From: Candidatus Multivoradales bacterium
Lineage (GTDB): Bacteria; Acidobacteriota; Thermoanaerobaculia; Multivoradales; J023
DNA: 64,000 nt
Direction: 5' to 3'
Assembly: GCA_965248925.1 (NCBI GenBank)
Contig: CBDFLE010000005.1
Coordinates: 32,001-96,000, forward strand
Shown here: one piece after another, positions 1-64,000 of the stretch
Numbering within the stretch: the first letter of the stretch is position 1
Layout: each line of letters opens with the position of its first letter
The notes under the pieces: model-generated
Told to the model about the DNA's origin: nothing
The model's input: only the letters and a program-made list of their open reading frames with translations
Databases searched by the model: none
Made by a program: the position numbers and the translations under genes

Positions 1-1
1 T

Positions 2-3000
2 CAGCGGCAAGCGATCTCGGGCGGCGGCGCCCCGATCGACCTGGTGAGTGAATTCGACTACGACGCCAACGGTCAGGTCACGGAGACCCGCCTCTCCTAC
101 AGTGGCGGCGGGATGACCGCGACTCGCTTCACTTACGGAATTCTCGGCGAGCTACTGCGCAGCGAGCGCGAGGTCGAGACCGGCGGGGTGGCGATCCTCG
201 AGACCGTAGCGTACGACTCCCATCTCAACCCGACTCGCATCGTCGATGGTGTCGGTGGGGTCACCTTGCTGCAGTACGACGCCCGCAGCCTACCGCTCCG
301 CAAGACCAGCGGGGCGGGTACGGCGGCGGAGATCTCAGAGGAGTACTACTACGACGCCGACGGCCGGCTGGTGGTCTACACCGATGCTCGCCAACAAGTT
401 TGGCGTACTGAGTACGACGGCTTGGGACGCCCCGCGGCGCAGATCAATCCGCTGGGAGAGCGCACCGAGACCGAGTACACCCCAGGTAACCTGCCAATCC
501 GCAAACGCCGCTTGAGTGCCTCGGGCGTCTTGAAGAGCGAGCAGCAATGGCAGTGGGACGTGCGTGCTCGGCAGACCCGCGGATTTGCTCATCTGTGGGC
601 CTATGGCGAGGGTGGCGGCGATGGCGAAGCTCATCAGCAGCTGACGACAGAGTTAACTTACGATGCCATCTCGAATCTGCTCACCGTCGAGGGTCCTGGC
701 ATCTCGTTGGAGCATCGCTACGACTCGGCGGGGCGGCGGACCTTCTCGCAAGACCAGGCCGGCAACATCGTCGAGCTGGACCTCGACCCGCTAGGTCTGG
801 TCACCACCCAACGCCACATCGAGCAGCTCGCCGAGGGGGGCACCGCGACCGTCGAGAACACCTTCACCCACGACGCTTTGGGCCGTCCGCTGAGCGAGAG
901 TCTGCCGCACGGTGGCAGCCGCAGCTGGCAATATGACGTCCGTGGCAACCTGACTCGTTTTGCCGACGCCGACGGCCGCGTCTGGACCTGGCAATACGAC
1001 GGCCTCGACCGCCGGCTCGCCGAGCAGGCTCCGGGAGGTGTTGACCTCAGCCACACCTATGACCAGGCTTCGCGGCCGCTGACCTACACCGACGCTCTCG
1101 GTAACCAGACCCGCTGGGTCTACGACATTCTGGGTCGGCGCACCGACTGGCTGCTCAACGGCGTCGGAGTAGAGATCTACGGCCACGACGAGAGCGGCAA
1201 CCCAACCTCCATCCTGCGCGCCGACGGCAGCCGCATCGACCAGAGTTTCGATGCCGCCGGCCGGCTGATCAGCCGCCAGATCAACCTCCCTGACGGCACC
1301 CTGGGCGAGGCCGAGAGCTACGCCCATGACGCCCTGGGGCGGATCACTCAGCAAACCGCGGGCGGCATCTCCACCCAGCACAGCTTCGACTCGTTGTCGC
1401 GGCTGACCGCCGAGACCACCGCTGGCCTCACCGTCGGTTACCAGCACGATGCCGCCGGCAACTTGATTCAGATCACCTATCCCTCGGGTCGCCGGGTCGA
1501 CATCGTGCCCGACGGGCTCAATCGCCCCTCCACGGTCGCCTGGGCGGCGCCTGGGCCGCCCGAAGTCAAGGTGCGCTACGGCTACCGCGGCGGCAACCTG
1601 ATGTCCTCCCGCAGCTTGGCCCAGCTCACCGGAGTGAAGACTTTTGATGCCGGCCGGCGCACCGCCGGCTGGCAAGTCCAGGATGCCGGCAACCAGCTGT
1701 TGCTCGGCGAAAGCCTGACCTGGACCCCCGGCTCGCGGCTGGCCACCGCCACCCGCACCGATTTAGGTGGTCTCACCCGTCGTTACGGCTACCAGGACGG
1801 TCGCTTGATCTCGGCCATCCAGACTGGCGGCCCGGCCTCCAGCACCCCGGCCACCACCGGCTGGGCCGACATTCCCGAGAGCTTCACCTACAGCTACGAC
1901 CGAGCCCAGAATCTGCTGGGGATGGACTTCGCACAAAGCTGCGCAGCCACCCAGGTCGCCCTACCGCTGGATGCCAGCGGCTGGAACCGCCCGGCTTCAG
2001 TAGCCGGCGAAGCGCTCCAGTGGACCGCTCGCCAGGAGCTGGCGAGCAAAGGAAACTTCAACTTCACTTACAGCTGGGACCACCGTCCGATCGAACTCAG
2101 GCGCAACGGGGTGACGATCGCCTCCTACAAATACGACTCCCAGGGACGCCGGGTAGAGCGCAAAGTCGGCGCCGACACCTACACCACCGTCTGGTCCGGC
2201 TGGCAGCCGATCGAAGAGTACAAGAACGGTCTATTGCACAGCCGCCGCACCTACGGCGTCGGCCTCGATGAACTCATTCGCCTCGAAAGCGACCTCGACG
2301 GCGACGGTGTTCTAGAGCAGGAATACCTGCCCTTCTACGACACGATCGGCAACCTCGTCCTACTCACCAACGAGGCCGGCAAGCCCATCGAACGCTACGC
2401 CTACGGCCCCTACGGTCGGCAGTGGATCGTCGCCGACTCGACAGCGCCGGTAGTCGAGCAGATCCGCATGAAAGGCGACGAGCTGTGGCTCGAACTCTCA
2501 GAAGAAGTGCGGCTCGACCGCCTGCAAGCCGCCGCAAGTGCCGGCACGCTGACGCTGGTCAACGCCCTCGGCGAAGAGATCAGCTTGCAGATCGAGCAGC
2601 CCGTCGACAGCGGCCGCGCCGCCCGGCGGCGCGTGGTGCTCAGCGAGCTGCCGAGTCAGAACCCCTCACGCTGGCCAGCGGCGGGAGAGATTGCCACCCT
2701 GACCATCCCAGCCGGAGCCCTGGTCGACCTCTTCGAAAACAAAGGCGCTGCCGTAGCCGAAGCCATGACTTGGCCGGCCATCGCGGACGAGATCCACAGC
2801 GACACAGCCCCTCCCCAGCTGCTCCAGGCTTGCGTCACGCCGCAGAGAAAAGTCGAACTGGAATTCAGCGAGCCCCTCGACGAAGCGACCCTCAACACCA
2901 TTCAGCTCAACAGCGTGGCAACCACCTGGACCGTCTCCGCCGATGGCTACCGCCTGACCAGCGGCGCCCTCGCGGTCGGCTCCAACACCCTGCTGGTAGA

Positions 3001-4213
3001 CGGCGAACTGAAAGACCTCGCCGGCACCTCGCTAGCCGGCACCGTGAGCGAGAGCTTCATCGTCAGCCAGGGTCAGGGCTCGATCATCCACAGCGCCCCC
3101 TACCCTGGCCAGATCTCCACCTCGGCTACCGGTAACCCGTTTGGCTTCAAGGGCTTGCCGCGAGACCCGGAGAGTGGGCTGATCTATGTGCGCAACCGCT
3201 ACTACGATCCAGAAATGGGCCGGTGGATTACCTCCGATCCTCTGGGACTCGTCGATGGGCCGGGGCAGTATGCCTTTGTCGGCGGGGATCCGGTGAATTT
3301 TGGCGACCCGATGGGACTCTTCAATGTCGGGTTGGGGCCGTGTGGTGCAGTTGTAGATGCCGAGAGGCGAGCAGAGTGCCTGGCGAAGTCTCGGTTGGGG
3401 GCTCAGCAGTTTGACCAGGCTGTCACTACCGCGTTAGCCAATCCCTATGTACAGGGCAGCCTTCAAGTCATCGGTGGTTGTACCGAAGCAATTGTCGGAG
3501 GTGCTGCCGTGCTTTCCGGTGTGGGTGCTCTGCCGGGTGGTCTCGCTCTTGCCCATGGCACCGACCTGTGCGGAACGGGGATCATCACGCTCATCGTGGG
3601 CGAGACTCAGGAGACTCTCTTCTACCAGGGTGCAACAGCTGGCTTGGTGGCAACCGGAGTCGATCCATACTATGCTGGTTGGGTTGCGGCAGGGCTCGAT
3701 ATCGGAGCAGGCGTTGGCGCTTCTTGGGCTGTTGGGCGCTCGTTTGCGCGAGCGTCCAGACGGGCGAATAAGAGGCGTGTTTCAAAGCGTGGCTTCATTC
3801 ACCAATCCTCTCGGGACTTTTCTGCCTGGCGCCTAAACCGGGGTCGGCGGATGGTCACTCGGTGGAGAGGAACGGTCTATGATTCCAATATTCGAGCTTT
3901 GAGAGAAGGGTGGCTGGAGTCACCTGCAGGCCGATATGCAGATCTACCAGGGGGGGCGCCGCCGATCGTGTCAGACAATCCATGGAAAAGGTTTCAACAG
4001 ATGAGAGCGCATTCCAGGAACAGTTTTTTCCCTGATCTCAGTCCCTTTGTGTCAATTGCGCGAGACCCGGTTAAGGCGGGAAAATTCGGGATACTTTTCC
4101 GGTTTAGAATTCGTAGGATGGATATCCATCGGGCATGGTGGAGTTATTACAATGAGACTGAAGACGTTGTGAGGCACGGCACGCGTATTTTCAAGTTGGA
4201 GGAGTTGCGTTGA
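2..4213 (+). CDS. RHS/YD-repeat polymorphic toxin (5'-partial, core type B) with putative ADP-ribosyltransferase C-terminal tip
   Basis: YD repeats; core motif 'NPFGFKGLPRDPESGLIYVRNRYYDPEMGRWITSDPLG...DPMG'; frame is open from base 2; near-identical to 24788-28100; tip has RWRG / SPFVS / ETE motifs. Confidence 0.9.
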   Translation, partial: QRQAISGGGAPIDLVSEFDYDANGQVTETRLSYSGGGMTATRFTYGILGELLRSEREVETGGVAILETVAYDSHLNPTRIVDGVGGVTLLQYDARSLPLRKTSGAGTAAEISEEYYYDADGRLVVYTDARQQVWRTEYDGLGRPAAQINPLGERTETEYTPGNLPIRKRRLSASGVLKSEQQWQWDVRARQTRGFAHLWAYGEGGGDGEAHQQLTTELTYDAISNLLTVEGPGISLEHRYDSAGRRTFSQDQAGNIVELDLDPLGLVTTQRHIEQLAEGGTATVENTFTHDALGRPLSESLPHGGSRSWQYDVRGNLTRFADADGRVWTWQYDGLDRRLAEQAPGGVDLSHTYDQASRPLTYTDALGNQTRWVYDILGRRTDWLLNGVGVEIYGHDESGNPTSILRADGSRIDQSFDAAGRLISRQINLPDGTLGEAESYAHDALGRITQQTAGGISTQHSFDSLSRLTAETTAGLTVGYQHDAAGNLIQITYPSGRRVDIVPDGLNRPSTVAWAAPGPPEVKVRYGYRGGNLMSSRSLAQLTGVKTFDAGRRTAGWQVQDAGNQLLLGESLTWTPGSRLATATRTDLGGLTRRYGYQDGRLISAIQTGGPASSTPATTGWADIPESFTYSYDRAQNLLGMDFAQSCAATQVALPLDASGWNRPASVAGEALQWTARQELASKGNFNFTYSWDHRPIELRRNGVTIASYKYDSQGRRVERKVGADTYTTVWSGWQPIEEYKNGLLHSRRTYGVGLDELIRLESDLDGDGVLEQEYLPFYDTIGNLVLLTNEAGKPIERYAYGPYGRQWIVADSTAPVVEQIRMKGDELWLELSEEVRLDRLQAAASAGTLTLVNALGEEISLQIEQPVDSGRAARRRVVLSELPSQNPSRWPAAGEIATLTIPAGALVDLFENKGAAVAEAMTWPAIADEIHSDTAPPQLLQACVTPQRKVELEFSEPLDEATLNTIQLNSVATTWTVSADGYRLTSGALAVGSNTLLVDGELKDLAGTSLAGTVSESFIVSQGQGSIIHSAPYPGQISTSATGNPFGFKGLPRDPESGLIYVRNRYYDPEMGRWITSDPLGLVDGPGQYAFVGGDPVNFGDPMGLFNVGLGPCGAVVDAERRAECLAKSRLGAQQFDQAVTTALANPYVQGSLQVIGGCTEAIVGGAAVLSGVGALPGGLALAHGTDLCGTGIITLIVGETQETLFYQGATAGLVATGVDPYYAGWVAAGLDIGAGVGASWAVGRSFARASRRANKRRVSKRGFIHQSSRDFSAWRLNRGRRMVTRWRGTVYDSNIRALREGWLESPAGRYADLPGGAPPIVSDNPWKRFQQMRAHSRNSFFPDLSPFVSIARDPVKAGKFGILFRFRIRRMDIHRAWWSYYNETEDVVRHGTRIFKLEELR

Positions 4214-4644
4214 GTGAGCTTCAATTGGTACTCGCCACATTTTCTTATTCTGAAGATGAGCAAGAGGCTTTTCCTTACCTAAAGAGGTATATGACCAAAG
4301 TTATTCCGCTGCTTGGGGAAAGTCTTAGGGAGATTTCAACTAGGAATAACTTTATGCTTGCTGGGCTGTTCTTGACATATCGGGCGTGCAATCATCTGGG
4401 ATGCAATATTTCTACTGATATGGGCGAAATTTCGCTTCTGGACATTCACATGAAAAGACTTGAACTCTTCCGTAGGGTTTCAGGGGTCCACATTGAGAGC
4501 ACACGTCATTATCTGGAGTTGATTGACTTCAAGAAACATAAGTCACTATTTCGAGGCCCTGGCTCGATGTTGTTGAGGTTTGTGGCTAGTTCCGTCCGCC
4601 GAGATCGCATGTCCCGTCCGCCGCGTCCGCGATCAAAATCGTAG
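4210..4644 (+). CDS. Putative immunity protein for RHS tip 1; last 11 codons come from the element end
   Basis: Low-GC ORF overlapping the toxin stop; C-terminus SRPPRPRSKS* is encoded by the repeat starting at 4610. Confidence 0.7.
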   Translation: MSELQLVLATFSYSEDEQEAFPYLKRYMTKVIPLLGESLREISTRNNFMLAGLFLTYRACNHLGCNISTDMGEISLLDIHMKRLELFRRVSGVHIESTRHYLELIDFKKHKSLFRGPGSMLLRFVASSVRRDRMSRPPRPRSKS

Positions 4645-5105
4645 CCAAACGGCCACTTTATTGGTCGCCTGCCTTCGTTGATGGACCCGCTCCTTGTCGC
4701 TCCTCTTCAGCTCACGCCGAGAATTTCCCAGACCGACGGCGATCTTCGCTAGTTGCCGAGAATCCGAGGCGCCTGAGCGAGCCTCACCGTGGACAGCGCG
4801 TCGCAGCAGCCCATCAACTCGCCAGCCTGAGCCGCTCTACTTGGGCGCATAGAAGCCAGAGAGCACTCCTTGCCAGGCGGTCATGAATCGTAGGTGCCCC
4901 CGTGAGGGCTTGCGGCCGGTCCAGATCTCGGCTGGCGTGTAGCCATCGAGGCTTTGGTGCGGGCGCAGTTCGTTGTACCAAAACCGGAAGACATCCAGCT
5001 GCCGCTGGGCCTTGCGGCCCGCTGGCAGCGGCTCGCGCCGCCGCCGCAGGCGCTCTTTGAAGGTACCGAAGAACCGTTCGACGCGGCCGTTCTGCCAGGG
5101 CGAGG
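4610..5105 (-). pseudogene. 496-bp remnant of the integrase element (terminus plus 3' part of the integrase gene)
   Basis: Near-identical direct copy of 5106-5601, cut off by a second TGTCCCGTCC end at 5106. Confidence 0.9.
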
Positions 5106-5332
5106 TGTCCCGTCCGCCGCGTCCGCGATCAAAATCGTAGCCAAACGGCCACTTTATTGGTCGCCTGCCTTCGTTGATGGACCCGCTCCTTGTCGCTCCT
5201 CTTCAGCTCACGCCGAGAATTTCCCAGACCGACGGCGATCTTCGCTAGCTGCCGAGAATCCGAGGCGCCTGAGCGAGCCTCACCGTGGACAGCGCGTCGC
5301 AGCAGCCCATCAACTCGCCAGCCTGAGCCGCT

Positions 5333-6247
5333 CTACTTGGGCGCATAGAAGCCAGAGAGCACTCCTTGCCAGGCGGTCATGAATCGTAGGTGCCCCCGTG
5401 AGGGCTTGCGGCCGGTCCAGATCTCGGCTGGCGTGTAGCCATCGAGGCTTTGGTGCGGGCGCAGTTCGTTGTACCAAAACCGGAAGACATCCAGCTGCCG
5501 CTGGGCCTTGCGGCCCGCTGGCAGCGGCTCGCGCCGCCGCCGCAGGCGCTCTTTGAAGGTACCGAAGAACCGTTCGACGCGGCCGTTCTGCCAGGGCGAG
5601 GCCAGCTGGGTGCGCTGGTGGCGAATACCCAGTATGGCCAGCGAAAGCCGGAAGATCCAAGATGTAAAGACTGGCTCGTTGTCAGTGCGCAAGCACTTTG
5701 GCTTGCCGCATAGCTCGATCGTGTTGAGCAGCTGGCGAACCAGCTCAATGGAGGCTTTGGTCTTCACCGTCTGAAGGCTCAAGCAGAGCCGAGTGCCGTG
5801 GTCGAGCAGGCCGAAGATGGTTTCTTCCTTGCCGGAGGTGTTGTCGGCGTAGGTGAGATCGGCGGCCCAGATCAGCCGCTTGCCGCCGATCCCAGGTTTT
5901 CTCCTGCGGATCTTCCGGCGCCAAGCGAGAATCTCCAGCTGGTGCTCGTTGAAGATCTTTGCAACGTAGCTCTTGCCCACCGTCATTCGGCGATGGCGGT
6001 AGTTGCGATTGAAGGCTGCCGCGATCGCCCTACAGCCATCGTCGGGCTGCAACGCCTTGAGCCGGATCACCGCTTGGCGCACCCACTTGGGCTTGCGCCG
6101 GCAGAAGCCGCGATAAGTCGTTGGGTCGGGTGGACACTTGGCTCGGCGGCGGTGCTTCGCCCTGGGTTGCAGGGCGAGCGAAGTGAGCGCAAGAATCAGA
6201 AGCAACACGAACGCCCAGAGCAGGGCGCCGGCAAGATCAGAAGTCAT
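5333..6247 (-). CDS. rve/DDE integrase-transposase (IS481/IS3-like core) with N-terminal hydrophobic segment and HTH-like region
   Basis: WAADLT (D), RTDN (D), PWQNGRVERFFGTFK (E), WYNELRPHQSLDGYTP. Confidence 0.9.
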   Translation of the reverse strand: MTSDLAGALLWAFVLLLILALTSLALQPRAKHRRRAKCPPDPTTYRGFCRRKPKWVRQAVIRLKALQPDDGCRAIAAAFNRNYRHRRMTVGKSYVAKIFNEHQLEILAWRRKIRRRKPGIGGKRLIWAADLTYADNTSGKEETIFGLLDHGTRLCLSLQTVKTKASIELVRQLLNTIELCGKPKCLRTDNEPVFTSWIFRLSLAILGIRHQRTQLASPWQNGRVERFFGTFKERLRRRREPLPAGRKAQRQLDVFRFWYNELRPHQSLDGYTPAEIWTGRKPSRGHLRFMTAWQGVLSGFYAPK

Positions 6248-6297
6248 TCCTTGAGAATACCGATCTCACGCAGCCTAGCCCGAGGTGCCGCGCTGCC

Positions 6298-6765
6298 TCA
6301 CGTATCACCTCCCGAATGCCAGAAGCCCGGCTTGTGCAACTCCAGCACGAAGTCCACCTCGGCGGCCCTCGTCTCGTAGTCACGCCGCTCCTTCGCCGCC
6401 GCGATCCTGGCGGCGATCTCGCTGGCCAGGTGCTCTCCCTTGCCGGGTCGCGTCGGCAAAGCTTCTCTGGCCACATCGCGGAGGACTTGCTCCACCAGCG
6501 CCCGGTCCTTCTTCTTCGGGTCGCTAGCGTGGTTGAGAAACCACAGGATCAGCGCCGCGGGCTCGAGGAAGCGGTGGTTGACCGCGGCCAGGAAGGCCGC
6601 GGTCAGCTCTTCGATCGGTACGCTGGCAGAAAGCTTAATCTCAGCCAGGCTGTCGATGCTGGAATGATTGAGTCGCTGGTTGGCGCCGGTGACCTGAGCG
6701 GCGATCTGGCGTACTGTCTGGTGGATCTGTTCGGTGGTCATAGGCTTTCTGGACAGAGTGGCCAT
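6298..6765 (-). CDS. Hypothetical 155-aa helical protein of the element
   Basis: AGGAGG RBS; conserved in copy 2; co-oriented upstream of the integrase. Confidence 0.7.
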   Translation of the reverse strand: MATLSRKPMTTEQIHQTVRQIAAQVTGANQRLNHSSIDSLAEIKLSASVPIEELTAAFLAAVNHRFLEPAALILWFLNHASDPKKKDRALVEQVLRDVAREALPTRPGKGEHLASEIAARIAAAKERRDYETRAAEVDFVLELHKPGFWHSGGDT

Positions 6766-6790
6766 TCTGGTGTTCCTCCTAGGTGATCTA

Positions 6791-7096
6791 TTATTGGCGG
6801 ATATTGACGCCGAAGCCGATGGCCATGGTTTCGATGGCTTGGGCCAGGGCGATGTGTTGCTCGGTGAGTTCGGCCTCCGGCGTGGCGGGCAGCTTGAGGG
6901 TCAGCAAAGTGCCTCGTAGATGAACTTCGATCGTTGCCCTCTGACACACCACGAAAGCCAGGAGCTGGCGCAGGAATCGGTAGGCGGCGGGGAAGTCGAC
7001 GAACTCTAGCCGCTGGGCAATAACCTGTGGATTGTCTTCGCTCTGGCGCCAATGTACAAGGCGCCCTAGCCCGAGCTGAATTCGTTCGGGTTTCAT
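6791..7096 (-). CDS. Pterin-4a-carbinolamine dehydratase (PCD/DCoH)-like protein lacking the HHP motif
   Basis: Pattern 'IQLGLGRLVHWRQ...LEFVDFPAAYRFL...LTEQHIALAQAIE' resembles the PCD fold; AAGGAG RBS. Confidence 0.6.
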   Translation of the reverse strand: MKPERIQLGLGRLVHWRQSEDNPQVIAQRLEFVDFPAAYRFLRQLLAFVVCQRATIEVHLRGTLLTLKLPATPEAELTEQHIALAQAIETMAIGFGVNIRQ

Positions 7097-7114
7097 TCAC
7101 AATACTCCTTGAGG

Positions 7115-7480
7115 TCACGGTTCAAGAAAAAGCACCCTCCGGGCAGCAGGGGCTGATTCTGCCCGGAGGGGTGGAGTCGCCGTGGTTGGGGAGGGACCAC
7201 CACGGCCATCACAGGGACTCAGGGAGCGAGCGAGGTCGAAATCTTCCGGCCGCAGACGGGCCGGTGCCACCGGCCCGATCCGTACCGAGACCCAGCGGCC
7301 GACCATCGCGGCTCTGGGTTCTAGGTTGGTGAGTTCACCGCGATAAAACACCCACTCGACGAAGATCAGGGAATCGCGCCAAGAGTCAAAGAGGTATTTG
7401 CGGGTGATCTTTTGTTGCCCTTTGATTTGTCGCCAATCGGGTAGGGTGTTTAGGGCCTGTTGGATCTCTTCATCGGTCAT
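7115..7480 (-). CDS. Second PCD/DCoH-like protein lacking the HHP motif
   Basis: 'MTDEEIQQALNTLPDWRQ...ITRKYLFDSWRDSLIFVEWV...EDFDLARSL'; AAGGAG RBS before the ATG at 7480. Confidence 0.6.
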   Translation of the reverse strand: MTDEEIQQALNTLPDWRQIKGQQKITRKYLFDSWRDSLIFVEWVFYRGELTNLEPRAAMVGRWVSVRIGPVAPARLRPEDFDLARSLSPCDGRGGPSPTTATPPLRAESAPAARRVLFLEP

Positions 7481-7754
7481 CACTCTCTCCTTGGGTCTAG
7501 GAGGATGGTAAAGCCAACAGATTTGATCTGTGCAAATGATCTGGGCTGCGCTATATCCTGGAGCTGTGCATCTTGGACCTCCGCCTCCGAGGTCCATTCA
7601 GGAGTCAAAGAACCCGATATTGGACTCTGAGTGCACACTGGTTTGACATGGCTGCGCACTCTCGTGCAGCTTTGATGTTTTTCGCTCCAAGATTTCGGGG
7701 CGAGTCCAACGATGCGCTATACTTTGCCCCTGATCCAACTATCTGGAGGAGAGC

Positions 7755-9086
7755 ATGTCAGAAGTTCTATATCTATCCGACCATCAGCGGCTCCTAACTA
7801 CACTGAGAACGCATGTGCGGCGGCATCCGAGGTCACTTCAGGCTATCGAGAGGCGCCTCGGGTGGTCGCGTTCCTATCTGTCTCGCAAGCTTGGCGGTGC
7901 AATTTCCCTTTCTACGGAGCAGCTGCTGGAGATTCTTAAGATCGTTGATTTGAATCTGAGCGAGCTAGAAGCGAAGGCATCCTGGGTTGATGTCGAGGGC
8001 CTCCTTGAGGGTCTGCTGCCTGAAGGAAGTCGAAATCCAGCTCCGATTGTGGAGTTGCGACGAGTAGCTCGGGAGCTGGCGGAACGGGACGGGGTCATAG
8101 GCGAGAACATCGAAGTTGTTGAACCTCACTTGTCGACTCTGCTAGCTGTCGATCGGTTACGATTCTCTCATCCGTGGCCTGCTGCGAGACAAGCCTTCGC
8201 CGTGGCGGCTCATGTGGCTCCTGCGATCAATGGAGACGAAGCAAAGGAAATATTCTCTCGGGCCGCAGGCGTGTACGCTTCCTGTTGTCGAATGGGCGGT
8301 TCGCCAGAAGACGGAGTCCGCGCCATCCTTGTTGCCTTGTCCGCAGCGGGTTCGTCAAACCCGCAACTTCGAGCCTCGCTCATGGAGCGCGCTGCCTATC
8401 TGCTGATTTCTTTCGCTCAGAACCTCAAGGCGATTGCGGTATTTGATTTGGCGGATTCGATCAATATTGGAACTGGTGATCGATCTTGCCGAGGCCGGCT
8501 TGCCGTGGGGCGAGGTGTAGCTTGGCATCTGGAGAACGAGTTTCAGTTGTCAGCTACAGAGTTTCTATCGGCTTTGCAGCTTCTCAGTAATTGTGAGCAG
8601 GTATTTGCCGGATCGGCTCATCAATGTCTTGGGCAAGTTAGAATGGATGAAGGGGATCTCATCGGGGCTGCACGAGAAATCGAATTTGCCAGAACGTTGC
8701 TAGCCGATGGTGACGTGTATAGCCTAGGTATTGTAGAATGGACGGCTGCTCGTCTGGCTAGCAAGTGTGGTCAGTCGGAGCAGGCTGAATTGTTGTTTCG
8801 AGGAGCTGTCGACAACTTGATGAAGATCAATCCGTTCGACACCACTTTGGTCTGTCTAGATTGGGTTAAGTTGCTTCTTGAAAAAGGTGAAGCCGCCGAT
8901 GCCGTCTTGACAGCCAGGAGAACGGCTAGGTTAATTGAGCAATTCGAATCGAATCCGATTGCGGGTAGAACTATCCTGGAATTGAAGAAGGCATCTCTGA
9001 GGGGGCAGCTGACGTTCAGACTTGTAGGAGCGGCCCGGATGAGTATCGAGAGTGGGCGCTGCCTAGGCATACGCCCACTCTTTTGA
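7755..9086 (+). CDS. XRE-like HTH plus TPR-like helical-repeat protein (putative regulator)
   Basis: N-terminal 'SLQAIERRLGWSRSYLSRKLGG'; Ala/Leu-rich helical repeats; GGAGGAG RBS; divergent from the integrase operon. Confidence 0.7.
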   Translation: MSEVLYLSDHQRLLTTLRTHVRRHPRSLQAIERRLGWSRSYLSRKLGGAISLSTEQLLEILKIVDLNLSELEAKASWVDVEGLLEGLLPEGSRNPAPIVELRRVARELAERDGVIGENIEVVEPHLSTLLAVDRLRFSHPWPAARQAFAVAAHVAPAINGDEAKEIFSRAAGVYASCCRMGGSPEDGVRAILVALSAAGSSNPQLRASLMERAAYLLISFAQNLKAIAVFDLADSINIGTGDRSCRGRLAVGRGVAWHLENEFQLSATEFLSALQLLSNCEQVFAGSAHQCLGQVRMDEGDLIGAAREIEFARTLLADGDVYSLGIVEWTAARLASKCGQSEQAELLFRGAVDNLMKINPFDTTLVCLDWVKLLLEKGEAADAVLTARRTARLIEQFESNPIAGRTILELKKASLRGQLTFRLVGAARMSIESGRCLGIRPLF

Positions 9087-9189
9087 TCTAACCTCCCGGC
9101 ATTATTGCAGGCCCGTACAGCGTGGCACTGACTTTGCGCAGATAGCTCACCTGTGATCTCCTATTCCACGACATCGCCAGAGGGTCGGA

Positions 9190-12100
9190 TTGATCCTCCG
9201 GGTTCGTGATTTAGGCAACCCTACCCTGGAGATCTTCAACCGCGACCAGAGCACGACTTGGACGCTGGGGGAAGCGGTGCCGCCGGGCCTCACCCTGGCC
9301 CCGCCCAGCCCACCGAGCGGCACGGCGGCCGTCTCGCTCACCGTCAGTGGCATGGCGACGGCGGATCTTCCGGTGACCCTGCGCAACCTCACCACCGGGG
9401 AGCGCGATAGCGCTCGCGTCGGCAGTGCTGGTGGCGGCGGTGCTGGCAGTTTCTCCCTGAGTCTCAGCGTGCAGCGCGGCGACCGCCTGGAGCTGCTGCG
9501 CAACGAGCTGTCCTTGGCCTACGTGGCGGGTTACGACGCCGGGGTGGTGACGGTGGATCTGAACGCCGTCGAAGCGGTCGATGAGGAAGTCGACGATCCC
9601 TGGGATGCCTTCGATCTGCTGCGCTACAACACCCATTATTTTGTACCGACCGAGGTGCTGTGCTCGACGTTTGAGAACGATCAGCGCTTCGACGTGATCG
9701 AGGCGCGGGTGCTGCCGGCGGCGTCGGAGGGCGAGCCTTGGAGCGTGCTGGCCCTGGTCGAGAATTATGGCTTGCTGTCGCTGGGTGCCTCGGTCGCTGC
9801 GCCGCTCGACAAGCTGGCCTACCGCGACGCTCTGTGCGGCGAGGTCGACGGCAACCGCAAGCTGGGCGGTCTCGATGTGCTGCCCGGCTACCGCTTCGAC
9901 CGTAACGGCGACGGTGTGCTGGACGACGAGGAGCCCGAGCGTGACTACGCGCTGCTCACCAACACCGTCGGTGGCGGCGGTCTTGGCTGGCTGCTGATCG
10001 TCGATGTCACCAAGCGCGATGAGCTGCTTCTTGTGGGCCGCATCGAGCTGCCCGGCCCAGCGACGCGGGTGACTGCTGATCCGGTCGGCCGCCGCGCCCT
10101 GGTCTCAGGCCTCGGTGGCGGGGTCTACATCGTCGACCTCGATCGCTGGCCCGAGCTGGGTGGCGGCGGCGGAACCCCTCAGATCTGGTCGAGCGATCGG
10201 GTGGTCGAGCGCCTGAGCTTTGGCGAGGACGTGCGCGCCCCCACCCTGGTAGCTCCAGAACTGGGCCTGGCCTTCGCCGGTGGCGTTGCCCGCGGCGTGA
10301 CCCCCCTCAGCACCGGCCTGCCACGCCTGTCGCTGGTGACTAGCGGCAAAAAGGGACTGCGCCGGGTCGCCCGGTTGGCGCCATTTGGCGCGCCTACCGC
10401 GCCGGAGAGCGCCGAGGAGGAAGCCGAAGAACTACCCGGCCTGATCCGCGTGCAGGCGCAGCTTCCTGGTGGCCTGGCCGATACCGAGGGCAAGATCCGT
10501 GTTGACCTCGCGGGCATCGGCCCCGCCGGGCTGCCGCTGCGCGGCCTTGGTGAGGGGCTGATGGACGAGCCCGTGGCCGAGCTGAAAGACGATAAGGCGC
10601 TGGTGCTGCAGCGGCAGTCGGACAACCCCCTTTCAGAGGGCTACAACGTCTTCCTCTCCGACCCGGTGGTGCTGCTGGCAGATGTACGCGCCTCGGCGCA
10701 CTTCGAGCGCTCGGAGGCCGAGAAGAAGGTCTGCCGCCGCTGCGACCTGGTGGACGAGGGGGTCTACTCCGCGGCCGATCTACCTCCCAACGAGCTGCAT
10801 GTCGAGCTGCTGTCGGGCCATCAAGTGCGGGCTAGCTACAGCGCAGCCTTCGCCACCAGCCTTGCCGGCCTCTACGATGCCGACCTGCTAGCGGGCTACG
10901 CCGTCGTCGCCGACAGCGTGCCCTGGGATCTCAGCCCCTCGCCGCACCAGGAGCCGGTGCTCAATGCCGCCACTAGAGCGATAGCGGCGCCGGGCACCCT
11001 CTTGCACTCCGGCGAGATGAGCCGCCAGGCGATCGACCTCAGCCTCCAAGGCCGGGGTTTAGATGTGGCCTTGGTGCGCACCTACCGCAGCCAAACGATC
11101 AGCAACGGCCCCCTCGGCCCGGGCTGGGATCATGGCTACCGCCTGCGCCTGCGGCTCTTGCCCAATGGCGATATCGACTTCTTCGACGGCACTGGCCGCC
11201 GCGAGACCTTCACCTTGGAAGACGACCGCGAGCTGAAGCCGCCCGTCGGCCGCTTCGTCCAGCTCAAGAAGTACGCCGAGGGCTACACCCTGATCGGCAG
11301 CGGCTACCAGCGCTGGCGTTTCGACCGCTGGGGTCGTTTAGTGTCGATGATCGACTCGGTGCGCACCAGCGAAGGGACCGGCAACGAGATCACCTTCCAC
11401 TACGACTCCCACTCGCGCCTGGCGCGAATCCACGACGACCTCGACCGCAACACCTTCCTGCACTACGACGACGAAGGCCGCTTAGAAAAAGTCGTAGACT
11501 TCAGCGACCGCGACTTCCTCTACCACTACGACGCCCAGGGCCGGCTGAGCAGTTTCGAGACCCCAGAAGTCGACCTCGGCACCGGCAGCAGCCAGCGCCT
11601 ATCGACCACCTACGCCTACCACGCCGCCGGCACCGGCCTGGCTGGCCAGCTCAGCCAACGCGATGATCTGAAAAGCGAGACTGACGCCAAGAGCCAGACC
11701 TGGCTCACCCTGCGGTATCAGGACTCCGACGGCAACGGCCGCCCCGATGCGCTCAAAGAACAAGATTGGGGAGCGGGGACAGTGCATTTGGCCTTCGATT
11801 TCGACGGCCAGCAGACCACCCTCACCGATCGCCGAGGCAAAGTCTGGACCTACCATCACAACGCTGCTGGGCAGGCCACCAGCCTGGTCGATCCGAAGTC
11901 AGCCAACGGGTCGTGGCAATACGACGGCGAAGGTCTACTGACCCGCGCCACCCGCCCCCTGGGTGGGGCTACCGAGATCGAGTATCCGGCGGACACCTCC
12001 GGCGACCGCCGCGGCAGAGGCGATGCTCTGCGGATGGTTAAGATCGCCGACAGCCGCGGCCCCAACGGCTCGCCCAGCGAGCTGGTGACCACCTGGGAAT

Positions 12101-15100
12101 ACCACTCGCCGACCCACCAGCCCAGCCGAAAGACCGAGCCCGGTGGCGCGGTGACGGTGTGGGTACGGACGGACAATGGCCTGCCCCAGCAAATCGTGCG
12201 GGCGGCTGGCGCGGCGGAGCAGAGCATCACCGGATTGACCTACAACGCCCGCGGCCAGCTGCTGGAAGCCACTAATCCCAACGGTCACGTCACCCGCCAC
12301 AGCTATTTCGCCTCTGGCGGGCAGAAAGGCTATCTGCAGCAAACAGAAGTCGACCCTGGCGGTCTCAGTCTGGTCACCACCTACGAGCGCAATGATCGCG
12401 GCCAGCTGGAGGCGATCACCGATCCGCGGGGTGTGCGCCATGAGACCGAGCTGAACAATCTGGATTGGCCGCTGGCCCAAGTAGCCGCCGCCAGCACCAG
12501 CGGTTTTCTGGCACCCCTCGGCTACCGCACGACCTGGCGCTATGACGCTAACGGCGACATCAGCGAAGTGGCCAGCCCATTCGGCGATGGCTCGACGACG
12601 ACGATCGAGGCTCGTACTTACGGCGTGCTCGGCGAGCTGCTGTCGGTCGAGAGGGAGATGGCAGCGGGAGGTCGGCGGATTGTCGAGACCTCGACCTATG
12701 ACCCAAACCTGAACCTCTTGACTCACGTCGACGGTGCCGGCCAGCGGGTCGAGCGCGAGTACGACGAGCGAGGACAGCTGTCTCTGGTGCGCCGCGGCTT
12801 GGGTACCGGCGCATTGGCAACACCGATTGTCGAGCATCAGAGCTACGACCTCGATGGCCATTTGAGCAGTCAGCGCGATGGCCGCGGCATGACCTGGGAG
12901 GCCGAGCGCGATGGCCATGGCCGGGTGCTGCGCAGCCGCTCGCCTCTCGGCCACTACCGAGAGCAACGCTACAATCCGGCCGGCGATCTGGCTGCCCTGC
13001 TGGCCTACGATGCCGGGGGGCAGCTGCTAGTCGAGAGTGCTTTTGCCTACGATCTGCTGCACCGCCGCACCGAGACCACCGCCTGGCGCTGGACACCGGA
13101 CCCGCAGCAGCCCGACCCCTCTCGTACCGCTGAGAAGACTCGCCATCGGTGGGACGCCGCCAGCAACCTGCTCGAAGTCGAAGATCCGCTGGGTCGCCTG
13201 ACCAGGACTTCTTACGATGCTGCCGAGCGCCCCGAGCGAGTGGAGCTGCCCGAGGGCAACGTGCGCCGCACGACCTACGATTCTGGTGGCTTGCCGATTA
13301 CCGAGCATGCCGACGAGGTCGATCCGGCGGGCGGCTCGCACACCATCACCCATCAATCGACTTTCGATGCCCTCGGCCGCCGCCTCAGCCGCCAAGACGG
13401 AATCTTCGCCAACCGCACCCTCTGGACGGTGGATGCTCGCGGCCAAGTGACCCTCGAAGTCGACCCGACCGGTAGTTTCACCCAGCGCAGCTACGATGGG
13501 CTCAACCGGATGACCCGCGAAGTCCGTCCAGAAGGGATCGCCGTCGACTATGCCTGGGACGACGCCTCGCGCCTCAGCACCTACACCGACGCCCGCGGTC
13601 AGGCCACCCGCTGGACCTACGACGCCGTGGGCCGGCGCACCAAAGTGGTCTACCCTGATCAGCAGCAGGAACGCTGGGTCTATGACCCCACCGGCAACGT
13701 TACCGAGCGCCACGATCCTCGCGGCTTGGTCGTGCATCAGAGCTGGGACGACGCTGGGCGGTTGCAATCACGTACTGTCACCCCGCCGCTGGGCGGCACC
13801 CTCGAAGGGCCGGGGGTCGAGGCTTTCACCTTCGACGGCCTCGACCGCCTGACCCGAGCCCAGTCGGGAAGCGTAGTTACCGAGCGAGTCTACAACTCCC
13901 TCTCCCACCTGGCCTCAGAGACGAATGCCGGACGCACCACCAGCTGGCAGCGCAACGCCCTTGGCGAGCCCACTCGCACTAGCTACCCCTCGGGCCGCCA
14001 GGTCGAGCGCGCCTTCGACAATCTCGGCCGAGCCAGCACGGTTGGCGAACCCGGCGCGCCAGCCTCGATTGCCAGCTACGGCTATCGCGGCCCGGCGATT
14101 GCCTACAAGGCTCTCGGCAATGGTCTCCTGGGCAACATAAGCTTCGATGGCTTGCGCCGGATGGTGGACAACAACTTCAGCCTGGCGGGGGAGTCCGCCA
14201 CCTTCCAGGAAAGCCTGGCCTGGAGTCCTCGCGGCCTCAAGACCGGCCAATCGCGTGGCGATCTGGGCGGTGCTGGCCGGGTCTTCGCCTACGATGGCGC
14301 CCAGCGCCTGATCGAATCCGCTCGCGTGCCCCCGGCTTTGGCTCAGCGCCCTGGCAACACGCCCCCCGACGTGGCCCTGCTGGCCACCTTGCCCGAACGC
14401 ACGAGCTACCAGCACGACAACGCCATGAACCTGATTCGCAGCAGCACCACCCAGCGTGGCATCGAGCAGATCACCGATTTGCCGCCCGACAATCGCAATC
14501 GTCCCAGCGCCTTCGGCGGCGTTGCCCTCGAATGGGATGCCGCCGGCAACATGAAGCGCAAAGGCGATATGCAGATGTACTATGATTTACACAACCGCCT
14601 GACGCGGGTCGCCCGCGCCGGTGTCGAAGTCGCCAAGTATCACTACGACGCCTTCAACCGCCGGGTGAAGGCCGAAACGCCGACACACACTGAGGACAGC
14701 GTCTGGGACGGCTGGCAATCGTTAGAAACCTATCGCGATGGTGCCTTGGCCTCGCGGCGGGTCTACGGCAACGGTATCGACGAGATCCTGCAACAAGAGG
14801 CCGACCTCGACGGAGATGGCACGGTGGAGCAGACTTACTATCCGATCACCGACAGCACCGGCAACGTGGCGATGCTGACCGGAGCTGACGGCAAGCCCAT
14901 CGAGCGCTACTTCTACAGCCCGTTTGGCGGGCGCAAAGTGCTGGTCGACTCCACGCCCCCCGAGGTCGAACAAGTGCGGGTGCAAGACGGTGCACTGTGG
15001 ATCGAGCTTTCTGAAGAAGTCTCCACCGAAGAACTACAAGCCAGCCTGGCCGACGGTCGCATCCAGCTGACCCAGACCAGCGACGGAATGCCCCTGCCGC

Positions 15101-16614
15101 TGACCCTCGATCTGCCCGTCCAGGAAGGCCGTCAAGCTCGGCGAAGACTCGTGCTCACGCCGGCCACGCCGCCGGCCGACGGTGACAGCCTGCGGCTAGA
15201 AGTCGCCGCCAGCGCGCTGAGCGATACCTTCCGCAACCAGGCCAATGCCGGCGTCGATCTCACCTGGACCTGGTCCGCAGCCGACGAAGTGCTGCAAGAC
15301 ACCGCCGCGCCGCGGGTCGCCGAAGTCCTGCTGCGATCACGCATCGTCGAGATCCAGTTCAGCGAAGAAGCCGACCTCGCCGCGGCTGCCAGCGCGATCC
15401 TCTTAGACGGTCAGCCCACTAGCTGGACCCTGGCTGAAGACCGATACACCCTGATCTCTACTACGACGCTGGCAGCAGGAACGCACACACTCGACATCAG
15501 CACCACTGCTCTCGACCTCGCCGGCAGCGGCCTGGTCGCTGCCTTCAGTCAGGCGCTCGACGTGCCCGCCAGCGGCGACCAGCTGGCCTACCAGGCCGCC
15601 GACCCGCGGCTCAGCAGCACCAGCGCCGCCGGCAATGCTCACGGCTTCCATGGCCGGCCGGTGGATGAGGAAACCGGGCTGTTGTACTTCAGGAATCGGT
15701 ATCTTGATCCGGAGATGGGACGGTTTGTTAGTAGCGACCCGATGGGTTATGTGGATGGGCCTAGTGGGTATCAGTTTGCCGGGAGTTCGCCTGGGGATGG
15801 AAGGGATCCGTTGGGGTTGTGTGTGGGGAGGCTAAGAGAGACTGGTTTCTGCAAGGGCGTCAATGATTTGCTAACCGGGTATGGGCCGGTGGTCAATGAC
15901 AATGCCGTTCTCAAGGAGTATGAGAAGGTTAGGCGAGAGGCGGTAAGGGTTCAAGGAGGAATCGCCGCAAGCCCACTAATTCATCAGCAAGTGTACGCCA
16001 ATCTTCATCATGGTAAAATGGAAAGCGTAGCAGGTTTGGTGGTTCATCAAACTGGAGCTGAATCTGCCAAGTCTACATTCAACAATTACAGGTCTTCATC
16101 CGACGGCGCACATTTTCTGATTGCTAGAAATGGTGATATTTTCCAGACAGCCATGGTAGATAGAGTGACATGGCACGTTGGTAAATTGAAGTCGCGATGC
16201 CTAGCCCGAATTGAATACTGCACGCATCCAGTAGTGGATTTTGGAATAGGATCATGGGTCTTGGATTCCATAGAATACGAAAGAGCTTTGGTGGCAAGAC
16301 GCAGCGGCCCAACGCTCCAACACAATCGGGAAAGGGGGAAAGTATATCCGCTTCGATATCCCAGCAATCATGACGCGATTGGGATTGAGCTAGTTGGAGC
16401 CGCCCGGAACCCGGCTACGGGGCTTGCCCCCTACTGGAATGATAAAGCAATTTATGACAACGCGACGTCGCGTCAGAATGATTCATTGTCCTGGCTTGTT
16501 CGCCAACTTCAACGGGAACTCGGAGTGGGAGAAGAGGACGTGTTCAGGCATCCTTTGATTAGTGCTAAGAATGCAACAGAGGCTCAGTCGGCCGATTGGG
16601 GACCCCATGATTAA
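9190..16614 (+). CDS. RHS toxin (core type A) with DUF6531-like region and C-terminal N-acetylmuramoyl-L-alanine amidase (Amidase_2-like); start uncertain, possibly 5'-truncated
   Basis: 'DLSLQGRGLDVALVRTYRSQ...LGPGWDHGY'; YD repeats; DPLG; tip 'LVVHQT...AHFLIARNGDIFQ...WHVG...NHDAIGIELVG...FRH'. Confidence 0.9.
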   Translation: MILRVRDLGNPTLEIFNRDQSTTWTLGEAVPPGLTLAPPSPPSGTAAVSLTVSGMATADLPVTLRNLTTGERDSARVGSAGGGGAGSFSLSLSVQRGDRLELLRNELSLAYVAGYDAGVVTVDLNAVEAVDEEVDDPWDAFDLLRYNTHYFVPTEVLCSTFENDQRFDVIEARVLPAASEGEPWSVLALVENYGLLSLGASVAAPLDKLAYRDALCGEVDGNRKLGGLDVLPGYRFDRNGDGVLDDEEPERDYALLTNTVGGGGLGWLLIVDVTKRDELLLVGRIELPGPATRVTADPVGRRALVSGLGGGVYIVDLDRWPELGGGGGTPQIWSSDRVVERLSFGEDVRAPTLVAPELGLAFAGGVARGVTPLSTGLPRLSLVTSGKKGLRRVARLAPFGAPTAPESAEEEAEELPGLIRVQAQLPGGLADTEGKIRVDLAGIGPAGLPLRGLGEGLMDEPVAELKDDKALVLQRQSDNPLSEGYNVFLSDPVVLLADVRASAHFERSEAEKKVCRRCDLVDEGVYSAADLPPNELHVELLSGHQVRASYSAAFATSLAGLYDADLLAGYAVVADSVPWDLSPSPHQEPVLNAATRAIAAPGTLLHSGEMSRQAIDLSLQGRGLDVALVRTYRSQTISNGPLGPGWDHGYRLRLRLLPNGDIDFFDGTGRRETFTLEDDRELKPPVGRFVQLKKYAEGYTLIGSGYQRWRFDRWGRLVSMIDSVRTSEGTGNEITFHYDSHSRLARIHDDLDRNTFLHYDDEGRLEKVVDFSDRDFLYHYDAQGRLSSFETPEVDLGTGSSQRLSTTYAYHAAGTGLAGQLSQRDDLKSETDAKSQTWLTLRYQDSDGNGRPDALKEQDWGAGTVHLAFDFDGQQTTLTDRRGKVWTYHHNAAGQATSLVDPKSANGSWQYDGEGLLTRATRPLGGATEIEYPADTSGDRRGRGDALRMVKIADSRGPNGSPSELVTTWEYHSPTHQPSRKTEPGGAVTVWVRTDNGLPQQIVRAAGAAEQSITGLTYNARGQLLEATNPNGHVTRHSYFASGGQKGYLQQTEVDPGGLSLVTTYERNDRGQLEAITDPRGVRHETELNNLDWPLAQVAAASTSGFLAPLGYRTTWRYDANGDISEVASPFGDGSTTTIEARTYGVLGELLSVEREMAAGGRRIVETSTYDPNLNLLTHVDGAGQRVEREYDERGQLSLVRRGLGTGALATPIVEHQSYDLDGHLSSQRDGRGMTWEAERDGHGRVLRSRSPLGHYREQRYNPAGDLAALLAYDAGGQLLVESAFAYDLLHRRTETTAWRWTPDPQQPDPSRTAEKTRHRWDAASNLLEVEDPLGRLTRTSYDAAERPERVELPEGNVRRTTYDSGGLPITEHADEVDPAGGSHTITHQSTFDALGRRLSRQDGIFANRTLWTVDARGQVTLEVDPTGSFTQRSYDGLNRMTREVRPEGIAVDYAWDDASRLSTYTDARGQATRWTYDAVGRRTKVVYPDQQQERWVYDPTGNVTERHDPRGLVVHQSWDDAGRLQSRTVTPPLGGTLEGPGVEAFTFDGLDRLTRAQSGSVVTERVYNSLSHLASETNAGRTTSWQRNALGEPTRTSYPSGRQVERAFDNLGRASTVGEPGAPASIASYGYRGPAIAYKALGNGLLGNISFDGLRRMVDNNFSLAGESATFQESLAWSPRGLKTGQSRGDLGGAGRVFAYDGAQRLIESARVPPALAQRPGNTPPDVALLATLPERTSYQHDNAMNLIRSSTTQRGIEQITDLPPDNRNRPSAFGGVALEWDAAGNMKRKGDMQMYYDLHNRLTRVARAGVEVAKYHYDAFNRRVKAETPTHTEDSVWDGWQSLETYRDGALASRRVYGNGIDEILQQEADLDGDGTVEQTYYPITDSTGNVAMLTGADGKPIERYFYSPFGGRKVLVDSTPPEVEQVRVQDGALWIELSEEVSTEELQASLADGRIQLTQTSDGMPLPLTLDLPVQEGRQARRRLVLTPATPPADGDSLRLEVAASALSDTFRNQANAGVDLTWTWSAADEVLQDTAAPRVAEVLLRSRIVEIQFSEEADLAAAASAILLDGQPTSWTLAEDRYTLISTTTLAAGTHTLDISTTALDLAGSGLVAAFSQALDVPASGDQLAYQAADPRLSSTSAAGNAHGFHGRPVDEETGLLYFRNRYLDPEMGRFVSSDPMGYVDGPSGYQFAGSSPGDGRDPLGLCVGRLRETGFCKGVNDLLTGYGPVVNDNAVLKEYEKVRREAVRVQGGIAASPLIHQQVYANLHHGKMESVAGLVVHQTGAESAKSTFNNYRSSSDGAHFLIARNGDIFQTAMVDRVTWHVGKLKSRCLARIEYCTHPVVDFGIGSWVLDSIEYERALVARRSGPTLQHNRERGKVYPLRYPSNHDAIGIELVGAARNPATGLAPYWNDKAIYDNATSRQNDSLSWLVRQLQRELGVGEEDVFRHPLISAKNATEAQSADWGPHD

Positions 16615-17332
16615 AGCAACGAAGTGTACTTACTTCTTTCTCGTCACATCGCTTTTTTTATCCCTTTGTTCTTGTTTGAGAGCTGGTGACATTGGTTTTC
16701 TATTTACTGAAATATTCGGAGGAGATTTCACGGCCGTTGTTGGGGAGTTTTTCGGTGATCGGACTGAGCCGGCATGCGATCAGTTCGAGCTAACTGAAGA
16801 AATTGTAAATTTCTTTTTCCTCAATGCTCGCCTGATTGATGGGTATTCTCTGGAAAAGCAGTACCCGTGGTATCCTTGTGGTTTCGAAGGTTCAGTCACA
16901 ATGGGTGACTTTGATTTTCGCTGGTCTATATCTCCCGGGGGGAAGGGGTTTCTTGAATCAGACGTCTTCGGGTCGATTTATCTGATTTGTGGTGTCGGAT
17001 GTGAAGATGCGTTTCCTCATGGTGGCAATTTGTTTTCTGATGACATTGCGGCGGAGAGGAAGCGTGTAGGCGATACATTGTCTCAGGATACAGTACGATA
17101 CGAGTGGTATGAGGTTTGGGTAGGCCAAGCAGAGGGCGTGCCGCATGTGCTGATCCTTGGGGTTCACGATCGGAATCTAGAGGTGGTTAATCCTCTTGAG
17201 GAGAGTCTTATTGTTGCTCGCTTTTCAAACTATGATGATGCGCGAGAATGGCTTAGCAGGAGATATCAACTCGTTCGAGGTAGGGCCAAGCCGATTCAAT
17301 TGTCCCGTCCGCGGCGTCCACGAACGAAATAG
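16607..17332 (+). CDS. Putative lipoprotein immunity protein for the amidase tip
   Basis: ATG overlaps the toxin end; signal/lipobox-like 'MIKATKCTYFFLVTSLFLSLCSC'; low GC; C-terminus SRPRRPRTK* is encoded by the element end. Confidence 0.7.
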   Translation: MIKATKCTYFFLVTSLFLSLCSCLRAGDIGFLFTEIFGGDFTAVVGEFFGDRTEPACDQFELTEEIVNFFFLNARLIDGYSLEKQYPWYPCGFEGSVTMGDFDFRWSISPGGKGFLESDVFGSIYLICGVGCEDAFPHGGNLFSDDIAAERKRVGDTLSQDTVRYEWYEVWVGQAEGVPHVLILGVHDRNLEVVNPLEESLIVARFSNYDDAREWLSRRYQLVRGRAKPIQLSRPRRPRTK

Positions 17333-17478
17333 TGGCTAAAAGGCCTGTCCCGTCCGCGGCGTCCACGAACGAAATAGTGGCTAAAATGTCCCGTCCGCCG
17401 CGTCCGCGATCAAAATCTGTCCCGTCCGCCGTGTCCCGTCCGCCGCGTCCGCGATCAAAATCGTAGCCAAACGGCCAC
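17301..17478 (+). repeat. Five stacked copies of the element terminus (start at 17301, 17346, 17387, 17418, 17432)
   Basis: Each begins TGTCCCGTCCGC; the first four are truncated at 45, 41, 31 and 14 bp; two sequence variants. Confidence 0.95.
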
Positions 17479-17658
17479 TTTATTGGTCGCCTGCCTTCGT
17501 TGATGGACCCGCTCCTTGTCGCTCCTCTTCAGCTCACGCCGAGAATTTCCCAGACCGACGGCGATCTTCGCTAGCTGCCGAGAATCCGAGGCGCCTGAGC
17601 GAGCCTCACCGTGGACAGCGCGTCGCAGCAGCCCATCAACTCGCCAGCCTGAGCCGCT

Positions 17659-18573
17659 CTACTTGGGCGCATAGAAGCCAGAGAGCACTCCTTGCCAGGC
17701 GGTCATGAATCGTAGGTGCCCCCGTGAGGGCTTGCGGCCGGTCCAGATCTCGGCTGGCGTGTAGCCATCGAGGCTTTGGTGCGGGCGCAGTTCGTTGTAC
17801 CAAAACCGGAAGACATCCAGCTGCCGCTGGGCCTTGCGGCCCGCTGGCAGCGGCTCGCGCCGCCGCCGCAGGCGCTCTTTGAAGGTACCGAAGAACCGTT
17901 CGACGCGGCCGTTCTGCCAGGGCGAGGCCACCTGAGTTCGCTGGTGGCGAATACCCAGTATGGCCAGCGAAAGCCGGAAGATCCAAGATGTAAAGACTGG
18001 CTCGTTGTCAGTGCGCAAGCACTTTGGCTTGCCGCATAGCTCGATCGTGTTGAGCAGCTGGCGAACCAGCTCAATGGAGGCTTTGGTCTTCACCGTCTGA
18101 AGGCTCAAGCAGAGCCGAGTGCCGTGGTCGAGCAGGCCGAAGATGGTTTCTTTCTGGCCGGCGGTGTTATCAGCGTAGGTGAGATCGGCGGCCCAGATCA
18201 GCCGCTTGCCGCCGATCCCAGGTTTTCTCCTGCGGATCTTCCGGCGCCAAGCGAGAATCTCCAGCTGGTGCTCGTTGAAGATCTTTGCAACGTAGCTCTT
18301 GCCCACCGTCATTCGGCGATGGCGGTAGTTGCGATTGAAGGCTGCCGCGATCGCCCTACAGCCATCGTCGGGCTGCAACGCCTTGAGCCGGATCACCGCT
18401 TGGCGCACCCACTTGGGCTTGCGCCGGCAGAAGCCGCGATAAGTCGTTGGGTCGGGTGGACACTTGGCTCGGCGGCGGTGCTTCGCCCTGGGTTGCAGGG
18501 CGAGCGAAGTGAGCGCAAGAATCAGAAGTAACATGAAGGCACAGAGTAGGGCGCCGCCAAGATCGGGAGTCAT
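17659..18573 (-). CDS. rve/DDE integrase-transposase, copy 2
   Basis: Same DDE motifs as 5333-6247. Confidence 0.9.
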   Translation of the reverse strand: MTPDLGGALLCAFMLLLILALTSLALQPRAKHRRRAKCPPDPTTYRGFCRRKPKWVRQAVIRLKALQPDDGCRAIAAAFNRNYRHRRMTVGKSYVAKIFNEHQLEILAWRRKIRRRKPGIGGKRLIWAADLTYADNTAGQKETIFGLLDHGTRLCLSLQTVKTKASIELVRQLLNTIELCGKPKCLRTDNEPVFTSWIFRLSLAILGIRHQRTQVASPWQNGRVERFFGTFKERLRRRREPLPAGRKAQRQLDVFRFWYNELRPHQSLDGYTPAEIWTGRKPSRGHLRFMTAWQGVLSGFYAPK

Positions 18574-18623
18574 GCCCTGAGAATACCGATCTCACGCAGC
18601 CTAGCCCGAGGTGCCGCGCTGCC

Positions 18624-19091
18624 TCACGTATCACCTCCCGAATGCCAGAAGCCCGGCTTGTGCAACTCCAGCACGAAGTCCACCTCGGCGGCCCTCGTCT
18701 CGTAGTCACGCCGCTCCTTCGCCGCCGCGATCCTGGCGGCGATCTCGCTGGCCAGGTGCTCTCCCTTGCCGGGTCGCGTCGGCAAAGCTTCTCTGGCCAC
18801 ATCGCGGAGGACTTGCTCCACCAGCGCCCGGTCCTTCTTCTTCGGGTCGCTAGCGTGGTTGAGAAACCACAGGATCAGCGCCGCGGGCTCGAGGAAGCGG
18901 TGGTTGACCGCGGCCAGGAAGGCCGCGGTCAGCTCTTCGATCGGTGCGCTGGCAGAAAGCTTAATCTCAGCCAGGCTGTCGATGCTGGAATGATTGAGTC
19001 GCTGGTTGGCGCCGGTGACCTGAGCGGCGATCTGGCGTACTGTCTGGTGGATCTGTTCGGTGGTCATAGGCTTTCTGGACAGAGTGGCCAT
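18624..19091 (-). CDS. Hypothetical 155-aa protein, copy 2
   Basis: One residue different from 6298-6765. Confidence 0.7.
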   Translation of the reverse strand: MATLSRKPMTTEQIHQTVRQIAAQVTGANQRLNHSSIDSLAEIKLSASAPIEELTAAFLAAVNHRFLEPAALILWFLNHASDPKKKDRALVEQVLRDVAREALPTRPGKGEHLASEIAARIAAAKERRDYETRAAEVDFVLELHKPGFWHSGGDT

Positions 19092-19116
19092 TCTGGTGTT
19101 CCTCCTAGGTGATCTA

Positions 19117-19422
19117 TTATTGGCGGATATTGACGCCGAAGCCGATGGCCATGGTTTCGATGGCTTGGGCCAGGGCGATGTGTTGCTCGGTGAGTTCGGC
19201 CTCCGGCGTGGCGGGCAGCTTGAGGGTCAGCAAAGTGCCTCGTAGATGAACTTCGATCGTTGCCCTCTGACACACCACGAAAGCCAGGAGCTGGCGCAGG
19301 AACCGGTAGGCGGCGGGGAAGTCGACGAACTCTAGCCGCTGGGCAATAACCTGTGGATTGTCTTCGCTCTGGCGCCAATGTACAAGGCGCCCTAGCCCGA
19401 GCTGAATTCGTTCGGGTTTCAT
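19117..19422 (-). CDS. PCD/DCoH-like protein, copy 2
   Basis: Identical protein to 6791-7096. Confidence 0.6.
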   Translation of the reverse strand: MKPERIQLGLGRLVHWRQSEDNPQVIAQRLEFVDFPAAYRFLRQLLAFVVCQRATIEVHLRGTLLTLKLPATPEAELTEQHIALAQAIETMAIGFGVNIRQ

Positions 19423-19440
19423 TCACAATACTCCTTGAGG

Positions 19441-19806
19441 TCACGGTTCAAGAAAAAGCACCCTCCGGGCAGCAGGGGCTGATTCTGCCCGGAGGGGTGG
19501 AGTCGCCGTGGTTGGGGAGGGACCACCACGGCCATCACAGGGACTCAGGGAGCGAGCGAGGTCGAAATCTTCCGGCCGCAGACGGGCCGGTGCCACCGGC
19601 CCGATCCGTACCGAGACCCAGCGGCCGACCATCGCGGCTCTGGGTATAAGGTTGGTGAGTTCACCGCGATAAAACACCCACTCGACGAAGATCAGGGAAT
19701 CGCGCCAAGAGTCAAAGAGGTATTTGCGGGTGATCTTTTGTTGCCCTTTGATTTGTCGCCAATCGGGTAGGGTGTTTAGGGCCTGTTGGATCTCTTCATC
19801 GGTCAT
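19441..19806 (-). CDS. Second PCD/DCoH-like protein, copy 2
   Basis: Near-identical to 7115-7480. Confidence 0.6.
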   Translation of the reverse strand: MTDEEIQQALNTLPDWRQIKGQQKITRKYLFDSWRDSLIFVEWVFYRGELTNLIPRAAMVGRWVSVRIGPVAPARLRPEDFDLARSLSPCDGRGGPSPTTATPPLRAESAPAARRVLFLEP

Positions 19807-20080
19807 CACTCTCTCCTTGGGTCTAGGAGGATGGTAAAGCCAACAGATTTGATCTGTGCAAATGATCTGGGCTGCGCCATATCCTGGAGCTGTGCATCTT
19901 GGACCTCCGCCTCCGAGGTCCATTCAGGAGTCAAAGAACCCGATATTGGACTCTGAGTGCACACTGGTTTGACATGGCTGCGCACTCTCGTGCAGCTTTG
20001 ATGTTTTTCGCTCCAAGATTTCGGGGCGAGTCCAACGATGCGCTATACTTTGCCCCTGATCCAACTATCTGGAGGAGAGC

Positions 20081-21412
20081 ATGTCAGAAGTTCTATATCT
20101 ATCCGACCATCAGCGGCTCCTAACTACACTGAGAACGCATGTGCGGCGGCATCCGAGGTCACTTCAGGCTATCGAGAGGCGCCTCGGGTGGTCGCGTTCC
20201 TATCTGTCTCGCAAGCTTGGCGGTGCAATTTCCCTTTCTACGGAGCAGCTGCTGGAGATTCTTAAGATCGTTGATTTGAATCTGAGCGAGCTAGAAGCGA
20301 AGGCATCCTGGGTTGATGTCGAGGGCCTCCTTGAGGGTCTGCTGCCTGAAGGAAGTCGAAATCCAGCTCCGATTGTGGAGTTGCGACGAGTAGCTCGGGA
20401 GCTGGCGGAACGGGACGGGGTCATAGGCGAGAACATCGAAGTTGTTGAACCTCACTTGTCGACTCTGCTAGCTGTCGATCGGTTACGATTCTCTCATCCG
20501 TGGCCTGCTGCGAGACAAGCCTTCGCCGTGGCGGCTCATGTGGCTCCTGCGATCAATGGAGACGAAGCAAAGGAAATATTCTCTCGGGCCGCAGGCGTGT
20601 ACGCTTCCTGTTGTCGAATGGGCGGTTCGCCAGAAGACGGAGTCCGCGCCATCCTTGTTGCCTTGTCCGCAGCGGGTTCGTCAAACCCGCAACTTCGAGC
20701 CTCGCTCATGGAGCGCGCTGCCTATCTGCTGATTTCTTTCGCTCAGAACCTCAATGCGATTGCGGTATTTGATTTGGCGGATTCGATCAATATTGGAACT
20801 GGTGATCGATCTTGCCGAGGCCGGCTTGCCGTGGGGCGAGGTGTAGCTTGGCATCTGGAGAACGAGTTTCAGTTGTCAGCTACAGAGTTTCTATCGGCTT
20901 TGCAGCTTCTCAGTAATTGTGAGCAGGTATTTGCCGGATCGGCTCATCAATGTCTTGGGCAAGTTAGAATGGATGAAGGGGATCTCATCGGGGCTGCACG
21001 AGAAATCGAATTTGCCAGAACGTTGCTAGCCGATGGTGACGTGTATAGCCTAGGTATTGTAGAATGGACGGCTGCTCGTCTGGCTAGCAAGTGTGGTCAG
21101 TCGGAGCAGGCTGAATTGTTGTTTCGAGGAGCTGTCGACAACTTGATGAAGATCAATCCGTTCGACACCACTTTGGTCTGTCTAGATTGGGTTAAGTTGC
21201 TTCTTGAAAAAGGTGAAGCCGCCGATGCCGTCTTGACAGCCAGGAGAACGGCTAGGTTAATTGAGCAATTCGAATCGAATCCGATTGCGGGTAGAACTAT
21301 CCTGGAATTGAAGAAGGCATCTCTGAGGGGGCAGCTGACGTTCAGACTTGTAGGAGCGGCCCGGATGAGTATCGAGAGTGGGCGCTGCCTAGGCATACGC
21401 CCACTCTTTTGA
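20081..21412 (+). CDS. HTH-TPR-like regulator, copy 2
   Basis: One residue (K to N) different from 7755-9086. Confidence 0.7.
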   Translation: MSEVLYLSDHQRLLTTLRTHVRRHPRSLQAIERRLGWSRSYLSRKLGGAISLSTEQLLEILKIVDLNLSELEAKASWVDVEGLLEGLLPEGSRNPAPIVELRRVARELAERDGVIGENIEVVEPHLSTLLAVDRLRFSHPWPAARQAFAVAAHVAPAINGDEAKEIFSRAAGVYASCCRMGGSPEDGVRAILVALSAAGSSNPQLRASLMERAAYLLISFAQNLNAIAVFDLADSINIGTGDRSCRGRLAVGRGVAWHLENEFQLSATEFLSALQLLSNCEQVFAGSAHQCLGQVRMDEGDLIGAAREIEFARTLLADGDVYSLGIVEWTAARLASKCGQSEQAELLFRGAVDNLMKINPFDTTLVCLDWVKLLLEKGEAADAVLTARRTARLIEQFESNPIAGRTILELKKASLRGQLTFRLVGAARMSIESGRCLGIRPLF

Positions 21413-21515
21413 TCTAACCTCCCGGCATTATTGCAGGCCCGTACAGCGTGGCACTGACTTTGCGCAGATAGCTCACCTGTGATCTCCTATTCCACGACAT
21501 CGCCAGAGGGTCGGA

Positions 21516-24500
21516 TTGATCCTCCGGGTTCGTGATTTAGGCAACCCTACCCTGGAGATCTTCAACCGCGACCAGAGCACGACTTGGACGCTGGGGGAAG
21601 CGGTGCCGCCGGGCCTCACCCTGGCTCCGCCCAGCCCACCGAGCGGCACGGCGGCTGTCTCGCTCACCGTCAGTGGCATGGCGACGGCGGAGCGTCCGGT
21701 GACTCTGCGCAACCTCACCACCGGCGAGCGCGACAGCGCTCGCGTCGGCAGTCCTGGTGGCGGCGGTGCTGGCAGTTTCTCCCTGAGTCTCAGCGTGCGG
21801 CGCGGCGACCGCCTGGAGCTACTGCGCAACGAGCTGTCCTTGGCCTACGTGGCGGGTTACGACGCCGGGGTGGTGACGGTGGATCTGAACGCCGTCGAAG
21901 CGGTCGATGAGGAAGTCGACGATCCCTGGGATGCCTTCGATCTGCTGCGCTACAACACTCACTATTTTGTACCGACCGAGGTGCTGTGCTCGACGTTTGA
22001 GAACGATCAGCGCTTCGACGTGATCGACGCGCGGGTGCTGCCGGCGGCGTCGGAGGGCGAGCCTTGGAGCGTGCTGGCCCTGGTCGAGAATTATGGCTTG
22101 CTGTCGCTGGGTGCCTCGGTCGCTGCGCCGCTCGACAAGCTGGCCTACCGCGACGCTCTGTGCGGCGAGGTCGATGACAACCGCAAGATGGGGGGTCTCG
22201 ATGTGCTGCCCGGCTACCGCTTCGATCGCAACGGCGACGGTGTGCTGGACGACGAGGACCCCGAGCGTGACTTCGCGCTGCTCACCAACACCGTTGGTGG
22301 CGGGGGTCTTGGCTGGCTGCTGATTGTCGATGTCACCGAGCGCGATGAGCTGCTTCTTGTGGGCCGCATCGAGCTGCCCGGCCCGGCGACGCGGGTGACC
22401 GCTGACCCGGTCGGCCGCCGCGCCCTGGTGTCGGGCCACGGTGGTGGGGTCTACATCGTCGACCTCGACCGCTGGCCCGAGCTGGGTGGAGGGGGCGGAA
22501 CCCCTCAGATCTGGTCGAGCGATCGGGTGGTCGAGCGCCTGAGCTTTGGCGAGGACGTGCGCGCCCCCACCCTGGTGGCTCCAGAACTGGGCCTGGCCTT
22601 CGCCGGTGGCGTTGCCCGCGGCGTGACCCCCCTCAGCACCGGCCTGCCACGCCTGTCGCTGGTGACTAGCGGCAAAAAGGGACTGCGCCGGGTCGCCCGG
22701 TTGGCGCCATTTGGCGCGCCTAGCGCGCCGGAGAGCGCCGAGGAAGGTGCCGAAGAAATACCCGGCGTGATCCGCGTGCAGGCGCAGCTTCCTGGTGGCC
22801 TGGCCGATGCCGAGGGCAAGATCCGTGTCGACCTCGCGGGCATCGGCCCCGCCGGTTTGCCGGTGCGCGGCCTCGGCGAGGGGCTGATGGACGAGCCCAT
22901 GGCCGAGCTGAAAGACGATAAGGCGCTGGTGCTACAACGGCAGTCGGACAACCCCCTGTCAGAGGGCTACAACGTCTTCCTCTCCGACCCGGTGGTGCTG
23001 CTGGCTGACGTGCGCGCCTCGGCGCATTTCGAGCGCTCGGAGGCTGAGAAGAAGGTCTGCCGCCGCTGCGACCTGGTGGACGAGGGGGTCTACACCGCGG
23101 CCGATCTACCTCCCAACGAGCTGCATGTCGAGCTGCTGTCGGGTCATCAAGTGCGGGCGAGCTACAGCGCCGCCGTCGCCTCCAGCCTCACCGGCCTCTA
23201 CGATGCCGACCTGCTAGCGGGCTACGCCGTCGTCGCCGATAGCGTGCCCTGGGATCTCAGCCCCTCGCCGCACCAGGAGCCGGCGCTCAATGCCGCCACT
23301 AGCGCGATGGCGGCGCCGGGCACCCTCCTGCACTCAGGAGAGATGACCCGCCAGGCGATCGACCTCAGCCTCCAAGGCCGGGGTTTAGATGTGGCCTTGG
23401 TGCGCACCTACCGCAGCCAAACGATCAGCAACGGCCCCCTCGGCCCGGGCTGGGATCATGGCTACCGCCTGCGCTTGCGGCTCTTGCCCAATGGCGATAT
23501 CGACTTCTTCGACGGCACTGGCCGCCGCGAGACCTTCACCTTGGAAGACGACCGCGAGCTGAAGCCGCCCGTCGGCCGCTTCGTCCAGCTCAAGAAGTAC
23601 GCCGAGGGCTACACCCTGATCGGCAGCGGCTACCAGCGCTGGCGTTTCGACCGCTGGGGTCGCCTGGTGTCGATGATCGACTCGGTGCGCACCAGCGAAG
23701 AGACCGGCAACGAGATCACCTTCCACTACGACTCCCACTCGCGCCTGGCGCGGATCCACGACGATCTCGGCCGCAACACCCTCCTGCACTACGACGACGA
23801 AGGCCGTCTGGAGAAGATCGAAGACTTCAGCGATCGCGACTTCCTCTACCACTACGACGCCCAGGGAAGATTGACCAGTTTCGAGACTCCAGACGTCGAC
23901 CTAGGCAGCGGCAGCAGCCAGCGCCTGTCGACCACCTACGCCTACCATCCCCTTGGCACCGGCCTGGCTGGCCAGCTCACCCAGCGCGATGATCTGAAAA
24001 GCGAGACCGACGCCAAGAGCCAGACCTGGCTCACCCTGCGGTATCAGGACTCCGACGGCAACGGCCGCCCCGATGCGCTCAAAGAACAGGATTGGGGAGC
24101 GGGGACAGTGCATTTGGCCTTCGATTTCGACGGCCAGCAGACCACCCTCACTGATCGCCGAGGCAAAGTCTGGACCTACCATCTCAACGCTGCTGGGCAG
24201 ATGCTCAGCGAGCGCGACCCGGCGTCTCATCAGTCGAACTGGTCCTACGAGCCAAGTGGTGCGCTGGCACAGGCCACCGAGGCGGGGGGAATCACCACCG
24301 ATCTGACCTACGGCTCGGACTCTCCGCGCCAGCGGGGCAATGTGTCGAGCGTGACGACGACGCCTTCCCCTGGCTACCCCAACCCTGTCGCGCCGGTGGT
24401 GGTGCAGGTGCTAGAGAGGGTTAAGAAAACCAATCGGGTGGCCAGTTGGAACGATAAGCACGGTGCGCAGCACCTGATCATCACCTATCCCAACGAGCTG

Positions 24501-27500
24501 CCCAAGGTGCGTCATGACGCCTATGGCACGCCGCTCAACGCCACCTCGTCGATGACGTACGACTTTTTCGGTCGGATCACCGAGCAGACCGCCCCCAACC
24601 AGAGCAAAACCACCTTTACCTATTCCCTTGAGGACGGTTACTTGACTCAGGTGGTCGCCGATGCCCAGAACCTGGCTCTGAGCACCGACTTTCTGGAGCG
24701 CGACGCCCGTGGCAATCCGCTGCGCTGGCGCGACCCGCGCGGGGTGATCCACGAAGCTGAGTACAACGCCCTCGGCTGGCTGCTGCGCCAGCGGCAGGCG
24801 ATCTCAGGCGGGGCTGCCCCGATCGGCCTGGTGAGTGAATTCGACTACGACGCCAACGGCCAGGTCACGGCGACCCGGCGCTCCCACAGTGGCGGCGGGA
24901 TGACCGCCGTTCGCTTCACCTACGGGGTTCTCGGCGAGCTACTGCGCAGCGAGCGCGAGGTCGAGCCCGGCGGGGCGGCGATCCTCGAGACCGTAGCGTA
25001 TGACCCTCACCTCAACCCGACTCGCATCGTCGATGGTGTCGGTGGGGTCACCCTGCTGGAGTACGACGCCCGCAACCTACCGCTGCGCAAGACTAGCGGG
25101 GCGGGTACGGCGGCGGAGATTGCAGAGGAGTACTCCTATGACGCCGATGGCCGGCTGGTGGTCTACACCGATGCTCGCCAACAAGTTTGGCGTACTGAGT
25201 ACGACGGCTTGGGACGCCCCGCGGCACAGATCAATCCGCTGGGAGAGCGCACCGAGACCGAGTACACCCCAGGTGACCTGCCAATCCACCAGCGCCGCTT
25301 GAGTGCCTCGGGCGTCGTGAAGAGCGAGCAGCAATGGCAGTGGGACGTGCGGGCTCGGCAGACCCGCGGCATTGCTCATCTGTGGGCCTATGGCGAGGGT
25401 GGCGGCGATGGCGAAGCTCTTCAGCAGTTGACGACCGAGTTTACTTACGATGCCATCTCGAATCTGCTCACCGTCGAGGGTCCTGGCATCTCGTTGGAGC
25501 ATCGCTACGACTCGGCGGGGCGGCGGACCTTGTCGCAGGACCAGGCCGGCAACATCGTCGAGCTGGACCTTGACCCGCTAGGTCTGGTCACCAGCCAACG
25601 CCACCTTGAGCAACTCGCCGAGGGGGGCACCGCGACCGTCGAGAACACCTTCACCCACGACGCTTTGGGCCGTCCGCTGAGTGAGAGTCTGCCCCAGGGT
25701 GGCAGCCGCAGCTGGCAATATGACGTCCGTGGCAACCTGACCCGTTTTGCCGACGCCGACGGCCGCGTCTGGAGCTGGCAATACGACGGCCTCGACCGCC
25801 GGGTCGCCGAGCAGGCTCCGGGAGGTGTTGACCTCAGCCACACCTATGACCAGGCTTCGCGGCCGCTGACCTACACCGACGCTCTCGGTAACCAGACCCG
25901 CTGGGTCTACGACATTCTGGGTCGGCGCACCGACTGGCTGCTCAACGGCGTCGGAGTAGAGATCTACGGCCACGACGAGAGCGGCAACCCAACCTCCATC
26001 CTGCGCGCCGACGGCAGCCGCATCGATCAGAGTTTCGATGCCGCCGGCCGGCTGATCAGCCGCCAGATCAACCTCCCTGACGGCACCCTGGGCGAGGCCG
26101 AGAGCTACTCCCATGACGCCCTGGGGCGGATCACTCAGCAAACCGCGGGCGGCATCTCCACCCAGCACAGCTTCGACTCGTTGTCGCGGCTGACCGCCGA
26201 GACCACCGCTGATCTCACCGTCGGTTACCAGCACGATGCCGCCGGCAACCTGATTCAGATCAGCTACCCCTCGGGTCGCCGGGTCGACATCGTGCCCGAC
26301 GGGCTCAATCGCCCCTCCACGGTCGCCTGGGCGGCGCCCGGCCCACCCGAAGTCAAGGTGCGCTACGGCTATCGCGGCGGCAATCTGATGTCCTCCCGCA
26401 GCCTGGCCCAGCTCACCGGGGTGAAGACTTTTGATGCCGGCCGGCGCACCGCCGGCTGGCAAGTCCAGGATGCTGGCAACCAGTTGCTGCTCGGCGAAAG
26501 CCTGACCTGGACCCCCGGCTCGCGGCTGGCCACCGCCACCCGCACCGATTTGGGTGGCCTCACCCGTCGTTACGGCTACCAGGACGGTCGCTTGATCTCG
26601 GCCATCCAGACTGGCGGCCCGGCCTCCAGCACCCCGGCCGCCACCGGCTGGGCCGACGTGCCCGCGAGCTTCACCTACAGCTACGACCGAGCCCAGAATC
26701 TGCTGGGGATGGACTTCGCACAAAGCTGCGCAGCCACCCAGGTCGCCCTGCCGCTGGATGGCAGCGGCTGGAACCGCCCGGCTTCAGTAGCCGGCGAAGC
26801 GCTCCAGTGGACCCCACGCCAGGAGCTGGCGAGCAAAGGAAACCTCAACTTCACTTACAGCTGGGACCACCGTCCCATCGAACTTCGGCGCAATGGGGTG
26901 ACGATCGCCAGCTACAAATACGACTCCCAAGGTCGCCGAGTCGAGCGCCAAGTCGGCGCCGACACCTACACCACCGTCTGGTCCGGCTGGCAGCCGATCG
27001 AAGAATACAAAAACGGTCTATTGCACAGCCGCCGCACCTACGGCGTTGGCCTCGACGAACTCATTCGCCTCGAAAGCGACCTCGACGGCGACGGTGTTCT
27101 AGAGCAGGAATACCTGCCCTTCTACGACACGATCGGCAACCTAGTCCTACTCACCAACGAAGCCGGCAAACCCATCGAACGCTACGCCTACGGCCCTTAC
27201 GGCCGGCAGTGGATCGTCGCCGATTTGACAGCGCCCGCAGTCGAGCAGATCCGCATGAAAGGTGATGAGCTGTGGATCGAACTCTCAGAAGAAGTGCGGC
27301 TCGACCGCCTGCAAGCCGCCTCTAGCGCCGGCACGCTGACGCTGGTCAACGCCCTCGGCGATGAAATCAGCTTGCAGATCGAGCAGCCCATCGACAGCGG
27401 CCGCGCCGCCCGGCGGCGCGTGGTGCTCAGCGAGCTGCCGAGCCAGAATCCCCCACGCTGGCCGGTGGCGGGGGAGATTGCCACCCTGACCATCCCAGCC

Positions 27501-28994
27501 GGAGCCCTGGTCGACCTCTTCGAAAACAAAGGCGCGGCCGTGGCCGAGTCCATGACCTGGCCGGCCATCGCGGACGAGATTTACAGCGACACAGCCCCTC
27601 CCCAGCTGCTTCAGGCTTGCGTCACAGCGCAAAGAAAAGTCGAGCTGGAATTCAGCGAGCCCCTCGACGAAGCGACCCTCGACACCATCCAGCTCAACAG
27701 CGTGGCAACCACCTGGACCGTCTCCGCCGATGGCTACCGCCTGACCAGCGGCGCCCTCGCGGTCGGCTCCAACACCCTGCTGGTAGACGGCGAACTGAAA
27801 GACCTCGCCGGCACCTCGCTGGCAGGCACCGTGAGCGAGAGCTTCATCGTCAATCTAGATCAAGGCACGATCATCCACAGCGCTCCCTACGCCGGGCAGA
27901 TCGCCATCTCGGCTACCGGTAACCCGTTTGGCTTCAAAGGCTTGCCGAGAGACCCGGAGAGTGGGCTGATCTATGTCAGGCACCGCTACTACGATCCAGA
28001 AATAGGCCGGTGGATCACCTCCGATCCACTGGGACTCGTCGATGGGTCGAACCGCTACCAGTTTGCCCTGAATGATCCGACTAACAACAGCGATCCCACC
28101 GGGGAGTTTGTGGTTGTTGGTTCGATCCTGATCGCAGCGGCGATCTATGGGGCTACTCACGAGATCGAACGAGCCACGGACGTAGACCCGCATGCTAGCG
28201 TTGGCGGAGCGGCGGCCCTGGGAGCGACGCGAGGTTTGGTAGTTGGCGGTCTCGCCATTGCATCGGGAGGGTTTGGTGGAGGACTTGCTGCTGGGCTTGG
28301 AGGAGGTACGATTGTCCAGGGCGCTACGGTGGGTGTCTTTGCGGGTGTTGGGGGCGTCTTTGCTGAGGATGTGATCGATGTCGGGGTGCTTCATCATCGG
28401 GAGAGCTTCAGCTCTATCGGGCAGTATGCTGGGGCAGCGGCGATTGGTGGTGCGTTGGGAGGTGTTGGTGGCGCAGTTCTGGCACGAATGCAGCCAGGAG
28501 GTGCTGGTAGGGTGGCACGAGGTGTTAGATCTATTCCAAGACGAAGTGTGAAGTACAAGACTTCAGGTATGGTTGCCGACATGGCTAGGTTCGACACTAG
28601 AAGGGGTGTTCAGTATCTCAATGAGGTTTCTAGGAGACGATATAGGATCTCAATCAAGAATGGGAAGCTATACGACGCTTCAGGTCAGCTGTTCGAAACA
28701 GTCTCGGCTTCAACAGCATTTAGTAAAGGTAAGGCAATTTTTGTGATGAATGAAGTTGGAGAAATATTTGCTTCGACATCTCATAGAGTTGGCAGATTTC
28801 ATCATTCTTCTTTCTTGGCTGGTGGGAAAGTTGCTGCTTCAGGAGAGATCGAAGTTATGAGAGGTATAGTTGTCGGAATGACGAGAAATAGTGGCCACTA
28901 CAGGCAGGGTCCGCAGTACCTTCAGCAGATGACGAAAGAGCTTCGTAGGCATGGTGTGCGTATTTCTCCAAGTCAAATAAAGGGAGGGTTCTAG
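21516..28994 (+). CDS. RHS toxin (core type B) with glycine-rich hydrophobic linker and HHSSF/SGHY C-terminal domain; start uncertain
   Basis: N-terminal ~895 aa shared with the 9190 ORF; core shared with the base-2 ORF; DPTG; tip 'RFHHSSFLAGGKVAASGEIEV...NSGHYRQ'. Confidence 0.9.
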   Translation: MILRVRDLGNPTLEIFNRDQSTTWTLGEAVPPGLTLAPPSPPSGTAAVSLTVSGMATAERPVTLRNLTTGERDSARVGSPGGGGAGSFSLSLSVRRGDRLELLRNELSLAYVAGYDAGVVTVDLNAVEAVDEEVDDPWDAFDLLRYNTHYFVPTEVLCSTFENDQRFDVIDARVLPAASEGEPWSVLALVENYGLLSLGASVAAPLDKLAYRDALCGEVDDNRKMGGLDVLPGYRFDRNGDGVLDDEDPERDFALLTNTVGGGGLGWLLIVDVTERDELLLVGRIELPGPATRVTADPVGRRALVSGHGGGVYIVDLDRWPELGGGGGTPQIWSSDRVVERLSFGEDVRAPTLVAPELGLAFAGGVARGVTPLSTGLPRLSLVTSGKKGLRRVARLAPFGAPSAPESAEEGAEEIPGVIRVQAQLPGGLADAEGKIRVDLAGIGPAGLPVRGLGEGLMDEPMAELKDDKALVLQRQSDNPLSEGYNVFLSDPVVLLADVRASAHFERSEAEKKVCRRCDLVDEGVYTAADLPPNELHVELLSGHQVRASYSAAVASSLTGLYDADLLAGYAVVADSVPWDLSPSPHQEPALNAATSAMAAPGTLLHSGEMTRQAIDLSLQGRGLDVALVRTYRSQTISNGPLGPGWDHGYRLRLRLLPNGDIDFFDGTGRRETFTLEDDRELKPPVGRFVQLKKYAEGYTLIGSGYQRWRFDRWGRLVSMIDSVRTSEETGNEITFHYDSHSRLARIHDDLGRNTLLHYDDEGRLEKIEDFSDRDFLYHYDAQGRLTSFETPDVDLGSGSSQRLSTTYAYHPLGTGLAGQLTQRDDLKSETDAKSQTWLTLRYQDSDGNGRPDALKEQDWGAGTVHLAFDFDGQQTTLTDRRGKVWTYHLNAAGQMLSERDPASHQSNWSYEPSGALAQATEAGGITTDLTYGSDSPRQRGNVSSVTTTPSPGYPNPVAPVVVQVLERVKKTNRVASWNDKHGAQHLIITYPNELPKVRHDAYGTPLNATSSMTYDFFGRITEQTAPNQSKTTFTYSLEDGYLTQVVADAQNLALSTDFLERDARGNPLRWRDPRGVIHEAEYNALGWLLRQRQAISGGAAPIGLVSEFDYDANGQVTATRRSHSGGGMTAVRFTYGVLGELLRSEREVEPGGAAILETVAYDPHLNPTRIVDGVGGVTLLEYDARNLPLRKTSGAGTAAEIAEEYSYDADGRLVVYTDARQQVWRTEYDGLGRPAAQINPLGERTETEYTPGDLPIHQRRLSASGVVKSEQQWQWDVRARQTRGIAHLWAYGEGGGDGEALQQLTTEFTYDAISNLLTVEGPGISLEHRYDSAGRRTLSQDQAGNIVELDLDPLGLVTSQRHLEQLAEGGTATVENTFTHDALGRPLSESLPQGGSRSWQYDVRGNLTRFADADGRVWSWQYDGLDRRVAEQAPGGVDLSHTYDQASRPLTYTDALGNQTRWVYDILGRRTDWLLNGVGVEIYGHDESGNPTSILRADGSRIDQSFDAAGRLISRQINLPDGTLGEAESYSHDALGRITQQTAGGISTQHSFDSLSRLTAETTADLTVGYQHDAAGNLIQISYPSGRRVDIVPDGLNRPSTVAWAAPGPPEVKVRYGYRGGNLMSSRSLAQLTGVKTFDAGRRTAGWQVQDAGNQLLLGESLTWTPGSRLATATRTDLGGLTRRYGYQDGRLISAIQTGGPASSTPAATGWADVPASFTYSYDRAQNLLGMDFAQSCAATQVALPLDGSGWNRPASVAGEALQWTPRQELASKGNLNFTYSWDHRPIELRRNGVTIASYKYDSQGRRVERQVGADTYTTVWSGWQPIEEYKNGLLHSRRTYGVGLDELIRLESDLDGDGVLEQEYLPFYDTIGNLVLLTNEAGKPIERYAYGPYGRQWIVADLTAPAVEQIRMKGDELWIELSEEVRLDRLQAASSAGTLTLVNALGDEISLQIEQPIDSGRAARRRVVLSELPSQNPPRWPVAGEIATLTIPAGALVDLFENKGAAVAESMTWPAIADEIYSDTAPPQLLQACVTAQRKVELEFSEPLDEATLDTIQLNSVATTWTVSADGYRLTSGALAVGSNTLLVDGELKDLAGTSLAGTVSESFIVNLDQGTIIHSAPYAGQIAISATGNPFGFKGLPRDPESGLIYVRHRYYDPEIGRWITSDPLGLVDGSNRYQFALNDPTNNSDPTGEFVVVGSILIAAAIYGATHEIERATDVDPHASVGGAAALGATRGLVVGGLAIASGGFGGGLAAGLGGGTIVQGATVGVFAGVGGVFAEDVIDVGVLHHRESFSSIGQYAGAAAIGGALGGVGGAVLARMQPGGAGRVARGVRSIPRRSVKYKTSGMVADMARFDTRRGVQYLNEVSRRRYRISIKNGKLYDASGQLFETVSASTAFSKGKAIFVMNEVGEIFASTSHRVGRFHHSSFLAGGKVAASGEIEVMRGIVVGMTRNSGHYRQGPQYLQQMTKELRRHGVRISPSQIKGGF

Positions 28995-29155
28995 TGGTAG
29001 ATTTAGCGGATGAATTGAGGACTGTGCTGTATACGATTTTCTATGTTGAAGACTTGTCAGCATTTCAGGGTTTGACCTCCTCTCAGAAGGAAGCATTTCT
29101 TCGTGACCATACCCTTGAAGTGTCCCGTCCGCGGCGTCCACGATCAAAATCGTAG
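28994..29155 (+). CDS. Putative immunity gene for tip 3 (53 aa, probably truncated by the element end); not in the ORF track
   Basis: GTG overlaps the toxin TAG; reads MVDLADELRTVLYTIFYVEDLSAFQGLTSSQKEAFLRDHTLEV-SRPRRPRSKS*. Confidence 0.55.
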   Translation: MVDLADELRTVLYTIFYVEDLSAFQGLTSSQKEAFLRDHTLEVSRPRRPRSKS

Positions 29156-30424
29156 CCAAACGGCCACTTTATTGGTCGCCTGCCTTCGTTGATGGACCCG
29201 CTCCTTGTCTCCTCTTCAGCTCACGCCGAGAATTTCCCAGACCGACGGCGATCTTCGCTAGTTGCCGAGAATCCGAGGCGCCTGAGCGAGCCTTACCGTG
29301 GACAGCGCGTCGCAGCAGCCCATCAACTCGCCAGCCTGAGCCGCTCTACTTGGGCGCATAGAAGCCAGAGAGCACTCCTTGCCAGGCGGTCATGAATCGT
29401 AGGTGCCCCCGTGAGGGCTTGCGGCCGGTCCAGATCTCGGCTGGCGTGTAGCCATCGAGGCTTTGGTGCGGGCGCAGTTCGTTGTACCAAAACCGGAAGA
29501 CATCCAGCTGCCGCTGGGCCTTGCGGCCCGCTGGCAGCGGCTCGCGCCGCCGCCGCAGGCGCTCTTTGAAGGTACCGAAGAACCGTTCGACGCGGCCGTT
29601 CTGCCAGGGCGAGGCCACCTGAGTTCGCTGGTGGCGAATACCCAGTATGGCCAGCGAAAGCCGGAAGATCCAAGATGTAAAGACTGGCTCGTTGTCAGTG
29701 CGCAAGCACTTTGGCTTGCCGCATAGCTCGATCGCGTTGAGCAGCTGGCGAACCAGCTCAATGGAGGCTTTGGTCTTCACCGTCTGAAGGCTCAAGCAGA
29801 GCCGAGTGCCGTGGTCGAGCAGGCCGAAGATGGTTTCTTTCTGGCCGGCGGTGTTATCAGCGTAGGTGAGATCGGCGGCCCAGATCAGCCGCTTGCCGCC
29901 GATCCCAGGTTTTCTCCTGCGGATCTTCCGGCGCCAAGCGAGAATCTCCAGCTGGTGCTCGTTGAAGATCTTTGCAACGTAGCTCTTGCCCACCGTCATT
30001 CGGCGATGGCGGTAGTTGCGATTGAAGGCTGCCGCGATCGCCCTACAGCCATCGTCGGGCTGCAACGCCTTGAGCCGGATCACCGCTTGGCGCACCCACT
30101 TGGGCTTGCGCCGGCAGAAGCCGCGATAAGTCGTTGGGTCGGGTGGACACTTGGCTCGGCGGCGGTGCTTCGCCCTGGGTTGCAGGGCGAGCGAAGTGAG
30201 CGCAAGAATCAGAAGTAACATGAAGGCACAGAGTAGGGCGCCGCCAAGATCGGGAGTCATGCCCTGAGAATACCGATCTCACGCAGCCTAGCCCGAGGTG
30301 CCGCGCTGCCTCACGTATCACCTCCCGAATGCCAGAAGCCCGGCTTGTGCAACTCCAGCACGAAGTCCACCTCGGCGGCCCTCGTCTCGTAGTCACGCCG
30401 CTCCTTCGCCGCCGCGATCCTGGC
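29121..30424. mobile_element. DDE-integrase element, copy 3, truncated inside the 155-aa gene
   Basis: TGTCCCGTCC end; identity with copy 2 stops at GATCCTGGC (30424). Confidence 0.8.
29346..30260 (-). CDS. rve/DDE integrase-transposase, copy 3
   Basis: One residue different from copy 2. Confidence 0.9.
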   Translation of the reverse strand: MTPDLGGALLCAFMLLLILALTSLALQPRAKHRRRAKCPPDPTTYRGFCRRKPKWVRQAVIRLKALQPDDGCRAIAAAFNRNYRHRRMTVGKSYVAKIFNEHQLEILAWRRKIRRRKPGIGGKRLIWAADLTYADNTAGQKETIFGLLDHGTRLCLSLQTVKTKASIELVRQLLNAIELCGKPKCLRTDNEPVFTSWIFRLSLAILGIRHQRTQVASPWQNGRVERFFGTFKERLRRRREPLPAGRKAQRQLDVFRFWYNELRPHQSLDGYTPAEIWTGRKPSRGHLRFMTAWQGVLSGFYAPK

Positions 30425-32053
30425 CACGTCGAGGCGGCATTACATCCACGGTCGGATCACCGAGCAGATTACCCCCAACCAGAGCAAGACCACATTTACC
30501 AACTCCCTTGAGGACGGCTACTTGACTCAGGTGGTCGCCGACGCCCAGAACCTGGCTCTGAGCACCGACTTTCTGGAGCGCGATCCCCGTGGCAATCCGT
30601 TGCGCTGGCGTGACCCGCGCGGGGTGATTCAGGAAGCTGAGTACAACGCCCCCGGCGCTGGCCCAACGCCAGGGCAACACGCCCCCCGACGTGGCCCTGT
30701 TGGCTGACTTGCCCGAGCGCACTAGCTACCAGCACGACAACGCCATGAACCTGATTCGCAGCACCACCACCCAGCGTGGCATCGAGCAGATCACCGATTT
30801 ACCGCCGGACAATCGCAATCGTCCCAGCGCTTTCGGCGGCGTTGCCCTCGAATGGGACGCTGCCGGCAACATGAAGCGCAAGGGCGATATGCAGATGTAC
30901 TATGATTTCAAGAGCCGACTGACGCGGGTCGCCCGCGCCGGTGTCGAAGTCGCCAAGTATCACTACGACGCCTTCAACCGCCGGGTGAAGGTCGAGACGC
31001 CGACCCACACTGAGGACAGCGTCTGGGACGGCTGGCAGTCGTTAGAAACCTATCGCGATGGTGCCTTGGCCTCGCGGCGGGTCTACGGCAACGGTATCGA
31101 CGAGATCCTGCAACAAGAGGCCGACCTCGATGGAGATGGCACGGTGGAGCAGACTTACTATCCGATCACCGACAGCACCGGCAACGTGGCGATGCTGACC
31201 GGAGCTGACGGCAAGCCCATCGAGCGCTACTTCTACACCCCGTTTGGCGGGCGCAAAGTGCTGGTCGACTCCACGCCCCCCGAGGTCGAACAGGTGCGGG
31301 TGCAAGACGGTGCACTGTGGATCGAGCTTTCTGAAGAAGTCTCCACCGAAGAATTACAAGCCAGCCTGGCCGACGGTCGCATCCAGCTGACCCAGACCAG
31401 CGACGGAATGCCCCTGCCGCTGACTCTTGATCTGCCCGTCCAGGAAGGCCGTCAAGCTCGGCGAAGACTCGTGCTGACGCCGGCCACGCCGCCCACCGAC
31501 GGCGACAGCCTGCGGCTAGAAGTCGCCGCCAGCGCGCTGAGCGACACCTTCCGCAACCTGGCCAATGCCGGCGTCGACCTCACCTGGACCTGGTCCGCGG
31601 CCCAAGAGGTGCTGCAAGACACCGCCGCGCCGCGGGTCGCCGAAGTCCTGTTGCGATCACGCGTCGTCGAGATCCAGTTCAGCGAAGAGGCCGACCTCGC
31701 CGCGGCGGCCAGCGCGATCCTCTTAGACGGTCAGCCAACCAGCTGGACCTTGGCTGAAGACCGATTCACCCTGGTCGCAAGCAATACTCTGGCAGCAGGC
31801 ACTCACACCCTCGACATTGGTACAGACGCTCTCGACCTCGCCGGCAGCGGCCTGGCCGCTGCCTTCAGTCAGACGCTCGACGTGCCCGCCAGCGGCGACC
31901 AGCTGGTCTACCAGGCCGCCGACCCACGACTCAGCAGCACCAGTGCCGCCGGCAACGCTCATGGCTTCCATGGCCGGCCGGTGGATGAGGAAACCGGGCT
32001 GCTGTACTTCAGGAATCGCTATCTTGATCCGGAGATGGGGCGGTTTGTTAGTT
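30423..32053 (+). pseudogene. Chimeric RHS remnant: core-B fragment (30423-30650) joined to core-A fragment (30648-32053); no toxin tip
   Basis: Similar to about 24540-24775 and about 14329-15732; ends at RFVS, just before the DPxG motifs. Confidence 0.85.
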
Positions 32054-33594
32054 CTACTTTGTCAGATTACTTAAATTGGTGACGACAAAGGCTTTAACCT
32101 GTATTGGCGGCCCCGATGAAGGCCGTCACTAAACCCATGGAGGAACTCATGGCTCAGCTTGAGCCCCCAGTTCCCTAGTCGTTCGGAGATCAGCGATGCC
32201 CCAGTTTCCTACCAAAATCTGGGGCGCGAGTTGTGGGATTTTGCCTAGGGCTTTGCCCTTTGTTTCTCTCGCTTTACACGCAGTGTGCTGCCGCAGGCGG
32301 GGCAGTATCTTTGCGGCCTAATGCAGGCGCGACGCGCTACCATGCTGCAAATGGCTGAAGTTGTCCCCGATTCCGATTCCCAAGCTTTGCATCACTTCCT
32401 GTCGGTGTCGGACTGGGAGAGTCAAAAGGTTATGGACCAGGTTGCTGCGGGAGTCGATGCCGAGCTGGGCGGCACCCTGGATTCGGCACCCTGGATTCGT
32501 GCCTGGTTATCGACGAGTCGAGTTTCCCGAAGAAGGGGAAGAAATCTGTCGGGGTGGCCCGGCAATGGTGCGGAACTCGGGGCAAGACCGACAGCTGTCA
32601 GGTGGGCGTTTTCGCCAGCCTCGGTCACGGCAATCGCGCGTCCTTGATCGATGCCCGGTTGTACCTGCCCCGCGAGTGGACCAACTCGCCGAAGCGCTGC
32701 CGTCAAGCGGGTGTTCCGGAATCGGCACGAACGTTTCAAACCAAGCCGGAATTGGCTCTTGAGATGGTCCACAGAGCGCGGGCTCAGGGCCTTCGCTTTC
32801 GTTGGGTTGCCGCTGATGGTGGTTATGGGAACAACCCAGCATTTCTTCAGGGCCTGGACGATGCGGGCGAAGTCTTCGTCATCGATATCCATCGCGATCA
32901 ACGCATCTACGCCGAAGACCCGAAGCCGGAGATTCCGACTTCGCCGTCGGGACGTTCTCGCCGACGAGTTACCCAGATGAAACCTATGCGAGTGGATGCT
33001 TGGTTGCCACAGCGGCCGGAGTCGGCTTGGAAGCGGCAGTGGATTCGTCATACGACGAAAGGCGAGTTGCACCTGGATGTGATGCGAGGCATGGTCTGGC
33101 TGTGGGATGGCCGAGAAGCCTCGGCCCGCTGCTGGCACCTGTTGGTGACCCGCGATCCCAGCGATCCTGCGAGCCTGAAATACAGCCTGAGTAATGCACC
33201 CGCTGAAACCCCGGCAGGCCGGCTCGCCCAGATCCAGCGTCAGCGCTACTGGATCGAGCGCACTTTTCAAGACGCCAAGAGAGAGGCCGGAATGGCCGAG
33301 TACCAGGCCCGCAGTTGGAAGGTTTGGCATCACCACATGGCGCTGGTCATGATGGCCCTGCTCTTTCTCCTTCAACAACGCCAGAAACATCAATCGACCC
33401 ACCCTTTGCTCAGCTGTACTGACCTCAAGATCTTGTTGGCCAAGGTCCTACCAAGACGGGATGTTGGCCTTGATGAAGTGCTACATCTCATGGAACAACG
33501 ACATCAGCGACGACAGGCTGCTACTAGGTCCGCTTACCAGAAACGACAGGCGCGAGACGGGACATTTCCCGGCTCTGGGAATCTGACAAAGTAG
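32054..33594 (+). mobile_element. IS701-family insertion sequence
   Basis: 15-bp TIRs CTACTTTGTCAGATT (32054) and AATCTGACAAAGTAG (33580-33594); 4-bp AGTT direct repeats on both sides. Confidence 0.9.
32149..33594 (+). pseudogene. IS701-family DDE transposase, disrupted
   Basis: Motifs IDESSFPKKGKKSVGVARQW, DARLYLPREW, TKPELA, ADGGYG; 14-bp tandem duplication at 32471-32498 shifts the frame; in-frame TAG at 32246. Confidence 0.85.
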
Positions 33595-33701
33595 AGTTAG
33601 GAGGGAAGGGACCTGCCGGTCGAGGAAGCCTCGCTGATCCAAGAGGTTTGAGTTCCCCAACGATCTCAATTCTCTCCCGGAGACTGGCTATCAGCGGTCT
33701 C

Positions 33702-34658
33702 CTAGTGGGTCACCGGTTGGCCGATGGCTTCGAGGATCGCCACCGCGTTCAGGGCACTGCCGCGGGTCAGGTTGTCCATCACCGCCCAGATCCAATAAGC
33801 GCCATCGCCAGCCGCTTCGACCGCTCCCACCAGCAGCTCCTCACGGCCCGTGGCGTCGAGCGGACCGAGTAGCTCGGGGTCGATGGCGAGGTCGTTGGCC
33901 AGATGCTCGCCCAGGGTTTGGCGCACCGCTTGGGCTCCGGGATCGTCCTCCAGTTCTAGTCGCAAGCTGATGGCGTAGCCGTGGAAAACCCCGGTCTGCA
34001 AAACTTGAACGGAGACCGCTGGTCCCGTGGCCAGGGTGGCCCCGAGTTGGGCTTCGATCCGCTGGCTTGCGGCCGCGGTGGGCAGGATGTTGAACGCCAT
34101 CTGGGCGGGGAAGACCTCACGGTCGGGAGCCCCTTCGAAGGCCAGCAAGCTGCGGGTCTGTGCCAGCACCTCATTGAGCCCCTGCTTGCCGTGGTGTGAC
34201 ACCGAGCGCAGCAAAGTGGCTACCGCGATTCGCGGTCGCCAGTCAGCGAGGGGGTGCAGCAGATGAGCCAGGGCAATAGTTGCCGGATCGGGGCTGAGCA
34301 GGCGCTGGCTTGGGTCGGCCTGATCGAGGTTGACGCCATCGATGATCGGCTGGCCGTCATCAAGCTCGGCATCCAAAGACAAGACGATGGCGGTGGCTCC
34401 TGGCGATAGCTTGGAGAAGAGTGGCCGACAGTCCGCGATCGGGCCGCAGAAGAACACAATGTCAGCACGGGCGAGCAAAACGTCGTCGACAGGCTGCACA
34501 ACTTTTGCCGTACCGCGAGATTCGCTCAGCGTGCCAATGACATCTTCGTCGGCGGACAACAGGTCGAGTTCTTGCCACAGTTCCTGCCGCCGATCCAACG
34601 TTTGCTGCAACTCGGTGGCTTCGAAGCCAGCGGGGTTGACGATAGCTAATCTGGTCAA
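33702..34658 (-). CDS. Aspartate-semialdehyde dehydrogenase-like (Asd/Usg family) protein
   Basis: 'FPAQMAFNILP', 'VFHGYA', 'WAVMDNLTRGSALNAVAI'; catalytic NPNC motif is degenerate. Confidence 0.75.
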   Translation of the reverse strand: MTRLAIVNPAGFEATELQQTLDRRQELWQELDLLSADEDVIGTLSESRGTAKVVQPVDDVLLARADIVFFCGPIADCRPLFSKLSPGATAIVLSLDAELDDGQPIIDGVNLDQADPSQRLLSPDPATIALAHLLHPLADWRPRIAVATLLRSVSHHGKQGLNEVLAQTRSLLAFEGAPDREVFPAQMAFNILPTAAASQRIEAQLGATLATGPAVSVQVLQTGVFHGYAISLRLELEDDPGAQAVRQTLGEHLANDLAIDPELLGPLDATGREELLVGAVEAAGDGAYWIWAVMDNLTRGSALNAVAILEAIGQPVTH

Positions 34659-35434
34659 GGGGCGGCCTCACGTGTATCTAGCTCAGCAGAAGTTTCGGGC
34701 GGGCGTCGGCGCAGTCGGCGCAGCACCCAGCCGAGGGGGCCGCTGCCGACGTATAGTACCGCCGCGACGAGAAAAAAGGCGGGCGGGTCATAGGCCGTAA
34801 TCAGCAGAATAGCCGCTAGCGGCAGCCCCGCCCGGTAGCTCCAGCGCTGCCGCAGGTCAAATTTCTTGAAGCTGGCGAAACGGAAAGTCGAGATCATCAG
34901 CAGGCCGAGGGTCAGCAGCAGCACCATCACCAGGGCACCGTACCAGGACTGGCTGGCGCTATTGGGTGCAAAAAACAGCACTGAGCCGACCGACCCGGCG
35001 GCTGCCGGGGTCGGCAAGCCGACGAAGTAGCGGCTTTCGCTGCCGCTGGTTTGCACGTTGTAGCGCGCCAGGCGGACGGCGGTGCAGACCAGGAAGAACA
35101 GCGGTATCAGCCAACCAGCGCGACCGAACTTTTCGAGTCCCCAGAGGTAGCTCAACAAAGCCGGAGCAGCGCCGAAGGTCAGCACGTCGGCCAGCGAGTC
35201 GAATTCGCGGCCGAAGTCGCTCTCAGTTTGGGTCATGCGCGCGATACGGCCGTCGAGGCCATCTATCACCCCAGCGCAGAGCAGCATCAAGACCGCGGTT
35301 TTGAAGTCGCCGCGCAAGCCGCAGACCACGGCGTAAAAACCGAGCATGATGTTGCCCATGGTGAACAGGCTGGGAAGCAAATACGCCCCGCGACGTAGAC
35401 GGTGGCGGACCCGCTGCCGGGAAGCGCGGCTCAT
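34655..35434 (-). CDS. pssA: CDP-diacylglycerol--serine O-phosphatidyltransferase
   Basis: 'LPSLFTMGN', 'DGLDGRIAR...FGREFDSLAD', 'RLARYN', 'FVGLPTPAAA'. Confidence 0.9.
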   Translation of the reverse strand: MSRASRQRVRHRLRRGAYLLPSLFTMGNIMLGFYAVVCGLRGDFKTAVLMLLCAGVIDGLDGRIARMTQTESDFGREFDSLADVLTFGAAPALLSYLWGLEKFGRAGWLIPLFFLVCTAVRLARYNVQTSGSESRYFVGLPTPAAAGSVGSVLFFAPNSASQSWYGALVMVLLLTLGLLMISTFRFASFKKFDLRQRWSYRAGLPLAAILLITAYDPPAFFLVAAVLYVGSGPLGWVLRRLRRRPPETSAELDTREAAP

Positions 35435-35568
35435 GGTGATCGTCCTCGGGTTCTGAGTGAGTGTCGCGAAGATCGCAATTGCGGCCGTGGCAGAGGCTGC
35501 TGAGAACAGCTCGATCGGCCACCAAGCCGGTGCCGCCAGCCTAGCACGGGACCCGCGGGCTGCTTGAA

Positions 35569-35627
35569 GCCGGGGCTCAAAATGACAGAGGAGGCAATGA
35601 GCCTCCTCTGTCATTTTGAGCCCCGGC
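35569..35627. repeat. Perfect 27-bp inverted repeat with a 5-nt loop (possible terminator)
   Basis: GCCGGGGCTCAAAATGACAGAGGAGGC-AATGA-exact reverse complement; lies downstream of the DUF465 gene. Confidence 0.9.
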
Positions 35628-35683
35628 GCCCGCTAGTGGCTAACGGCGCAGACTGAATTGCCTGCACAGTCTGGAGAGAGTCC

Positions 35684-35920
35684 TCAGGCAGGTGCTGCCA
35701 CTTGGTGGCGGTGGGCGTCGATGATCAGCGCCATCTGGTCTTTCAGACGGAGCTTCTCGACCTTGATTCGCTTGATCTCGACCTCGGCTTCTTCGGAGTG
35801 GAGGTTCTCGAGGCGGATTTCGCTCAGGTGCTGTTTGTGCGCCTGGTGAGTTTCGAACAGGCGGCGAAAATTCTCATCCGTTTTGAGCAACTCCTCTTTC
35901 AGCGAATCGGTCTGCTGCAT
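35684..35920 (-). CDS. DUF465/YdcH-family small protein
   Basis: 'DENFRRLFETHQ...EIKRIKVEKLRLKDQM'; AAGGAGGAG RBS. Confidence 0.8.
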   Translation of the reverse strand: MQQTDSLKEELLKTDENFRRLFETHQAHKQHLSEIRLENLHSEEAEVEIKRIKVEKLRLKDQMALIIDAHRHQVAAPA

Positions 35921-36259
35921 GTCGGCTCCTCCTTGTGGTCCGGGGGGTCAGGTTTCTTCCGGCGACGTTTCGAGGTGCCCGCCCAGTTGGCACGGCAATG
36001 CCAGCCGGCCGCGCGGGCGGACGACGAAACCCGCTCCGACAGCCCACCGATCCACCGCTTGGTGGAGGGCTTTCGGAACGACTTTCACGAAGACGAATTT
36101 CATTCTGAATAGCAGCATTGTAGCATCGGCCGGCGAGGTCGGCAAGCAGTAGCTCGATCGGATTTGGTGTTCGCAAGTGGCTGTTTTCATACCTTTAACA
36201 CCTGCCTTTTCCCGTCTCTACCAATGGGTCGGACAACAATGGGTCGGACAAAGAGTTTT

Positions 36260-36964
36260 CTAGCCGGCTGGCGCCGGGTGCTGACCGATGGCGTTGGGCA
36301 GGGTGACGGCGGGAGGGCGGAAGTAGATTGGCTGCAACAGGCGGGCATTGGCCCAGGGCTTCGCCAGGGTGGCCGCCAAGCGGGCGGCAGTTGCCGCCAG
36401 CGGCGGCGGCTCGAGCAGCTCGGCGCCGCCCGGCCAGGCAGAATCCTCGGCCAGCCGGGTGATACCAAAACCGATCAGCCGGGGGTGCTTGGCGAGTTCG
36501 GCGGCGCTAGCTAGAAAGCGATTGCCACAGGCTCGCGGCTGCTCTCTCCCGAGTTCGAAACGGCGTCCGCACCACTCGCCCCGCAGTGCATCGACCACCG
36601 CAGTGATCTGCCCCTCGGTAAAGCCGCTAGAGGCGGCCAGCACTTGCAGGCTCGACAGCGCCGTCGCCGCGATGCCAGTCGCCTGGTGCAGGCCGAGGGC
36701 GGTGGCTAGGGCGATGCGCAAGCCAGTGAAGCTACCTGGACCTTGAAGTGCCACCAGACCGCCGAGATCGGCGCGGGCGATCTCGGCCTCGGCCAATACC
36801 TGGTCGATCGAATCGAGGAGCAGCTCAGAGGAGCGTCGCAGCTCCAGGTGGCACTCTGCCAGCACCCGCTGACCGTGAGCAACGGCGACGCTGACCACGG
36901 GTGAAGCACTGTCGAAGGCGAGGATTGGCGATGGGTTTAGAGGAGGTTTCACGGGAGATTCCAA
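36260..36964 (-). CDS. tsaB: tRNA threonylcarbamoyladenosine biosynthesis protein TsaB (start approximate)
   Basis: 'ILAFDSA', 'GPGSFTGLRI', 'VDALRGE'. Confidence 0.9.
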   Translation of the reverse strand: MESPVKPPLNPSPILAFDSASPVVSVAVAHGQRVLAECHLELRRSSELLLDSIDQVLAEAEIARADLGGLVALQGPGSFTGLRIALATALGLHQATGIAATALSSLQVLAASSGFTEGQITAVVDALRGEWCGRRFELGREQPRACGNRFLASAAELAKHPRLIGFGITRLAEDSAWPGGAELLEPPPLAATAARLAATLAKPWANARLLQPIYFRPPAVTLPNAIGQHPAPAG

Positions 36965-37196
36965 AGGCAGGTGGATTGCGGGTTAGGACGCTTCAGTGCC
37001 GAGCCTACTCCTTCGCTGGGCAAACAGCGAGGGAGGGAGTCTGAGGCGAGGAACAGCGGCGCGAGTCCTGGAGTGGGGCGGCAGAATCCGCTAGTGTGCG
37101 CGGGTCGCCCGCCCCGCTGGTTTGGGGCTCCGCAGAATTCCTGCTGTCGTCGCCTGCTGAGACTGGCGGCAACAGCAAGCATCCAGAGCACTATCG

Positions 37197-38687
37197 ATGT
37201 CCGAGCTTGACAATCAAATCGCCGTCCGCCGCCAGAAGCTCGAAGATCTTCGAGCGGCGGGAATCAACCCTTATCCCCACCGCTTCGATCACGATGCGGA
37301 CACCACTACTGTCCATGCCGAGCATGGCGACAAGAGCGCCGAGGAACTGGTCGAAGCACCGATCCACTTGCGGGTTCCAGGCCGGGTGATGGCGGTGCGC
37401 AAACAGGGCAAGCTGTACTTCGCCGACCTCACCGATGGCAAGCAGAAATTGCAGCTTTTCTTGCGCAAGAACAATCTCTCGGAGGCCGATTGGGAGCTGC
37501 TTGGCAATCTCGACATTGGCGATTATCTCGGGGTCGAGGGAGTGTTGATGCGTACCCGGATGGGTGAACTCAGCCTGGCCGGCGAGCGGCTAACGCTGCT
37601 GTCCAAGTCGCTGCGGCCGTTGCCGGAGAAATGGAGCGGACTCAAGGACGTCAACCTGCGCTACCGCCAGCGCTATGTCGATTTGATCGTCAACCCGGAG
37701 TCGCGCCAAGTCTTCGAAGTGCGGGCAGCAATCGTCCGCTATCTGCGACGATTCCTCGATCAGCGTGGTTTTCTCGAAGTCGAGACGCCGATGATGCAGC
37801 CCATCCCCGGCGGCGCCACGGCGCGGCCCTTCGTCACGCATCACAACGCTTTGGACATGGAACTCTACCTGCGGGTGGCGCCGGAGCTCTATCTCAAGCG
37901 GCTGCTGGTGGGCGGCATCGCGCGGGTCTACGAAATCAATCGCAACTTTCGCAACGAGGGCATTTCGACCCAGCACAATCCCGAGTTCACCATGCTCGAG
38001 TTCTACTGGGCCTATGTTGACTACAGCGACCTGATGGACCTCACCGAAGAGATGCTCGGCGGCCTGGCGGAGGAGATTCTCGGCAGCACCAAGATCTCTT
38101 GGAGAGACGGCACGGTCGACTTCGCCCGTCCCTGGAAGCGTTACACCATGCGCCAGGCGGCGGTGGAGTTGGGCGGTGTCGACGAAGCTGCTTTGGCTGA
38201 TTGTGACAGCTTGGCCACCGAACTCAAGCGGCGCCAGTTGGAGATCCCCAAAGCGCGCGACTACGGCCACCTGCTAATGGCTCTGTTCGAAGCCACCGCC
38301 GAAGAGCACCTGATACAGCCGACCTTCATCACCGAGCATCCGGTGGAGGTTTCGCCCCTCTCGAAGCAGAAACCCGACGATCCGGCCTTCACCGAGCGCT
38401 TCGAGTTGTACATCGGCGGCATGGAGATCGCCAACGCCTTCAGCGAACTCAATGACCCCGATGTGCAGGCTGAGCGCTTTCGCCAGCAGGTGGCGGCCCG
38501 TGATGCGGGCGACGACGAGGCCCACGTTTTCGACCACGACTACGTGCGCGCCCTGGAGCACGCGATGCCGCCGGCAGGTGGAGAAGGGGTCGGCATCGAT
38601 CGGCTGACCATGCTGCTGACTGGCAGCACGTCGATCCGCGATGTCATCCTCTTCCCCTTACTTCGACCGCAGGCCGACCCGCGTTGA
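37197..38687 (+). CDS. lysS: Lysine--tRNA ligase (class II)
   Basis: 'YRQRYVDL', 'GFLEVETPMM', 'FRNEGISTQHNPEFTMLEFY', 'GIDRLTMLLT'. Confidence 0.97.
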   Translation: MSELDNQIAVRRQKLEDLRAAGINPYPHRFDHDADTTTVHAEHGDKSAEELVEAPIHLRVPGRVMAVRKQGKLYFADLTDGKQKLQLFLRKNNLSEADWELLGNLDIGDYLGVEGVLMRTRMGELSLAGERLTLLSKSLRPLPEKWSGLKDVNLRYRQRYVDLIVNPESRQVFEVRAAIVRYLRRFLDQRGFLEVETPMMQPIPGGATARPFVTHHNALDMELYLRVAPELYLKRLLVGGIARVYEINRNFRNEGISTQHNPEFTMLEFYWAYVDYSDLMDLTEEMLGGLAEEILGSTKISWRDGTVDFARPWKRYTMRQAAVELGGVDEAALADCDSLATELKRRQLEIPKARDYGHLLMALFEATAEEHLIQPTFITEHPVEVSPLSKQKPDDPAFTERFELYIGGMEIANAFSELNDPDVQAERFRQQVAARDAGDDEAHVFDHDYVRALEHAMPPAGGEGVGIDRLTMLLTGSTSIRDVILFPLLRPQADPR

Positions 38688-39931
38688 ACTCGGCGCCGGC
38701 AGCGACCGTCCAGCGACTGACGGCGAGGCGGGTGTCGTGGCAGCATCGTCTGCCCCTGCCAGCCACCTTGGCGTTGCGTTTCCTGCGCTCGGCTCGGCGC
38801 GACGCTTACGTCAGTTTCCTCGGTCTGCTGGCCTTCGGTGGCGTCGCTCTCGGGGTGGCGGCGATGGTGCTGGTGTTGGCAGCCCTGTCGGGCTTGCAGA
38901 CCTTCCTGCGCCAGGACGTAATGGCCCGCACGCCGCATTTGGAGATCGAGTTGCCGGCGACCATTGCTGGCACCGCCCTCGACCCCGACGACTTGCTGGC
39001 CGAGCTAAAAGCAGTGGATGGTGTCGTCGAGGCGCACCGGATCTTGCGCGGCCGTGGTTGGGTGCTGGCCGACGGCTCACCGCAGTCGGTCAAGCTGGTG
39101 GGTTTCGCCGGCAGTCTGCCGCGATTCTTCGCTGACGCCACCGACCGCGCCGAAGGACTCTACCTCAGCGACCGCTTGGCCACCATTTGGGGCCTGTTGC
39201 CCGGCGACACAGTGCAAGTAGTGTCGCCCCGGCCGACCCTGACTCCCCTCGGCCCCCAACCGCGCATCCACCGCCTACGCCTGGCCGGCACCTTCGCTAT
39301 CGGCCAGACCGAAGACAGCGAGCAGCGCCTGGCCCTGCCGATCGGCATCGCTCGCCGGCTGTTGGGCGATACCACTGAGCGGCTAGAGCTGCGCGCCGAG
39401 GGCTTTGACCAAGCCTTGGCCCTGGCCGCGCCGCTGCGCCAGCTGCTGCCCGCCGGTAGCCGGCTGCGCACCTGGAGCGAGCTCAATCGGCCCTTGTTCT
39501 TCGCCCTGCGGCTAGAGAAGTCGCTGATGTTCGTCTCTCTTTTTCTGATCGTGCCGGTGGCGGGGATGGCCTTGGTGACCGTGCTGGCGCTACTGATCTC
39601 CAGCAAGCGGGCCGAGATTGGCATGTTGCAGGCGATGGGATTCGACAAAGACAGCGTGCGGCGAGTCTTCCTCCTGCTGGGCAGTGGTCTGGCGCTCGGC
39701 GGTCTGCTAGCTGGCGGTTTGTTGGGAATCGTTGGCGCAGGCTTGCTCGATCGCTTCAAAGTCCTATCGCCGCCGGGTGATGTCTATTACTTGCAACACA
39801 TCCCCTTCCAAATACAGGCGGGCGACTTATTGGCCATCACCCTATCGACCGGCCTGCTCACCCTGACTTCCACCTACTGGGCGGCTCGCCGCGCCGCCGC
39901 CCTGCGACCGGTCGAGGCATTACGGCGATGA
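38684..39931 (+). CDS. LolC/E-family lipoprotein-releasing ABC permease
   Basis: Four-TM FtsX-like layout; 'KRAEIGMLQAMG', 'LRPVEALR'; adjacent to lolD. Confidence 0.85.
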   Translation: MNSAPAATVQRLTARRVSWQHRLPLPATLALRFLRSARRDAYVSFLGLLAFGGVALGVAAMVLVLAALSGLQTFLRQDVMARTPHLEIELPATIAGTALDPDDLLAELKAVDGVVEAHRILRGRGWVLADGSPQSVKLVGFAGSLPRFFADATDRAEGLYLSDRLATIWGLLPGDTVQVVSPRPTLTPLGPQPRIHRLRLAGTFAIGQTEDSEQRLALPIGIARRLLGDTTERLELRAEGFDQALALAAPLRQLLPAGSRLRTWSELNRPLFFALRLEKSLMFVSLFLIVPVAGMALVTVLALLISSKRAEIGMLQAMGFDKDSVRRVFLLLGSGLALGGLLAGGLLGIVGAGLLDRFKVLSPPGDVYYLQHIPFQIQAGDLLAITLSTGLLTLTSTYWAARRAAALRPVEALRR

Positions 39932-39938
39932 TCGGAGC

Positions 39939-40625
39939 TTGGCGATGAGCGTCACCCTAAGCGCTCGCGGCCTGGAGAAGTCCTACCGCGACGGTGCTCG
40001 CCAGGTGCGAGTGTTGCGCGGCATCAATCTCGACGCCGCCCCCGGTGAAGCCCTGGCCATTGTCGGCCCCTCGGGCTCCGGCAAAAGCACCTTGCTGCAC
40101 CTGCTCGGCGGCCTCGACTCCCCCGACGCCGGCACAGTGGAGATCGGCGGCCGCATGCTCGGCGACCTCGATGGCGCGGCCTTGGCCAAGTTTCGCAACC
40201 GCACCCTGGGTTTCGTCTTCCAATTCCACCAACTATTGCCTGACTTCGACGCCGTCGAAAACGTCATGATGCCCGGCCGCATCGCCGGCCAGGACCCTAA
40301 CCAAGTCCACCGGCACGCCTGCCAGTTGCTCGAAGAAGTTGGCCTGGGCGAGCGCCTCGACCACTTCCCCAACCAGCTTTCGGGCGGCGAACGCCAGCGC
40401 GTCGCCATCTGCCGTGCCCTGCTGCTCGAACCCCCTCTCTTGCTCGCGGACGAGCCCACCGGCAACCTCGATCCCGAAAGTGCCGAACAGGTCTTCGCCC
40501 TGTTGCTCGACCTGCAACACCGCCACCAGACCACCACCGTGTTGGTGACCCACAACCCCACCCTGGCCGCCCGTTGCGATCGCGTGCTACGGCTTGATGG
40601 GGGAGTGCTGCAGGACGCTGGTTGA
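39939..40625 (+). CDS. lolD: Lipoprotein-releasing ABC ATPase
   Basis: GPSGSGKST, 'GFVFQFHQLL', LSGGERQR, ADEPTGNLD. Confidence 0.88.
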   Translation: MAMSVTLSARGLEKSYRDGARQVRVLRGINLDAAPGEALAIVGPSGSGKSTLLHLLGGLDSPDAGTVEIGGRMLGDLDGAALAKFRNRTLGFVFQFHQLLPDFDAVENVMMPGRIAGQDPNQVHRHACQLLEEVGLGERLDHFPNQLSGGERQRVAICRALLLEPPLLLADEPTGNLDPESAEQVFALLLDLQHRHQTTTVLVTHNPTLAARCDRVLRLDGGVLQDAG

Positions 40626-40801
40626 GACGCATGCCGTGGCCAGGATTGATAGCCTGGTTGGGTGAATGCGACCAAGAAAGCTCACCAGCAGCGCGCCGCC
40701 GACCCTTTGGGACGGCCCGACGACCTTGTAGTGGCGCACGACGTGCGCCACTACAAGATTCGAGAACCGTGAGCCGGGTAGCCTCGTGGTTCGTCGGCCG
40801 G

Positions 40802-41740
40802 TCAAGACCGACAATTCGAACGGCTCATTTGATCCAATTCTTCCTGCACCGGCCCCAGACCCATCTCGGCGCGGCGCTGGTCGACGGTTTCGGGATCTTC
40901 GAGGGGCTGGAGCTGCATCTTGCCGTCTTTGCACTGCCAGTCGGGCTGGGTGCCGTAGCGCTGCTTGCGGTCGTGGTTGACCGCTACTCGATCCCACAGG
41001 TAGGCGTAGTCGCGCTGGCGCACTCCCTGGTTGTCGAGGTATGCCTCCATCCGCTCCAGGGCCAGCTGCTGGAACTCGGGATGGCGGTCGGCATGCTGGA
41101 CTACCAACCACGCATGCTTGGCGATCGCCAAGCCGAAGCGGTGAGAGTCAATCCAGTCGTATTGGGCGAGTAGCTCCTGCATGTAAGCAGTCGAGGCGGC
41201 GTCGATTTGGATGATATTTGCGATCGTCAGCGCGCGAGTCCAATAGGGCGCCCCCTGTTCAGCCAGGTCGCGATGCTTGATGTAGGTTTGCCGCGCCGCC
41301 TGGTCGCTGACCCAGAAGTCAGAGATCTTTTCCTGCACCGAGGCGATGGCCGGGACTTTGGATAGACTCGGCTTCTCTCCTTTGCCAATCTTATGGCGCC
41401 ACTTGGCGAGTTCTTTGGCGTGGACCTTGCGACCGTTGGTGAAAGCCTTGCCGCAGGCGCGATGGTCTTTGGCTCCTAGGGCAATGCTGGTACCGGCCTT
41501 GGCCAGGGTGGTGGCGGCTCGTTGTAGCGCGCTCAGCTCGTCTTCTTGGTCGAGGGTGGCTTCGAAGTTGGGCAGTTTCTCGTTGCTGTCAAGGCTCTTG
41601 GCCCAAACGCAGTAGTCAAATTTGTTGGCTGCGGCGGGGTCAGAGAGCAGGGCGGCGATCAGACTCTCACCGTGGGCCGGCTGGGACAGCGCGCTGAAGG
41701 AGGCTGCCAGCAGTAGAGTCAAGGGGGGGGCTAACTTCAT
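40802..41740 (-). CDS. Secreted DUF6624-like protein
   Basis: Signal peptide MKLAPPLTLLLAASF; 'AWLVVQHAD', 'YAYLWDRV...QRYGTQ', 'VDQRRAEMGL'. Confidence 0.8.
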   Translation of the reverse strand: MKLAPPLTLLLAASFSALSQPAHGESLIAALLSDPAAANKFDYCVWAKSLDSNEKLPNFEATLDQEDELSALQRAATTLAKAGTSIALGAKDHRACGKAFTNGRKVHAKELAKWRHKIGKGEKPSLSKVPAIASVQEKISDFWVSDQAARQTYIKHRDLAEQGAPYWTRALTIANIIQIDAASTAYMQELLAQYDWIDSHRFGLAIAKHAWLVVQHADRHPEFQQLALERMEAYLDNQGVRQRDYAYLWDRVAVNHDRKQRYGTQPDWQCKDGKMQLQPLEDPETVDQRRAEMGLGPVQEELDQMSRSNCRS

Positions 41741-41940
41741 CGGAGGATCCTCTAGTCGGTTTCGGGAATCTGGACCGAGAGTCGGAACTCTCGAGGCTCT
41801 GGTGAAGTCACCGCCCGATACAGGTCTGCTGATTCGTCTTGGACGCTTGCTACTGACTAGTATGCCGGCGGCGGGAAAAAGGTTGAAGCTTTTGTGGGTG
41901 CAGTTGAATAGGCCGTGGCCTTGGTAGGTAAGGTCACTCA

Positions 41941-42498
41941 ATGTCCAAGCCATGTCTTTCTGATCGTCAGATCTTTGCTCTCAAGCGGCCGATGCCGCGG
42001 CTGCTGGCCTACTACGCTTTGCTGTCGCTGCTGGCTGGGCCGTTCTTCCCCTTGGTGCTGGTTCCTCTGTGGATTCGCTACCAGACGCTACGCTTTTGCT
42101 TTGATGAGGAGGGCGTTTCGCTGCGTTGAGGGCGTCTGTTCCGGCGCGAGATCCACTTGGCTTACGCCCGCATCCAGGATATTCACCTGGTGTCCAACGC
42201 CTTCGAGCGCTGGCTGGGCTTGGCGCGAGTTCAAGTGCTGACCGCCAGCGGTAGCGCCAAGGCGGAGATGACTATCGAAGGGGTCGAGTCTTACGAGGAG
42301 TTGCGCGATTTCCTCTACTCGCTCAGGCGCGGCGCAAGACCTGAGGGGGTCGCAGTCGGAGTCGCCGAGGGGGCCGAATCTGGCCTCTCGGCGGTTGCCG
42401 CGGAGGAGCTAACCACCACTCTCCGGCAGGTGGCGGCGGAGCTGCGGGGCATGCGCTTGGCACTGGCGGATCGGCAGCGCAAGGCGCCAGATGCTTGA
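41941..42498 (+). pseudogene. Bacterial PH-domain (bPH_2/YdbS-like) membrane protein with an in-frame TGA at 42127
   Basis: Reads ...GVSLR*GRLFRREIHLAYARIQDIHL...ERWLGLARVQVLTAS in one frame. Confidence 0.7.
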
Positions 42499-43145
42499 GC
42501 GCGGGCTGGCGTCGATCGGACGGCTCCTACGGATTCCGCCACCGCCGGCCTCGCCGATCGGTGATCCGGCGTCGGTGCAGGTGTTCCGCGCCGCGGTGGG
42601 CTCTTACCGCTTTCGGCTGCTGGGCTGGGCCTGGCGCCAGCTGTGGAAATTGGTGGGCCTGATCTTTGGTTTTCTCTTACTCCGCTATGGCGCTGGCTGG
42701 ATCGAGGCGCTGGCCGAATTCGACCCGTTGCCGGACCATCTCCTGGGCTGGTGGGGTGGGGGATGGTGGCATCTGTTGGAGATCCTGGCGCTGATTTTCT
42801 TTCTCGTGCAGCTGCCGATCTCGTGGCTGCTGGTCACTCTCGGCTATCGCTGCCGCTGGTATGTGATCAGCGATCGAAGTCTGCGCATCGGTGAAGGTCT
42901 GTGGCAGGTGCGGGAACAGACGATGACCTTCTCGAACGTGCAAAATCTGGCGGTCCGCCAGGGTCCCTTGCAGCGCCTATTCGGCATTGCCGATCTCGAG
43001 GTGACCAGTGCTGGCGGGGGATGTTGAGCAGCAGGTAGCCGCAGCCGGAGCGGTGGGGGACAACGATCCCACCACTAGCGAGCTGCTGGAGGCGGCGCGC
43101 GAGATGCTGCGCCAGGCCCGTGGCCTGGCGGGGGAAATCGACTGA
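42491..43145 (+). pseudogene. Second bPH_2 membrane protein, apparently truncated or internally deleted
   Basis: 'WYVISDRSLRIGEGLW...NVQNLAVRQGPLQRLFGIADLEVTSAGGG' then a stop at 43027; a helical tail-like segment follows in another frame. Confidence 0.55.
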
Positions 43146-43293
43146 CCGAGCCTCGCTTGCAGCTGGTGGGCCTGGCCCGAAGCAGGCCACGGCGTCAAAA
43201 ACCGCGCTCCCAGAAAAGGTTCCACGCACACTATCCGGTCGGTGGGGAGTGGGCGGGCACCAAGCTACCAGAGTTGATTGATAGTATTGGCTG

Positions 43294-43542
43294 GTGAGTC
43301 CGACAAAGAAAACTCGCCAGCAGCGCGCCGCCGACCGGGCCGATTGGCCGGTCCGCGTGCATCGCCTGACCGACGAGCCGGCCAACGACCTGAAGATCAT
43401 CACCACCGCTGCGGAGCGAGTGGCGATGGTCTGGTCGATCACCCTCGACGCCTGGGCCTCCGCCGGTCGTACGCTGCCGCAGTACGAGCGGCACGAGATG
43501 CCGGTGCGCCTGATCCGGTCTGAGATCCGCTCGGATGAGTGA
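43294..43542 (+). CDS. Small hypothetical protein, partner of the downstream nucleotidyltransferase
   Basis: 82 aa; overlaps the next start; 'TAAERVAMVWSIT'. Confidence 0.6.
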   Translation: MSPTKKTRQQRAADRADWPVRVHRLTDEPANDLKIITTAAERVAMVWSITLDAWASAGRTLPQYERHEMPVRLIRSEIRSDE

Positions 43543-43987
43543 GCTGAACCAGGATTTCCGGGACCTCTTGCAGCTCTTTCTTGAGGAGAGGGCGGTTTTC
43601 CTGATCGTCGGAGCCCATGCCCTCGCCGCCCACGGCGTTGCCCGCTCAACGGGTGATATCGACCTCTGGATACAGCCCGGCAGAGAGAATACCTCGCGTG
43701 TTTGGCGAGCCTTGGCCCGCTTTGGCGCACCCCTTGAATCCCTGGACTTGGAGGAAGAAGATCTGAATCGCGGCGGCAACGTGATTCAGCTGGGTTTGCC
43801 TCCCCGAAGAATCGATATCCTGACCCGGATCAGTGGGGTTGAGTTCGAATCTGCCTGGAAATCGCGAGTCATCCGCATGGTCGGTACCCAAGATCTACCA
43901 TTCCTCAGCCGGGACGACCTCTTGCGCAACAAGCGAGCCAGCGGTCGGCCGAAGGACTTGGCGGATATTGCCTTGCTGGAGGAGTGA
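43535..43987 (+). CDS. Nucleotidyltransferase-fold protein (DUF6036-like; TA-associated)
   Basis: 'IVGAHALAAHGVARSTGDIDLW', 'NKRASGRPKDLADI'. Confidence 0.8.
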   Translation: MSELNQDFRDLLQLFLEERAVFLIVGAHALAAHGVARSTGDIDLWIQPGRENTSRVWRALARFGAPLESLDLEEEDLNRGGNVIQLGLPPRRIDILTRISGVEFESAWKSRVIRMVGTQDLPFLSRDDLLRNKRASGRPKDLADIALLEE

Positions 43988-44136
43988 GGTCACCGGCTCG
44001 CACCTTGTCCTGGCCGGCTGCGAAGGGTCTGTCTTGGGCGGTGAAGGGCCATTGAATCAGTCGCAAACCGGCGGTTCAACCGCACCCGCTGTGGTACCAT
44101 CGAGCGGATTAGATAAGCGCTTCGAGGGCTGCCGGG

Positions 44137-46578
44137 ATGTTTGAGAAATACAACGAAAAAGCACGTCGGGCGTTGTTTTTTGCCCGCTATGAGGCTTCCA
44201 AACTGGGCAGCCGGGTGATCGAGTCTGAGCACGTTCTGCTCGGGGTCTTGCGCGAAGGCGAGGACTCGGTGATGGAGCTGCTGGCGCACTTCGAGATCAA
44301 GCCGGAGGCGCTGCGGCGGGAGATCGAGGGCGAGCGGGTCTTTGTCGAGCGCATCTCTTCGACCGCTGAATTGCCGATGTCGGACGAGACCAAGAAGATT
44401 CTCGCCTATGCCTCGCATGAGGCGGAGAGCATGCTGCATCCGGCAGTGGGCTCGGAGCATCTGCTGATCGGTGTGCTTAGGGTCGAGAGCAGCCTGGCGA
44501 TGCGCATCCTGACGGAGACCGGGCTCGACCTGTACGAGGTCCGCAAGGAGGTGTTGGCGATGGCCCAGGAACGCGAGGCGGCGCAGCAAAAGAAGGAGCT
44601 ACCGTTCCTCACGGAGTACGGCCGCGATCTGACCGGATTGGCGGCCCAAGGGGCCTTTGACCCGCTGATCGGCCGCGAACTCGAGGTCGAACGTATCGTC
44701 CAGGTGCTGTCGCGGCGGACCAAGAACAACCCGATCTTGCTCGGCGAACCCGGGGTTGGAAAGACCGCCATCGTCGAGGGTTTGGCGCAACGCATTGTCG
44801 AGGATCGGGTGCCGATCTTTCTGCGCCAGCAGCGGATTATCGGCCTCGATCTGTCGCTGATCGTCGCCGGCACCAAGTATCGCGGCCAATTCGAGGAACG
44901 GCTGAAGGGGATCTTGAAGGAACTCAAGGATTCCGACGATCTGATTGTCTTTATCGACGAGATCCACTCGCTGATCGGCGCCGGCTCGGCCGAGGGCTCG
45001 CTCGATGCCGCCAACATCCTCAAGCCGGCCCTGTCGCGGGGCGAGGTGTCGTGCATCGGCGCCACCACCCTCAGGGAATTTCGCAAGTACATTGAGAAGG
45101 ACCGGTCGCTGCTGCGCCGCTTCCAGGCGGTCAACATCGAGCCGCCGACAGCGGAAGAAACCTACGAGATCCTCGCCGGGGTCAAGGAGCGCTACGAGAC
45201 CTTTCATAAGGTGAGGTATTCAGAAGCGGCCCTGCGCACCGCCATCTACCACACCGATCGCTACATCCCCGACCGCTTTCAGCCGGATAAGGCGATTGAT
45301 GTGATGGACGAGGCCGGGGCCAAGGTCAAGCTGCGCCGGGTTAGCGATGTGCAAAGCGTGCATGGCATCGAGGAGGAAGTGCAGCGGGTCGAAAAACAAA
45401 TGAAGTCGGCGATCTCGGAGAAGGATTTCGACCGCGCCGTCTACTTGCGCGAGCGTGAGATCGACCATCGCGAGGAACTCGAACGTCTTAACGCGGGCTT
45501 CGACGAGATCAAATTCGCCGAAGTCACCGCGCGCGACATCGAGGAAGTGGTAGCCGCTTGGACCGGTGTGCCAGTGGCCAGGTTGCAGACTGAAGAAGCC
45601 GAGCGACTGATGCATATGGAAAACACTCTGCACCAGTGGGTGATCGGCCAAGATCGAGCAATCAGCGCCATTAGCCGGGCGATCCGCCGCTCCCGGCTCG
45701 GAGTGTCGAACCCGCAGCGGCCGGTGGGCTCGTTCATCTTCTTGGGTCCTTCCGGAGTTGGCAAGACCGAGGTCGCGCGGCGTTTGGCTGAGTTTCTCTT
45801 CGATTCGCAGCAAGCGCTGATTCGCTTCGACATGAGTGAGTACATGGAGAAGCACGCGGTGTCGAAGATGATCGGCTCGCCGCCGGGCTACATCGGCCAC
45901 GAGGAGGGCGGCCAACTGACCGAGCGAATACGGCGCCAGCCTTACTCGGTGGTGCTCTTCGACGAGATCGAGAAGGCGCACCCGGATGTCGCCAACCTGC
46001 TGTTGCAGATTCTCGAAGACGGCCGCCTGACCGATGCCTATGGCAACTCGGTGGACTGCACCAACACGATCGTCTTGATGACCTCCAATGTGGGCTCCAA
46101 ATTGGTGCTGCGGGGTGGTCGGATGGGCTTTGGCGAACAGGGAGAGGAGAGCGCCGAGAAGCAATTCGAGCGCATCGAGGAGCAGATCCTGGGCGAGCTG
46201 AAGCGGACTTTCAGTCCCGAGTTCATCAACCGGGTCGACGAGGTGATCGTCTTCAACCCCCTCGGCGCTGAGGAGTTGCGCGGCATTGTCGACATCCTGC
46301 TCAGCGACGTCAATCACACCTTGGCTGAGCGAGACCTGGTGGTCGAGGTAGATCGCGCGGCCAAGGACTGGTTGTTGCAGGAGGCCGGGGTCGACCCTGC
46401 GATCGGTGCCCGACCTCTGCGTCGTACCATTCAACGCCACATCCAGGACGCGGTTTCGGAACTTCTGATCTCGCACCACGGCGAGAAGATCGAGGCGATC
46501 GCGGTGACTGTCGAGGATGGGCAGCTGCACTTGCGGGTCACCGACCAACAAGCCCGAGAGCCGGTGGCGACCGCCTGA
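44137..46578 (+). CDS. clpC: ATP-dependent Clp protease ATP-binding subunit
   Basis: Clp-N repeats; two AAA modules (GEPGVGKT, GPSGVGKT); UVR-like linker. Confidence 0.92.
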   Translation: MFEKYNEKARRALFFARYEASKLGSRVIESEHVLLGVLREGEDSVMELLAHFEIKPEALRREIEGERVFVERISSTAELPMSDETKKILAYASHEAESMLHPAVGSEHLLIGVLRVESSLAMRILTETGLDLYEVRKEVLAMAQEREAAQQKKELPFLTEYGRDLTGLAAQGAFDPLIGRELEVERIVQVLSRRTKNNPILLGEPGVGKTAIVEGLAQRIVEDRVPIFLRQQRIIGLDLSLIVAGTKYRGQFEERLKGILKELKDSDDLIVFIDEIHSLIGAGSAEGSLDAANILKPALSRGEVSCIGATTLREFRKYIEKDRSLLRRFQAVNIEPPTAEETYEILAGVKERYETFHKVRYSEAALRTAIYHTDRYIPDRFQPDKAIDVMDEAGAKVKLRRVSDVQSVHGIEEEVQRVEKQMKSAISEKDFDRAVYLREREIDHREELERLNAGFDEIKFAEVTARDIEEVVAAWTGVPVARLQTEEAERLMHMENTLHQWVIGQDRAISAISRAIRRSRLGVSNPQRPVGSFIFLGPSGVGKTEVARRLAEFLFDSQQALIRFDMSEYMEKHAVSKMIGSPPGYIGHEEGGQLTERIRRQPYSVVLFDEIEKAHPDVANLLLQILEDGRLTDAYGNSVDCTNTIVLMTSNVGSKLVLRGGRMGFGEQGEESAEKQFERIEEQILGELKRTFSPEFINRVDEVIVFNPLGAEELRGIVDILLSDVNHTLAERDLVVEVDRAAKDWLLQEAGVDPAIGARPLRRTIQRHIQDAVSELLISHHGEKIEAIAVTVEDGQLHLRVTDQQAREPVATA

Positions 46579-46796
46579 GACGCCCCGTCGCTCCTCTGAC
46601 GCCACCTTGTTGCCACGGTACTTTCCTCCATCGGCTGTTTCGCGGTAGATTAGGCGCCGCTCGAGCCGAGCCCATTCCCGCCACCGCAGCCATTGCACGC
46701 CCCAGATCTACCGGGCAAGCCTTGTGCGGCGACTGGCACTACTATTGCTTCAGGGATTGAGATGAACTTGAACGGCCGGCGACTGCCGGCGACATA

Positions 46797-49295
46797 GTGA
46801 CTTGGCCAGCTTTGGGAATGTGCCACAGCGCCCCATCGATTAGGGACCGAGACGAGCGAGCAAGGAGCTGCCACGTGGACCGTAGACCGACGACCCAGAT
46901 CACCGCTTGTATGTTGGCGCCATGGCTGCTGCTGACTTCCCTGGTGCTGCCGATGGCACCCGTGGCCGCCCAGGACCGCCAGCTGGAGGGGCAGCCGATC
47001 GTCGAGGTCGAATGGCAGGGCCTCGACACCCTAACCAACGAGACTCTCGATCACTATCTGTTCGGCCCTAAGCGCGAAGGGACCCGCAAGCTCGACCTCG
47101 GCGAGCTCGATCGGCGGCTGAAAGAGCTGTGGCAGCGCGAGCTGATCGACGACATTCAGATTTCGGCTGAAGAGGTCGACGGCGGTGTCAAACTTCTCGT
47201 ACAGGTGAGCGAGCGACCGATCCTGATCGCCGTTGACTACGTTGGCATCAAGCGGGTGTCGCGCAGCGACATCATCGAGCGCATCGACCACGAGCGCATC
47301 CAGGTCTACGAGAGTCAGCCAATCCAGCATGGCGAGTTGGGCCGGCTGAAGGCCACGGTCGAAGATATGTACCGCGAGAAGGGCTATCGTTTTGCCGAGG
47401 TGAGCTACAGCTTGGAGCCGGTCGGTCCCGGTCAGCAGCGAGTTGTGTTCACCATCGATGAGGGGGATAGGGTCAAGATTGGCGACGTCCGCTTCGACGG
47501 CAATACGGTGTTCAACGACTTGCGTCTGCGCACCGCGATGCGCAAGACCAAGGAATCGGGTCTGCTGACCAAGATCACCAAGAAGGACATCTACAATCCG
47601 GCTACCCTCGACGAAGACCTGGATAAGGTGCGCGATTTGTACCGCAAAGCCGGCTACAAGGACATCTTGATCGCCAAGCCGGAGATCGACGTCTTCGCCA
47701 AGCGGCCGCAAGCGGCGACGGTCAAGGAGCAGAAACGGCGCCTGGCGATCACCATCCCGGTGGAGGAGGGGGACCGCTGGAAGCTCGGTGAGATCACCAT
47801 CGAGGGCAATGAGGTGTTCAGCGATGAAGCGCTGCTGCGCCAATTCGAGAAGCCTCGCGGTGGCTGGCTGCGCTCGAAGGTGATCGACGACGCGGTCGAG
47901 CGGATCGGCAATCTTTACAGCAGCTTGGGCTATGTCTTCTCCGAACTAGGAACCGAGTTACGCGAGCGCGATCCGCTGGCCAGGGAGAAGGTCGCCGACT
48001 TGGTGCTCAAAATCGACGAGAACGACCAGTACAAGATTGGCCGCATCGAATTCGACGGCAACGAGAAGACCCGAGACAAGGTTTTGCGGCGCGAGATGCT
48101 GGTGCAGGAAGCTGGGGTGATGAACACCAACGCGATGCAAAACAGCCTGCTCAAGATTCGCCAGCTGAACTACTTTAAGCTCAACGAAGAAGAGCCGATC
48201 AAGTTCAAGTTCGACGACGAGGAAAAGACCGTCGACCTCACCGTGCTGGGTGAGGAGGCGGAGCGCACTGAGTTGCAATTCGGTGGTGGCTGGTCCGAGC
48301 GCGATGGCTTTTTCGGTCAGTTCTCGATGCGCACCACCAACTTCCTGGGTCGCGGCGAAACCTTCGGGGTGTCGGTGCAGTCCGGCCGCTTCCGCGAGTT
48401 CTACAACCTCGAATACAACATTCCTTGGTTTCTCGATCGGCCGCAGAACGTCGGCATCAGCATCTTCAACCAGAGTTTCGACGACATCATCACCAGCACC
48501 ACTGATTTCCAACAGCGTTTCTCGGGTGGCTCGGTCACCTACGGCCGCAGCTTGGCGGCTTTTCAGAGCCTCAGCGTGAGCTACAGCTTCACCGATGTCA
48601 GCACCACCCAGACGCTGACCGATGCCGACGGTGTGCCACAGACTTTCAACAACACGTTCACCCAGTCGACGCTGCGACCTTTCTGGATCTACAACACCAT
48701 CGACAGCCGCTTCGAGCCCACCCGTGGACTGCGCATGACCGGTTCGCTGGAGTTCACCGGCAGCTTCCTCGGTGGTGAGACCGAATACCTCAAGCCGGTG
48801 ATCGAGATGACCTGGTTCAAGCCGGTGGGCCGTCGCCCGGTGCGTTCTTCGCTGGGAATTAACCTCGAAGCCGGCCTGTTCACCAAGCTCGAGGATCTCA
48901 ACATCTTCTCGACCCAGCGTTTCTTCCTCGGCGGCGAGAATAGCGTGCGTGGCTTCCGCCGCCGCAGCTTGGTGGTGCGCAATGAAGACGGCACTATCAA
49001 GGTCGATAATCGCGGCGTACCCCTGGGGGGCGAGCGCTACTTGCAGGGCAACTTGGAATTTCATTTGATGCCCTCGGGGCCTTTCCGGGTGGTGCTGTTT
49101 GCCGATGCCGGCGGGGTGTGGGATTCTGAGGGCTCGATCGAATTCAGCCAAATGCGATACACTGCTGGTGCCGAGCTGCGGATTCTTGTGCCGCTCTTCG
49201 GTGCGCCTTTACGCTTCATCTGGGCCTCCAATCTGGACCCGCTGCCCGACGACCAATTCGAGTCCTTCGACTTCAATATCGGTACGTCGTTCTAG
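46797..49295 (+). CDS. bamA: Outer-membrane protein assembly factor (start uncertain, possibly about 46911)
   Basis: POTRA repeats; 'NFLGRGE', 'GGENSVRGF'; C-terminal Phe. Confidence 0.92.
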   Translation: MTWPALGMCHSAPSIRDRDERARSCHVDRRPTTQITACMLAPWLLLTSLVLPMAPVAAQDRQLEGQPIVEVEWQGLDTLTNETLDHYLFGPKREGTRKLDLGELDRRLKELWQRELIDDIQISAEEVDGGVKLLVQVSERPILIAVDYVGIKRVSRSDIIERIDHERIQVYESQPIQHGELGRLKATVEDMYREKGYRFAEVSYSLEPVGPGQQRVVFTIDEGDRVKIGDVRFDGNTVFNDLRLRTAMRKTKESGLLTKITKKDIYNPATLDEDLDKVRDLYRKAGYKDILIAKPEIDVFAKRPQAATVKEQKRRLAITIPVEEGDRWKLGEITIEGNEVFSDEALLRQFEKPRGGWLRSKVIDDAVERIGNLYSSLGYVFSELGTELRERDPLAREKVADLVLKIDENDQYKIGRIEFDGNEKTRDKVLRREMLVQEAGVMNTNAMQNSLLKIRQLNYFKLNEEEPIKFKFDDEEKTVDLTVLGEEAERTELQFGGGWSERDGFFGQFSMRTTNFLGRGETFGVSVQSGRFREFYNLEYNIPWFLDRPQNVGISIFNQSFDDIITSTTDFQQRFSGGSVTYGRSLAAFQSLSVSYSFTDVSTTQTLTDADGVPQTFNNTFTQSTLRPFWIYNTIDSRFEPTRGLRMTGSLEFTGSFLGGETEYLKPVIEMTWFKPVGRRPVRSSLGINLEAGLFTKLEDLNIFSTQRFFLGGENSVRGFRRRSLVVRNEDGTIKVDNRGVPLGGERYLQGNLEFHLMPSGPFRVVLFADAGGVWDSEGSIEFSQMRYTAGAELRILVPLFGAPLRFIWASNLDPLPDDQFESFDFNIGTSF

Positions 49296-49379
49296 CGCTG
49301 CACGGAGCGCGGTCGCGCCGACTCGATCGGCCCGGCAGTCTGGGTTCTGCGAACCAAACCACTGTCAGGAGAATTCTAA

Positions 49380-49937
49380 ATGTCCTACCCGTCCATCTCT
49401 CGCGCCGCCCTTCGTGGGCTGGGGTTGTTACTGGTTGTCACCCTTGTCCTCCCCACCTCCGTGGTGGCGCAGGAGGCGCCGATCAAGATCGCGGTCGTCG
49501 ATCTGGAATTGGTCGTTACCCAGAGCGCCGCCGGCAGGGCATTGCAGAAAGAGCTTGAAGCGTTCTCCAATAGCGTCCAAGCCGAGGGCGAAGGCATGGC
49601 CGGCGGTCTGAGTGATCTCAGGCAGCGTTTGGCAGACGGTGCTAACTCGTTGGCTGAAGAGCGGCTGGTCCAGTTGCAGAAGGAGGTCGAGGATGCGCAG
49701 ATTGCCCTGCAACGTTTTCAGGGAGATAAAGAGCGAGAGGGGCAGAAAATTCAGGGCGAAGGCCTGCGCGAGATCGAGAAGCAGCTCAAGCCGGTCTTTG
49801 ATCAAATACGCGACGAGCAAGGCATCGATATCATTCTCAACAATGTTCCTGGCGTGGTGGTGATGGCTGGCAAGCGGGTCGACATCACCCGGCTGATCAT
49901 CGAACGTTTCGACGCCTCGTTAAGTTCCGACGGCTAG
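49380..49937 (+). CDS. skp: OmpH/Skp periplasmic chaperone
   Basis: Signal peptide; 'KIAVVD'; coiled coil; 'VDIT'; lies between bamA and lpxD. Confidence 0.88.
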   Translation: MSYPSISRAALRGLGLLLVVTLVLPTSVVAQEAPIKIAVVDLELVVTQSAAGRALQKELEAFSNSVQAEGEGMAGGLSDLRQRLADGANSLAEERLVQLQKEVEDAQIALQRFQGDKEREGQKIQGEGLREIEKQLKPVFDQIRDEQGIDIILNNVPGVVVMAGKRVDITRLIIERFDASLSSDG

Positions 49938-49951
49938 GCTGCGGGGAGAGG

Positions 49952-51034
49952 ATGAGCGCTGGCGGTAGCTTGGGGCTGCTCGAATTGGCAGCAGACCTGG
50001 GTGCTGAACTCCGGGGCGCCGCCGAGCTGCGGCTCACTGGCTTGCGCACATTGGCTGCTGCCGGCCCGGCGGATCTCTCGTTCCTGACTTCAGCTTCCTA
50101 TCGCCAAGCTGGGATGGCTTCGGCCGCCGGCGCGCTACTGATTCCAGCCAGTCTAGGAGCTTGGCAGGAGTTTGAGCGGCCGCTGTTGGTGGTCGACGAC
50201 GTCTCGCTGACCCTGGCGCGGCTGATCGAGATCTTTCATCCGCCGACTGCCGTGCGGCCAGGTATTCATCCGACCGCGGTGGTAGCCGCGGACTGTCAAG
50301 TCTCCAGCAGTGCTCAGATCGGCGCCTACGCCGTGCTGGGCGCGGGCTGCAAGGTTGGCGCGGGAGCGGTGATTTATCCCCATGTGGTGCTTGGCCAGCG
50401 CTGTCGAATCGCTGCCGAGGTGGTGATTCATCCCAGCGCGGTGCTCTATGACGGCACCGAGATTGGCGTCGGCTCGATCATCCACGCCGGGGCGGTTATC
50501 GGCGCCGACGGCTTTGGCTATGCCACCAGCGCTGGTCAGCACATCAAGATTCCCCAGGTGGGTACAGCGGTGCTCGAAGAGCAGGTCGAGATTGGCGCCA
50601 ACAGCGCCATCGATCGCGCCATGCTGGAGGAGACCCGAATAGGTGCCGGCAGCAAGATCGACAATCTGGTGCAGATCGGCCACAACGCCCGCCTCGGCAA
50701 AGGCTGTGTCCTCAGCGGTCAGGCGGGGGTGTCCGGCAGCGCGCGACTTGGCGACTACGTGGTGATGGGCGGCCAATCGGGCACCGCGGGCCATTTCGAT
50801 ATCGGTGATGGGGTGCAGATCGCGGCCAAGTCGGCAGTTTTACAAGAGGTTGCCGCCGGCAGCAAAGTGGCGGGTATTCCCGCCGTCGATCTGCGCAGCT
50901 GGCGCCGGCAAGCCCTTTCTTGGGGCAAGATCGGCGAGTTGTTACAGCGGGTAAGAGCCCTTGAGCGGCGTTTGCGCGGCGCTGAGTCCGTGGCCGAAGA
51001 AGAGTCTCGGCGATCGGCTGAACGGAATGCCTGA
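49952..51034 (+). CDS. lpxD: UDP-3-O-acylglucosamine N-acyltransferase
   Basis: Hexapeptide repeats; 'GADGFGY', 'KIDNLVQIGHN'. Confidence 0.95.
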   Translation: MSAGGSLGLLELAADLGAELRGAAELRLTGLRTLAAAGPADLSFLTSASYRQAGMASAAGALLIPASLGAWQEFERPLLVVDDVSLTLARLIEIFHPPTAVRPGIHPTAVVAADCQVSSSAQIGAYAVLGAGCKVGAGAVIYPHVVLGQRCRIAAEVVIHPSAVLYDGTEIGVGSIIHAGAVIGADGFGYATSAGQHIKIPQVGTAVLEEQVEIGANSAIDRAMLEETRIGAGSKIDNLVQIGHNARLGKGCVLSGQAGVSGSARLGDYVVMGGQSGTAGHFDIGDGVQIAAKSAVLQEVAAGSKVAGIPAVDLRSWRRQALSWGKIGELLQRVRALERRLRGAESVAEEESRRSAERNA

Positions 51035-51106
51035 GGGCTGCTGCTTGGCGGTGGCTAGCGGGCACGATATAAACAGCCTGCCGCAGCGTAACGCAGAGGA
51101 GGCATC

Positions 51107-51607
51107 TTGACCGAGACGAGTATTCCCCAAGACGGAATTCCACAGGACAGTGTTCCGCAGGACAATCTGCCCAAGGACATTGGTTGGATCATGTCTATGC
51201 TGCCGCATCGCTATCCGATGCTGCTGGTCGATCGAGTATTGGAAATTGAGCCCCGCCAGCGGATTGTCGCGATCAAGAACGTGACTATCAATGAGCAGGT
51301 CTTGCAAGGGCATTTTCCGGGCTTTCCCTTGGTGCCGGGAGTGCTGCTGATTGAGGGCATGGCGCAGGCGGCGGGTATCTTGCTGCTATGCGACAAGCCG
51401 GAGGAGGAGCGGCGGCGCAAGGTGCTGCTGTTCACCGCCATCGACCGCGCCCGCTTTCGCCGGCCGGTGGTGCCCGGCGATCAAGTGCGCTACGAGATCA
51501 AGGTCAAGCGCTTGCGCGCCAACTACAGCAAAGTCGAGGCGCGGGCGACGGTCGAGGGTCAGATAGCCGCCGAGGCTACGCTGTCTTCGACCATGATCGA
51601 CCGATGA
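51107..51607 (+). CDS. fabZ: 3-hydroxyacyl-ACP dehydratase
   Basis: 'LPHRYPMLLVDRV', 'GHFPG..VPGVLLIEGMAQ', 'FRRPVVPGD'. Confidence 0.95.
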   Translation: MTETSIPQDGIPQDSVPQDNLPKDIGWIMSMLPHRYPMLLVDRVLEIEPRQRIVAIKNVTINEQVLQGHFPGFPLVPGVLLIEGMAQAAGILLLCDKPEEERRRKVLLFTAIDRARFRRPVVPGDQVRYEIKVKRLRANYSKVEARATVEGQIAAEATLSSTMIDR

Positions 51608-51628
51608 CCGAATCTAGAGACCCGCACG

Positions 51629-52438
51629 ATGACTACAACCATCCATCCGACCGCCGTGGTCGATGCCGCTGCTGAGTTGGGAGCCGGGGTGCAGATTGGT
51701 CCCCTGGCGGTGATCGGCGCAGAGGTGAAGATCGGCGCTGGCTGCCGCATCGATGCCGGTGCCCACATCCAGGGTCCGACGACGATGGGTGAGGGCAATC
51801 ATGTCTACCCCGGAGCGATGATCGGCTTCGATCCGCAGGACTACAGCTTTGGTGGCGAGGTCACGCGCTTGGAAATCGGCCATCGCAATTGCATTCGCGA
51901 GTTGGTAACTCTCAATCGCGGTACCACCAAGGGGGGTGGCGTGACCCGCATCGGTGACGACAACTTCTTTCTCACCGGTGCGCACGTGGGCCACGATTGC
52001 AGGGTGGGAGACCGCACCCTATTCGTCAATAACGCCACCCTGGCCGGCCATGTCGAAGTCCATGACGACGCGACGATCGGTGCTTATAGCTCCGTGCATC
52101 AATTTTGCCGAGTGGGTCGCCACGCTTATATCGGCGGCTACTCGGTGGTGACTCGCGACGCCCTGCCGTTCGTTAAAACCGTGGGTACCAAGCCGGCTTG
52201 CTATGGCATCAACAAGATCGGTCTCGAGCGCAAGGGCTTCTCTGCGGAGCGAATCAAGGTGCTCGACCGTGCCTACCGCATCTTGGTGCGGGCTGGGCTG
52301 GCGACGAGTCCGGCGCTTGAGCGACTGCGCCAGGAGTTGGGTGAGCAGGACGACGTGCAACGGCTGGTGAAATTTGTCGAGGATTCCCAGCGCGGCGCAA
52401 TCCGCGAGGTGCCGCGGCGCGGCGGGCGAGGAGGCTGA
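51629..52438 (+). CDS. lpxA: Acyl-ACP--UDP-N-acetylglucosamine O-acyltransferase
   Basis: 'IHPTAVV', 'HVGHDC', 'LAGHVEV', 'VHQFCRVG'. Confidence 0.95.
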   Translation: MTTTIHPTAVVDAAAELGAGVQIGPLAVIGAEVKIGAGCRIDAGAHIQGPTTMGEGNHVYPGAMIGFDPQDYSFGGEVTRLEIGHRNCIRELVTLNRGTTKGGGVTRIGDDNFFLTGAHVGHDCRVGDRTLFVNNATLAGHVEVHDDATIGAYSSVHQFCRVGRHAYIGGYSVVTRDALPFVKTVGTKPACYGINKIGLERKGFSAERIKVLDRAYRILVRAGLATSPALERLRQELGEQDDVQRLVKFVEDSQRGAIREVPRRGGRGG

Positions 52439-52442
52439 GCTG

Positions 52443-53366
52443 ATGAGCCAGGAGCGACTGCGAGTCGGAGTTGTCGGCACCGGATCGATGGGGCGTCACC
52501 ATGTCCGCATCCTCGCCGCCATGCCCCAGGCCGACTTGGTCGGCATCTATGACCTGCGCCCAGAGGTTGCCGCCGAGCTGGCGGCCAAGCACGGCACTGA
52601 GAGTTTCTCTTCGGTCGAGCGCTTGGCTCAGCAGACCGACGCCATCGTCTTGGCGGTGCCGACTTTCGCCCACTGCCAGCTGGGCTGCAAGCTGCTGAGT
52701 AAGGGCAAACACCTGATGGTCGAGAAGCCGATGGCACCCAACCTCGCCGAGGCCGATCGATTGCTGGCCGCCGCCGGCGACCGAGTGCTGGCGGTGGGGC
52801 ATGTGGAATTCTTCAACCCGGCGGTGCAAACCCTGCTCGACCAAGCCGGAGGGTCGCGGTTTGTCGAGATGCAGCGCTTGTCGCCATTCACTCCGCGCAG
52901 TCTGGATGTCGACGTGGTGCTCGATCTGATGATTCACGATTTGCAGATCTTGCATGCCCTGGATCCCAGCCCGGTACGGGAGATTCGCTCCAGCGGTGTT
53001 GCCGTGTTGTCGCCAAGGGTAGATTTAGCTAATGCTCGCATTGAACTCGAATCGGGTTTGGTGGCGAATATCACCGCCTCGCGAGTTTCGGCCGAGCCGG
53101 TGCGCAAGCTGCGGGTTTTCCAGGATCGCCGCTACTTGTCGATCGACTATCGTCAGCAAGAGATCAAGGGTTACGGTTTGGAGGAGAGCGGTGAGGAGAA
53201 GCTGATCGTACCGCTGCCGCTCAAGGTTGAGCATCGCGAGCCCCTGGTGGGGGAACTACATGCCTTCGTCGACGCCTGTTTGGGGCGCCGCTCTCGCTAT
53301 GTCGATGGCGCTCAGGGCCGCCGCGCCCTGGCCACCGCGCTCACAGTGCTCGAGGGTCTTGGCTGA
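52443..53366 (+). CDS. Gfo/Idh/MocA oxidoreductase (GnnA-like position after lpxA)
   Basis: GTGSMG, 'VEKPM', 'VGHVEFFNP', 'DLMIHDL'. Confidence 0.88.
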   Translation: MSQERLRVGVVGTGSMGRHHVRILAAMPQADLVGIYDLRPEVAAELAAKHGTESFSSVERLAQQTDAIVLAVPTFAHCQLGCKLLSKGKHLMVEKPMAPNLAEADRLLAAAGDRVLAVGHVEFFNPAVQTLLDQAGGSRFVEMQRLSPFTPRSLDVDVVLDLMIHDLQILHALDPSPVREIRSSGVAVLSPRVDLANARIELESGLVANITASRVSAEPVRKLRVFQDRRYLSIDYRQQEIKGYGLEESGEEKLIVPLPLKVEHREPLVGELHAFVDACLGRRSRYVDGAQGRRALATALTVLEGLG

Positions 53367-53412
53367 TCCTCGCCGCGGCATTTCATTTTCCCCTGCAGGA
53401 GTTTGGCAGACC

Positions 53413-54291
53413 ATGACTGAGTCTTATCGCATTGGTGTGATCGGTGGCAGCGGGCTGTATTCCATGGCCGGGCTCGAAATTCACCAGGAACGGGTAGTTG
53501 CAACCCCTTTTGGCGAGCCTTCAGCCCCCTTCGTTTTGGGCGAACTCGACGGCCGCCGGGTGGTCTTTCTACCTCGCCATGGCCGTCACCACCAGCTAAT
53601 GCCAACGGAATTGAACTTTCGCGCCAACATTCTTGCCATGAAGCAGCTCGGTGTGGAATGGCTGCTGTCGGTCAGTGCCGTGGGCTCGATGAAGGAGCAG
53701 TACGCCCCCACCCACGTTTTGGTGCCGGATCAGTTCTACGATCGCACGCGCCACCGTGCCGACACTTTTTTCGGCGCGGGTTTGGTGGCCCATGTTTCGA
53801 TGGCCGACCCGGTGTGTTCGACCTTGGCCGACATCTTCTACCGCGCGGCGCTGGCGGCTGGCGCTACGGCTCACCAGGGCGGTACTTACTTGTGCATGGA
53901 AGGGCCGCAATTCTCGACTCGGGCGGAGTCGAATATCTATCGTTCATGGGGTGTCGACGTGATCGGCATGACCAACCTGCAAGAAGCCAAGCTGGCCCGC
54001 GAGGCCGAGATCTCCTACGCCACCCTGGCGATGATCACCGACTACGACTGCTGGCATGATGACCACGACGACGTATCCGTCGAGGCGGTTATGGCGGTGT
54101 TGCGGCGAAACGCCGAGATGGGGCAAGCGGTAGTGCGCCACGCCATCGGCCTGATCCCCGAGGGCAGCAACGACACCGCCGCCGCCAATGCGCTGCGCTA
54201 CGCCCTGATCACCGACCGCGACAGCATTCCAGCCGACACTCTGCGCAAGCTGGCACCGATTGTCGGGAAGTACCTGCCAGTGCCCGAATAG
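53413..54291 (+). CDS. mtnP: S-methyl-5'-thioadenosine phosphorylase
   Basis: 'IGGSGLY', 'LPRHGRHH', 'EGPQFSTRAES', 'GMT', 'TDYDCW'. Confidence 0.93.
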   Translation: MTESYRIGVIGGSGLYSMAGLEIHQERVVATPFGEPSAPFVLGELDGRRVVFLPRHGRHHQLMPTELNFRANILAMKQLGVEWLLSVSAVGSMKEQYAPTHVLVPDQFYDRTRHRADTFFGAGLVAHVSMADPVCSTLADIFYRAALAAGATAHQGGTYLCMEGPQFSTRAESNIYRSWGVDVIGMTNLQEAKLAREAEISYATLAMITDYDCWHDDHDDVSVEAVMAVLRRNAEMGQAVVRHAIGLIPEGSNDTAAANALRYALITDRDSIPADTLRKLAPIVGKYLPVPE

Positions 54292-54349
54292 CTGGCGAGG
54301 AAGCCTTTTTCTGTTGACGTCAAAATGACAGCGATGTAGATTTCACATC

Positions 54350-54613
54350 ATGACTCGTACGCAGATCCAGCTCCCCGACGACCTTTACTCGCGCGCCAAG
54401 CGGTTCGCATCTGAGCGAGAGGTCTCCCTGGCCGAGGTGACGCGGCGCGGCCTGGAGCTGCTGCTCGACCGGTATCCGTCGGCCGACACGGACCAAGAGG
54501 CTTGGCAGCTGCCCCGGGTGAACGCCGGCGGGCTTAAAGTCGCACTCGAGGACTTGCGCGCCTGCGCCGCGGCGGACGAGGCAGGGCGCTGGCCGAGCGG
54601 GTCAGAGGGCTGA
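54350..54613 (+). CDS. RHH-type antitoxin (VapB-like)
   Basis: 'MTRTQIQLPDDLY...SLAEVTRRGLE'; coupled to a PIN gene. Confidence 0.8.
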   Translation: MTRTQIQLPDDLYSRAKRFASEREVSLAEVTRRGLELLLDRYPSADTDQEAWQLPRVNAGGLKVALEDLRACAAADEAGRWPSGSEG

Positions 54614-55059
54614 TGACTTTGCTCTCTATCGATACCAACATCCTGTTCGCCGCCGTCGAAGAAACCAACCAGCAGCATGATCCCGCCGCTGCGTTCCTGG
54701 AGCAAAACGGCACCCGTCAGGACGTCGCTTTGTCGGAGTTGGCGCTGCTGGAGCTCTACGTCCTCTTACGCAACCCAGCCGTATTGAACCGGCCGCTGGA
54801 TGCGGCCGGGGCGGTATCGGTCTGCCAGGCGTTCCGCATCCACCCACGATGGCAGGTCCTCGGTCTGCCCGGCGACAGCCGGGTCTTTCACGACGCTTTC
54901 TGGCCGCGGCTGGCAACGACAGGCTTCGCGCGGCGACGAGCCTTCAACTGGCGATTGGCGCTGTCGCTGCTCAGCCAGGGAGTGGACGAATTCGCCACCT
55001 TCAACACCCGCGACTTCGAGGGATTCGGCTTTCGTCGGGTGTGGAACCCACTCGCTTGA
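54613..55059 (+). CDS. vapC: PIN-domain toxin (VapC-like)
   Basis: 'IDTNIL', 'ATFNTRDF', 'VWNPL'. Confidence 0.85.
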   Translation: MTLLSIDTNILFAAVEETNQQHDPAAAFLEQNGTRQDVALSELALLELYVLLRNPAVLNRPLDAAGAVSVCQAFRIHPRWQVLGLPGDSRVFHDAFWPRLATTGFARRRAFNWRLALSLLSQGVDEFATFNTRDFEGFGFRRVWNPLA

Positions 55060-55365
55060 GGTCCGCTCTGCCGGCGGGATGTGCTACGTCCAGATCACCC
55101 CGCGCGACGCCAACGCCGAAGCCACGATCCCCAAGCTTCCCGAAGTCGATAAGCAAGCTGGTCTCGTCCATGCATCGTGCATGGACCGTGTAGATGGGGC
55201 GATGTCCTGGCTGGCCGCAAGAGGGCAGGAAGGGTTCGTGATTTCCTGTCGGAGGCGCTATGCTACGGCCACTGCGACAGCCCTTGTGGACCTTGCTTGA
55301 GCGACTCGATCGGCACTGTCCGACTCCCTTCGATCTCCTCGACTTCAGAGGCTAGGATACCCGAC

Positions 55366-56142
55366 GTGCGAATTCTGATCAGCAACGACGACGGCATTTT
55401 CTCTGAGGGCATCAAAGCTCTGGCGGATGCTCTGAGCAGCCTCGGTCAGGTGATCGTGGTGGCTCCCGACCGCGAGCAATCGGCCAGCGCCCACTCGTTG
55501 ACCCTCAATCGGCCGCTGCGTATTCGTCGGGTGCGCGATCATTGGTATACCGTCGATGGGACGCCGACGGACTGCGTCAACCTGGGAGTGCAAGGGCTGC
55601 TCAAAGAGAAACCGCCGGACTTGGTGGTGTCAGGGATCAATTTTGGCGTCAATCTGGGTGACGATGTCACCTACTCGGGTACCGTTTCGGCAGCGCTCGA
55701 AGCCAACTTGCAGGGATTGCCGGCGGTGGCGTTTTCGCAGGAGGTGGCTGAGGGATTCTCATTCTCGGACGCGGCGCGAGTTGCCCACCGCTTCTTGAGC
55801 GTCCTGATGCGTGAGCCGCTGCCCCAAGACCTGCTGCTCAACGTGAACATTCCAGCCGGCCCGGCCAAGGGGGTGCGCTGGACGCGGCTGAGCCGTCGCC
55901 ACTATCGCCAAACCGTGGTGGAGAAGCTCGATCCCAAGGGTCGCAAATATTACTGGATTGCTGGCACCCCGGAGTGGGAAGAGAGCGAGGACACCGATCA
56001 GGCGGCTCTCGCTGCTGGCTGGGTGGCGGTGACGCCTCTGCACATCGATCTTACCGACTATCGCTTGCTGGAGCAGAGTGCGGATCACGAAGGCCGCTTT
56101 GCCGCGGTCGATTTTGGCGCCCAGGAGCCCGGCGGGTCGTGA
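55366..56142 (+). CDS. surE: 5'/3'-nucleotidase SurE
   Basis: 'ILISNDDG', 'GTPTDCV', 'SGINFGVNLG..YSGTV'. Confidence 0.95.
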   Translation: MRILISNDDGIFSEGIKALADALSSLGQVIVVAPDREQSASAHSLTLNRPLRIRRVRDHWYTVDGTPTDCVNLGVQGLLKEKPPDLVVSGINFGVNLGDDVTYSGTVSAALEANLQGLPAVAFSQEVAEGFSFSDAARVAHRFLSVLMREPLPQDLLLNVNIPAGPAKGVRWTRLSRRHYRQTVVEKLDPKGRKYYWIAGTPEWEESEDTDQAALAAGWVAVTPLHIDLTDYRLLEQSADHEGRFAAVDFGAQEPGGS

Positions 56143-56786
56143 AACGCCTCGACTACGAGCGCGAGCGGATGGTCAAGAACACCATCGCGGCGCGACAGGT
56201 GCGCGATCCAGCAGTGTTGGAGGCCATCCGGCGGGTGCCTCGGCATCTCTTCGTGCCCGAGAAGTTTCGCTCCCAGGCCTACGGCGACCATGCACTGCCG
56301 ATCGGCGACGAACAGACTATTTCGCAACCCTACGTGGTGGCGCGAATGACCGAATGGCTAGATCTTGATCCTGAGCACTCGGTGCTCGAAATCGGCACTG
56401 GATCGGGCTACCAAACCGCTATCCTGGGGTTGTTGGCGCGCAAAGTCTACTCCCTCGAGCGAGTCGGCAACCTGGCCCGGCGGGCGATCACTCGCATTCG
56501 CGATCTGGGTCTCGACAACGTCAAGATCCAGACCTTCGATGGCACCATCGGCTGGAGCGAAGTGGGCCCCTTCGACCGCATTCTGGTCACTGCCGCTGCC
56601 CCCCGAGCGCCTGAGCCGTTGCTGCAACAACTCAGGGAAGGCGGTCGCCTGGTGGTGCCAGAAGGGGAGCGCAGCGGCCAGCGCTTGGTGCGCTACACCT
56701 TTCATGGTGATGAGTATGAGCGCGAGGTCGGTGAAGCAGTGGCGTTCGTGCCGCTGATCGGCCGTCACGGCTGGGCTGAGGGCTGA
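56139..56786 (+). CDS. pcm: Protein-L-isoaspartate O-methyltransferase
   Basis: 'VPRHLFVP', 'QTISQPY', 'LEIGTGSGYQ', 'FVPLIG'. Confidence 0.95.
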   Translation: MKRLDYERERMVKNTIAARQVRDPAVLEAIRRVPRHLFVPEKFRSQAYGDHALPIGDEQTISQPYVVARMTEWLDLDPEHSVLEIGTGSGYQTAILGLLARKVYSLERVGNLARRAITRIRDLGLDNVKIQTFDGTIGWSEVGPFDRILVTAAAPRAPEPLLQQLREGGRLVVPEGERSGQRLVRYTFHGDEYEREVGEAVAFVPLIGRHGWAEG

Positions 56787-56851
56787 GGCCTAGTGCGATA
56801 CCTGACTCCCAATTCGGCTAGACCCTGGAATAGTGTAGAGAGGCGATCGAG

Positions 56852-57472
56852 ATGCTAGAGAGAGTTCGTGGCTTTTTGCACCAGATGCTCGATTGGGTCG
56901 AGGGATGGGCGCACCACCCGCAGGCCGAATGGGCGCTATTCACGATCGCCTTTGCCGAGTCGAGTTTCTTCCCGATTCCACCCGACGTGCTGCTGATCGC
57001 CTTGTGCTTGGGGGATCCGGGCAGGTCGCTGACCTTTGCTCTGATTTGCGCCGTGGGCTCGGTGTTAGGCGGCATGTTGGGATATGGCATCGGCTTCTAC
57101 GGCGGCCGTCCGATCGTCCAGCGGTTTTTTGCCGAGAACAAAGTGCGGACGGTCGAGCGCCTCTATGGGCGCTACAACGCCTGGGCTACTGGTATTGCTG
57201 GTTTGACTCCATTGCCGTACAAGATATTCACCATTACAGGCGGTGCTTTTGCGGTGTCGTTCAAGATTTTCGTCGTCGCTTCGATCTTGTCGAGGAGCCT
57301 GCGGTTCTTCGCCGTGGCTGGTTTGATCTACTACTTTGGCGAGCCGGTCAGAGCGTTCATCGATCGCCACCTCGGCTGGCTGACCATCGTCTTCGTGATC
57401 GTTTTGGCGGCAAGCTATTGGCTAGTAGGTCGCGGCTTTGGCCGTGCTGGCGAAGCTGAGGTCGACGGCTAA
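56852..57472 (+). CDS. YqaA/DedA (VTT) family membrane protein
   Basis: 'FAESSFFPIPPD', 'TPLPYK'. Confidence 0.88.
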   Translation: MLERVRGFLHQMLDWVEGWAHHPQAEWALFTIAFAESSFFPIPPDVLLIALCLGDPGRSLTFALICAVGSVLGGMLGYGIGFYGGRPIVQRFFAENKVRTVERLYGRYNAWATGIAGLTPLPYKIFTITGGAFAVSFKIFVVASILSRSLRFFAVAGLIYYFGEPVRAFIDRHLGWLTIVFVIVLAASYWLVGRGFGRAGEAEVDG

Positions 57473-57481
57473 TTATACTGA

Positions 57482-58018
57482 GTGAGCATTCTGGAGGCTA
57501 AAGTGGACGATTTGAAACGCTACATTCGCGAAGTGCCCGATTTCCCCAAGCCGGGGATCAACTTCTACGACATCACCACTCTGCTGCGGCACCCGCTGGC
57601 TTTTCGCACCGCGCTCGACCGCTTCGTCGATCTCTACGCCGAGCTGCCAGTGGATAAGGTGGTGGGAATCGAGTCGCGGGGATTTCTCTTCGGTCCACAC
57701 TTGGCCTACCGCCTAGGGGGTGGCTTCGTGCCGGTGCGCAAGCCTGGTAAGCTACCGGCCGAGACTCACGTCGAGTCGTTCGAACTCGAGTACGGAAGCG
57801 ACCAGCTGCACATGCATCGCGATGCGATCGAGCCCGGCGAGCGGGTGCTGATCATCGACGATGTTATCGCCACCGGGGGGACTGCCGCGGCTAGCGCCAG
57901 GTTGGTGGAAGCTGGTGGCGGGGAGGTGGTAGGTCTCGGTTTCTTGATCGAGCTTGTCTTCCTCGACGGCCGCTCGCGACTGGGTGATTGGCCGGTCAAG
58001 GCTCTTTTGACCTATTAG
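57482..58018 (+). CDS. apt: Adenine phosphoribosyltransferase
   Basis: 'PDFPKPGINFYDIT', 'GIESRGF', 'RKPGKLP', 'IIDDVIATGGT'. Confidence 0.96.
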   Translation: MSILEAKVDDLKRYIREVPDFPKPGINFYDITTLLRHPLAFRTALDRFVDLYAELPVDKVVGIESRGFLFGPHLAYRLGGGFVPVRKPGKLPAETHVESFELEYGSDQLHMHRDAIEPGERVLIIDDVIATGGTAAASARLVEAGGGEVVGLGFLIELVFLDGRSRLGDWPVKALLTY

Positions 58019-58299
58019 ATGGCGCGACATTGGAATGCGATTTAGCCATAAAGAAAATGTGTAGAACGCCCCCTTGAATATAAATCGTGGATTCAATTTA
58101 TCCCTTTTCTGCCCATGGAATACTGCGCTTTAAGCTGCTAGGCTTTCCCCTAATCGTGGATCAGGAAAAGTAGGATTCCGCGCCTTGGGCAAGGAATACC
58201 TATAGGGATCCTGTTCCAAAACTGTCCGCAAATGATCTCGAGCTAGATCAATTTGGGTCGCTGAGACTCGTGGTTGGTCATGGCCTGGAGTGTTTAGGG

Positions 58300-59601
58300 A
58301 TGAGTGTTCAGAGAGAGAGAGAGTTTTCCTCCGCGGACAGCGACTCAGTGCTTGAACCTGGGATTCAGGCCGTGGATGTCCTGATTGTGGACGACGAAGT
58401 TGCCTTGCTGGATTCGCTAACCAGGGCACTCGACTCCAGGCTTCCGCAGCTGACCTTCGCTGCCGCGGAGGACTACGATCAGGCAGAGCGGCTGATTGCC
58501 GAGCACCCTCCGAGGTTGGTGATTTGCGATGTCCGCCTGCCGGGCAGGAGCGGCGTCGAACTCTTTCTCTCAGCCCAAGAGAGATGGCCGCAGGTGCGAT
58601 TCATCCTGATGAGTGGATATTCAATGTCAGCTTCCGATCTCGGGGTCAATGGAGATAGGGCTTATGAGTTCATCGAGAAACCCTTCAAGATCGATGATCT
58701 GGCACTGCGGATAGAAAAGGCCTTGCCGCGGGAGGAATTCTCTGGACAAATTTTCGGTATCTCATTGACCGATCTGCTGCAGCTGATGAGTTTCGGCCGT
58801 AACAGCGCTACGGTAGAGCTGAGCCACCTGGGCCAGAGCGGTCAGATTTTCTTTTCTAATGGCGAGGTCTTTCATGCCGAGGTGGGTGACCTGGAAGGGA
58901 TCGCCGCCTTCAATCGCCTGGTGAGTTGGCGAGACGGCAGCTTCAAGGTCGTGCGTAGTCTATTAACGCCAACGAGAACGATCGATGGTTCGTTCACGGG
59001 TCTGATGATGACCGCCATGCAGGAGTTCGACGAGGCGCGGCGGCAAATTGGTGAGGAATGCGAGGATGCTGGTCTGGAGCAATTGGCTGATACATCCGCG
59101 GGGCCGCCGGCCAGCCCATTTGAGCCCAGTGCCCGGTCGGTGGCCAAGACGGATGCGGAGCAGGCACGAGACTCCCGAGTCGCCTTCGACCATGTATTGC
59201 GAGAAATCCTTGAAGCAGTTCCGGGCGGAATCGCTGCTACAGTAATTGACCTCGAGGAAGGAAGAATCTTGGCTAACCAAGGATCAACGGTGCCCTCCGA
59301 ACCATTGCTGGAATTCATGCTAGCCGCCCTGAGACAAGTTTATGACCCCGCTGCCTCAGCGGCAGGCCATGGAGCTCTGATCCAAAATTTAAGCTTCTCG
59401 ACTTCTTATCTGCATCATTTTTTTACCAGGATAGAACAACAGCAAGTCGTTCTGTGTTTGGTGGTTCGGAAGCCGGTCATCGTTGGTACGGGTTTCGCTG
59501 CGCTCCGGGCGGCATTGCCAGGGGTCGGAGCGCTGATCGGCGAACGATCCGGCGAACCAGGCCGCCAGTCGGCAAGATACGAAACTATGCCTACCCCTTG
59601 A
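58300..59601 (+). CDS. Response regulator: REC + DUF4388 (PatA-N-like) + roadblock-like C-terminus
   Basis: 'LIVDDE', 'CDVRLPGRSG', 'EKPF'; 'FSGQI..ISLTDLLQL...GQIFFSNGEVFHA'; 'VPGGIAATVIDLEEG'. Confidence 0.8.
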   Translation: MSVQREREFSSADSDSVLEPGIQAVDVLIVDDEVALLDSLTRALDSRLPQLTFAAAEDYDQAERLIAEHPPRLVICDVRLPGRSGVELFLSAQERWPQVRFILMSGYSMSASDLGVNGDRAYEFIEKPFKIDDLALRIEKALPREEFSGQIFGISLTDLLQLMSFGRNSATVELSHLGQSGQIFFSNGEVFHAEVGDLEGIAAFNRLVSWRDGSFKVVRSLLTPTRTIDGSFTGLMMTAMQEFDEARRQIGEECEDAGLEQLADTSAGPPASPFEPSARSVAKTDAEQARDSRVAFDHVLREILEAVPGGIAATVIDLEEGRILANQGSTVPSEPLLEFMLAALRQVYDPAASAAGHGALIQNLSFSTSYLHHFFTRIEQQQVVLCLVVRKPVIVGTGFAALRAALPGVGALIGERSGEPGRQSARYETMPTP

Positions 59602-59696
59602 TCAGCGGACTAGATTCGGACACAATCGAATCCACGAGAGGACTGGGCAGAGTCCGCTAGTGACTCTGTCATTTGACATTCACACGGGAGGAACTC

Positions 59697-60104
59697 ATGA
59701 CAACGATCAACGATCTCTGCAAAGACCTGGTGGAGAACACCCCGGACGGCGTTGCGGCCAATGTCGTCGATCTTTCCAGCGGGATGATGATTGGCGGTCA
59801 TTTCGCGTCAGACTTCACGACCGATCATTTCGAGGCGGTGTCGGCGGCGGCTACCAACCTCTATCGCGGCAAGGAAACCTTGCGGGTTGAAGATCTGGTC
59901 AAGAGCCAGCGCGGCGACACCAGCGACAATCATTTCATGCAGGAGGTGCAGTTCAACACCGACACCCTGCTCCATTTTGTCAAGAAGCTAGAAGGCAAGG
60001 AGGCGATTCTCTGTCTGGTGACTCGCAAGCCGGGCAATGTTGGCATGGGTTGGTCGGCACTCAGGGCGGCATTGCCGAAGGTGACCCCTCTAGTCCCTTC
60101 CTGA
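59697..60104 (+). CDS. Roadblock/LC7-like small protein
   Basis: 'PDGVAANVVDLSSGMMIG...GNVGMGW'; GGGAGG RBS; paralogous to the C-terminus of the preceding gene. Confidence 0.7.
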   Translation: MTTINDLCKDLVENTPDGVAANVVDLSSGMMIGGHFASDFTTDHFEAVSAAATNLYRGKETLRVEDLVKSQRGDTSDNHFMQEVQFNTDTLLHFVKKLEGKEAILCLVTRKPGNVGMGWSALRAALPKVTPLVPS

Positions 60105-60163
60105 GCCGCAGCACTGCCGGGTTCCGCGGTGCCGGCGGCTTGTTGAGGCGCCGGCCGCCGTCG

Positions 60164-61051
60164 ATGGACGAGGGAAGAGGGGGACCGGACAGCGATCGCC
60201 CGCAATCTAAGGCCCCTTCGCCGGTTGGTGGTGTCGAGTCGAGTCCCGATAGCTTGCTCTGGGAATATCCCTTCTTGCCCTGCGCCAGAAGGCAGATTCT
60301 CGCCGTGCTGCCGGAAGGCCCTGAGATTGTCGACGAAGTTCTCGCTAGACTGAGAAGTGGCCCAGTAGTATCCCGGCAGGACCTTCGCGGCACCGGCAAC
60401 CTCGGTGGTGGTTCAGGGGGGCAAGCGGGGTACTTCTTGGAAGTCGGTGACTATTTCGCCAAGGCGAATTCGACCCGCCGCTACGCCAGCGTCGATCTGG
60501 CTTGCAGCCACGATCTGCCGGTAGAGGAGCTGCGCCGGAGTCTAGGGATCTACCATTCCAGTAGAATCTGGTTCCTAACTCAAAGCGTTGATGACTGCAT
60601 TTGGGCCTGCTCGCTGACCCGCAAGATGATCTCTCTGCGGGAGATATTCAACCGCCCGCCCGCGGGCTCAGACCCCCTCGCTTGGCAGTTCTTTCTCGAC
60701 GGGCTATGGATGTCCTTGGATCTTGGTCGCAGGGCGGAGGTCATGCTCGACTGCAATCCCAACAACTTCGGCCTCGACGGCGACCAGTTGTGGTACCTGG
60801 ACGATGATCTTCTGACTAGCAAGACGTCGATGTTGGGCTTGCAAGCAGTGCTGCGTTTACGCGAGTATGAGGGCTGTGACTGGAGAGTTCGCAAGACCTT
60901 TCTCGATGGTTTTCTGCAGCTAGTACGGAGCTGCTCCGGCGACGAGCGGCGGCGTTGGAGCCTGACCCGAGAAGCGATATTCGGACTCATTTCGTTGCGT
61001 GACGCCAAGCTGCGGGCAATGCTCGACGATTTCTTTGGCCCGCCGTCCTAG
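60164..61051 (+). CDS. Hypothetical protein with a kinase-like catalytic signature (start uncertain)
   Basis: Gly-rich 'LGGGSGG', 'FAK', 'LDCNPNNFG', 'YLDDD'. Confidence 0.5.
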   Translation: MDEGRGGPDSDRPQSKAPSPVGGVESSPDSLLWEYPFLPCARRQILAVLPEGPEIVDEVLARLRSGPVVSRQDLRGTGNLGGGSGGQAGYFLEVGDYFAKANSTRRYASVDLACSHDLPVEELRRSLGIYHSSRIWFLTQSVDDCIWACSLTRKMISLREIFNRPPAGSDPLAWQFFLDGLWMSLDLGRRAEVMLDCNPNNFGLDGDQLWYLDDDLLTSKTSMLGLQAVLRLREYEGCDWRVRKTFLDGFLQLVRSCSGDERRRWSLTREAIFGLISLRDAKLRAMLDDFFGPPS

Positions 61052-61066
61052 TAACTCTCACTTGAA

Positions 61067-61891
61067 GTGGATATGCCGATCGACTTTCATCGGGCGCTGG
61101 ACCTGACTCAGCTACCAGTCGTGGGCGATGAGCCGCTGGCGTTGCTCGCCGACATTCACGCCAATATTGAGGCGCTGGCAGCGGTAACCGGCTGGCTGGA
61201 CCAGCACGGCATCAAACAGGCGGTGGTTCTCGGTGATTTGATTGGCTATGGGGCTGCACCGAACGAGGTCCTTGGCGAAATTCGACGCCGCGGCTGGTTG
61301 GCGATCCGTGGCAACCATGAAGACATTTTACTCGATCCAACCTATTCGGAGCAACGGGGCGGCTTGAAGGCTCGAGCTCGGGCGGCGCTCGATTGGACTC
61401 GCCAGCATCTCGACGTCTCCAGCCGGCAGTTTATCGAGTCCCTGCCCTTGGCTGCTGCCTTGGGCCACGAGATGATCGCGGTTCACGGTTCATTGGTCGA
61501 TCCGCGGCGCTGCTATGCCTACATCTATGACCTGAGCCTCGACCTGAACATTCGGCGGATGACTGAGTTGGCCCTACCCCCTGGTATCTTGATTGTCCAC
61601 GGCCACACTCACCAGACGAAGATTTTTCAAGTGCAGGAAGAGGACTGGAATGAACTTGATCCAGCGCCGGGGGAGAGACGACTCGACCCGGCTTCGAGCT
61701 TTTTCATCAATCCGGGCAGCGTTGGATTGCCTCGTGACGGCAATCCACAAGCCAGTTTCATGGTGTGGGACGCGGCTCACCGGAGCCTGCGATCAGTTCG
61801 CGTGGCCTACGATGTACAGTCTGCGGCGCAGCGAATCTTGCTCGCTGGATATAGTGACGAGGTCGCCGAGTACTTGCTTTCGTCTTCTTAG
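61067..61891 (+). CDS. Metallophosphoesterase (calcineurin-like)
   Basis: DIHAN, GDLIGYG, GNHE, HGS, GHTH, NPGSVG. Confidence 0.9.
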   Translation: MDMPIDFHRALDLTQLPVVGDEPLALLADIHANIEALAAVTGWLDQHGIKQAVVLGDLIGYGAAPNEVLGEIRRRGWLAIRGNHEDILLDPTYSEQRGGLKARARAALDWTRQHLDVSSRQFIESLPLAAALGHEMIAVHGSLVDPRRCYAYIYDLSLDLNIRRMTELALPPGILIVHGHTHQTKIFQVQEEDWNELDPAPGERRLDPASSFFINPGSVGLPRDGNPQASFMVWDAAHRSLRSVRVAYDVQSAAQRILLAGYSDEVAEYLLSSS

Positions 61892-61900
61892 CAAAGGAAT

Positions 61901-62347
61901 TTGATGAGTCTGAATTTGTGGTATTGGTCTGGGGCTTTGATCAATCTGGGAGTCGCGACTGGCTGTGCTTTCTTGGGTTGGCGAGAGATACGTCGCGGTC
62001 GGCGGGAAATTCATCGCAAATGGATGAACGCGGCGGTGATTCTGGTGCTTGCTTTCCTGGTCAGCTACCCGCTGAAGCTGATCTTTCTTGGTAAAGAGGA
62101 TCTGCTGCTATGGAGCCATATGGATGTCACCATTCTACGGATACACGAGACCTTCGTGTTGTTGATGGTGCTCAGTGGAGGCGCGGCTCGCTGGCTCGCT
62201 CGTCGGCTGCGCGTAGGCGGTTCGCAAGTTAGTAGTCAGTGGAAGGGCTGGCACCGCTGGTGCGGTCGTATGGCTCTCGGCTGTTCGGCGGGTGGCTTGC
62301 TCACCGCCGCCCTGATCTTGTTAGGGATGGTCCGCCGGATCAACTGA
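61901..62347 (+). CDS. DUF420-like membrane protein
   Basis: Four TM segments; 'HRKWM...FLVSY', 'IHE', 'HRWCGR'. Confidence 0.65.
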   Translation: MMSLNLWYWSGALINLGVATGCAFLGWREIRRGRREIHRKWMNAAVILVLAFLVSYPLKLIFLGKEDLLLWSHMDVTILRIHETFVLLMVLSGGAARWLARRLRVGGSQVSSQWKGWHRWCGRMALGCSAGGLLTAALILLGMVRRIN

Positions 62348-63667
62348 GTGGGTGCCGCGGTCGTTGACAAACTGGGCGAACTGATCGATGAATGCAAGCT
62401 GGCGGTTGCTCTGGATGTAGTTCGGGTTGATCGCCCGAACTCGGTGAATGGCGCACACCGCGCTGTTGCCACGGTAAGTCAGAAAGCAGGCCAAAATCGT
62501 TCCAGTACGCCCCAGTCCCGCTCGGCAGTGGACGACGGTCGGCAGCCGACGGTGAATCCAGCCGTCGATTCGCTGGCAGAGCTGATAAGCGGCTTCGGCG
62601 TCCGGCGCATTCATGTCCGGGATGGGGAAGTGAAAGGTTTCGATGCCTAGCTCCGTCAGCAATGGAGAGACGAAAGGCTGCTCCCTCAAAGTCAGCAAGA
62701 CTTTGCAGCCCAGTCCCTTCAAGGCCCGAATATCGTCTGCTTCGTCATGCAATAGGCCGGGTTGCTGCATCCCGCCGAGCTGCCTATCGAGGACCCAATG
62801 AAAGCTGCTGGGGACCGACCAGCTGCTTCTCAGTGGTGATGTTGGAGCAGGGCGATGCGGGGCGCTGCTGGGTGCCACTTGCCGCGGCCAGCAATTGCCG
62901 AGCCGGATAAAGTCTCGGGCCAGCTCGGTTTGGGGATCTTGATAAAACCGTTCCCGAGTGGCGTGCTCGACTATCCGGCCTCCCGCCAGCAGGCAAATCC
63001 GATCGGCGACTTGGCGACTGCGGTGCTGATTGTGAGTTACCAGCAACACCGCCAGACGTTGGCCCAGGTGCTCTACTAGCTGTTCGATCTTGCCGATCTC
63101 GGAGTCGCTCAAGTCGCGGAAAGGCTCATCCAACAGAAGGCACTCCGCTCCTCCCGCCACCAATCGAGCAATGGCCAGCCGTCGCTGCTCACCGATGCTC
63201 AAAGATATTGCCGGTAGTTGTAGATGGGCTTCGAAATCTTCCCATAGACCTAGGGGTGCAAGGATGGTTTGCGCCAGCTCATCGCCTTGCTGGGTACTTT
63301 GCAGATACGTGGGAATATCGGCGGTGATGTTGGCCAACACCGTTGCGGTGTAGAGTTTTGCCTTCTGAACTAAGAGCGGTACCCTGCGCCGCACTTCCTC
63401 GGCCGCCATTCCATCGAGCAGATCACGCCCTCGCGAGAGGGCGGTGCCAGTGCGCCAGAAGGAGGGGATACCATCGTTCCATCGACCCAGAGTGCGCAAC
63501 AACGTGCTCTTACCGCCACCGGCCGGGCCCATGAGGCAGGAAACTCCGGTCGGTGCCAGTGGTAGATGTACCCGATCTAATACGACCTTATCGTTGAACC
63601 CGACGGAAAGACTCCGTAGTTCGATCAACGGTGGGCTGTCCACCTTATTAGTTGATTGTTCAGGCAC
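62321..63667 (-). CDS. ABC ATPase fused to a dual-specificity (Cx5R) protein phosphatase
   Basis: GPAGGGKST, LSIGEQRR, LLLDEP, VTHN; C-terminal 'HFPIPDM', 'VHCRAGLGRTGT', 'IQSNRQ'. Confidence 0.88.
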   Translation of the reverse strand: MPEQSTNKVDSPPLIELRSLSVGFNDKVVLDRVHLPLAPTGVSCLMGPAGGGKSTLLRTLGRWNDGIPSFWRTGTALSRGRDLLDGMAAEEVRRRVPLLVQKAKLYTATVLANITADIPTYLQSTQQGDELAQTILAPLGLWEDFEAHLQLPAISLSIGEQRRLAIARLVAGGAECLLLDEPFRDLSDSEIGKIEQLVEHLGQRLAVLLVTHNQHRSRQVADRICLLAGGRIVEHATRERFYQDPQTELARDFIRLGNCWPRQVAPSSAPHRPAPTSPLRSSWSVPSSFHWVLDRQLGGMQQPGLLHDEADDIRALKGLGCKVLLTLREQPFVSPLLTELGIETFHFPIPDMNAPDAEAAYQLCQRIDGWIHRRLPTVVHCRAGLGRTGTILACFLTYRGNSAVCAIHRVRAINPNYIQSNRQLAFIDQFAQFVNDRGTHSVDPADHP

Positions 63668-64000
63668 CGATCAGTAGTCCTGTGAGCATCTCGACGAGAG
63701 GGGATTCTCGAGTTTCTAATGTTCCTTGAAGACTGTCTAGAATACAGAGAATATCGGCCAGGGGGCGTCCTTCAAGACCGGCGGCAGCTACCGGTGCGGC
63801 AAGCAATAATCGCAAAGTATCCAGATCAGCCGGTGGGTCGTCGCCTGCTTTTTCCGGCAGGGTGCCGACGTAGTGCGGCTCGCCGCCGAGGCGCCGACCC
63901 ACGGATTCTAGGGTCGGTCGCAGGTGGGCCGACTGGCTGCTGGCTGCGAAAGCCTCGGCGGTTCTAAGGAAGTGGCGACTGGCATCCAAGAGTTGATCGA
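63660..64000 (-). CDS. Hypothetical protein, probably 5'-partial
   Basis: ORF overlaps the start of the ABC-phosphatase gene and runs towards the window edge. Confidence 0.5.
   Translation of the reverse strand, partial: DQLLDASRHFLRTAEAFAASSQSAHLRPTLESVGRRLGGEPHYVGTLPEKAGDDPPADLDTLRLLLAAPVAAAGLEGRPLADILCILDSLQGTLETRESPLVEMLTGLLIGA

Follow-up and report, generated by a model that had tools for sequence, protein, structure and literature searches.

A candidate asymmetric DDE-integrase element with one recognisable end at the 3′ borders of RHS and CdiA-type toxin cassettes

The gain of new toxin tips and the pile-up of orphan modules in Rhs and CdiA systems are usually credited to homologous recombination and to unspecified 'transposases and integrases'. 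The stretch of Candidatus Multivoradales DNA analysed here (64,000 nucleotides; hereafter the window) raises the question of what one such integrase is doing there: an rve-type gene with a single recognisable end recurs between successive RHS toxin genes, always in the same orientation, and may be either a tolerated passenger of the array or a participant in the exchange of its cassettes.

The window is the tail of an RHS array of ~200 kb that runs over two overlapping contigs of the source genome (C4 and C5 of G000). The initial annotation described a repeat unit present twice in full and a third time truncated, and self-BLAST recovers exactly this: 5105–11874 matches 17431–24200 with 97.98% identity across 6772 bp, 17431–18737 matches 29120–30424 (the truncated third copy) with 99.5% identity, and 4610–5105, a 496-bp end fragment, reproduces the initial 496 bp of the element with 99.8% identity. 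The window does open with the tail of another unit, as had been supposed, and this tail belongs to a 5057-aa RHS gene. Duplicated segments start exactly at the terminus of the element and extend rightwards into RHS by variable distances. The features are as follows.

2–4213, plus: 3′ part of an RHS gene with its own C-terminal tip (5057-aa gene, G000:C5:21040-36213; RHS_repeat, 3.4e-51)
4210–4644, plus: 144-aa ORF in the immunity position (putative role, from position only)
4610–5105, minus: 496-bp end-proximal fragment of an older element (terminus and final 89 codons of its integrase), truncated where the terminus of copy 1 begins
5106–6297, minus: core element copy 1 (terminus TGTCCCGTCC at 5106, 227-bp untranslated stretch, integrase at 5333–6247; inner boundary approximate)
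6298–6765, minus: orf155, a gene without assigned function that adjoins the integrase in the source genome only
6929–7105, no strand: 177-bp stretch inside a doubtful 126-aa ORF; shared by the window copies with one further copy
7115–7597, minus: 160-aa pterin-4a-carbinolamine-dehydratase (PCD)-like gene (Pterin_4a, 2.9e-10)
7755–9086, plus: 443-aa HTH and TPR regulator-like gene, upstream of RHS1 and divergent from the PCD-like gene
9190–16614, plus: RHS1, 2474 aa (DUF6531, RHS repeats, Amidase_2 tip)
16562–17332, plus: 256-aa immunity-position ORF that takes its stop codon from the first end fragment
17301–17431, minus: four stacked, truncated end fragments (45, 41, 31, and 14 bp)
17432–18623, minus: core element copy 2 (integrase at 17659–18573)
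18624–19091, minus: second orf155 (ORF map)
19441–19923, minus: second copy of the PCD-like gene (ORF map)
20081–21412, plus: second HTH-TPR gene (ORF map)
21516–28994, plus: RHS2, 2492 aa (DUF6531, RHS repeats; tip without a Pfam match)
28994–29120, plus: start (~42 codons) of an immunity-position 104-aa ORF, interrupted by the terminus of copy 3
29121–30424, minus: element copy 3 and the last 37 orf155 codons (integrase at 29346–30260; ends at unit position 1306)
30691–32082, plus: 463-aa orphan RHS core fragment at the right end of the array (RHS_repeat and Big_5 matches)

The RHS genes of the window carry RHS_repeat matches (E 1e-51 to 1e-71) together with DUF6531 and follow the plan of RHS polymorphic toxins, in which a core of RHS/YD repeats leads into a variable C-terminal tip and a small gene lies downstream. 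The tips of RHS1 and RHS2 differ, and the gene at the window start combines a core 95% identical to 24789–28046 with a different tip (self-BLAST). The orphan fragment at 30691–32082 is 94% identical to 14328–15732, and its junction is common to C4:265412-268346. Close relatives of the window units lie on C4: RHS2 is 99.65% identical to C4:187380-197068, copy 3 (29121–30424) is 100% identical to C4:269596-270899, and 28994–29120 is 100% identical to C4:196942-197068, where the ORF continues to 197256. Within the unit of copy 2, the core element is 96.6% identical to the copy at C4:185559, whereas the RHS part and its counterpart in that C4 unit agree at 99.65%.

The core element, ~1.2 kb in length, consists of one 304-aa rve integrase and a conserved terminus, TGTCCCGTCC, located ~230 bp past the integrase stop (5′-TGTCCCGTCC..., or ...GGACnnnnGGACGGGACA-3′ in the direction of the integrase). 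The integrase at 5333–6247 (minus strand) matches rve_3 and rve and displays the catalytic plan of DDE (rve) enzymes—D, D, and E, with ~35 residues between the second D and E; across 22 sequences, D130 and D189 never vary, and E225 shows at least 90% conservation. The family profile also aligns to retroviral integrase cores (best E 4.6e-12). Nine diverged, intact copies in the source genome are under purifying selection (dN/dS 0.14–0.31, with dS up to 0.28).

Within the window, TGTCCCGTCC occurs at 4610, 5106, 17301, 17346, 17387, 17418, 17432, and 29121, and its reverse complement occurs nowhere. Genome-wide, 28 of the 29 plus-strand occurrences of the 10-mer fall in RHS loci, all in one orientation, and the reverse complement has two occurrences, both of them unrelated 10-mers. 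A search of both strands, which the initial annotation had recommended, disclosed no inverted repeat of the terminus near any element of the source genome; its view of a single recognisable end without an inverted partner thus holds there and in the 55–56 relatives tested. An IS3-like element in the same genome, used as a control, has clear inverted repeats and 25 full copies dispersed over four contigs. The integrase loci number 14, nine of them intact, and every one lies within an RHS locus, unlike the scattered copies of an ordinary insertion sequence (IS). A single copy (on C6) lacks its terminus, with ~73 bp missing. In every copy examined, the cassette that borders the inner boundary differs from the one that borders the end, and no target-site duplication could be defined.

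The genes next to the integrase are another matter. orf155, the PCD-like gene, and the HTH-TPR gene had been counted as components of the element, and integrase homologues elsewhere were expected to adjoin the latter two; neither claim survives. None of the three turned up in 88 related loci, and paralogous trios without an integrase exist in the source genome; these genes are therefore local regulatory neighbours of full-length RHS genes and not parts of the element. orf155 is a real minus-strand gene, to judge by its translation, which detects paralogues at E 1e-25, compared with 4e-7 when the overlapping plus-strand ORF is used; its stop lies 50 bp before the integrase ATG, without overlap. 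One of the two proposed PCD-like genes stands (7115–7597, Pterin_4a; paralogues without an integrase elsewhere in the genome). The other, an Arg/Pro-rich 126-aa ORF at 6738–7118, has no family match and a 177-bp part (6929–7105) missing from most other copies, and is unsupported. The HTH-TPR gene (7755–9086) has weak HTH_31 and TPR_MalT matches under the Pfam cut-offs and ~20 paralogues in the genome. The unit otherwise contains the ORFs described, except that unit 2 has no intact immunity gene.

The left junction had been said to vary and always to fall in an immunity-position gene or an older element end, and each terminus of the window conforms. The 144-aa and 256-aa ORFs end 31–35 nt downstream of termini 4610 and 17301; the last 35 nt and stop codon of the former (4210–4644; no match in Pfam or NCBIfam) derive from the element end. 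Termini 5106, 17346, 17387, 17418, and 17432 lie inside older end fragments, and terminus 29121 severs the 104-aa ORF after ~42 codons (relative to the 100% identical copy at G000:C4:195448-197068). The terminal nucleotide is joined precisely to unrelated targets—the 3′ ends of immunity-position genes, an ordinary IS, or the end of another copy—and the element end supplies the stop codon at five of ten junctions. No consensus emerges from the flanks left of the ends, and no recombination site was seen on the cassette side.

Joints within the end of another copy, the commonest target type, fall 13–496 bp inside it and leave stacks. In the stack at 17301–17431, each fragment begins at the terminal T and is ended by the next terminus, and the outer two come from another variant of the element. 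The source genome has at least 15 end fragments, arranged in seven stacks, and lengths of 31 and 45 bp recur among them. Stacks also occur in other genera (L043, L044, L052, L054, with 8-nt fragments included, and L130), and at 9 of 60 loci a further end 10-mer lies 52–354 bp beyond the first. At one joint at least, 29121, each flank matches another copy with 100% identity, which points to a recent event; this joint nonetheless lies 154 bp from that of the sister copy.

Beyond the source genome, the terminus 10-mer (at most one mismatch allowed) follows an integrase homologue at 60 of 80 loci from several phyla, mostly 220–250 bp past the stop; eight of the remaining 20 had less than 500 bp of sequence available. 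The 10-nt terminus is conserved across Acidobacteriota, Proteobacteria, Nitrospirota, and Campylobacterota, and GGAC occurs 155 times within the last 25 nt of the 60 ends. Upstream of the integrase, relatives show no enrichment of GTCC/GGAC, TGTCNNGTCC is found at none of 55 loci, and an inverted copy of the terminal 20 nt within 600 bp rises above shuffles at only 1 of 56. The related loci are partly kin and not independent, hence these counts exceed the number of independent events.

RHS fragments adjoin the integrase at seven of eight loci from relatives of the same family or order, and RHS matches, present at 17 of the 80 loci, run antiparallel to the integrase at every one of them. At 47 loci scanned up to 6 kb past the end, the largest ORF carries RHS_repeat (10), Fil_haemagg_2 (5), HCBP/RTX (2), DUF637 (2), or PT-VENN (2) and is convergent with the integrase in 38 cases; on the opposite side, RHS_repeat appears at 3 of 43. 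At least 27 of the 47 end-side flanks have no recognised toxin family in their largest ORF, some of these being housekeeping genes. The expectation that homologues consistently lie beside RHS genes is thus upheld in part: RHS/CdiA-type toxins are much commoner on the end side, but the link is to polymorphic toxins generally. The family is present in several phyla at the 3′ borders of RHS/CdiA cassettes, with the integrase antiparallel to the toxin gene and the element end facing the 3′ end of that gene; this toxin association is strong but not exclusive. As in the source genome, directly oriented element copies alternate with RHS units in L043, L052, L054, and L130.

On balance, we favour by a little the reading of an asymmetric DDE element that makes precise joints between its end and a target, its other joint arising, as we infer, through the homology of toxin repeats. 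Since relatives adjoin toxin genes in many phyla, the element may help bacteria to swap toxin and immunity cassettes. In the mechanism that we propose, the integrase would nick the CA-3′ terminus, and the 3′-OH would then attack the same strand near a second synapse-bound end, in the way that IS3/IS30-type copy-out begins; the partner would be a neighbouring element copy in direct orientation. Attack on a downstream copy would delete one unit and leave a stack; attack on an upstream copy would yield a circle that combines the integrase with the neighbouring toxin-immunity cassette and carries an end-to-fragment joint. Such a circle could re-enter via one homologous crossover in conserved toxin repeats, whereby the resident gene would acquire a new tip and the old tip, now a 5′-truncated orphan, would be pushed behind the element. 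The contigs from four runs of one sample contained no circle, excision product, or empty site, and the growth of a tandem array needs nothing beyond unequal RHS recombination, which counts against this reading. The circle model predicts no particular loss of element sequence, and an insertion model predicts terminus-less copies, of which the C6 copy is the one seen. Strand transfer, resolution by RHS homology, and the 'dedicated device' role put forward in the initial annotation are thus things that we infer rather than observe. A bolder version is tentative and on the whole doubtful: an rve family, spread over several phyla, that gave up its second end to become a dedicated carrier of toxin tips through circles and crossover, each round adding a truncated end so that the stack would tally cassette moves—a DDE counterpart of the integron for interbacterial weaponry.

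An alternative is an ordinary, uncatalogued IS with two functional, dissimilar ends, inserted and tolerated in dispensable, repeat-rich toxin arrays and giving the toxin loci nothing; arrays would then stem from unequal RHS recombination, and stacks from nested insertions trimmed by homologous deletion between copies. We regard this as unlikely. In other genera the element starts 60–130 bp upstream of the integrase ATG, and this second, inner boundary is reproducible in Nitrincola, Thermoanaerobaculia, Ahniella, and G009, with two or three different flanks in each. It fits an element that can also move as a discrete 1.2-kb unit, and an end-only mechanism leaves it unexplained; the boundary nevertheless bears neither an inverted repeat nor an end-like motif. 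Many database homologues sit on contigs of 1.2–1.7 kb, like collapsed IS copies, and some loci have housekeeping neighbours; Ruhe et al. (2016; PMC4927057) already mention that transposase and integrase genes lie among orphan modules. Against such an origin, the toxin genes are all antiparallel to the integrase, with enrichment confined to the end side, ends and fragments keep one orientation (28 of 28 in RHS loci of the genome, and none reversed in 80 loci), and no displaced remainder of an interrupted copy was seen among the array units and end stacks. The genome's copies are also old (dS up to 0.28) yet selected, unlike a recent IS burst, and only 1 of 72,556 plasmid records holds a family member, its end facing a 38.8-kb 'tandem-95 repeat protein' gene.

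The near absence from plasmids and the long-term purifying selection on the integrase would suit a host-recruited, integron-like platform, in which integrase and end form a fixed capture site for toxin-immunity cassettes and the fragments are scars of capture. Ends that abut or slightly trim immunity-position genes and lend them stop codons are in keeping with this idea, which is improbable all the same: each unit has its own diverged integrase rather than one serving many cassettes, no recombination site was seen on the cassettes and no consensus in the flanks left of the ends, and reciprocal site-specific exchange is, to our knowledge, not known for DDE enzymes. Moreover, whole elements have been replaced, given that the fragments trace back to more than one variant of the element. 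That the tandem structure and stacks are assembly artefacts of a repeat-rich region is scarcely credible, even with contig-level data from one sample and a contig break within the array (the C4 tail and the C5 head share a 5950-bp overlap, and C4:209046-212045 is a further match to the same 3 kb): the units differ by 2–14% and have unique tips, and hence are not collapsed or expanded copies; short-read contigs (four runs, one sample) span three junctions, namely the 256-aa ORF/end junction and two stack junctions, though not the tandem order; element depth is ~5–14 times that of unique flank, which fits ~14 copies; and independent assemblies from other phyla show the same architecture.

The asymmetric element thus offers a concrete candidate—one integrase family, a 10-nt terminus, a fixed orientation to the toxin gene, and a stacked-end scar of past events. 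If the proposed mechanism is true, a single end with a direct-repeat partner would be a new working mode for DDE enzymes, the terminus would serve as a sequence tag with which to locate toxin-immunity cassettes in genomic and metagenomic data, and cassette turnover would become testable at the bench. Were it merely an IS with a liking for toxin arrays, it would still be an undescribed IS group with unusual ends.

Among known systems, the IS3 and IS481 families are DDE/rve insertion sequences with TG...CA ends, and IS3 moves by copy-out-paste-in. They have in common with the element the rve core (D, D, 35-residue spacing, E), terminal TG...CA, and a length of ~1.2 kb. They are also the best NCBIfam matches of the integrase, at 109 bits for IS481 (cut-off 224 bits, NF033577) and 94.4 bits for IS3 (cut-off 160 bits, NF033516), and membership of either is rejected at these scores. 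A single 304-aa ORF replaces the overlapping orfA/orfB with −1 frameshift of IS3, and the inverted repeats at both ends that typify the two families are lacking here, whereas the IS3-like positive control in the same genome shows its own. IS3 and IS481 are dispersed, whereas copies of the element are confined to toxin loci. The right inverted repeat (IRR) of ISPa57, an IS3-family member, begins TGTCCCGTCC according to Table 1 of PMC7378034.

Direct copies on one strand that alternate with passenger segments recall the translocatable units of IS26 and, in Burkholderia thailandensis, the bcpAIOB-bearing IS2-like 'megacircle' (Ocasio and Cotter 2019; PMC6350997). In each case the mobile unit is, or is proposed to be, a circle of one element copy with adjacent DNA, and the megacircle likewise has a polymorphic toxin system as passenger. 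IS26 and the IS2-like element, however, have normal inverted repeats and precise joints, whereas the element here has one end and joints 4–496 bp inside a resident end; its passengers would be single toxin-tip cassettes rather than a 210-kb segment, and its circle is a proposal only. The IS6 family (IS26-type) is rejected on three counts: the enzyme is rve-type, DDE_Tnp_IS240 scores 24.6 bits against a cut-off of 27, and inverted repeats are absent.

One-ended or read-through capture is a property of ISEcp1, ISCR/IS91, IS911 derivatives, and the Tn3 family, which resemble the element in having one defined end, a variable or surrogate second boundary, and mobilised adjacent genes. With the exception of IS911, their transposases belong to different families, and all own a second natural end; we know of none that is tied to polymorphic toxin loci or leaves stacks of end fragments. 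Integrons and Bacteroidales rAID-1 arrays employ tyrosine recombinases, attI/attC-type sites, and one recombinase per array. They share with the RHS array tandem small cassettes beside a recombinase gene and a role in bacterial conflict, whereas each unit of the present array brings a DDE integrase of its own. Assignment as an integron is rejected, the sole recombinase being rve-type and not IntI, and no motif being shared left of the ends.

Orphan toxin-immunity arrays downstream of rhs and cdiA were reportedly described by Poole in 2011 and Koskiniemi in 2014. They are also the subject of Ruhe et al. (2016; PMC4927057), whose relevant passages leave undefined an intervening element with a single conserved end, fixed orientation, and stacked ends; a published description of such a one-ended toxin-array element was not found in the literature. 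In its targeting, the element is akin to IS30 (IR-targeting and tandem dimers; PMC9333248), inasmuch as the active end of a DDE element prefers the end region of another copy. IS30 joins inverted repeats and has defined left and right ends, whereas here direct copies of one end meet, and the outcome is a stack of truncated ends.

The element is about 1.2 kb long and consists of a 304-aa rve integrase and one conserved terminus (the end), whose terminal 10-mer is TGTCCCGTCC. In the window it lies within units composed of the end, integrase, orf155, a PCD-like gene, an HTH-TPR gene, an RHS gene with its tip, and a small ORF in the immunity position. Self-comparison, an ORF map and family searches bore out the repeats and ORFs of the initial annotation: 5105-11874 and 17431-24200 agree at 97.98% across 6772 bp, the identity between 17431-18737 and 29120-30424 is 99.5%, and 4610-5105 duplicates the first 496 bp of the element. 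The RHS cores form a mosaic (2-3259 against 24789-28046 at 95%; 14328-15732 against 30648-32052 at 94%). The genes concerned are as follows:

5333-6247, minus strand: integrase, 304 aa, matching rve_3 (2.7e-17) and rve
7115-7597, minus strand: PCD-like gene, matching Pterin_4a (2.9e-10)
7755-9086, plus strand: HTH-TPR gene, with weak matches to HTH_31 and TPR_MalT
RHS1 and RHS2 (RHS genes of units 1 and 2): DUF6531 and RHS repeats, with Amidase_2 at the end of RHS1

Two PCD-like genes had been proposed, and the Pterin_4a match at 7115-7597 upholds one of them. The candidate for the second, a 126-aa ORF (6738-7118), has no family match, is Arg/Pro-rich and contains a 177-bp stretch that most copies lack, which supports a single PCD-like gene. 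This stretch (59 codons; 6929-7105, between orf155 and the PCD-like gene) occurs in both full window copies and at C4:219501 (on contig C4), and is missing from most other copies of the unit. An immunity gene had also been expected in every full unit; unit 2, which starts at 17432, has no intact one, as a 104-aa ORF there is interrupted, approximately 42 codons in, by the terminus at 29121, judged against a 100% identical copy (G000:C4:195448-197068, G000 being this genome) in which the ORF runs on. An Rfam search of the whole window returned no match.

The element itself is smaller than first proposed. The orf155, PCD-like and HTH-TPR genes had been counted among its parts; they were found in none of 88 related loci, and paralogous trios without an integrase exist in the genome, so that these genes are local neighbours. 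Reading orf155 as an IS3-like orfA was likewise rejected, given that there is no overlap between it and the integrase, that paralogues of it accompany PCD-like genes where there is no integrase, and that the 88 related loci lack it. The integrase-free trios (about 30-47% identity) lie at G000:C6:4661696-4664304, C5:1076682-1077690, C6:4912126-4913130, C6:2414577-2416186 and C6:3277579-3280078. In a rough ORF listing not all of them stand beside RHS-sized genes, and the trio looks like a recurrent regulatory module.

That the element has only one end was borne out by a genome-wide search for the 10-mer on both strands, in which the reverse complement of the end lay near no element copy. There are 29 plus-strand occurrences of TGTCCCGTCC, 28 of them in RHS loci and in a single orientation; outside RHS loci, two reverse-complement occurrences and one plus-strand occurrence match over 10-11 nt only. 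No inverted right end emerged from an inverted-repeat search of 5000-9300, nor from relaxed patterns to the right of the integrase.

Homologues of the integrase are many, about 300 aa long and 45-54% identical; among those that carry a name, 'integrase core domain-containing protein' and 'transposase InsO family protein' are represented. Among genomes belonging to the same family and order, RHS fragments adjoin the integrase in seven of the eight loci examined. One of these related loci, L043, is an orphan array in which integrase copies alternate with RHS core fragments; its element is about 1150 bp long, with the same terminal TGTCCCGTCC and the same stacking of ends. A wider scan took in 80 loci from Thermoanaerobaculia, other Acidobacteriota, Gamma- and Betaproteobacteria, Nitrospirota, Fibrobacterota and Campylobacterota; Nitrincola sp. 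MINF-07-Sa-05 and Stenotrophomonas nitritireducens STE1 are among the carriers. Of the 80 loci, 60 have the 10-mer (≤1 mismatch) after the integrase, mostly 220-250 bp past the stop codon, one or two of these looking spurious (L073 abuts tRNA-like sequence; L069 has it at 668 bp), and eight of the other 20 had <500 bp of sequence available there. An inverted copy of the end is absent upstream of the integrase, where the best match exceeded its shuffles in one of 56 loci, and TGTCNNGTCC was found upstream in none of 55. The final 25 nt of the 60 ends contain the motif GGAC 155 times in all; upstream of the integrase it is not enriched. The one-ended anatomy is real and holds across phyla. Within the terminal 40-70 nt, immediately internal to the terminal GGAC repeats, many family members (e.g., L063, L070, L084, L089) carry a hairpin whose loop is A-rich and which precedes a run of T residues; it looks like a terminator for the integrase.

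Ends are frequently found in stacks, that is, rows of end fragments that begin at the terminal T, extend inwards and stop exactly at the terminal T of the next copy. Two stacks lie in the window:

4610-5105: stack of end fragments
17301-17431: stack of end fragments

Fragment lengths are 13, 14, 17, 22, 31 (three times), ~32, 41, 45 (twice), 57, ~76, 112 and 496 bp, and the 31-bp stacking hot spot of this genome coincides with a matching small hairpin, CGATcaaaATCG. Different element variants are represented within a single stack, which identifies the fragments as remnants of different copies and not products of slippage. In one case a full end abuts position 1326 of an IS3-like element copy that is in turn located 13 bp into an older end. 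Stacking also occurs in L044, L052, L054 (Nitrincola) and L130 (Ahniella). A further end 10-mer lies 52-354 bp past the first in 9 of the 60 loci, and directly abutting stacks at the first end, counting fragments of ≤60 nt only, were present in L054 alone. Directly beyond its full ends, L054 carries the 8-nt end fragment ACGGGACA up to four times (2520-2560, 6494-6510, 11380-11415), and GACA repeats occupy the same position in Ahniella (L130:11013-11035).

At five of ten junctions, a small upstream ORF extends 31-34 nt into the end, which supplies its stop codon, and at two of the ten the end begins 5-8 bp past an ORF stop; the 20 nt on the left side of the ends yielded no consensus. The five reading-in ORFs (window 4610-4644 and 17301-17332; G000:C4:162997, 197222 and 269476) share one frame relative to the end, with a TAG stop 30-35 nt inside, where random joints would be expected to give all three frames. 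Selection favouring a short tail on the immunity-position protein may account for this common frame.

Recognised toxin genes lie more often on the end side than upstream of the integrase. Beyond the end, the largest ORF within 6 kb (n = 47) matched RHS_repeat in ten cases, Fil_haemagg_2 in five, and HCBP/RTX, DUF637 and PT-VENN in two each, with 38 of 47 running antiparallel to (convergent with) the integrase; on the upstream side of the integrase, the largest ORF within 6 kb (n = 43) matched RHS_repeat in three cases and was antiparallel in 25. Seventeen of the 80 loci have RHS matches, every one of them antiparallel to the integrase. One CdiA-type protein on the end side terminates in Tox-REase-7, and the products of the remaining end-side ORFs are either unknown or housekeeping proteins. 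Of 72,556 plasmid records, a single one contains a member of the family (Undibacterium, L142; NZ_AP018442.1:127727-168629), whose end faces a 38.8-kb 'tandem-95 repeat protein' gene; the integrase there is tail to tail with a hypothetical gene and this gene. The toxin link is real and conserved across phyla, and is with polymorphic toxins in general: homologues had been expected consistently beside RHS-tip genes, and RHS or other toxin genes do lie on the end side in part of the loci, albeit not RHS alone.

Several copies are closely related. The RHS part of unit 2 (19432-29120) matches C4:187380-197068 at 99.65%, with mismatch-free stretches of 2.7 and 4 kb, whereas the integrase parts of the same two units match at 96.6% only. 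From 29121 to 30424 the element shows 100% identity to C4:269596-270899. On either side of the joint at 29121 there are thus 100%-identical relatives; the joint nevertheless lies 154 bp off that of its sister copy, which suggests a recent, precise and end-specific event, although the identity on the element side could also stem from gene conversion across the entire homologous tract. Among the nine intact integrase genes dS reaches 0.28, with dN/dS of 0.14-0.31, and the conserved residues D130, D189 and E225 align with retroviral integrase cores.

The sequences show a conserved CA-3′ terminus, exact joints between it and targets of various kinds, among which the first 13-57 bp of another end are preferred, and duplicated segments that begin exactly at the terminus and reach variable distances into RHS. 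As the most likely mechanism, we infer that the integrase would nick the terminus and that the freed 3′-OH would attack the same strand near a partner end, in a manner resembling the first step of IS3/IS30-type copy-out, with a direct copy as the partner here. Same-strand attack would explain why inverted copies or segments are not seen. Were the target a downstream copy, a unit would be deleted and a stack left behind; were it an upstream copy, a circle of integrase and cassette with an end-to-fragment joint would result. Such a circle could enter by one crossover in conserved toxin repeats, thereby giving the resident gene a new tip and leaving the old one as a 5′-truncated orphan behind the element. 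Orphans in this position are present in L043, L052 and L054 and at 30691-32082. The interpretation offered in the initial annotation is supported in part: it survives in its one-ended anatomy and toxin link, and not in the size of the element or its restriction to RHS.

The end-only mechanism leaves a reproducible second boundary unexplained. Among copies in Nitrincola (n = 4) and in a Thermoanaerobaculia MAG, Ahniella and genome G009 (n = 2 each), similarity starts at the same point, 60-130 bp ahead of the integrase ATG, with flanks that vary among copies and are frequently 5′-truncated toxin fragments. Compared across genera, this inner boundary shows no common motif and none like the end. 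Fixed but motif-free, it makes the element asymmetric, and not entirely open on that side. The alternative of an ordinary IS that has dissimilar ends and builds up in toxin arrays is unlikely, albeit of appreciable weight. The element is filed as a DDE/rve insertion element.

Within the genome, RHS loci hold all 14 integrase loci (nine intact), made up of the array copies and two degraded copies beside another RHS family near the C5 and C6 ends; occurrence at non-RHS sites, set beforehand as a possible refutation, was observed for none (n = 14). The array comprises about 14 RHS genes (2474 to 5114 aa) plus orphans, most of the RHS genes being preceded by the block of terminus, integrase, orf155, PCD-like gene and HTH-TPR gene. 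An integron-like fixed platform appears improbable. The degraded copies (80-86% DNA identity), of which that on C6 lacks about 73 bp of its terminus, adjoin a further RHS family, likewise in tandem, whose copies (3552-3564 aa; G000:C5:2312066-2357353 and the end of G000:C6) carry Transglut_core, DUF6531 and RHS repeats and are separated by Calx-beta/DUF11 giant proteins. By contrast, the IS3-like element of the same genome (1.64 kb) has clear inverted repeats and 25 full copies over four contigs. Those repeats read TGTG[C/T]CAATG[T/A]AAGTGAGACAC, and its two ORFs encode 154 and 407 aa; it lies at G000:C5:12768-14408 (= L140:12768-14408) and 24 other sites, with a partial copy at G000:C4:264099-265423, and one copy interrupts an array unit.

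The window corresponds to G000:C5:32001-96000. The C4 tail (G000:C4:278798-284747, 5950 bp) overlaps the C5 head (G000:C5:1-5947) at 99.93%, and the RHS genes probably form a single array that spans roughly 200 kb between about C4:140 kb and C5:64 kb. The C4-C5 join is likely, though not certainly, correct, since the same 3 kb also matches another array unit. A separate set of short-read contigs (four runs, one sample, one study) gave no joints indicative of circles or deletions; these contigs break in repeats, and thus have no bearing on circles, unit number or expression; that the whole is an assembly artefact is very hard to credit.

Literature searches, supplementary tables and ISfinder aside, yielded no account of this element family, its single end or its stacked ends. 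In the parts of the Zhang et al. 2012 survey (PMC3482391) consulted, the words 'integrase', 'mobile element' and 'transposon' are absent and 'transposase' occurs once, in an unrelated sense. The confirmed observation reaches far past the window. Ruhe et al. 2016 (PMC4927057) mention genes for transposases and integrases lying between orphan modules. In the portion of PMC7378034 consulted, the IRR of the IS3-family element ISPa57 starts with TGTCCCGTCC; ISPa57, however, has normal inverted repeats, as opposed to the single end described here. The available part of Ocasio and Cotter 2019 (PMC6350997) describes an IS2-like element that circularises with adjacent DNA carrying bcpAIOB, the circle inserting beside a resident copy like an IS26 unit.

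Follow-up and report, generated by a model that had tools for sequence, protein, structure and literature searches.

It is well established that displaced toxin-immunity cassettes form arrays behind Rhs and CdiA genes, and the arrival and shedding of these cassettes have mostly been put down to homologous recombination. According to the available text of PMC3150448, displaced or orphan cassettes consist of successive toxin C-termini and immunity genes lying in one orientation behind the full-length gene, and the orphan fragments retain varying upstream toxin sequence. In B. thailandensis, an IS2-like 'megacircle' carries the bcpAIOB contact-dependent inhibition genes, that is, a polymorphic toxin system as its passenger (PMC6350997, in the part available). 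Some insertion sequences also act on themselves: IS30 and IS911 target their own ends, with sequence conversion and rearrangements as a result, and IS30 inserts outside the end, giving only left-end-to-right-end junctions with a short spacer (available part of PMC9333248). The IS3-family element ISPa57 is listed with an IRR that starts TGTCCCGTCC (PMC7378034, table 1).

The locus described here lies in a stretch of 64,000 nucleotides (the window) from a Candidatus Multivoradales bacterium and displays the features of an Rhs polymorphic toxin system, namely RHS repeats, a variable C-terminus, and a small downstream ORF. RHS_repeat matches with E-values of 1e-51 to 1e-71 were obtained for the ORFs at 2-4213, 9190-16614, and 21516-28994. 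The second of these is a toxin gene of 2474 amino acids (9190..16614, plus strand) with RHS repeats, DUF6531, and a C-terminal Amidase_2 domain; it is followed by a 256-aa ORF (16562..17332, plus strand) that occupies the position of an immunity gene and has no family match. The next Rhs gene encodes 2492 amino acids (21516..28994, plus strand). The C-termini of the three Rhs ORFs differ, Amidase_2 being present in the second only, and no family was found for the ORFs downstream of the Rhs genes. Directly behind each Rhs toxin cassette sits a module with a DDE integrase, so that the region forms a tandem array of three units of approx. 12.3 kb, in which directly oriented module tips at 5106, 17432, and 29121, all on the plus strand, have Rhs cassettes in between. 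The second cassette ends at a stack of four head-to-tail truncated copies (stubs) of the outer tip of the integrase module, at 17301-17431, followed by a full tip. This stack is the subject of the present analysis.

Three parts make up the module: the outer tip (TGTCCCGTCCGC…), end sequence of approx. 230 bp, and the gene for a DDE integrase of 304 aa, which is read toward the tip. Behind the stack, the complete outer end reaches up to the integrase stop codon (17432..17658, plus strand; tip TGTCCCGTCCGCCGCGTCCGC); within it, an imperfect palindrome spans about 17450-17490 and an inverted GGACA motif occupies the subterminal positions 17613-17617. The integrase (17659..18573, minus strand) combines an rve/rve_3 core with an N-terminal hydrophobic segment that is conserved in the family. 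In Pfam it scores 64.8 bits for rve_3 (cut-off 26.5) and 29.7 bits for rve, under the cut-off of 32.6; a score of 27.0 for DDE_Tnp_IS240 (cut-off 27) is read as a cross-hit within the rve clan. The core aligns to the NCBIfam models for IS481 and IS3, scoring under both curated cut-offs (112.1 vs. 224 and 98.5 vs. 160, respectively). In a family alignment of 25 sequences, D130 and D189 do not vary and E225 is kept in at least 90%. The integrase is encoded by a single ORF without OrfA and without a frameshift, and the 148-aa frame that overlaps it has no family match. Upstream lies a 155-aa ORF without a family assignment (18624..19091, minus strand), which probably belongs to the module in this lineage because it is partly kept in diverged copies elsewhere in the genome. 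An intact integrase ORF stands behind 10 of the 12 full tips of the genome, and the dN/dS values among the paralogues, 0.14-0.31, place the integrase under purifying selection; given also the rve/rve_3 core and the retained catalytic residues, the enzyme looks functional. A promoter and terminator scan of 16900-18800 returned no promoter-like and two terminator-like sites, the latter against 1.6 expected from shuffles.

A database search with the integrase returned 1078 homologues, and the scans of related loci drew on 80 of 426. The family has one conserved tip, which in 72 of the 80 loci lies 140-340 bp beyond the integrase; the tip in the window begins with TG, as IS3/IS481-type 5'-TG…CA-3' ends would. 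No position-enriched tip motif was found upstream of the integrase in these 80 loci. In the window, neither the 12-mer of the tip with up to one mismatch, nor GGACNNGACA, nor inverted-repeat scans revealed a reverse-strand tip that could serve as an inverted partner end. A near-match at 33555 was rejected as a second end, as it sits in an IS701 element whose perfect 16-bp repeats bound 32053-33595. When module pairs were compared (four Nitrincola copies, L036/L044, eight other pairs, and the tandem in L078), the left boundaries fell at approx. 55-350 bp upstream of the integrase start, shared no common motif, and yielded no readable target-site duplication. Because these searches yielded no inverted partner end, a standard two-ended insertion of a complete copy is hard to see. 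In 23 of 58 related loci examined, an Rhs or CdiA gene lies directly next to the tip. tRNA genes were rejected as a general target, a tRNA being near the tip in only 2 of 60 loci. One weak match was obtained among 72,556 plasmid records; thus, the integrase family is not plasmid-borne in the plasmid collection searched.

Within the stack, TGTCCCGTCCGC begins at 17301, 17346, 17387, 17418, and 17432, and the four stubs measure 45 bp (17301..17345), 41 bp (17346..17386), 31 bp (17387..17417), and 14 bp (17418..17431), all on the plus strand. Each starts with the exact tip, and the inner cut point differs in each of the four. The exact 12-mer of the tip has eight matches in the window, all on the plus strand (4610, 5106, five in the stack, and 29121), whereas 0.76 would be expected from shuffles and none of 100 shuffles reaches eight. 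Stubs 1 and 2 carry allele A (…GCGGCGTCCACGAACGAAATAGTGGCTAAAAGGCC) and stub 3 carries allele B; stub 4 is identical to the adjoining full copy. Between the two allele A stubs and the B copy, 8 of 41 positions differ. None of the four junctions has microhomology, as the next resident base never equals the T of the incoming tip. Stub 1, the leftmost, is on the best reading the oldest. The stop codon of the 256-aa ORF falls within this stub. The five starts, the four lengths, and the two allele strings had all been given in a preliminary description of the locus, and both the sequence and the 12-mer search bear them out. Its further proposal, that these are ends of a transposase type of element and record no fewer than four separate joinings at the same site, is supported by the four exact-tip junctions, their lack of microhomology, the two alleles, and the stacks of relatives. 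The description had not mentioned a longer stub in the preceding array unit, where 496 bp comprising the tip and the 3' part of the integrase gene (4610..5105, plus strand) are cut by the full tip at 5106 (5106..6247; integrase 5333-6247, minus strand), or a possible degenerate 22-bp stub in front of it (4588..4609).

Stubs recur across the copies in this genome, in which 8 of 12 full tips bear them, 16 in total. Break points recur as well: position 31 was used in three independent stubs and position 45 in two. One copy of the module, at C5:2329574, stands singly and is not part of an array. The picture of two alleles and a hybrid at 29121, as first drawn, captures a true A/B mosaic, since this tip is A-type at positions 13 and 20 with a B-type tail; it is too simple in that the 12 full tips comprise at least seven haplotypes, with positions 13 (C/G) and 20 (A/G) in all four combinations. 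Nor has the sister allele ceased to exist in full, as had been supposed: at position 219501 of another contig, C4 (C4:219501), a full element whose 304-aa integrase is intact carries the exact GAACGAAATAGTGGCT allele. The mosaic tip itself (29121..30426; integrase 29346-30260, minus strand) has no stub, and its module is cut at about 30426 with Rhs fragments beyond. It lies 153 bp deeper in the cassette than the tip of a 99.6% identical paralogue on contig C4, which also has a 76-bp stub that is absent at 29121. The site is one case in which a tip junction has deleted flank DNA, a loss that is expected if tips attack nearby DNA.

Stacks likewise recur in other genomes and phyla. When 30 relatives were searched, only diverged copies with 65-71% DNA identity were found. 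Among family-level relatives, stubs of 75, 27, and 32 bp are stacked in L114 and stubs of 17, 33, 33, 20, and 37 bp in L115, where all five differ by SNPs; single stubs of 50 and 101 bp occur in L118 and L120, respectively. In L093, three stubs and the full copy are approx. 25% apart, and strongly diverged alleles are also stacked in L115, L084, and L064. Of 71 loci from other phyla, 7 carry a further perfect match to the opening 8 nt of their own tip no more than 600 bp beyond it on the outer side, compared with 1 of 71 on the reverse strand and 0 of 55 at a distance of 1200-1800 bp. The stack in Nitrincola comprises four stubs of 8 bp followed by stubs of 175 and 52 bp, and the 8-bp stub TGTCCCGT that is found there four times is also present in L046, L069, and L073. 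The similar stacks in other bacteria suggest that the element strikes its own end repeatedly.

The stubs are probably scars left when the integrase joined a tip to a site within the end of a resident copy, with a collapse or deletion afterwards. The reaction chemistry, the collapse, and the sequence in which events occurred are inferred as follows. The integrase would cleave at the tip, and the cleaved tip would be joined to a resident copy of the same orientation, within its first 10-500 bp or just next to them, where integrase bound to the resident end likely draws the incoming end. The two directly repeated copies could then collapse through homologous recombination; in an intramolecular version, the DNA between two tips would be deleted outright. 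Either way, the first k bp of the older tip would remain in front of the newer complete tip, and repeated rounds would build a stack with the oldest stub leftmost. It had been proposed that each event removes or replaces a whole cassette; however, insertion into the resident end followed by collapse would yield the same sequence without any cassette loss. An uncollapsed intermediate, consisting of a stub, a new copy, and a tipless resident, was not seen among the copies and loci examined; the sole tandem module pair, in L078, has approx. 52 bp between its members and includes a stretch of N. At C4:163109-163133, 25 bp of unrelated DNA separate a 112-bp stub from the next stub, an arrangement outside the predictions of the scar model.

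According to a second explanation, which seems rather unlikely although it has points in its favor, the stubs are truncated newcomers: one-ended strand transfer beside a resident tip would copy the first k bp and then abort or switch template, so that each stub would represent an insertion that failed, and the full copy would predate all the stubs. The single recognizable end of the family fits one-ended reactions, the repeated 8-bp stubs of Nitrincola, L046, L069, and L073 resemble minimal products, and the spaced 112-bp stub, together with a stub in L088 that lies approx. 90 bp from the full tip, looks like insertion near a tip rather than in it. However, truncated newcomers would nearly always have to target the junction between flank and tip with base-exact precision, an abutment that the scar model gives for free, and the 153-bp flank loss at 29121 would be left unexplained. 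Furthermore, no lone short stubs were found dispersed at unrelated sites in this genome; the two that do stand alone, 18 and 13 bp long, lie within the contig C4 array.

It is very improbable that the extra tips are something other than neutral scars and have been retained by selection as integrase-binding sites, for titration, regulation, or protection of the cassette border. Stubs of at least 13 bp do keep the first TGTCC/GTCC half-sites conserved across the family, and stacks are common; yet the number, length, and allele of stubs vary freely among the copies of one genome, 4 of its 12 full tips have no stub (3 if a 5-bp TGTCC is counted), and the leftmost stubs at 4588, C4:239494, and C4:269476 have decayed. 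Tandem duplication within one copy by replication slippage or unequal crossing-over, with no transposase involved, is close to refuted. The tip is internally repetitive (GTCC three times within 20 nt), stubs 3 and 4 match the adjacent copy exactly, and Tandem Repeats Finder calls repeat arrays here, splitting the stack into 17301-17416 with period 45 and 17418-17450 with period 14. Slippage between GTCC repeats would nevertheless place a C at the start of a repeat, where T is observed, and the units all differ in length while each opens at the exact element tip. Simple slippage had been named at the outset as the outcome that would speak against repeated events; it is countered by the lack of microhomology at the four junctions and by the stacking of two alleles here and of strongly diverged ones in L093, L115, L084, and L064.

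The junctions are real. Contigs from four Logan runs cover every junction of the stack without differences and at approximately the depth of the unique flank, which gives the read support that the preliminary description had asked for; each junction is covered by overlapping short-read contigs from three or four runs. In run X1, contig 17312-17375 crosses the end of stub 1, 17357-17415 that of stub 2, and 17388-17461 the ends of stubs 3 and 4, at depths of 17-17.4 compared with 18.3 for 16900-17330. The four runs are one sample from one study, which may be the source sample of the assembly itself and is in that case not independent of it. An artefact of assembly or polishing can be dismissed: although the element has more than 12 copies, depth within it climbs to 100-450, and no single short-read contig from the four runs spans the whole stack, the junctions are covered without differences in three or four runs at a flank depth of about 17, and other organisms that were assembled independently, among them Nitrincola with a complete genome, show the same architecture.

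These observations point to an integrase module that is widespread, is located at the border of the cassettes, and preserves a readable trace of repeated hits on its own end. A broader proposal is put forward tentatively: rather than an ordinary insertion sequence, the integrase family might be a single-ended DDE module specialized for polymorphic-toxin loci, which together with an Rhs or CdiA cassette would form a translocatable unit. Such a unit might enter through the tip of a module already in place or via homology to the resident toxin gene, and repeated entry could build and turn over arrays of orphan cassettes, with stub stacks as the footprint of this traffic; the hydrophobic N-terminus would make the enzyme a membrane-tethered transposase. 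Should the module move or delete cassettes, toxin turnover in interbacterial competition would gain a concrete, testable mechanism, and an element with one conserved end that targets this end from inside would go beyond the described reactions of IS30, IS911, and IS26. If the stubs are merely scars of an ordinary insertion sequence hitting itself, they are a tidy curiosity; even as plain scars, stub stacks would be a useful marker of recent element activity. A literature search covering few subscription journals turned up neither this integrase family in the setting of toxin loci nor stacks of end stubs.

On the best reading, the stub stacks reflect insertion-sequence self-end targeting. The parallel with IS30 and IS911 that was drawn initially holds for the targeting itself, which is known behavior of these elements in the available part of PMC9333248, but not for the type of junction. 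Unlike in the reactions described there, no second end is evident here, and a tip is joined into another tip of the same orientation, at a depth of 8-496 bp, leaving stubs behind. With IS3 and IS481 the module shares the rve/rve_3 core and an end that starts with TG; it differs in scoring under the curated cut-offs, in having no inverted partner end, and in its conserved hydrophobic N-terminus, and from IS3 proper in having no orfA/orfB programmed -1 frameshift. The first 10 nt of the tip equal the first 10 nt of the ISPa57 IRR in the table cited above (PMC7378034, in the part available).

As in IS26 translocatable units and the B. thailandensis megacircle (available part of PMC6350997), direct copies of the element flank passenger DNA, as read here from the sequence layout. 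This layout of IS26-type units is common to the three [tip-integrase][Rhs cassette] units of the window and to an array of at least four [tip-integrase][orphan CdiA piece] units in Nitrincola. IS26 and IS2-like elements have two inverted repeats, 5-bp target repeats, and exact junctions in the same text (PMC6350997), whereas the junctions here carry stubs and the enzyme is a single ORF without OrfA; directly oriented copies thus bracket passengers as in an IS26-type unit, but exact junctions and an IS6-family transposase were not found. The window and Nitrincola both show the pattern of displaced Rhs and CDI cassettes. In the available part of PMC3150448, IS elements are named only as disrupting orphan genes, whereas the integrase module described here is a regular unit between the cassettes.

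The 12-mer TGTCCCGTCCGC occurs eight times in the window (4610, 5106, 29121 and five times in one stack), on the plus strand every time, as against 0.76 occurrences expected from shuffles; none of 100 shuffles reaches eight. It forms the tip, that is, the outer end, of a DDE (rve) integrase module. In the stack, its copies start at 17301, 17346, 17387, 17418 and 17432; the first four are stubs (cut-off tip copies) of 45, 41, 31 and 14 bp placed head-to-tail, and the fifth continues into the module. Allele A (…GCGGCGTCCACGAACGAAATAGTGGCTAAAA) is found in the first two pieces and allele B (…GCCGCGTCCGCGATCAAAATC…) in the last three. This re-reading confirms the layout of five nested ends, their lengths and starts, and the two alleles reported in a preliminary description made from the sequence alone. 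Tandem Repeats Finder presents the region as two arrays, and an ORF at 16562-17332 terminates within the first stub. Each stub begins at the exact tip, and the junctions are free of microhomology, the resident's next base being A, G, G or C as against the T of the incoming tip. Short-read contigs (four runs, one sample, one study) overlap across every stack junction with zero differences. In particular, run X1 contigs at 17312-17375, 17357-17415 and 17388-17461 have a depth of 17-17.4, compared with 18.3 in the unique flank (16900-17330), and depths of 100-450 are reached only within the multi-copy element. The junctions are covered piecewise, the whole stack being spanned by no single contig, and the read sample, which is perhaps the one used for the assembly, is hence not independent of the source genome. 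We take the stack to be real DNA.

The integrase behind the tip at 17432 is encoded on the minus strand (17659-18573, 304 aa), its stop codon lying 227 bp from the tip start. It matches Pfam rve_3 at 64.8 bits, and rve more weakly, and aligns to the NCBIfam models of IS481 and IS3 over their catalytic part, with scores far short of both cut-offs (112 vs 224 and 98.5 vs 160, respectively). Of 3430 candidates from a database search, 1078 proved to be homologues; outside the source genome, the closest share about 50% identity, have a length of about 300 aa and are mostly annotated just as "integrase core domain-containing protein". In an alignment of 25 sequences, D130 and D189 are invariant and E225 nearly so, and the N-terminus comprises a conserved hydrophobic stretch (about 20 residues) and then a basic segment, in the place that a DNA-binding domain would take in IS3 or IS481 enzymes. 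A DDE transposase tethered to the membrane would be unusual. The ORF is intact after 10 of the 12 full tips in the source genome, and dN/dS among nine paralogues is 0.14-0.31 (dS up to 0.28); together, these values indicate that the integrase is being kept.

One genome per species was scanned for relatives, which gave 426 stretches encoding one, and 80 loci were retained. Of these, 72 carry the tip motif (at most two mismatches to TGTCCCGTCC, with a TG start) opposite in strand to the integrase and 140-340 bp beyond the integrase match; over a longer stretch, the consensus reads TGTCCCGTCCGC-N-TGTCCGC. Upstream of the integrase, the related loci scanned show no enrichment of a motif like it. 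Inside the tip, at 175-200 bp, there is a short inverted TGTCC motif (GGACA at 17613-17617 in the window); this 25-bp bin has 45 occurrences across the 72 loci, as against 0-4 in the two bins flanking it on each side. These scans thus give the family one conserved end and several half-sites, with no inverted partner found. In module pairs with a common integrase and different flanks, similarity stops 55-350 bp upstream of the start codon, and these left limits have no common sequence.

The source genome (8.0 Mb in six contigs, the window being C5:32001-96000) holds 21 module matches and 12 full tips, seven on C4 and the others at C5:10730, 37106, 49432, 61121 and 2329574. At least one stub precedes eight of the 12, or nine with the inclusion of the 5-bp TGTCC that precedes C5:10730. 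Requiring the first 10 nt to match with at most one mismatch leaves 16 stubs, of 13, 14, 17, 22, 31, 31, 31, 32, 41, 45, 45, 57, 65, 76, 112 and 496 bp. Break points recur, at 31 in three independent stacks and at 45 in two, and decay is greatest in the leftmost stubs (window position 4588; C4:239494; C4:269476). Within the C4 array, there are also two isolated stubs (18 and 13 bp). A search of the genome for the GAACGAAATAGTGGCT allele on a full element found it at C4:219501, with an intact integrase of 304 aa, and a close variant at C4:163187; the sister allele, described beforehand as no longer present in full at this place, thus occurs complete in another part of the genome. The tip at 29121 carries A letters at positions 13 and 20 of the tip and a B tail. 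Its mixed A/B letters bear out the description of a hybrid; however, the 12 full tips comprise at least seven haplotypes, with positions 13 (C/G) and 20 (A/G) in all four combinations, so that it is one mosaic among several. C4 has a counterpart (C4:197068-197298 region) of the cassette preceding 29121, with 99.6% identity. In the window, the tip is stub-free and lies 153 bp deeper in the cassette, so that it cuts short the small ORF after the Rhs gene, whereas the C4 copy retains the 153 bp and a 76-bp stub. Near two contig ends lie nearly identical, about 80% diverged module copies (C5:2329574-2331018 and C6:5213442-5214878); these ends may overlap or be part of a repeat, and the C6 copy has lost its tip to what is, read by eye, apparently another element.

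Stub stacks are a trait of the integrase family. Among family-level relatives of the source genome, stubs of 75, 27 and 32 bp precede the full tip at L114, 50 bp at L118 and 101 bp at L120, and L115 has 17, 33, 33, 20 and 37 bp, every piece distinguished by SNPs. In other phyla, one full tip of the complete Nitrincola genome is preceded by four 8-bp stubs, then by stubs of 175 and 52 bp, and two other tips of the same array have further ones of 8 bp. Rheinheimera (L093) has 73, 17 and 71 bp, from alleles about 25% apart. Stubs are also found at L084 (92 bp), L064 (89 bp), L025 (111 bp) and L060 (24 bp), and short ones at L046 (two of 8 bp), L069 (one of 8 bp) and L073 (8 and 13 bp). Counted strictly, 7 of 71 loci repeat their own first 8 nt exactly within 600 bp outside the tip; in the controls, the reverse complement does so at 1 of 71 loci, and a window 1200-1800 bp away yields 0 of 55. 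At L078:2299-5141, two integrase modules stand in tandem about 52 bp apart, without cargo between them; an N run inside the first end makes this junction untrustworthy.

Judged from their sequence, the stubs point to a reaction of transposase type, in which a cleaved tip is joined to new DNA. A resident copy of like orientation would receive the cleaved tip somewhere in its first 10-500 bp; homologous recombination would then collapse the direct repeats or, intramolecularly, the DNA between two tips would be lost, and the older tip's first k bp would be left behind. This scheme is the simplest; it asks just for a regional preference for the resident end, base-exact abutment being automatic. 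The difference between 29121 and its C4 counterpart fits a tip attacking nearby DNA. We consider it probable that the stubs arose by such joining followed by collapse or deletion. The proposal of the preliminary description that an element end struck one site repeatedly, in at least four events, is supported, but the stubs do not establish the loss of a cassette at each event. The weak points of the joining scheme are the missing second end, a target duplication that is unreadable, the lack of any uncollapsed intermediate among the copies seen, and a stack at C4:162997-163187, in which a 112-bp stub is separated from stubs of 31 and 22 bp and the full tip by 25 bp of filler (C4:163109-163133). 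The filler is unique in the genome and is explained neither by joining and collapse nor by the main rival, in which stubs are aborted one-ended copies deposited beside the resident tip. This rival, a good deal less probable, agrees with the single end and with the 8-bp stubs; however, it requires exact targeting and leaves the loss of 153 bp of flank at 29121 unexplained. Selected binding-site arrays are unlikely, and slippage is slightly more so, being in practice ruled out by the exact tip starts, the absence of microhomology and the stacking of different alleles. Least likely is an assembly artefact, as read contigs cover every junction at about flank depth.

The stack belongs to a tandem array of units of about 12.3 kb, starting at 5106, 17432 and 29121. 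Each unit begins with the tip and, on the minus strand, the integrase, a 155-aa ORF and two small Pterin_4a-like ORFs; then come, on the plus strand, an HTH/TPR protein and an Rhs protein of about 2480 aa, and last a small ORF without family. Thus, a tip directly follows every Rhs toxin cassette. The Pterin_4a-like pair (19117-19923, minus; 160 aa at 41 bits, and 101 aa at 22 bits, below the Pfam cut-off) forms, together with the integrase and the 155-aa ORF, an apparent operon. The Rhs protein at 9190-16614 ends in an Amidase_2 (peptidoglycan amidase) domain and its neighbour (21516-28994) in no recognised domain, so that the array carries different toxin tips. The array is closed by a separate IS701-family element (32053-33595; transposase at 32554-33594, 346 aa) with perfect 16-bp terminal inverted repeats, inside which a reverse-strand near-copy of the integrase tip at 33555 is a chance match.

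Of 130 ORFs beyond the tip, 66 were scanned, representing 58 loci; the longest per locus was taken, with preference for the tip-converging strand. RHS repeats were found at 12 loci and CdiA-type domains (Fil_haemagg_2, DUF637, PT-VENN, TPS/ShlB) at 11, 23 of 58 combined; the remaining 35 had housekeeping genes, other families or no match. On the integrase-start side, where 55 of 140 ORFs were scanned, Rhs or CdiA pieces occur at 9 of 54 loci. Genes of the Rhs/CdiA type account for well below 1% of a genome, and against this sole yardstick toxin genes are strongly enriched at tips. Nitrincola has an alternation of modules (at least four) and orphan CdiA fragments, which start 53-194 bp from the integrase start. 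At two of its loci (L111 and L112; G001:C1:383001-415000), the fragments are joined on this side at differing points in the same CdiA repeat region, and such varied joins suggest independent joins or deletions on the integrase-start side too. In Thiohalophilus (L046:3100-5170), a tRNA-Asp gene with a tip-like 3' end stands about 55 bp from the module; upstream of the integrase, HicAB-like genes and, farther out, a short Rhs-like remnant were called by eye. We tentatively propose that the integrase family is dedicated to moving polymorphic-toxin cassettes, a reading that we hold to be possible rather than probable.

A literature search of incomplete coverage, supplements excluded, found no account of this integrase family or of stacked end stubs. 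In the available text of Poole et al. on orphan cdiA-CT/cdiI modules, IS elements are mentioned solely as disruptions (PMC3150448), and the accessible part of a 2026 preprint on Stenotrophomonas Rhs modules notes, with no detail, that integrases and tRNA genes flank some clusters. The listed IRR of ISPa57 (IS3 family) begins with the same 10 nt as the source-genome tip (PMC7378034, in part). An IS2-like megacircle of B. thailandensis carries the bcpAIOB toxin system; this megacircle and IS26 translocatable units resemble the modules in how the array is laid out and in entering beside a resident copy, but differ in having two inverted repeats and exact junctions (PMC6350997, in part). As the preliminary description stated, IS30 and IS911 target their own ends, inserting beside an end with left-right junctions (PMC9333248, in part), a feature that the source-genome stack junctions do not have. 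We regard the stack as a new form of the targeting of their own ends by DDE elements.
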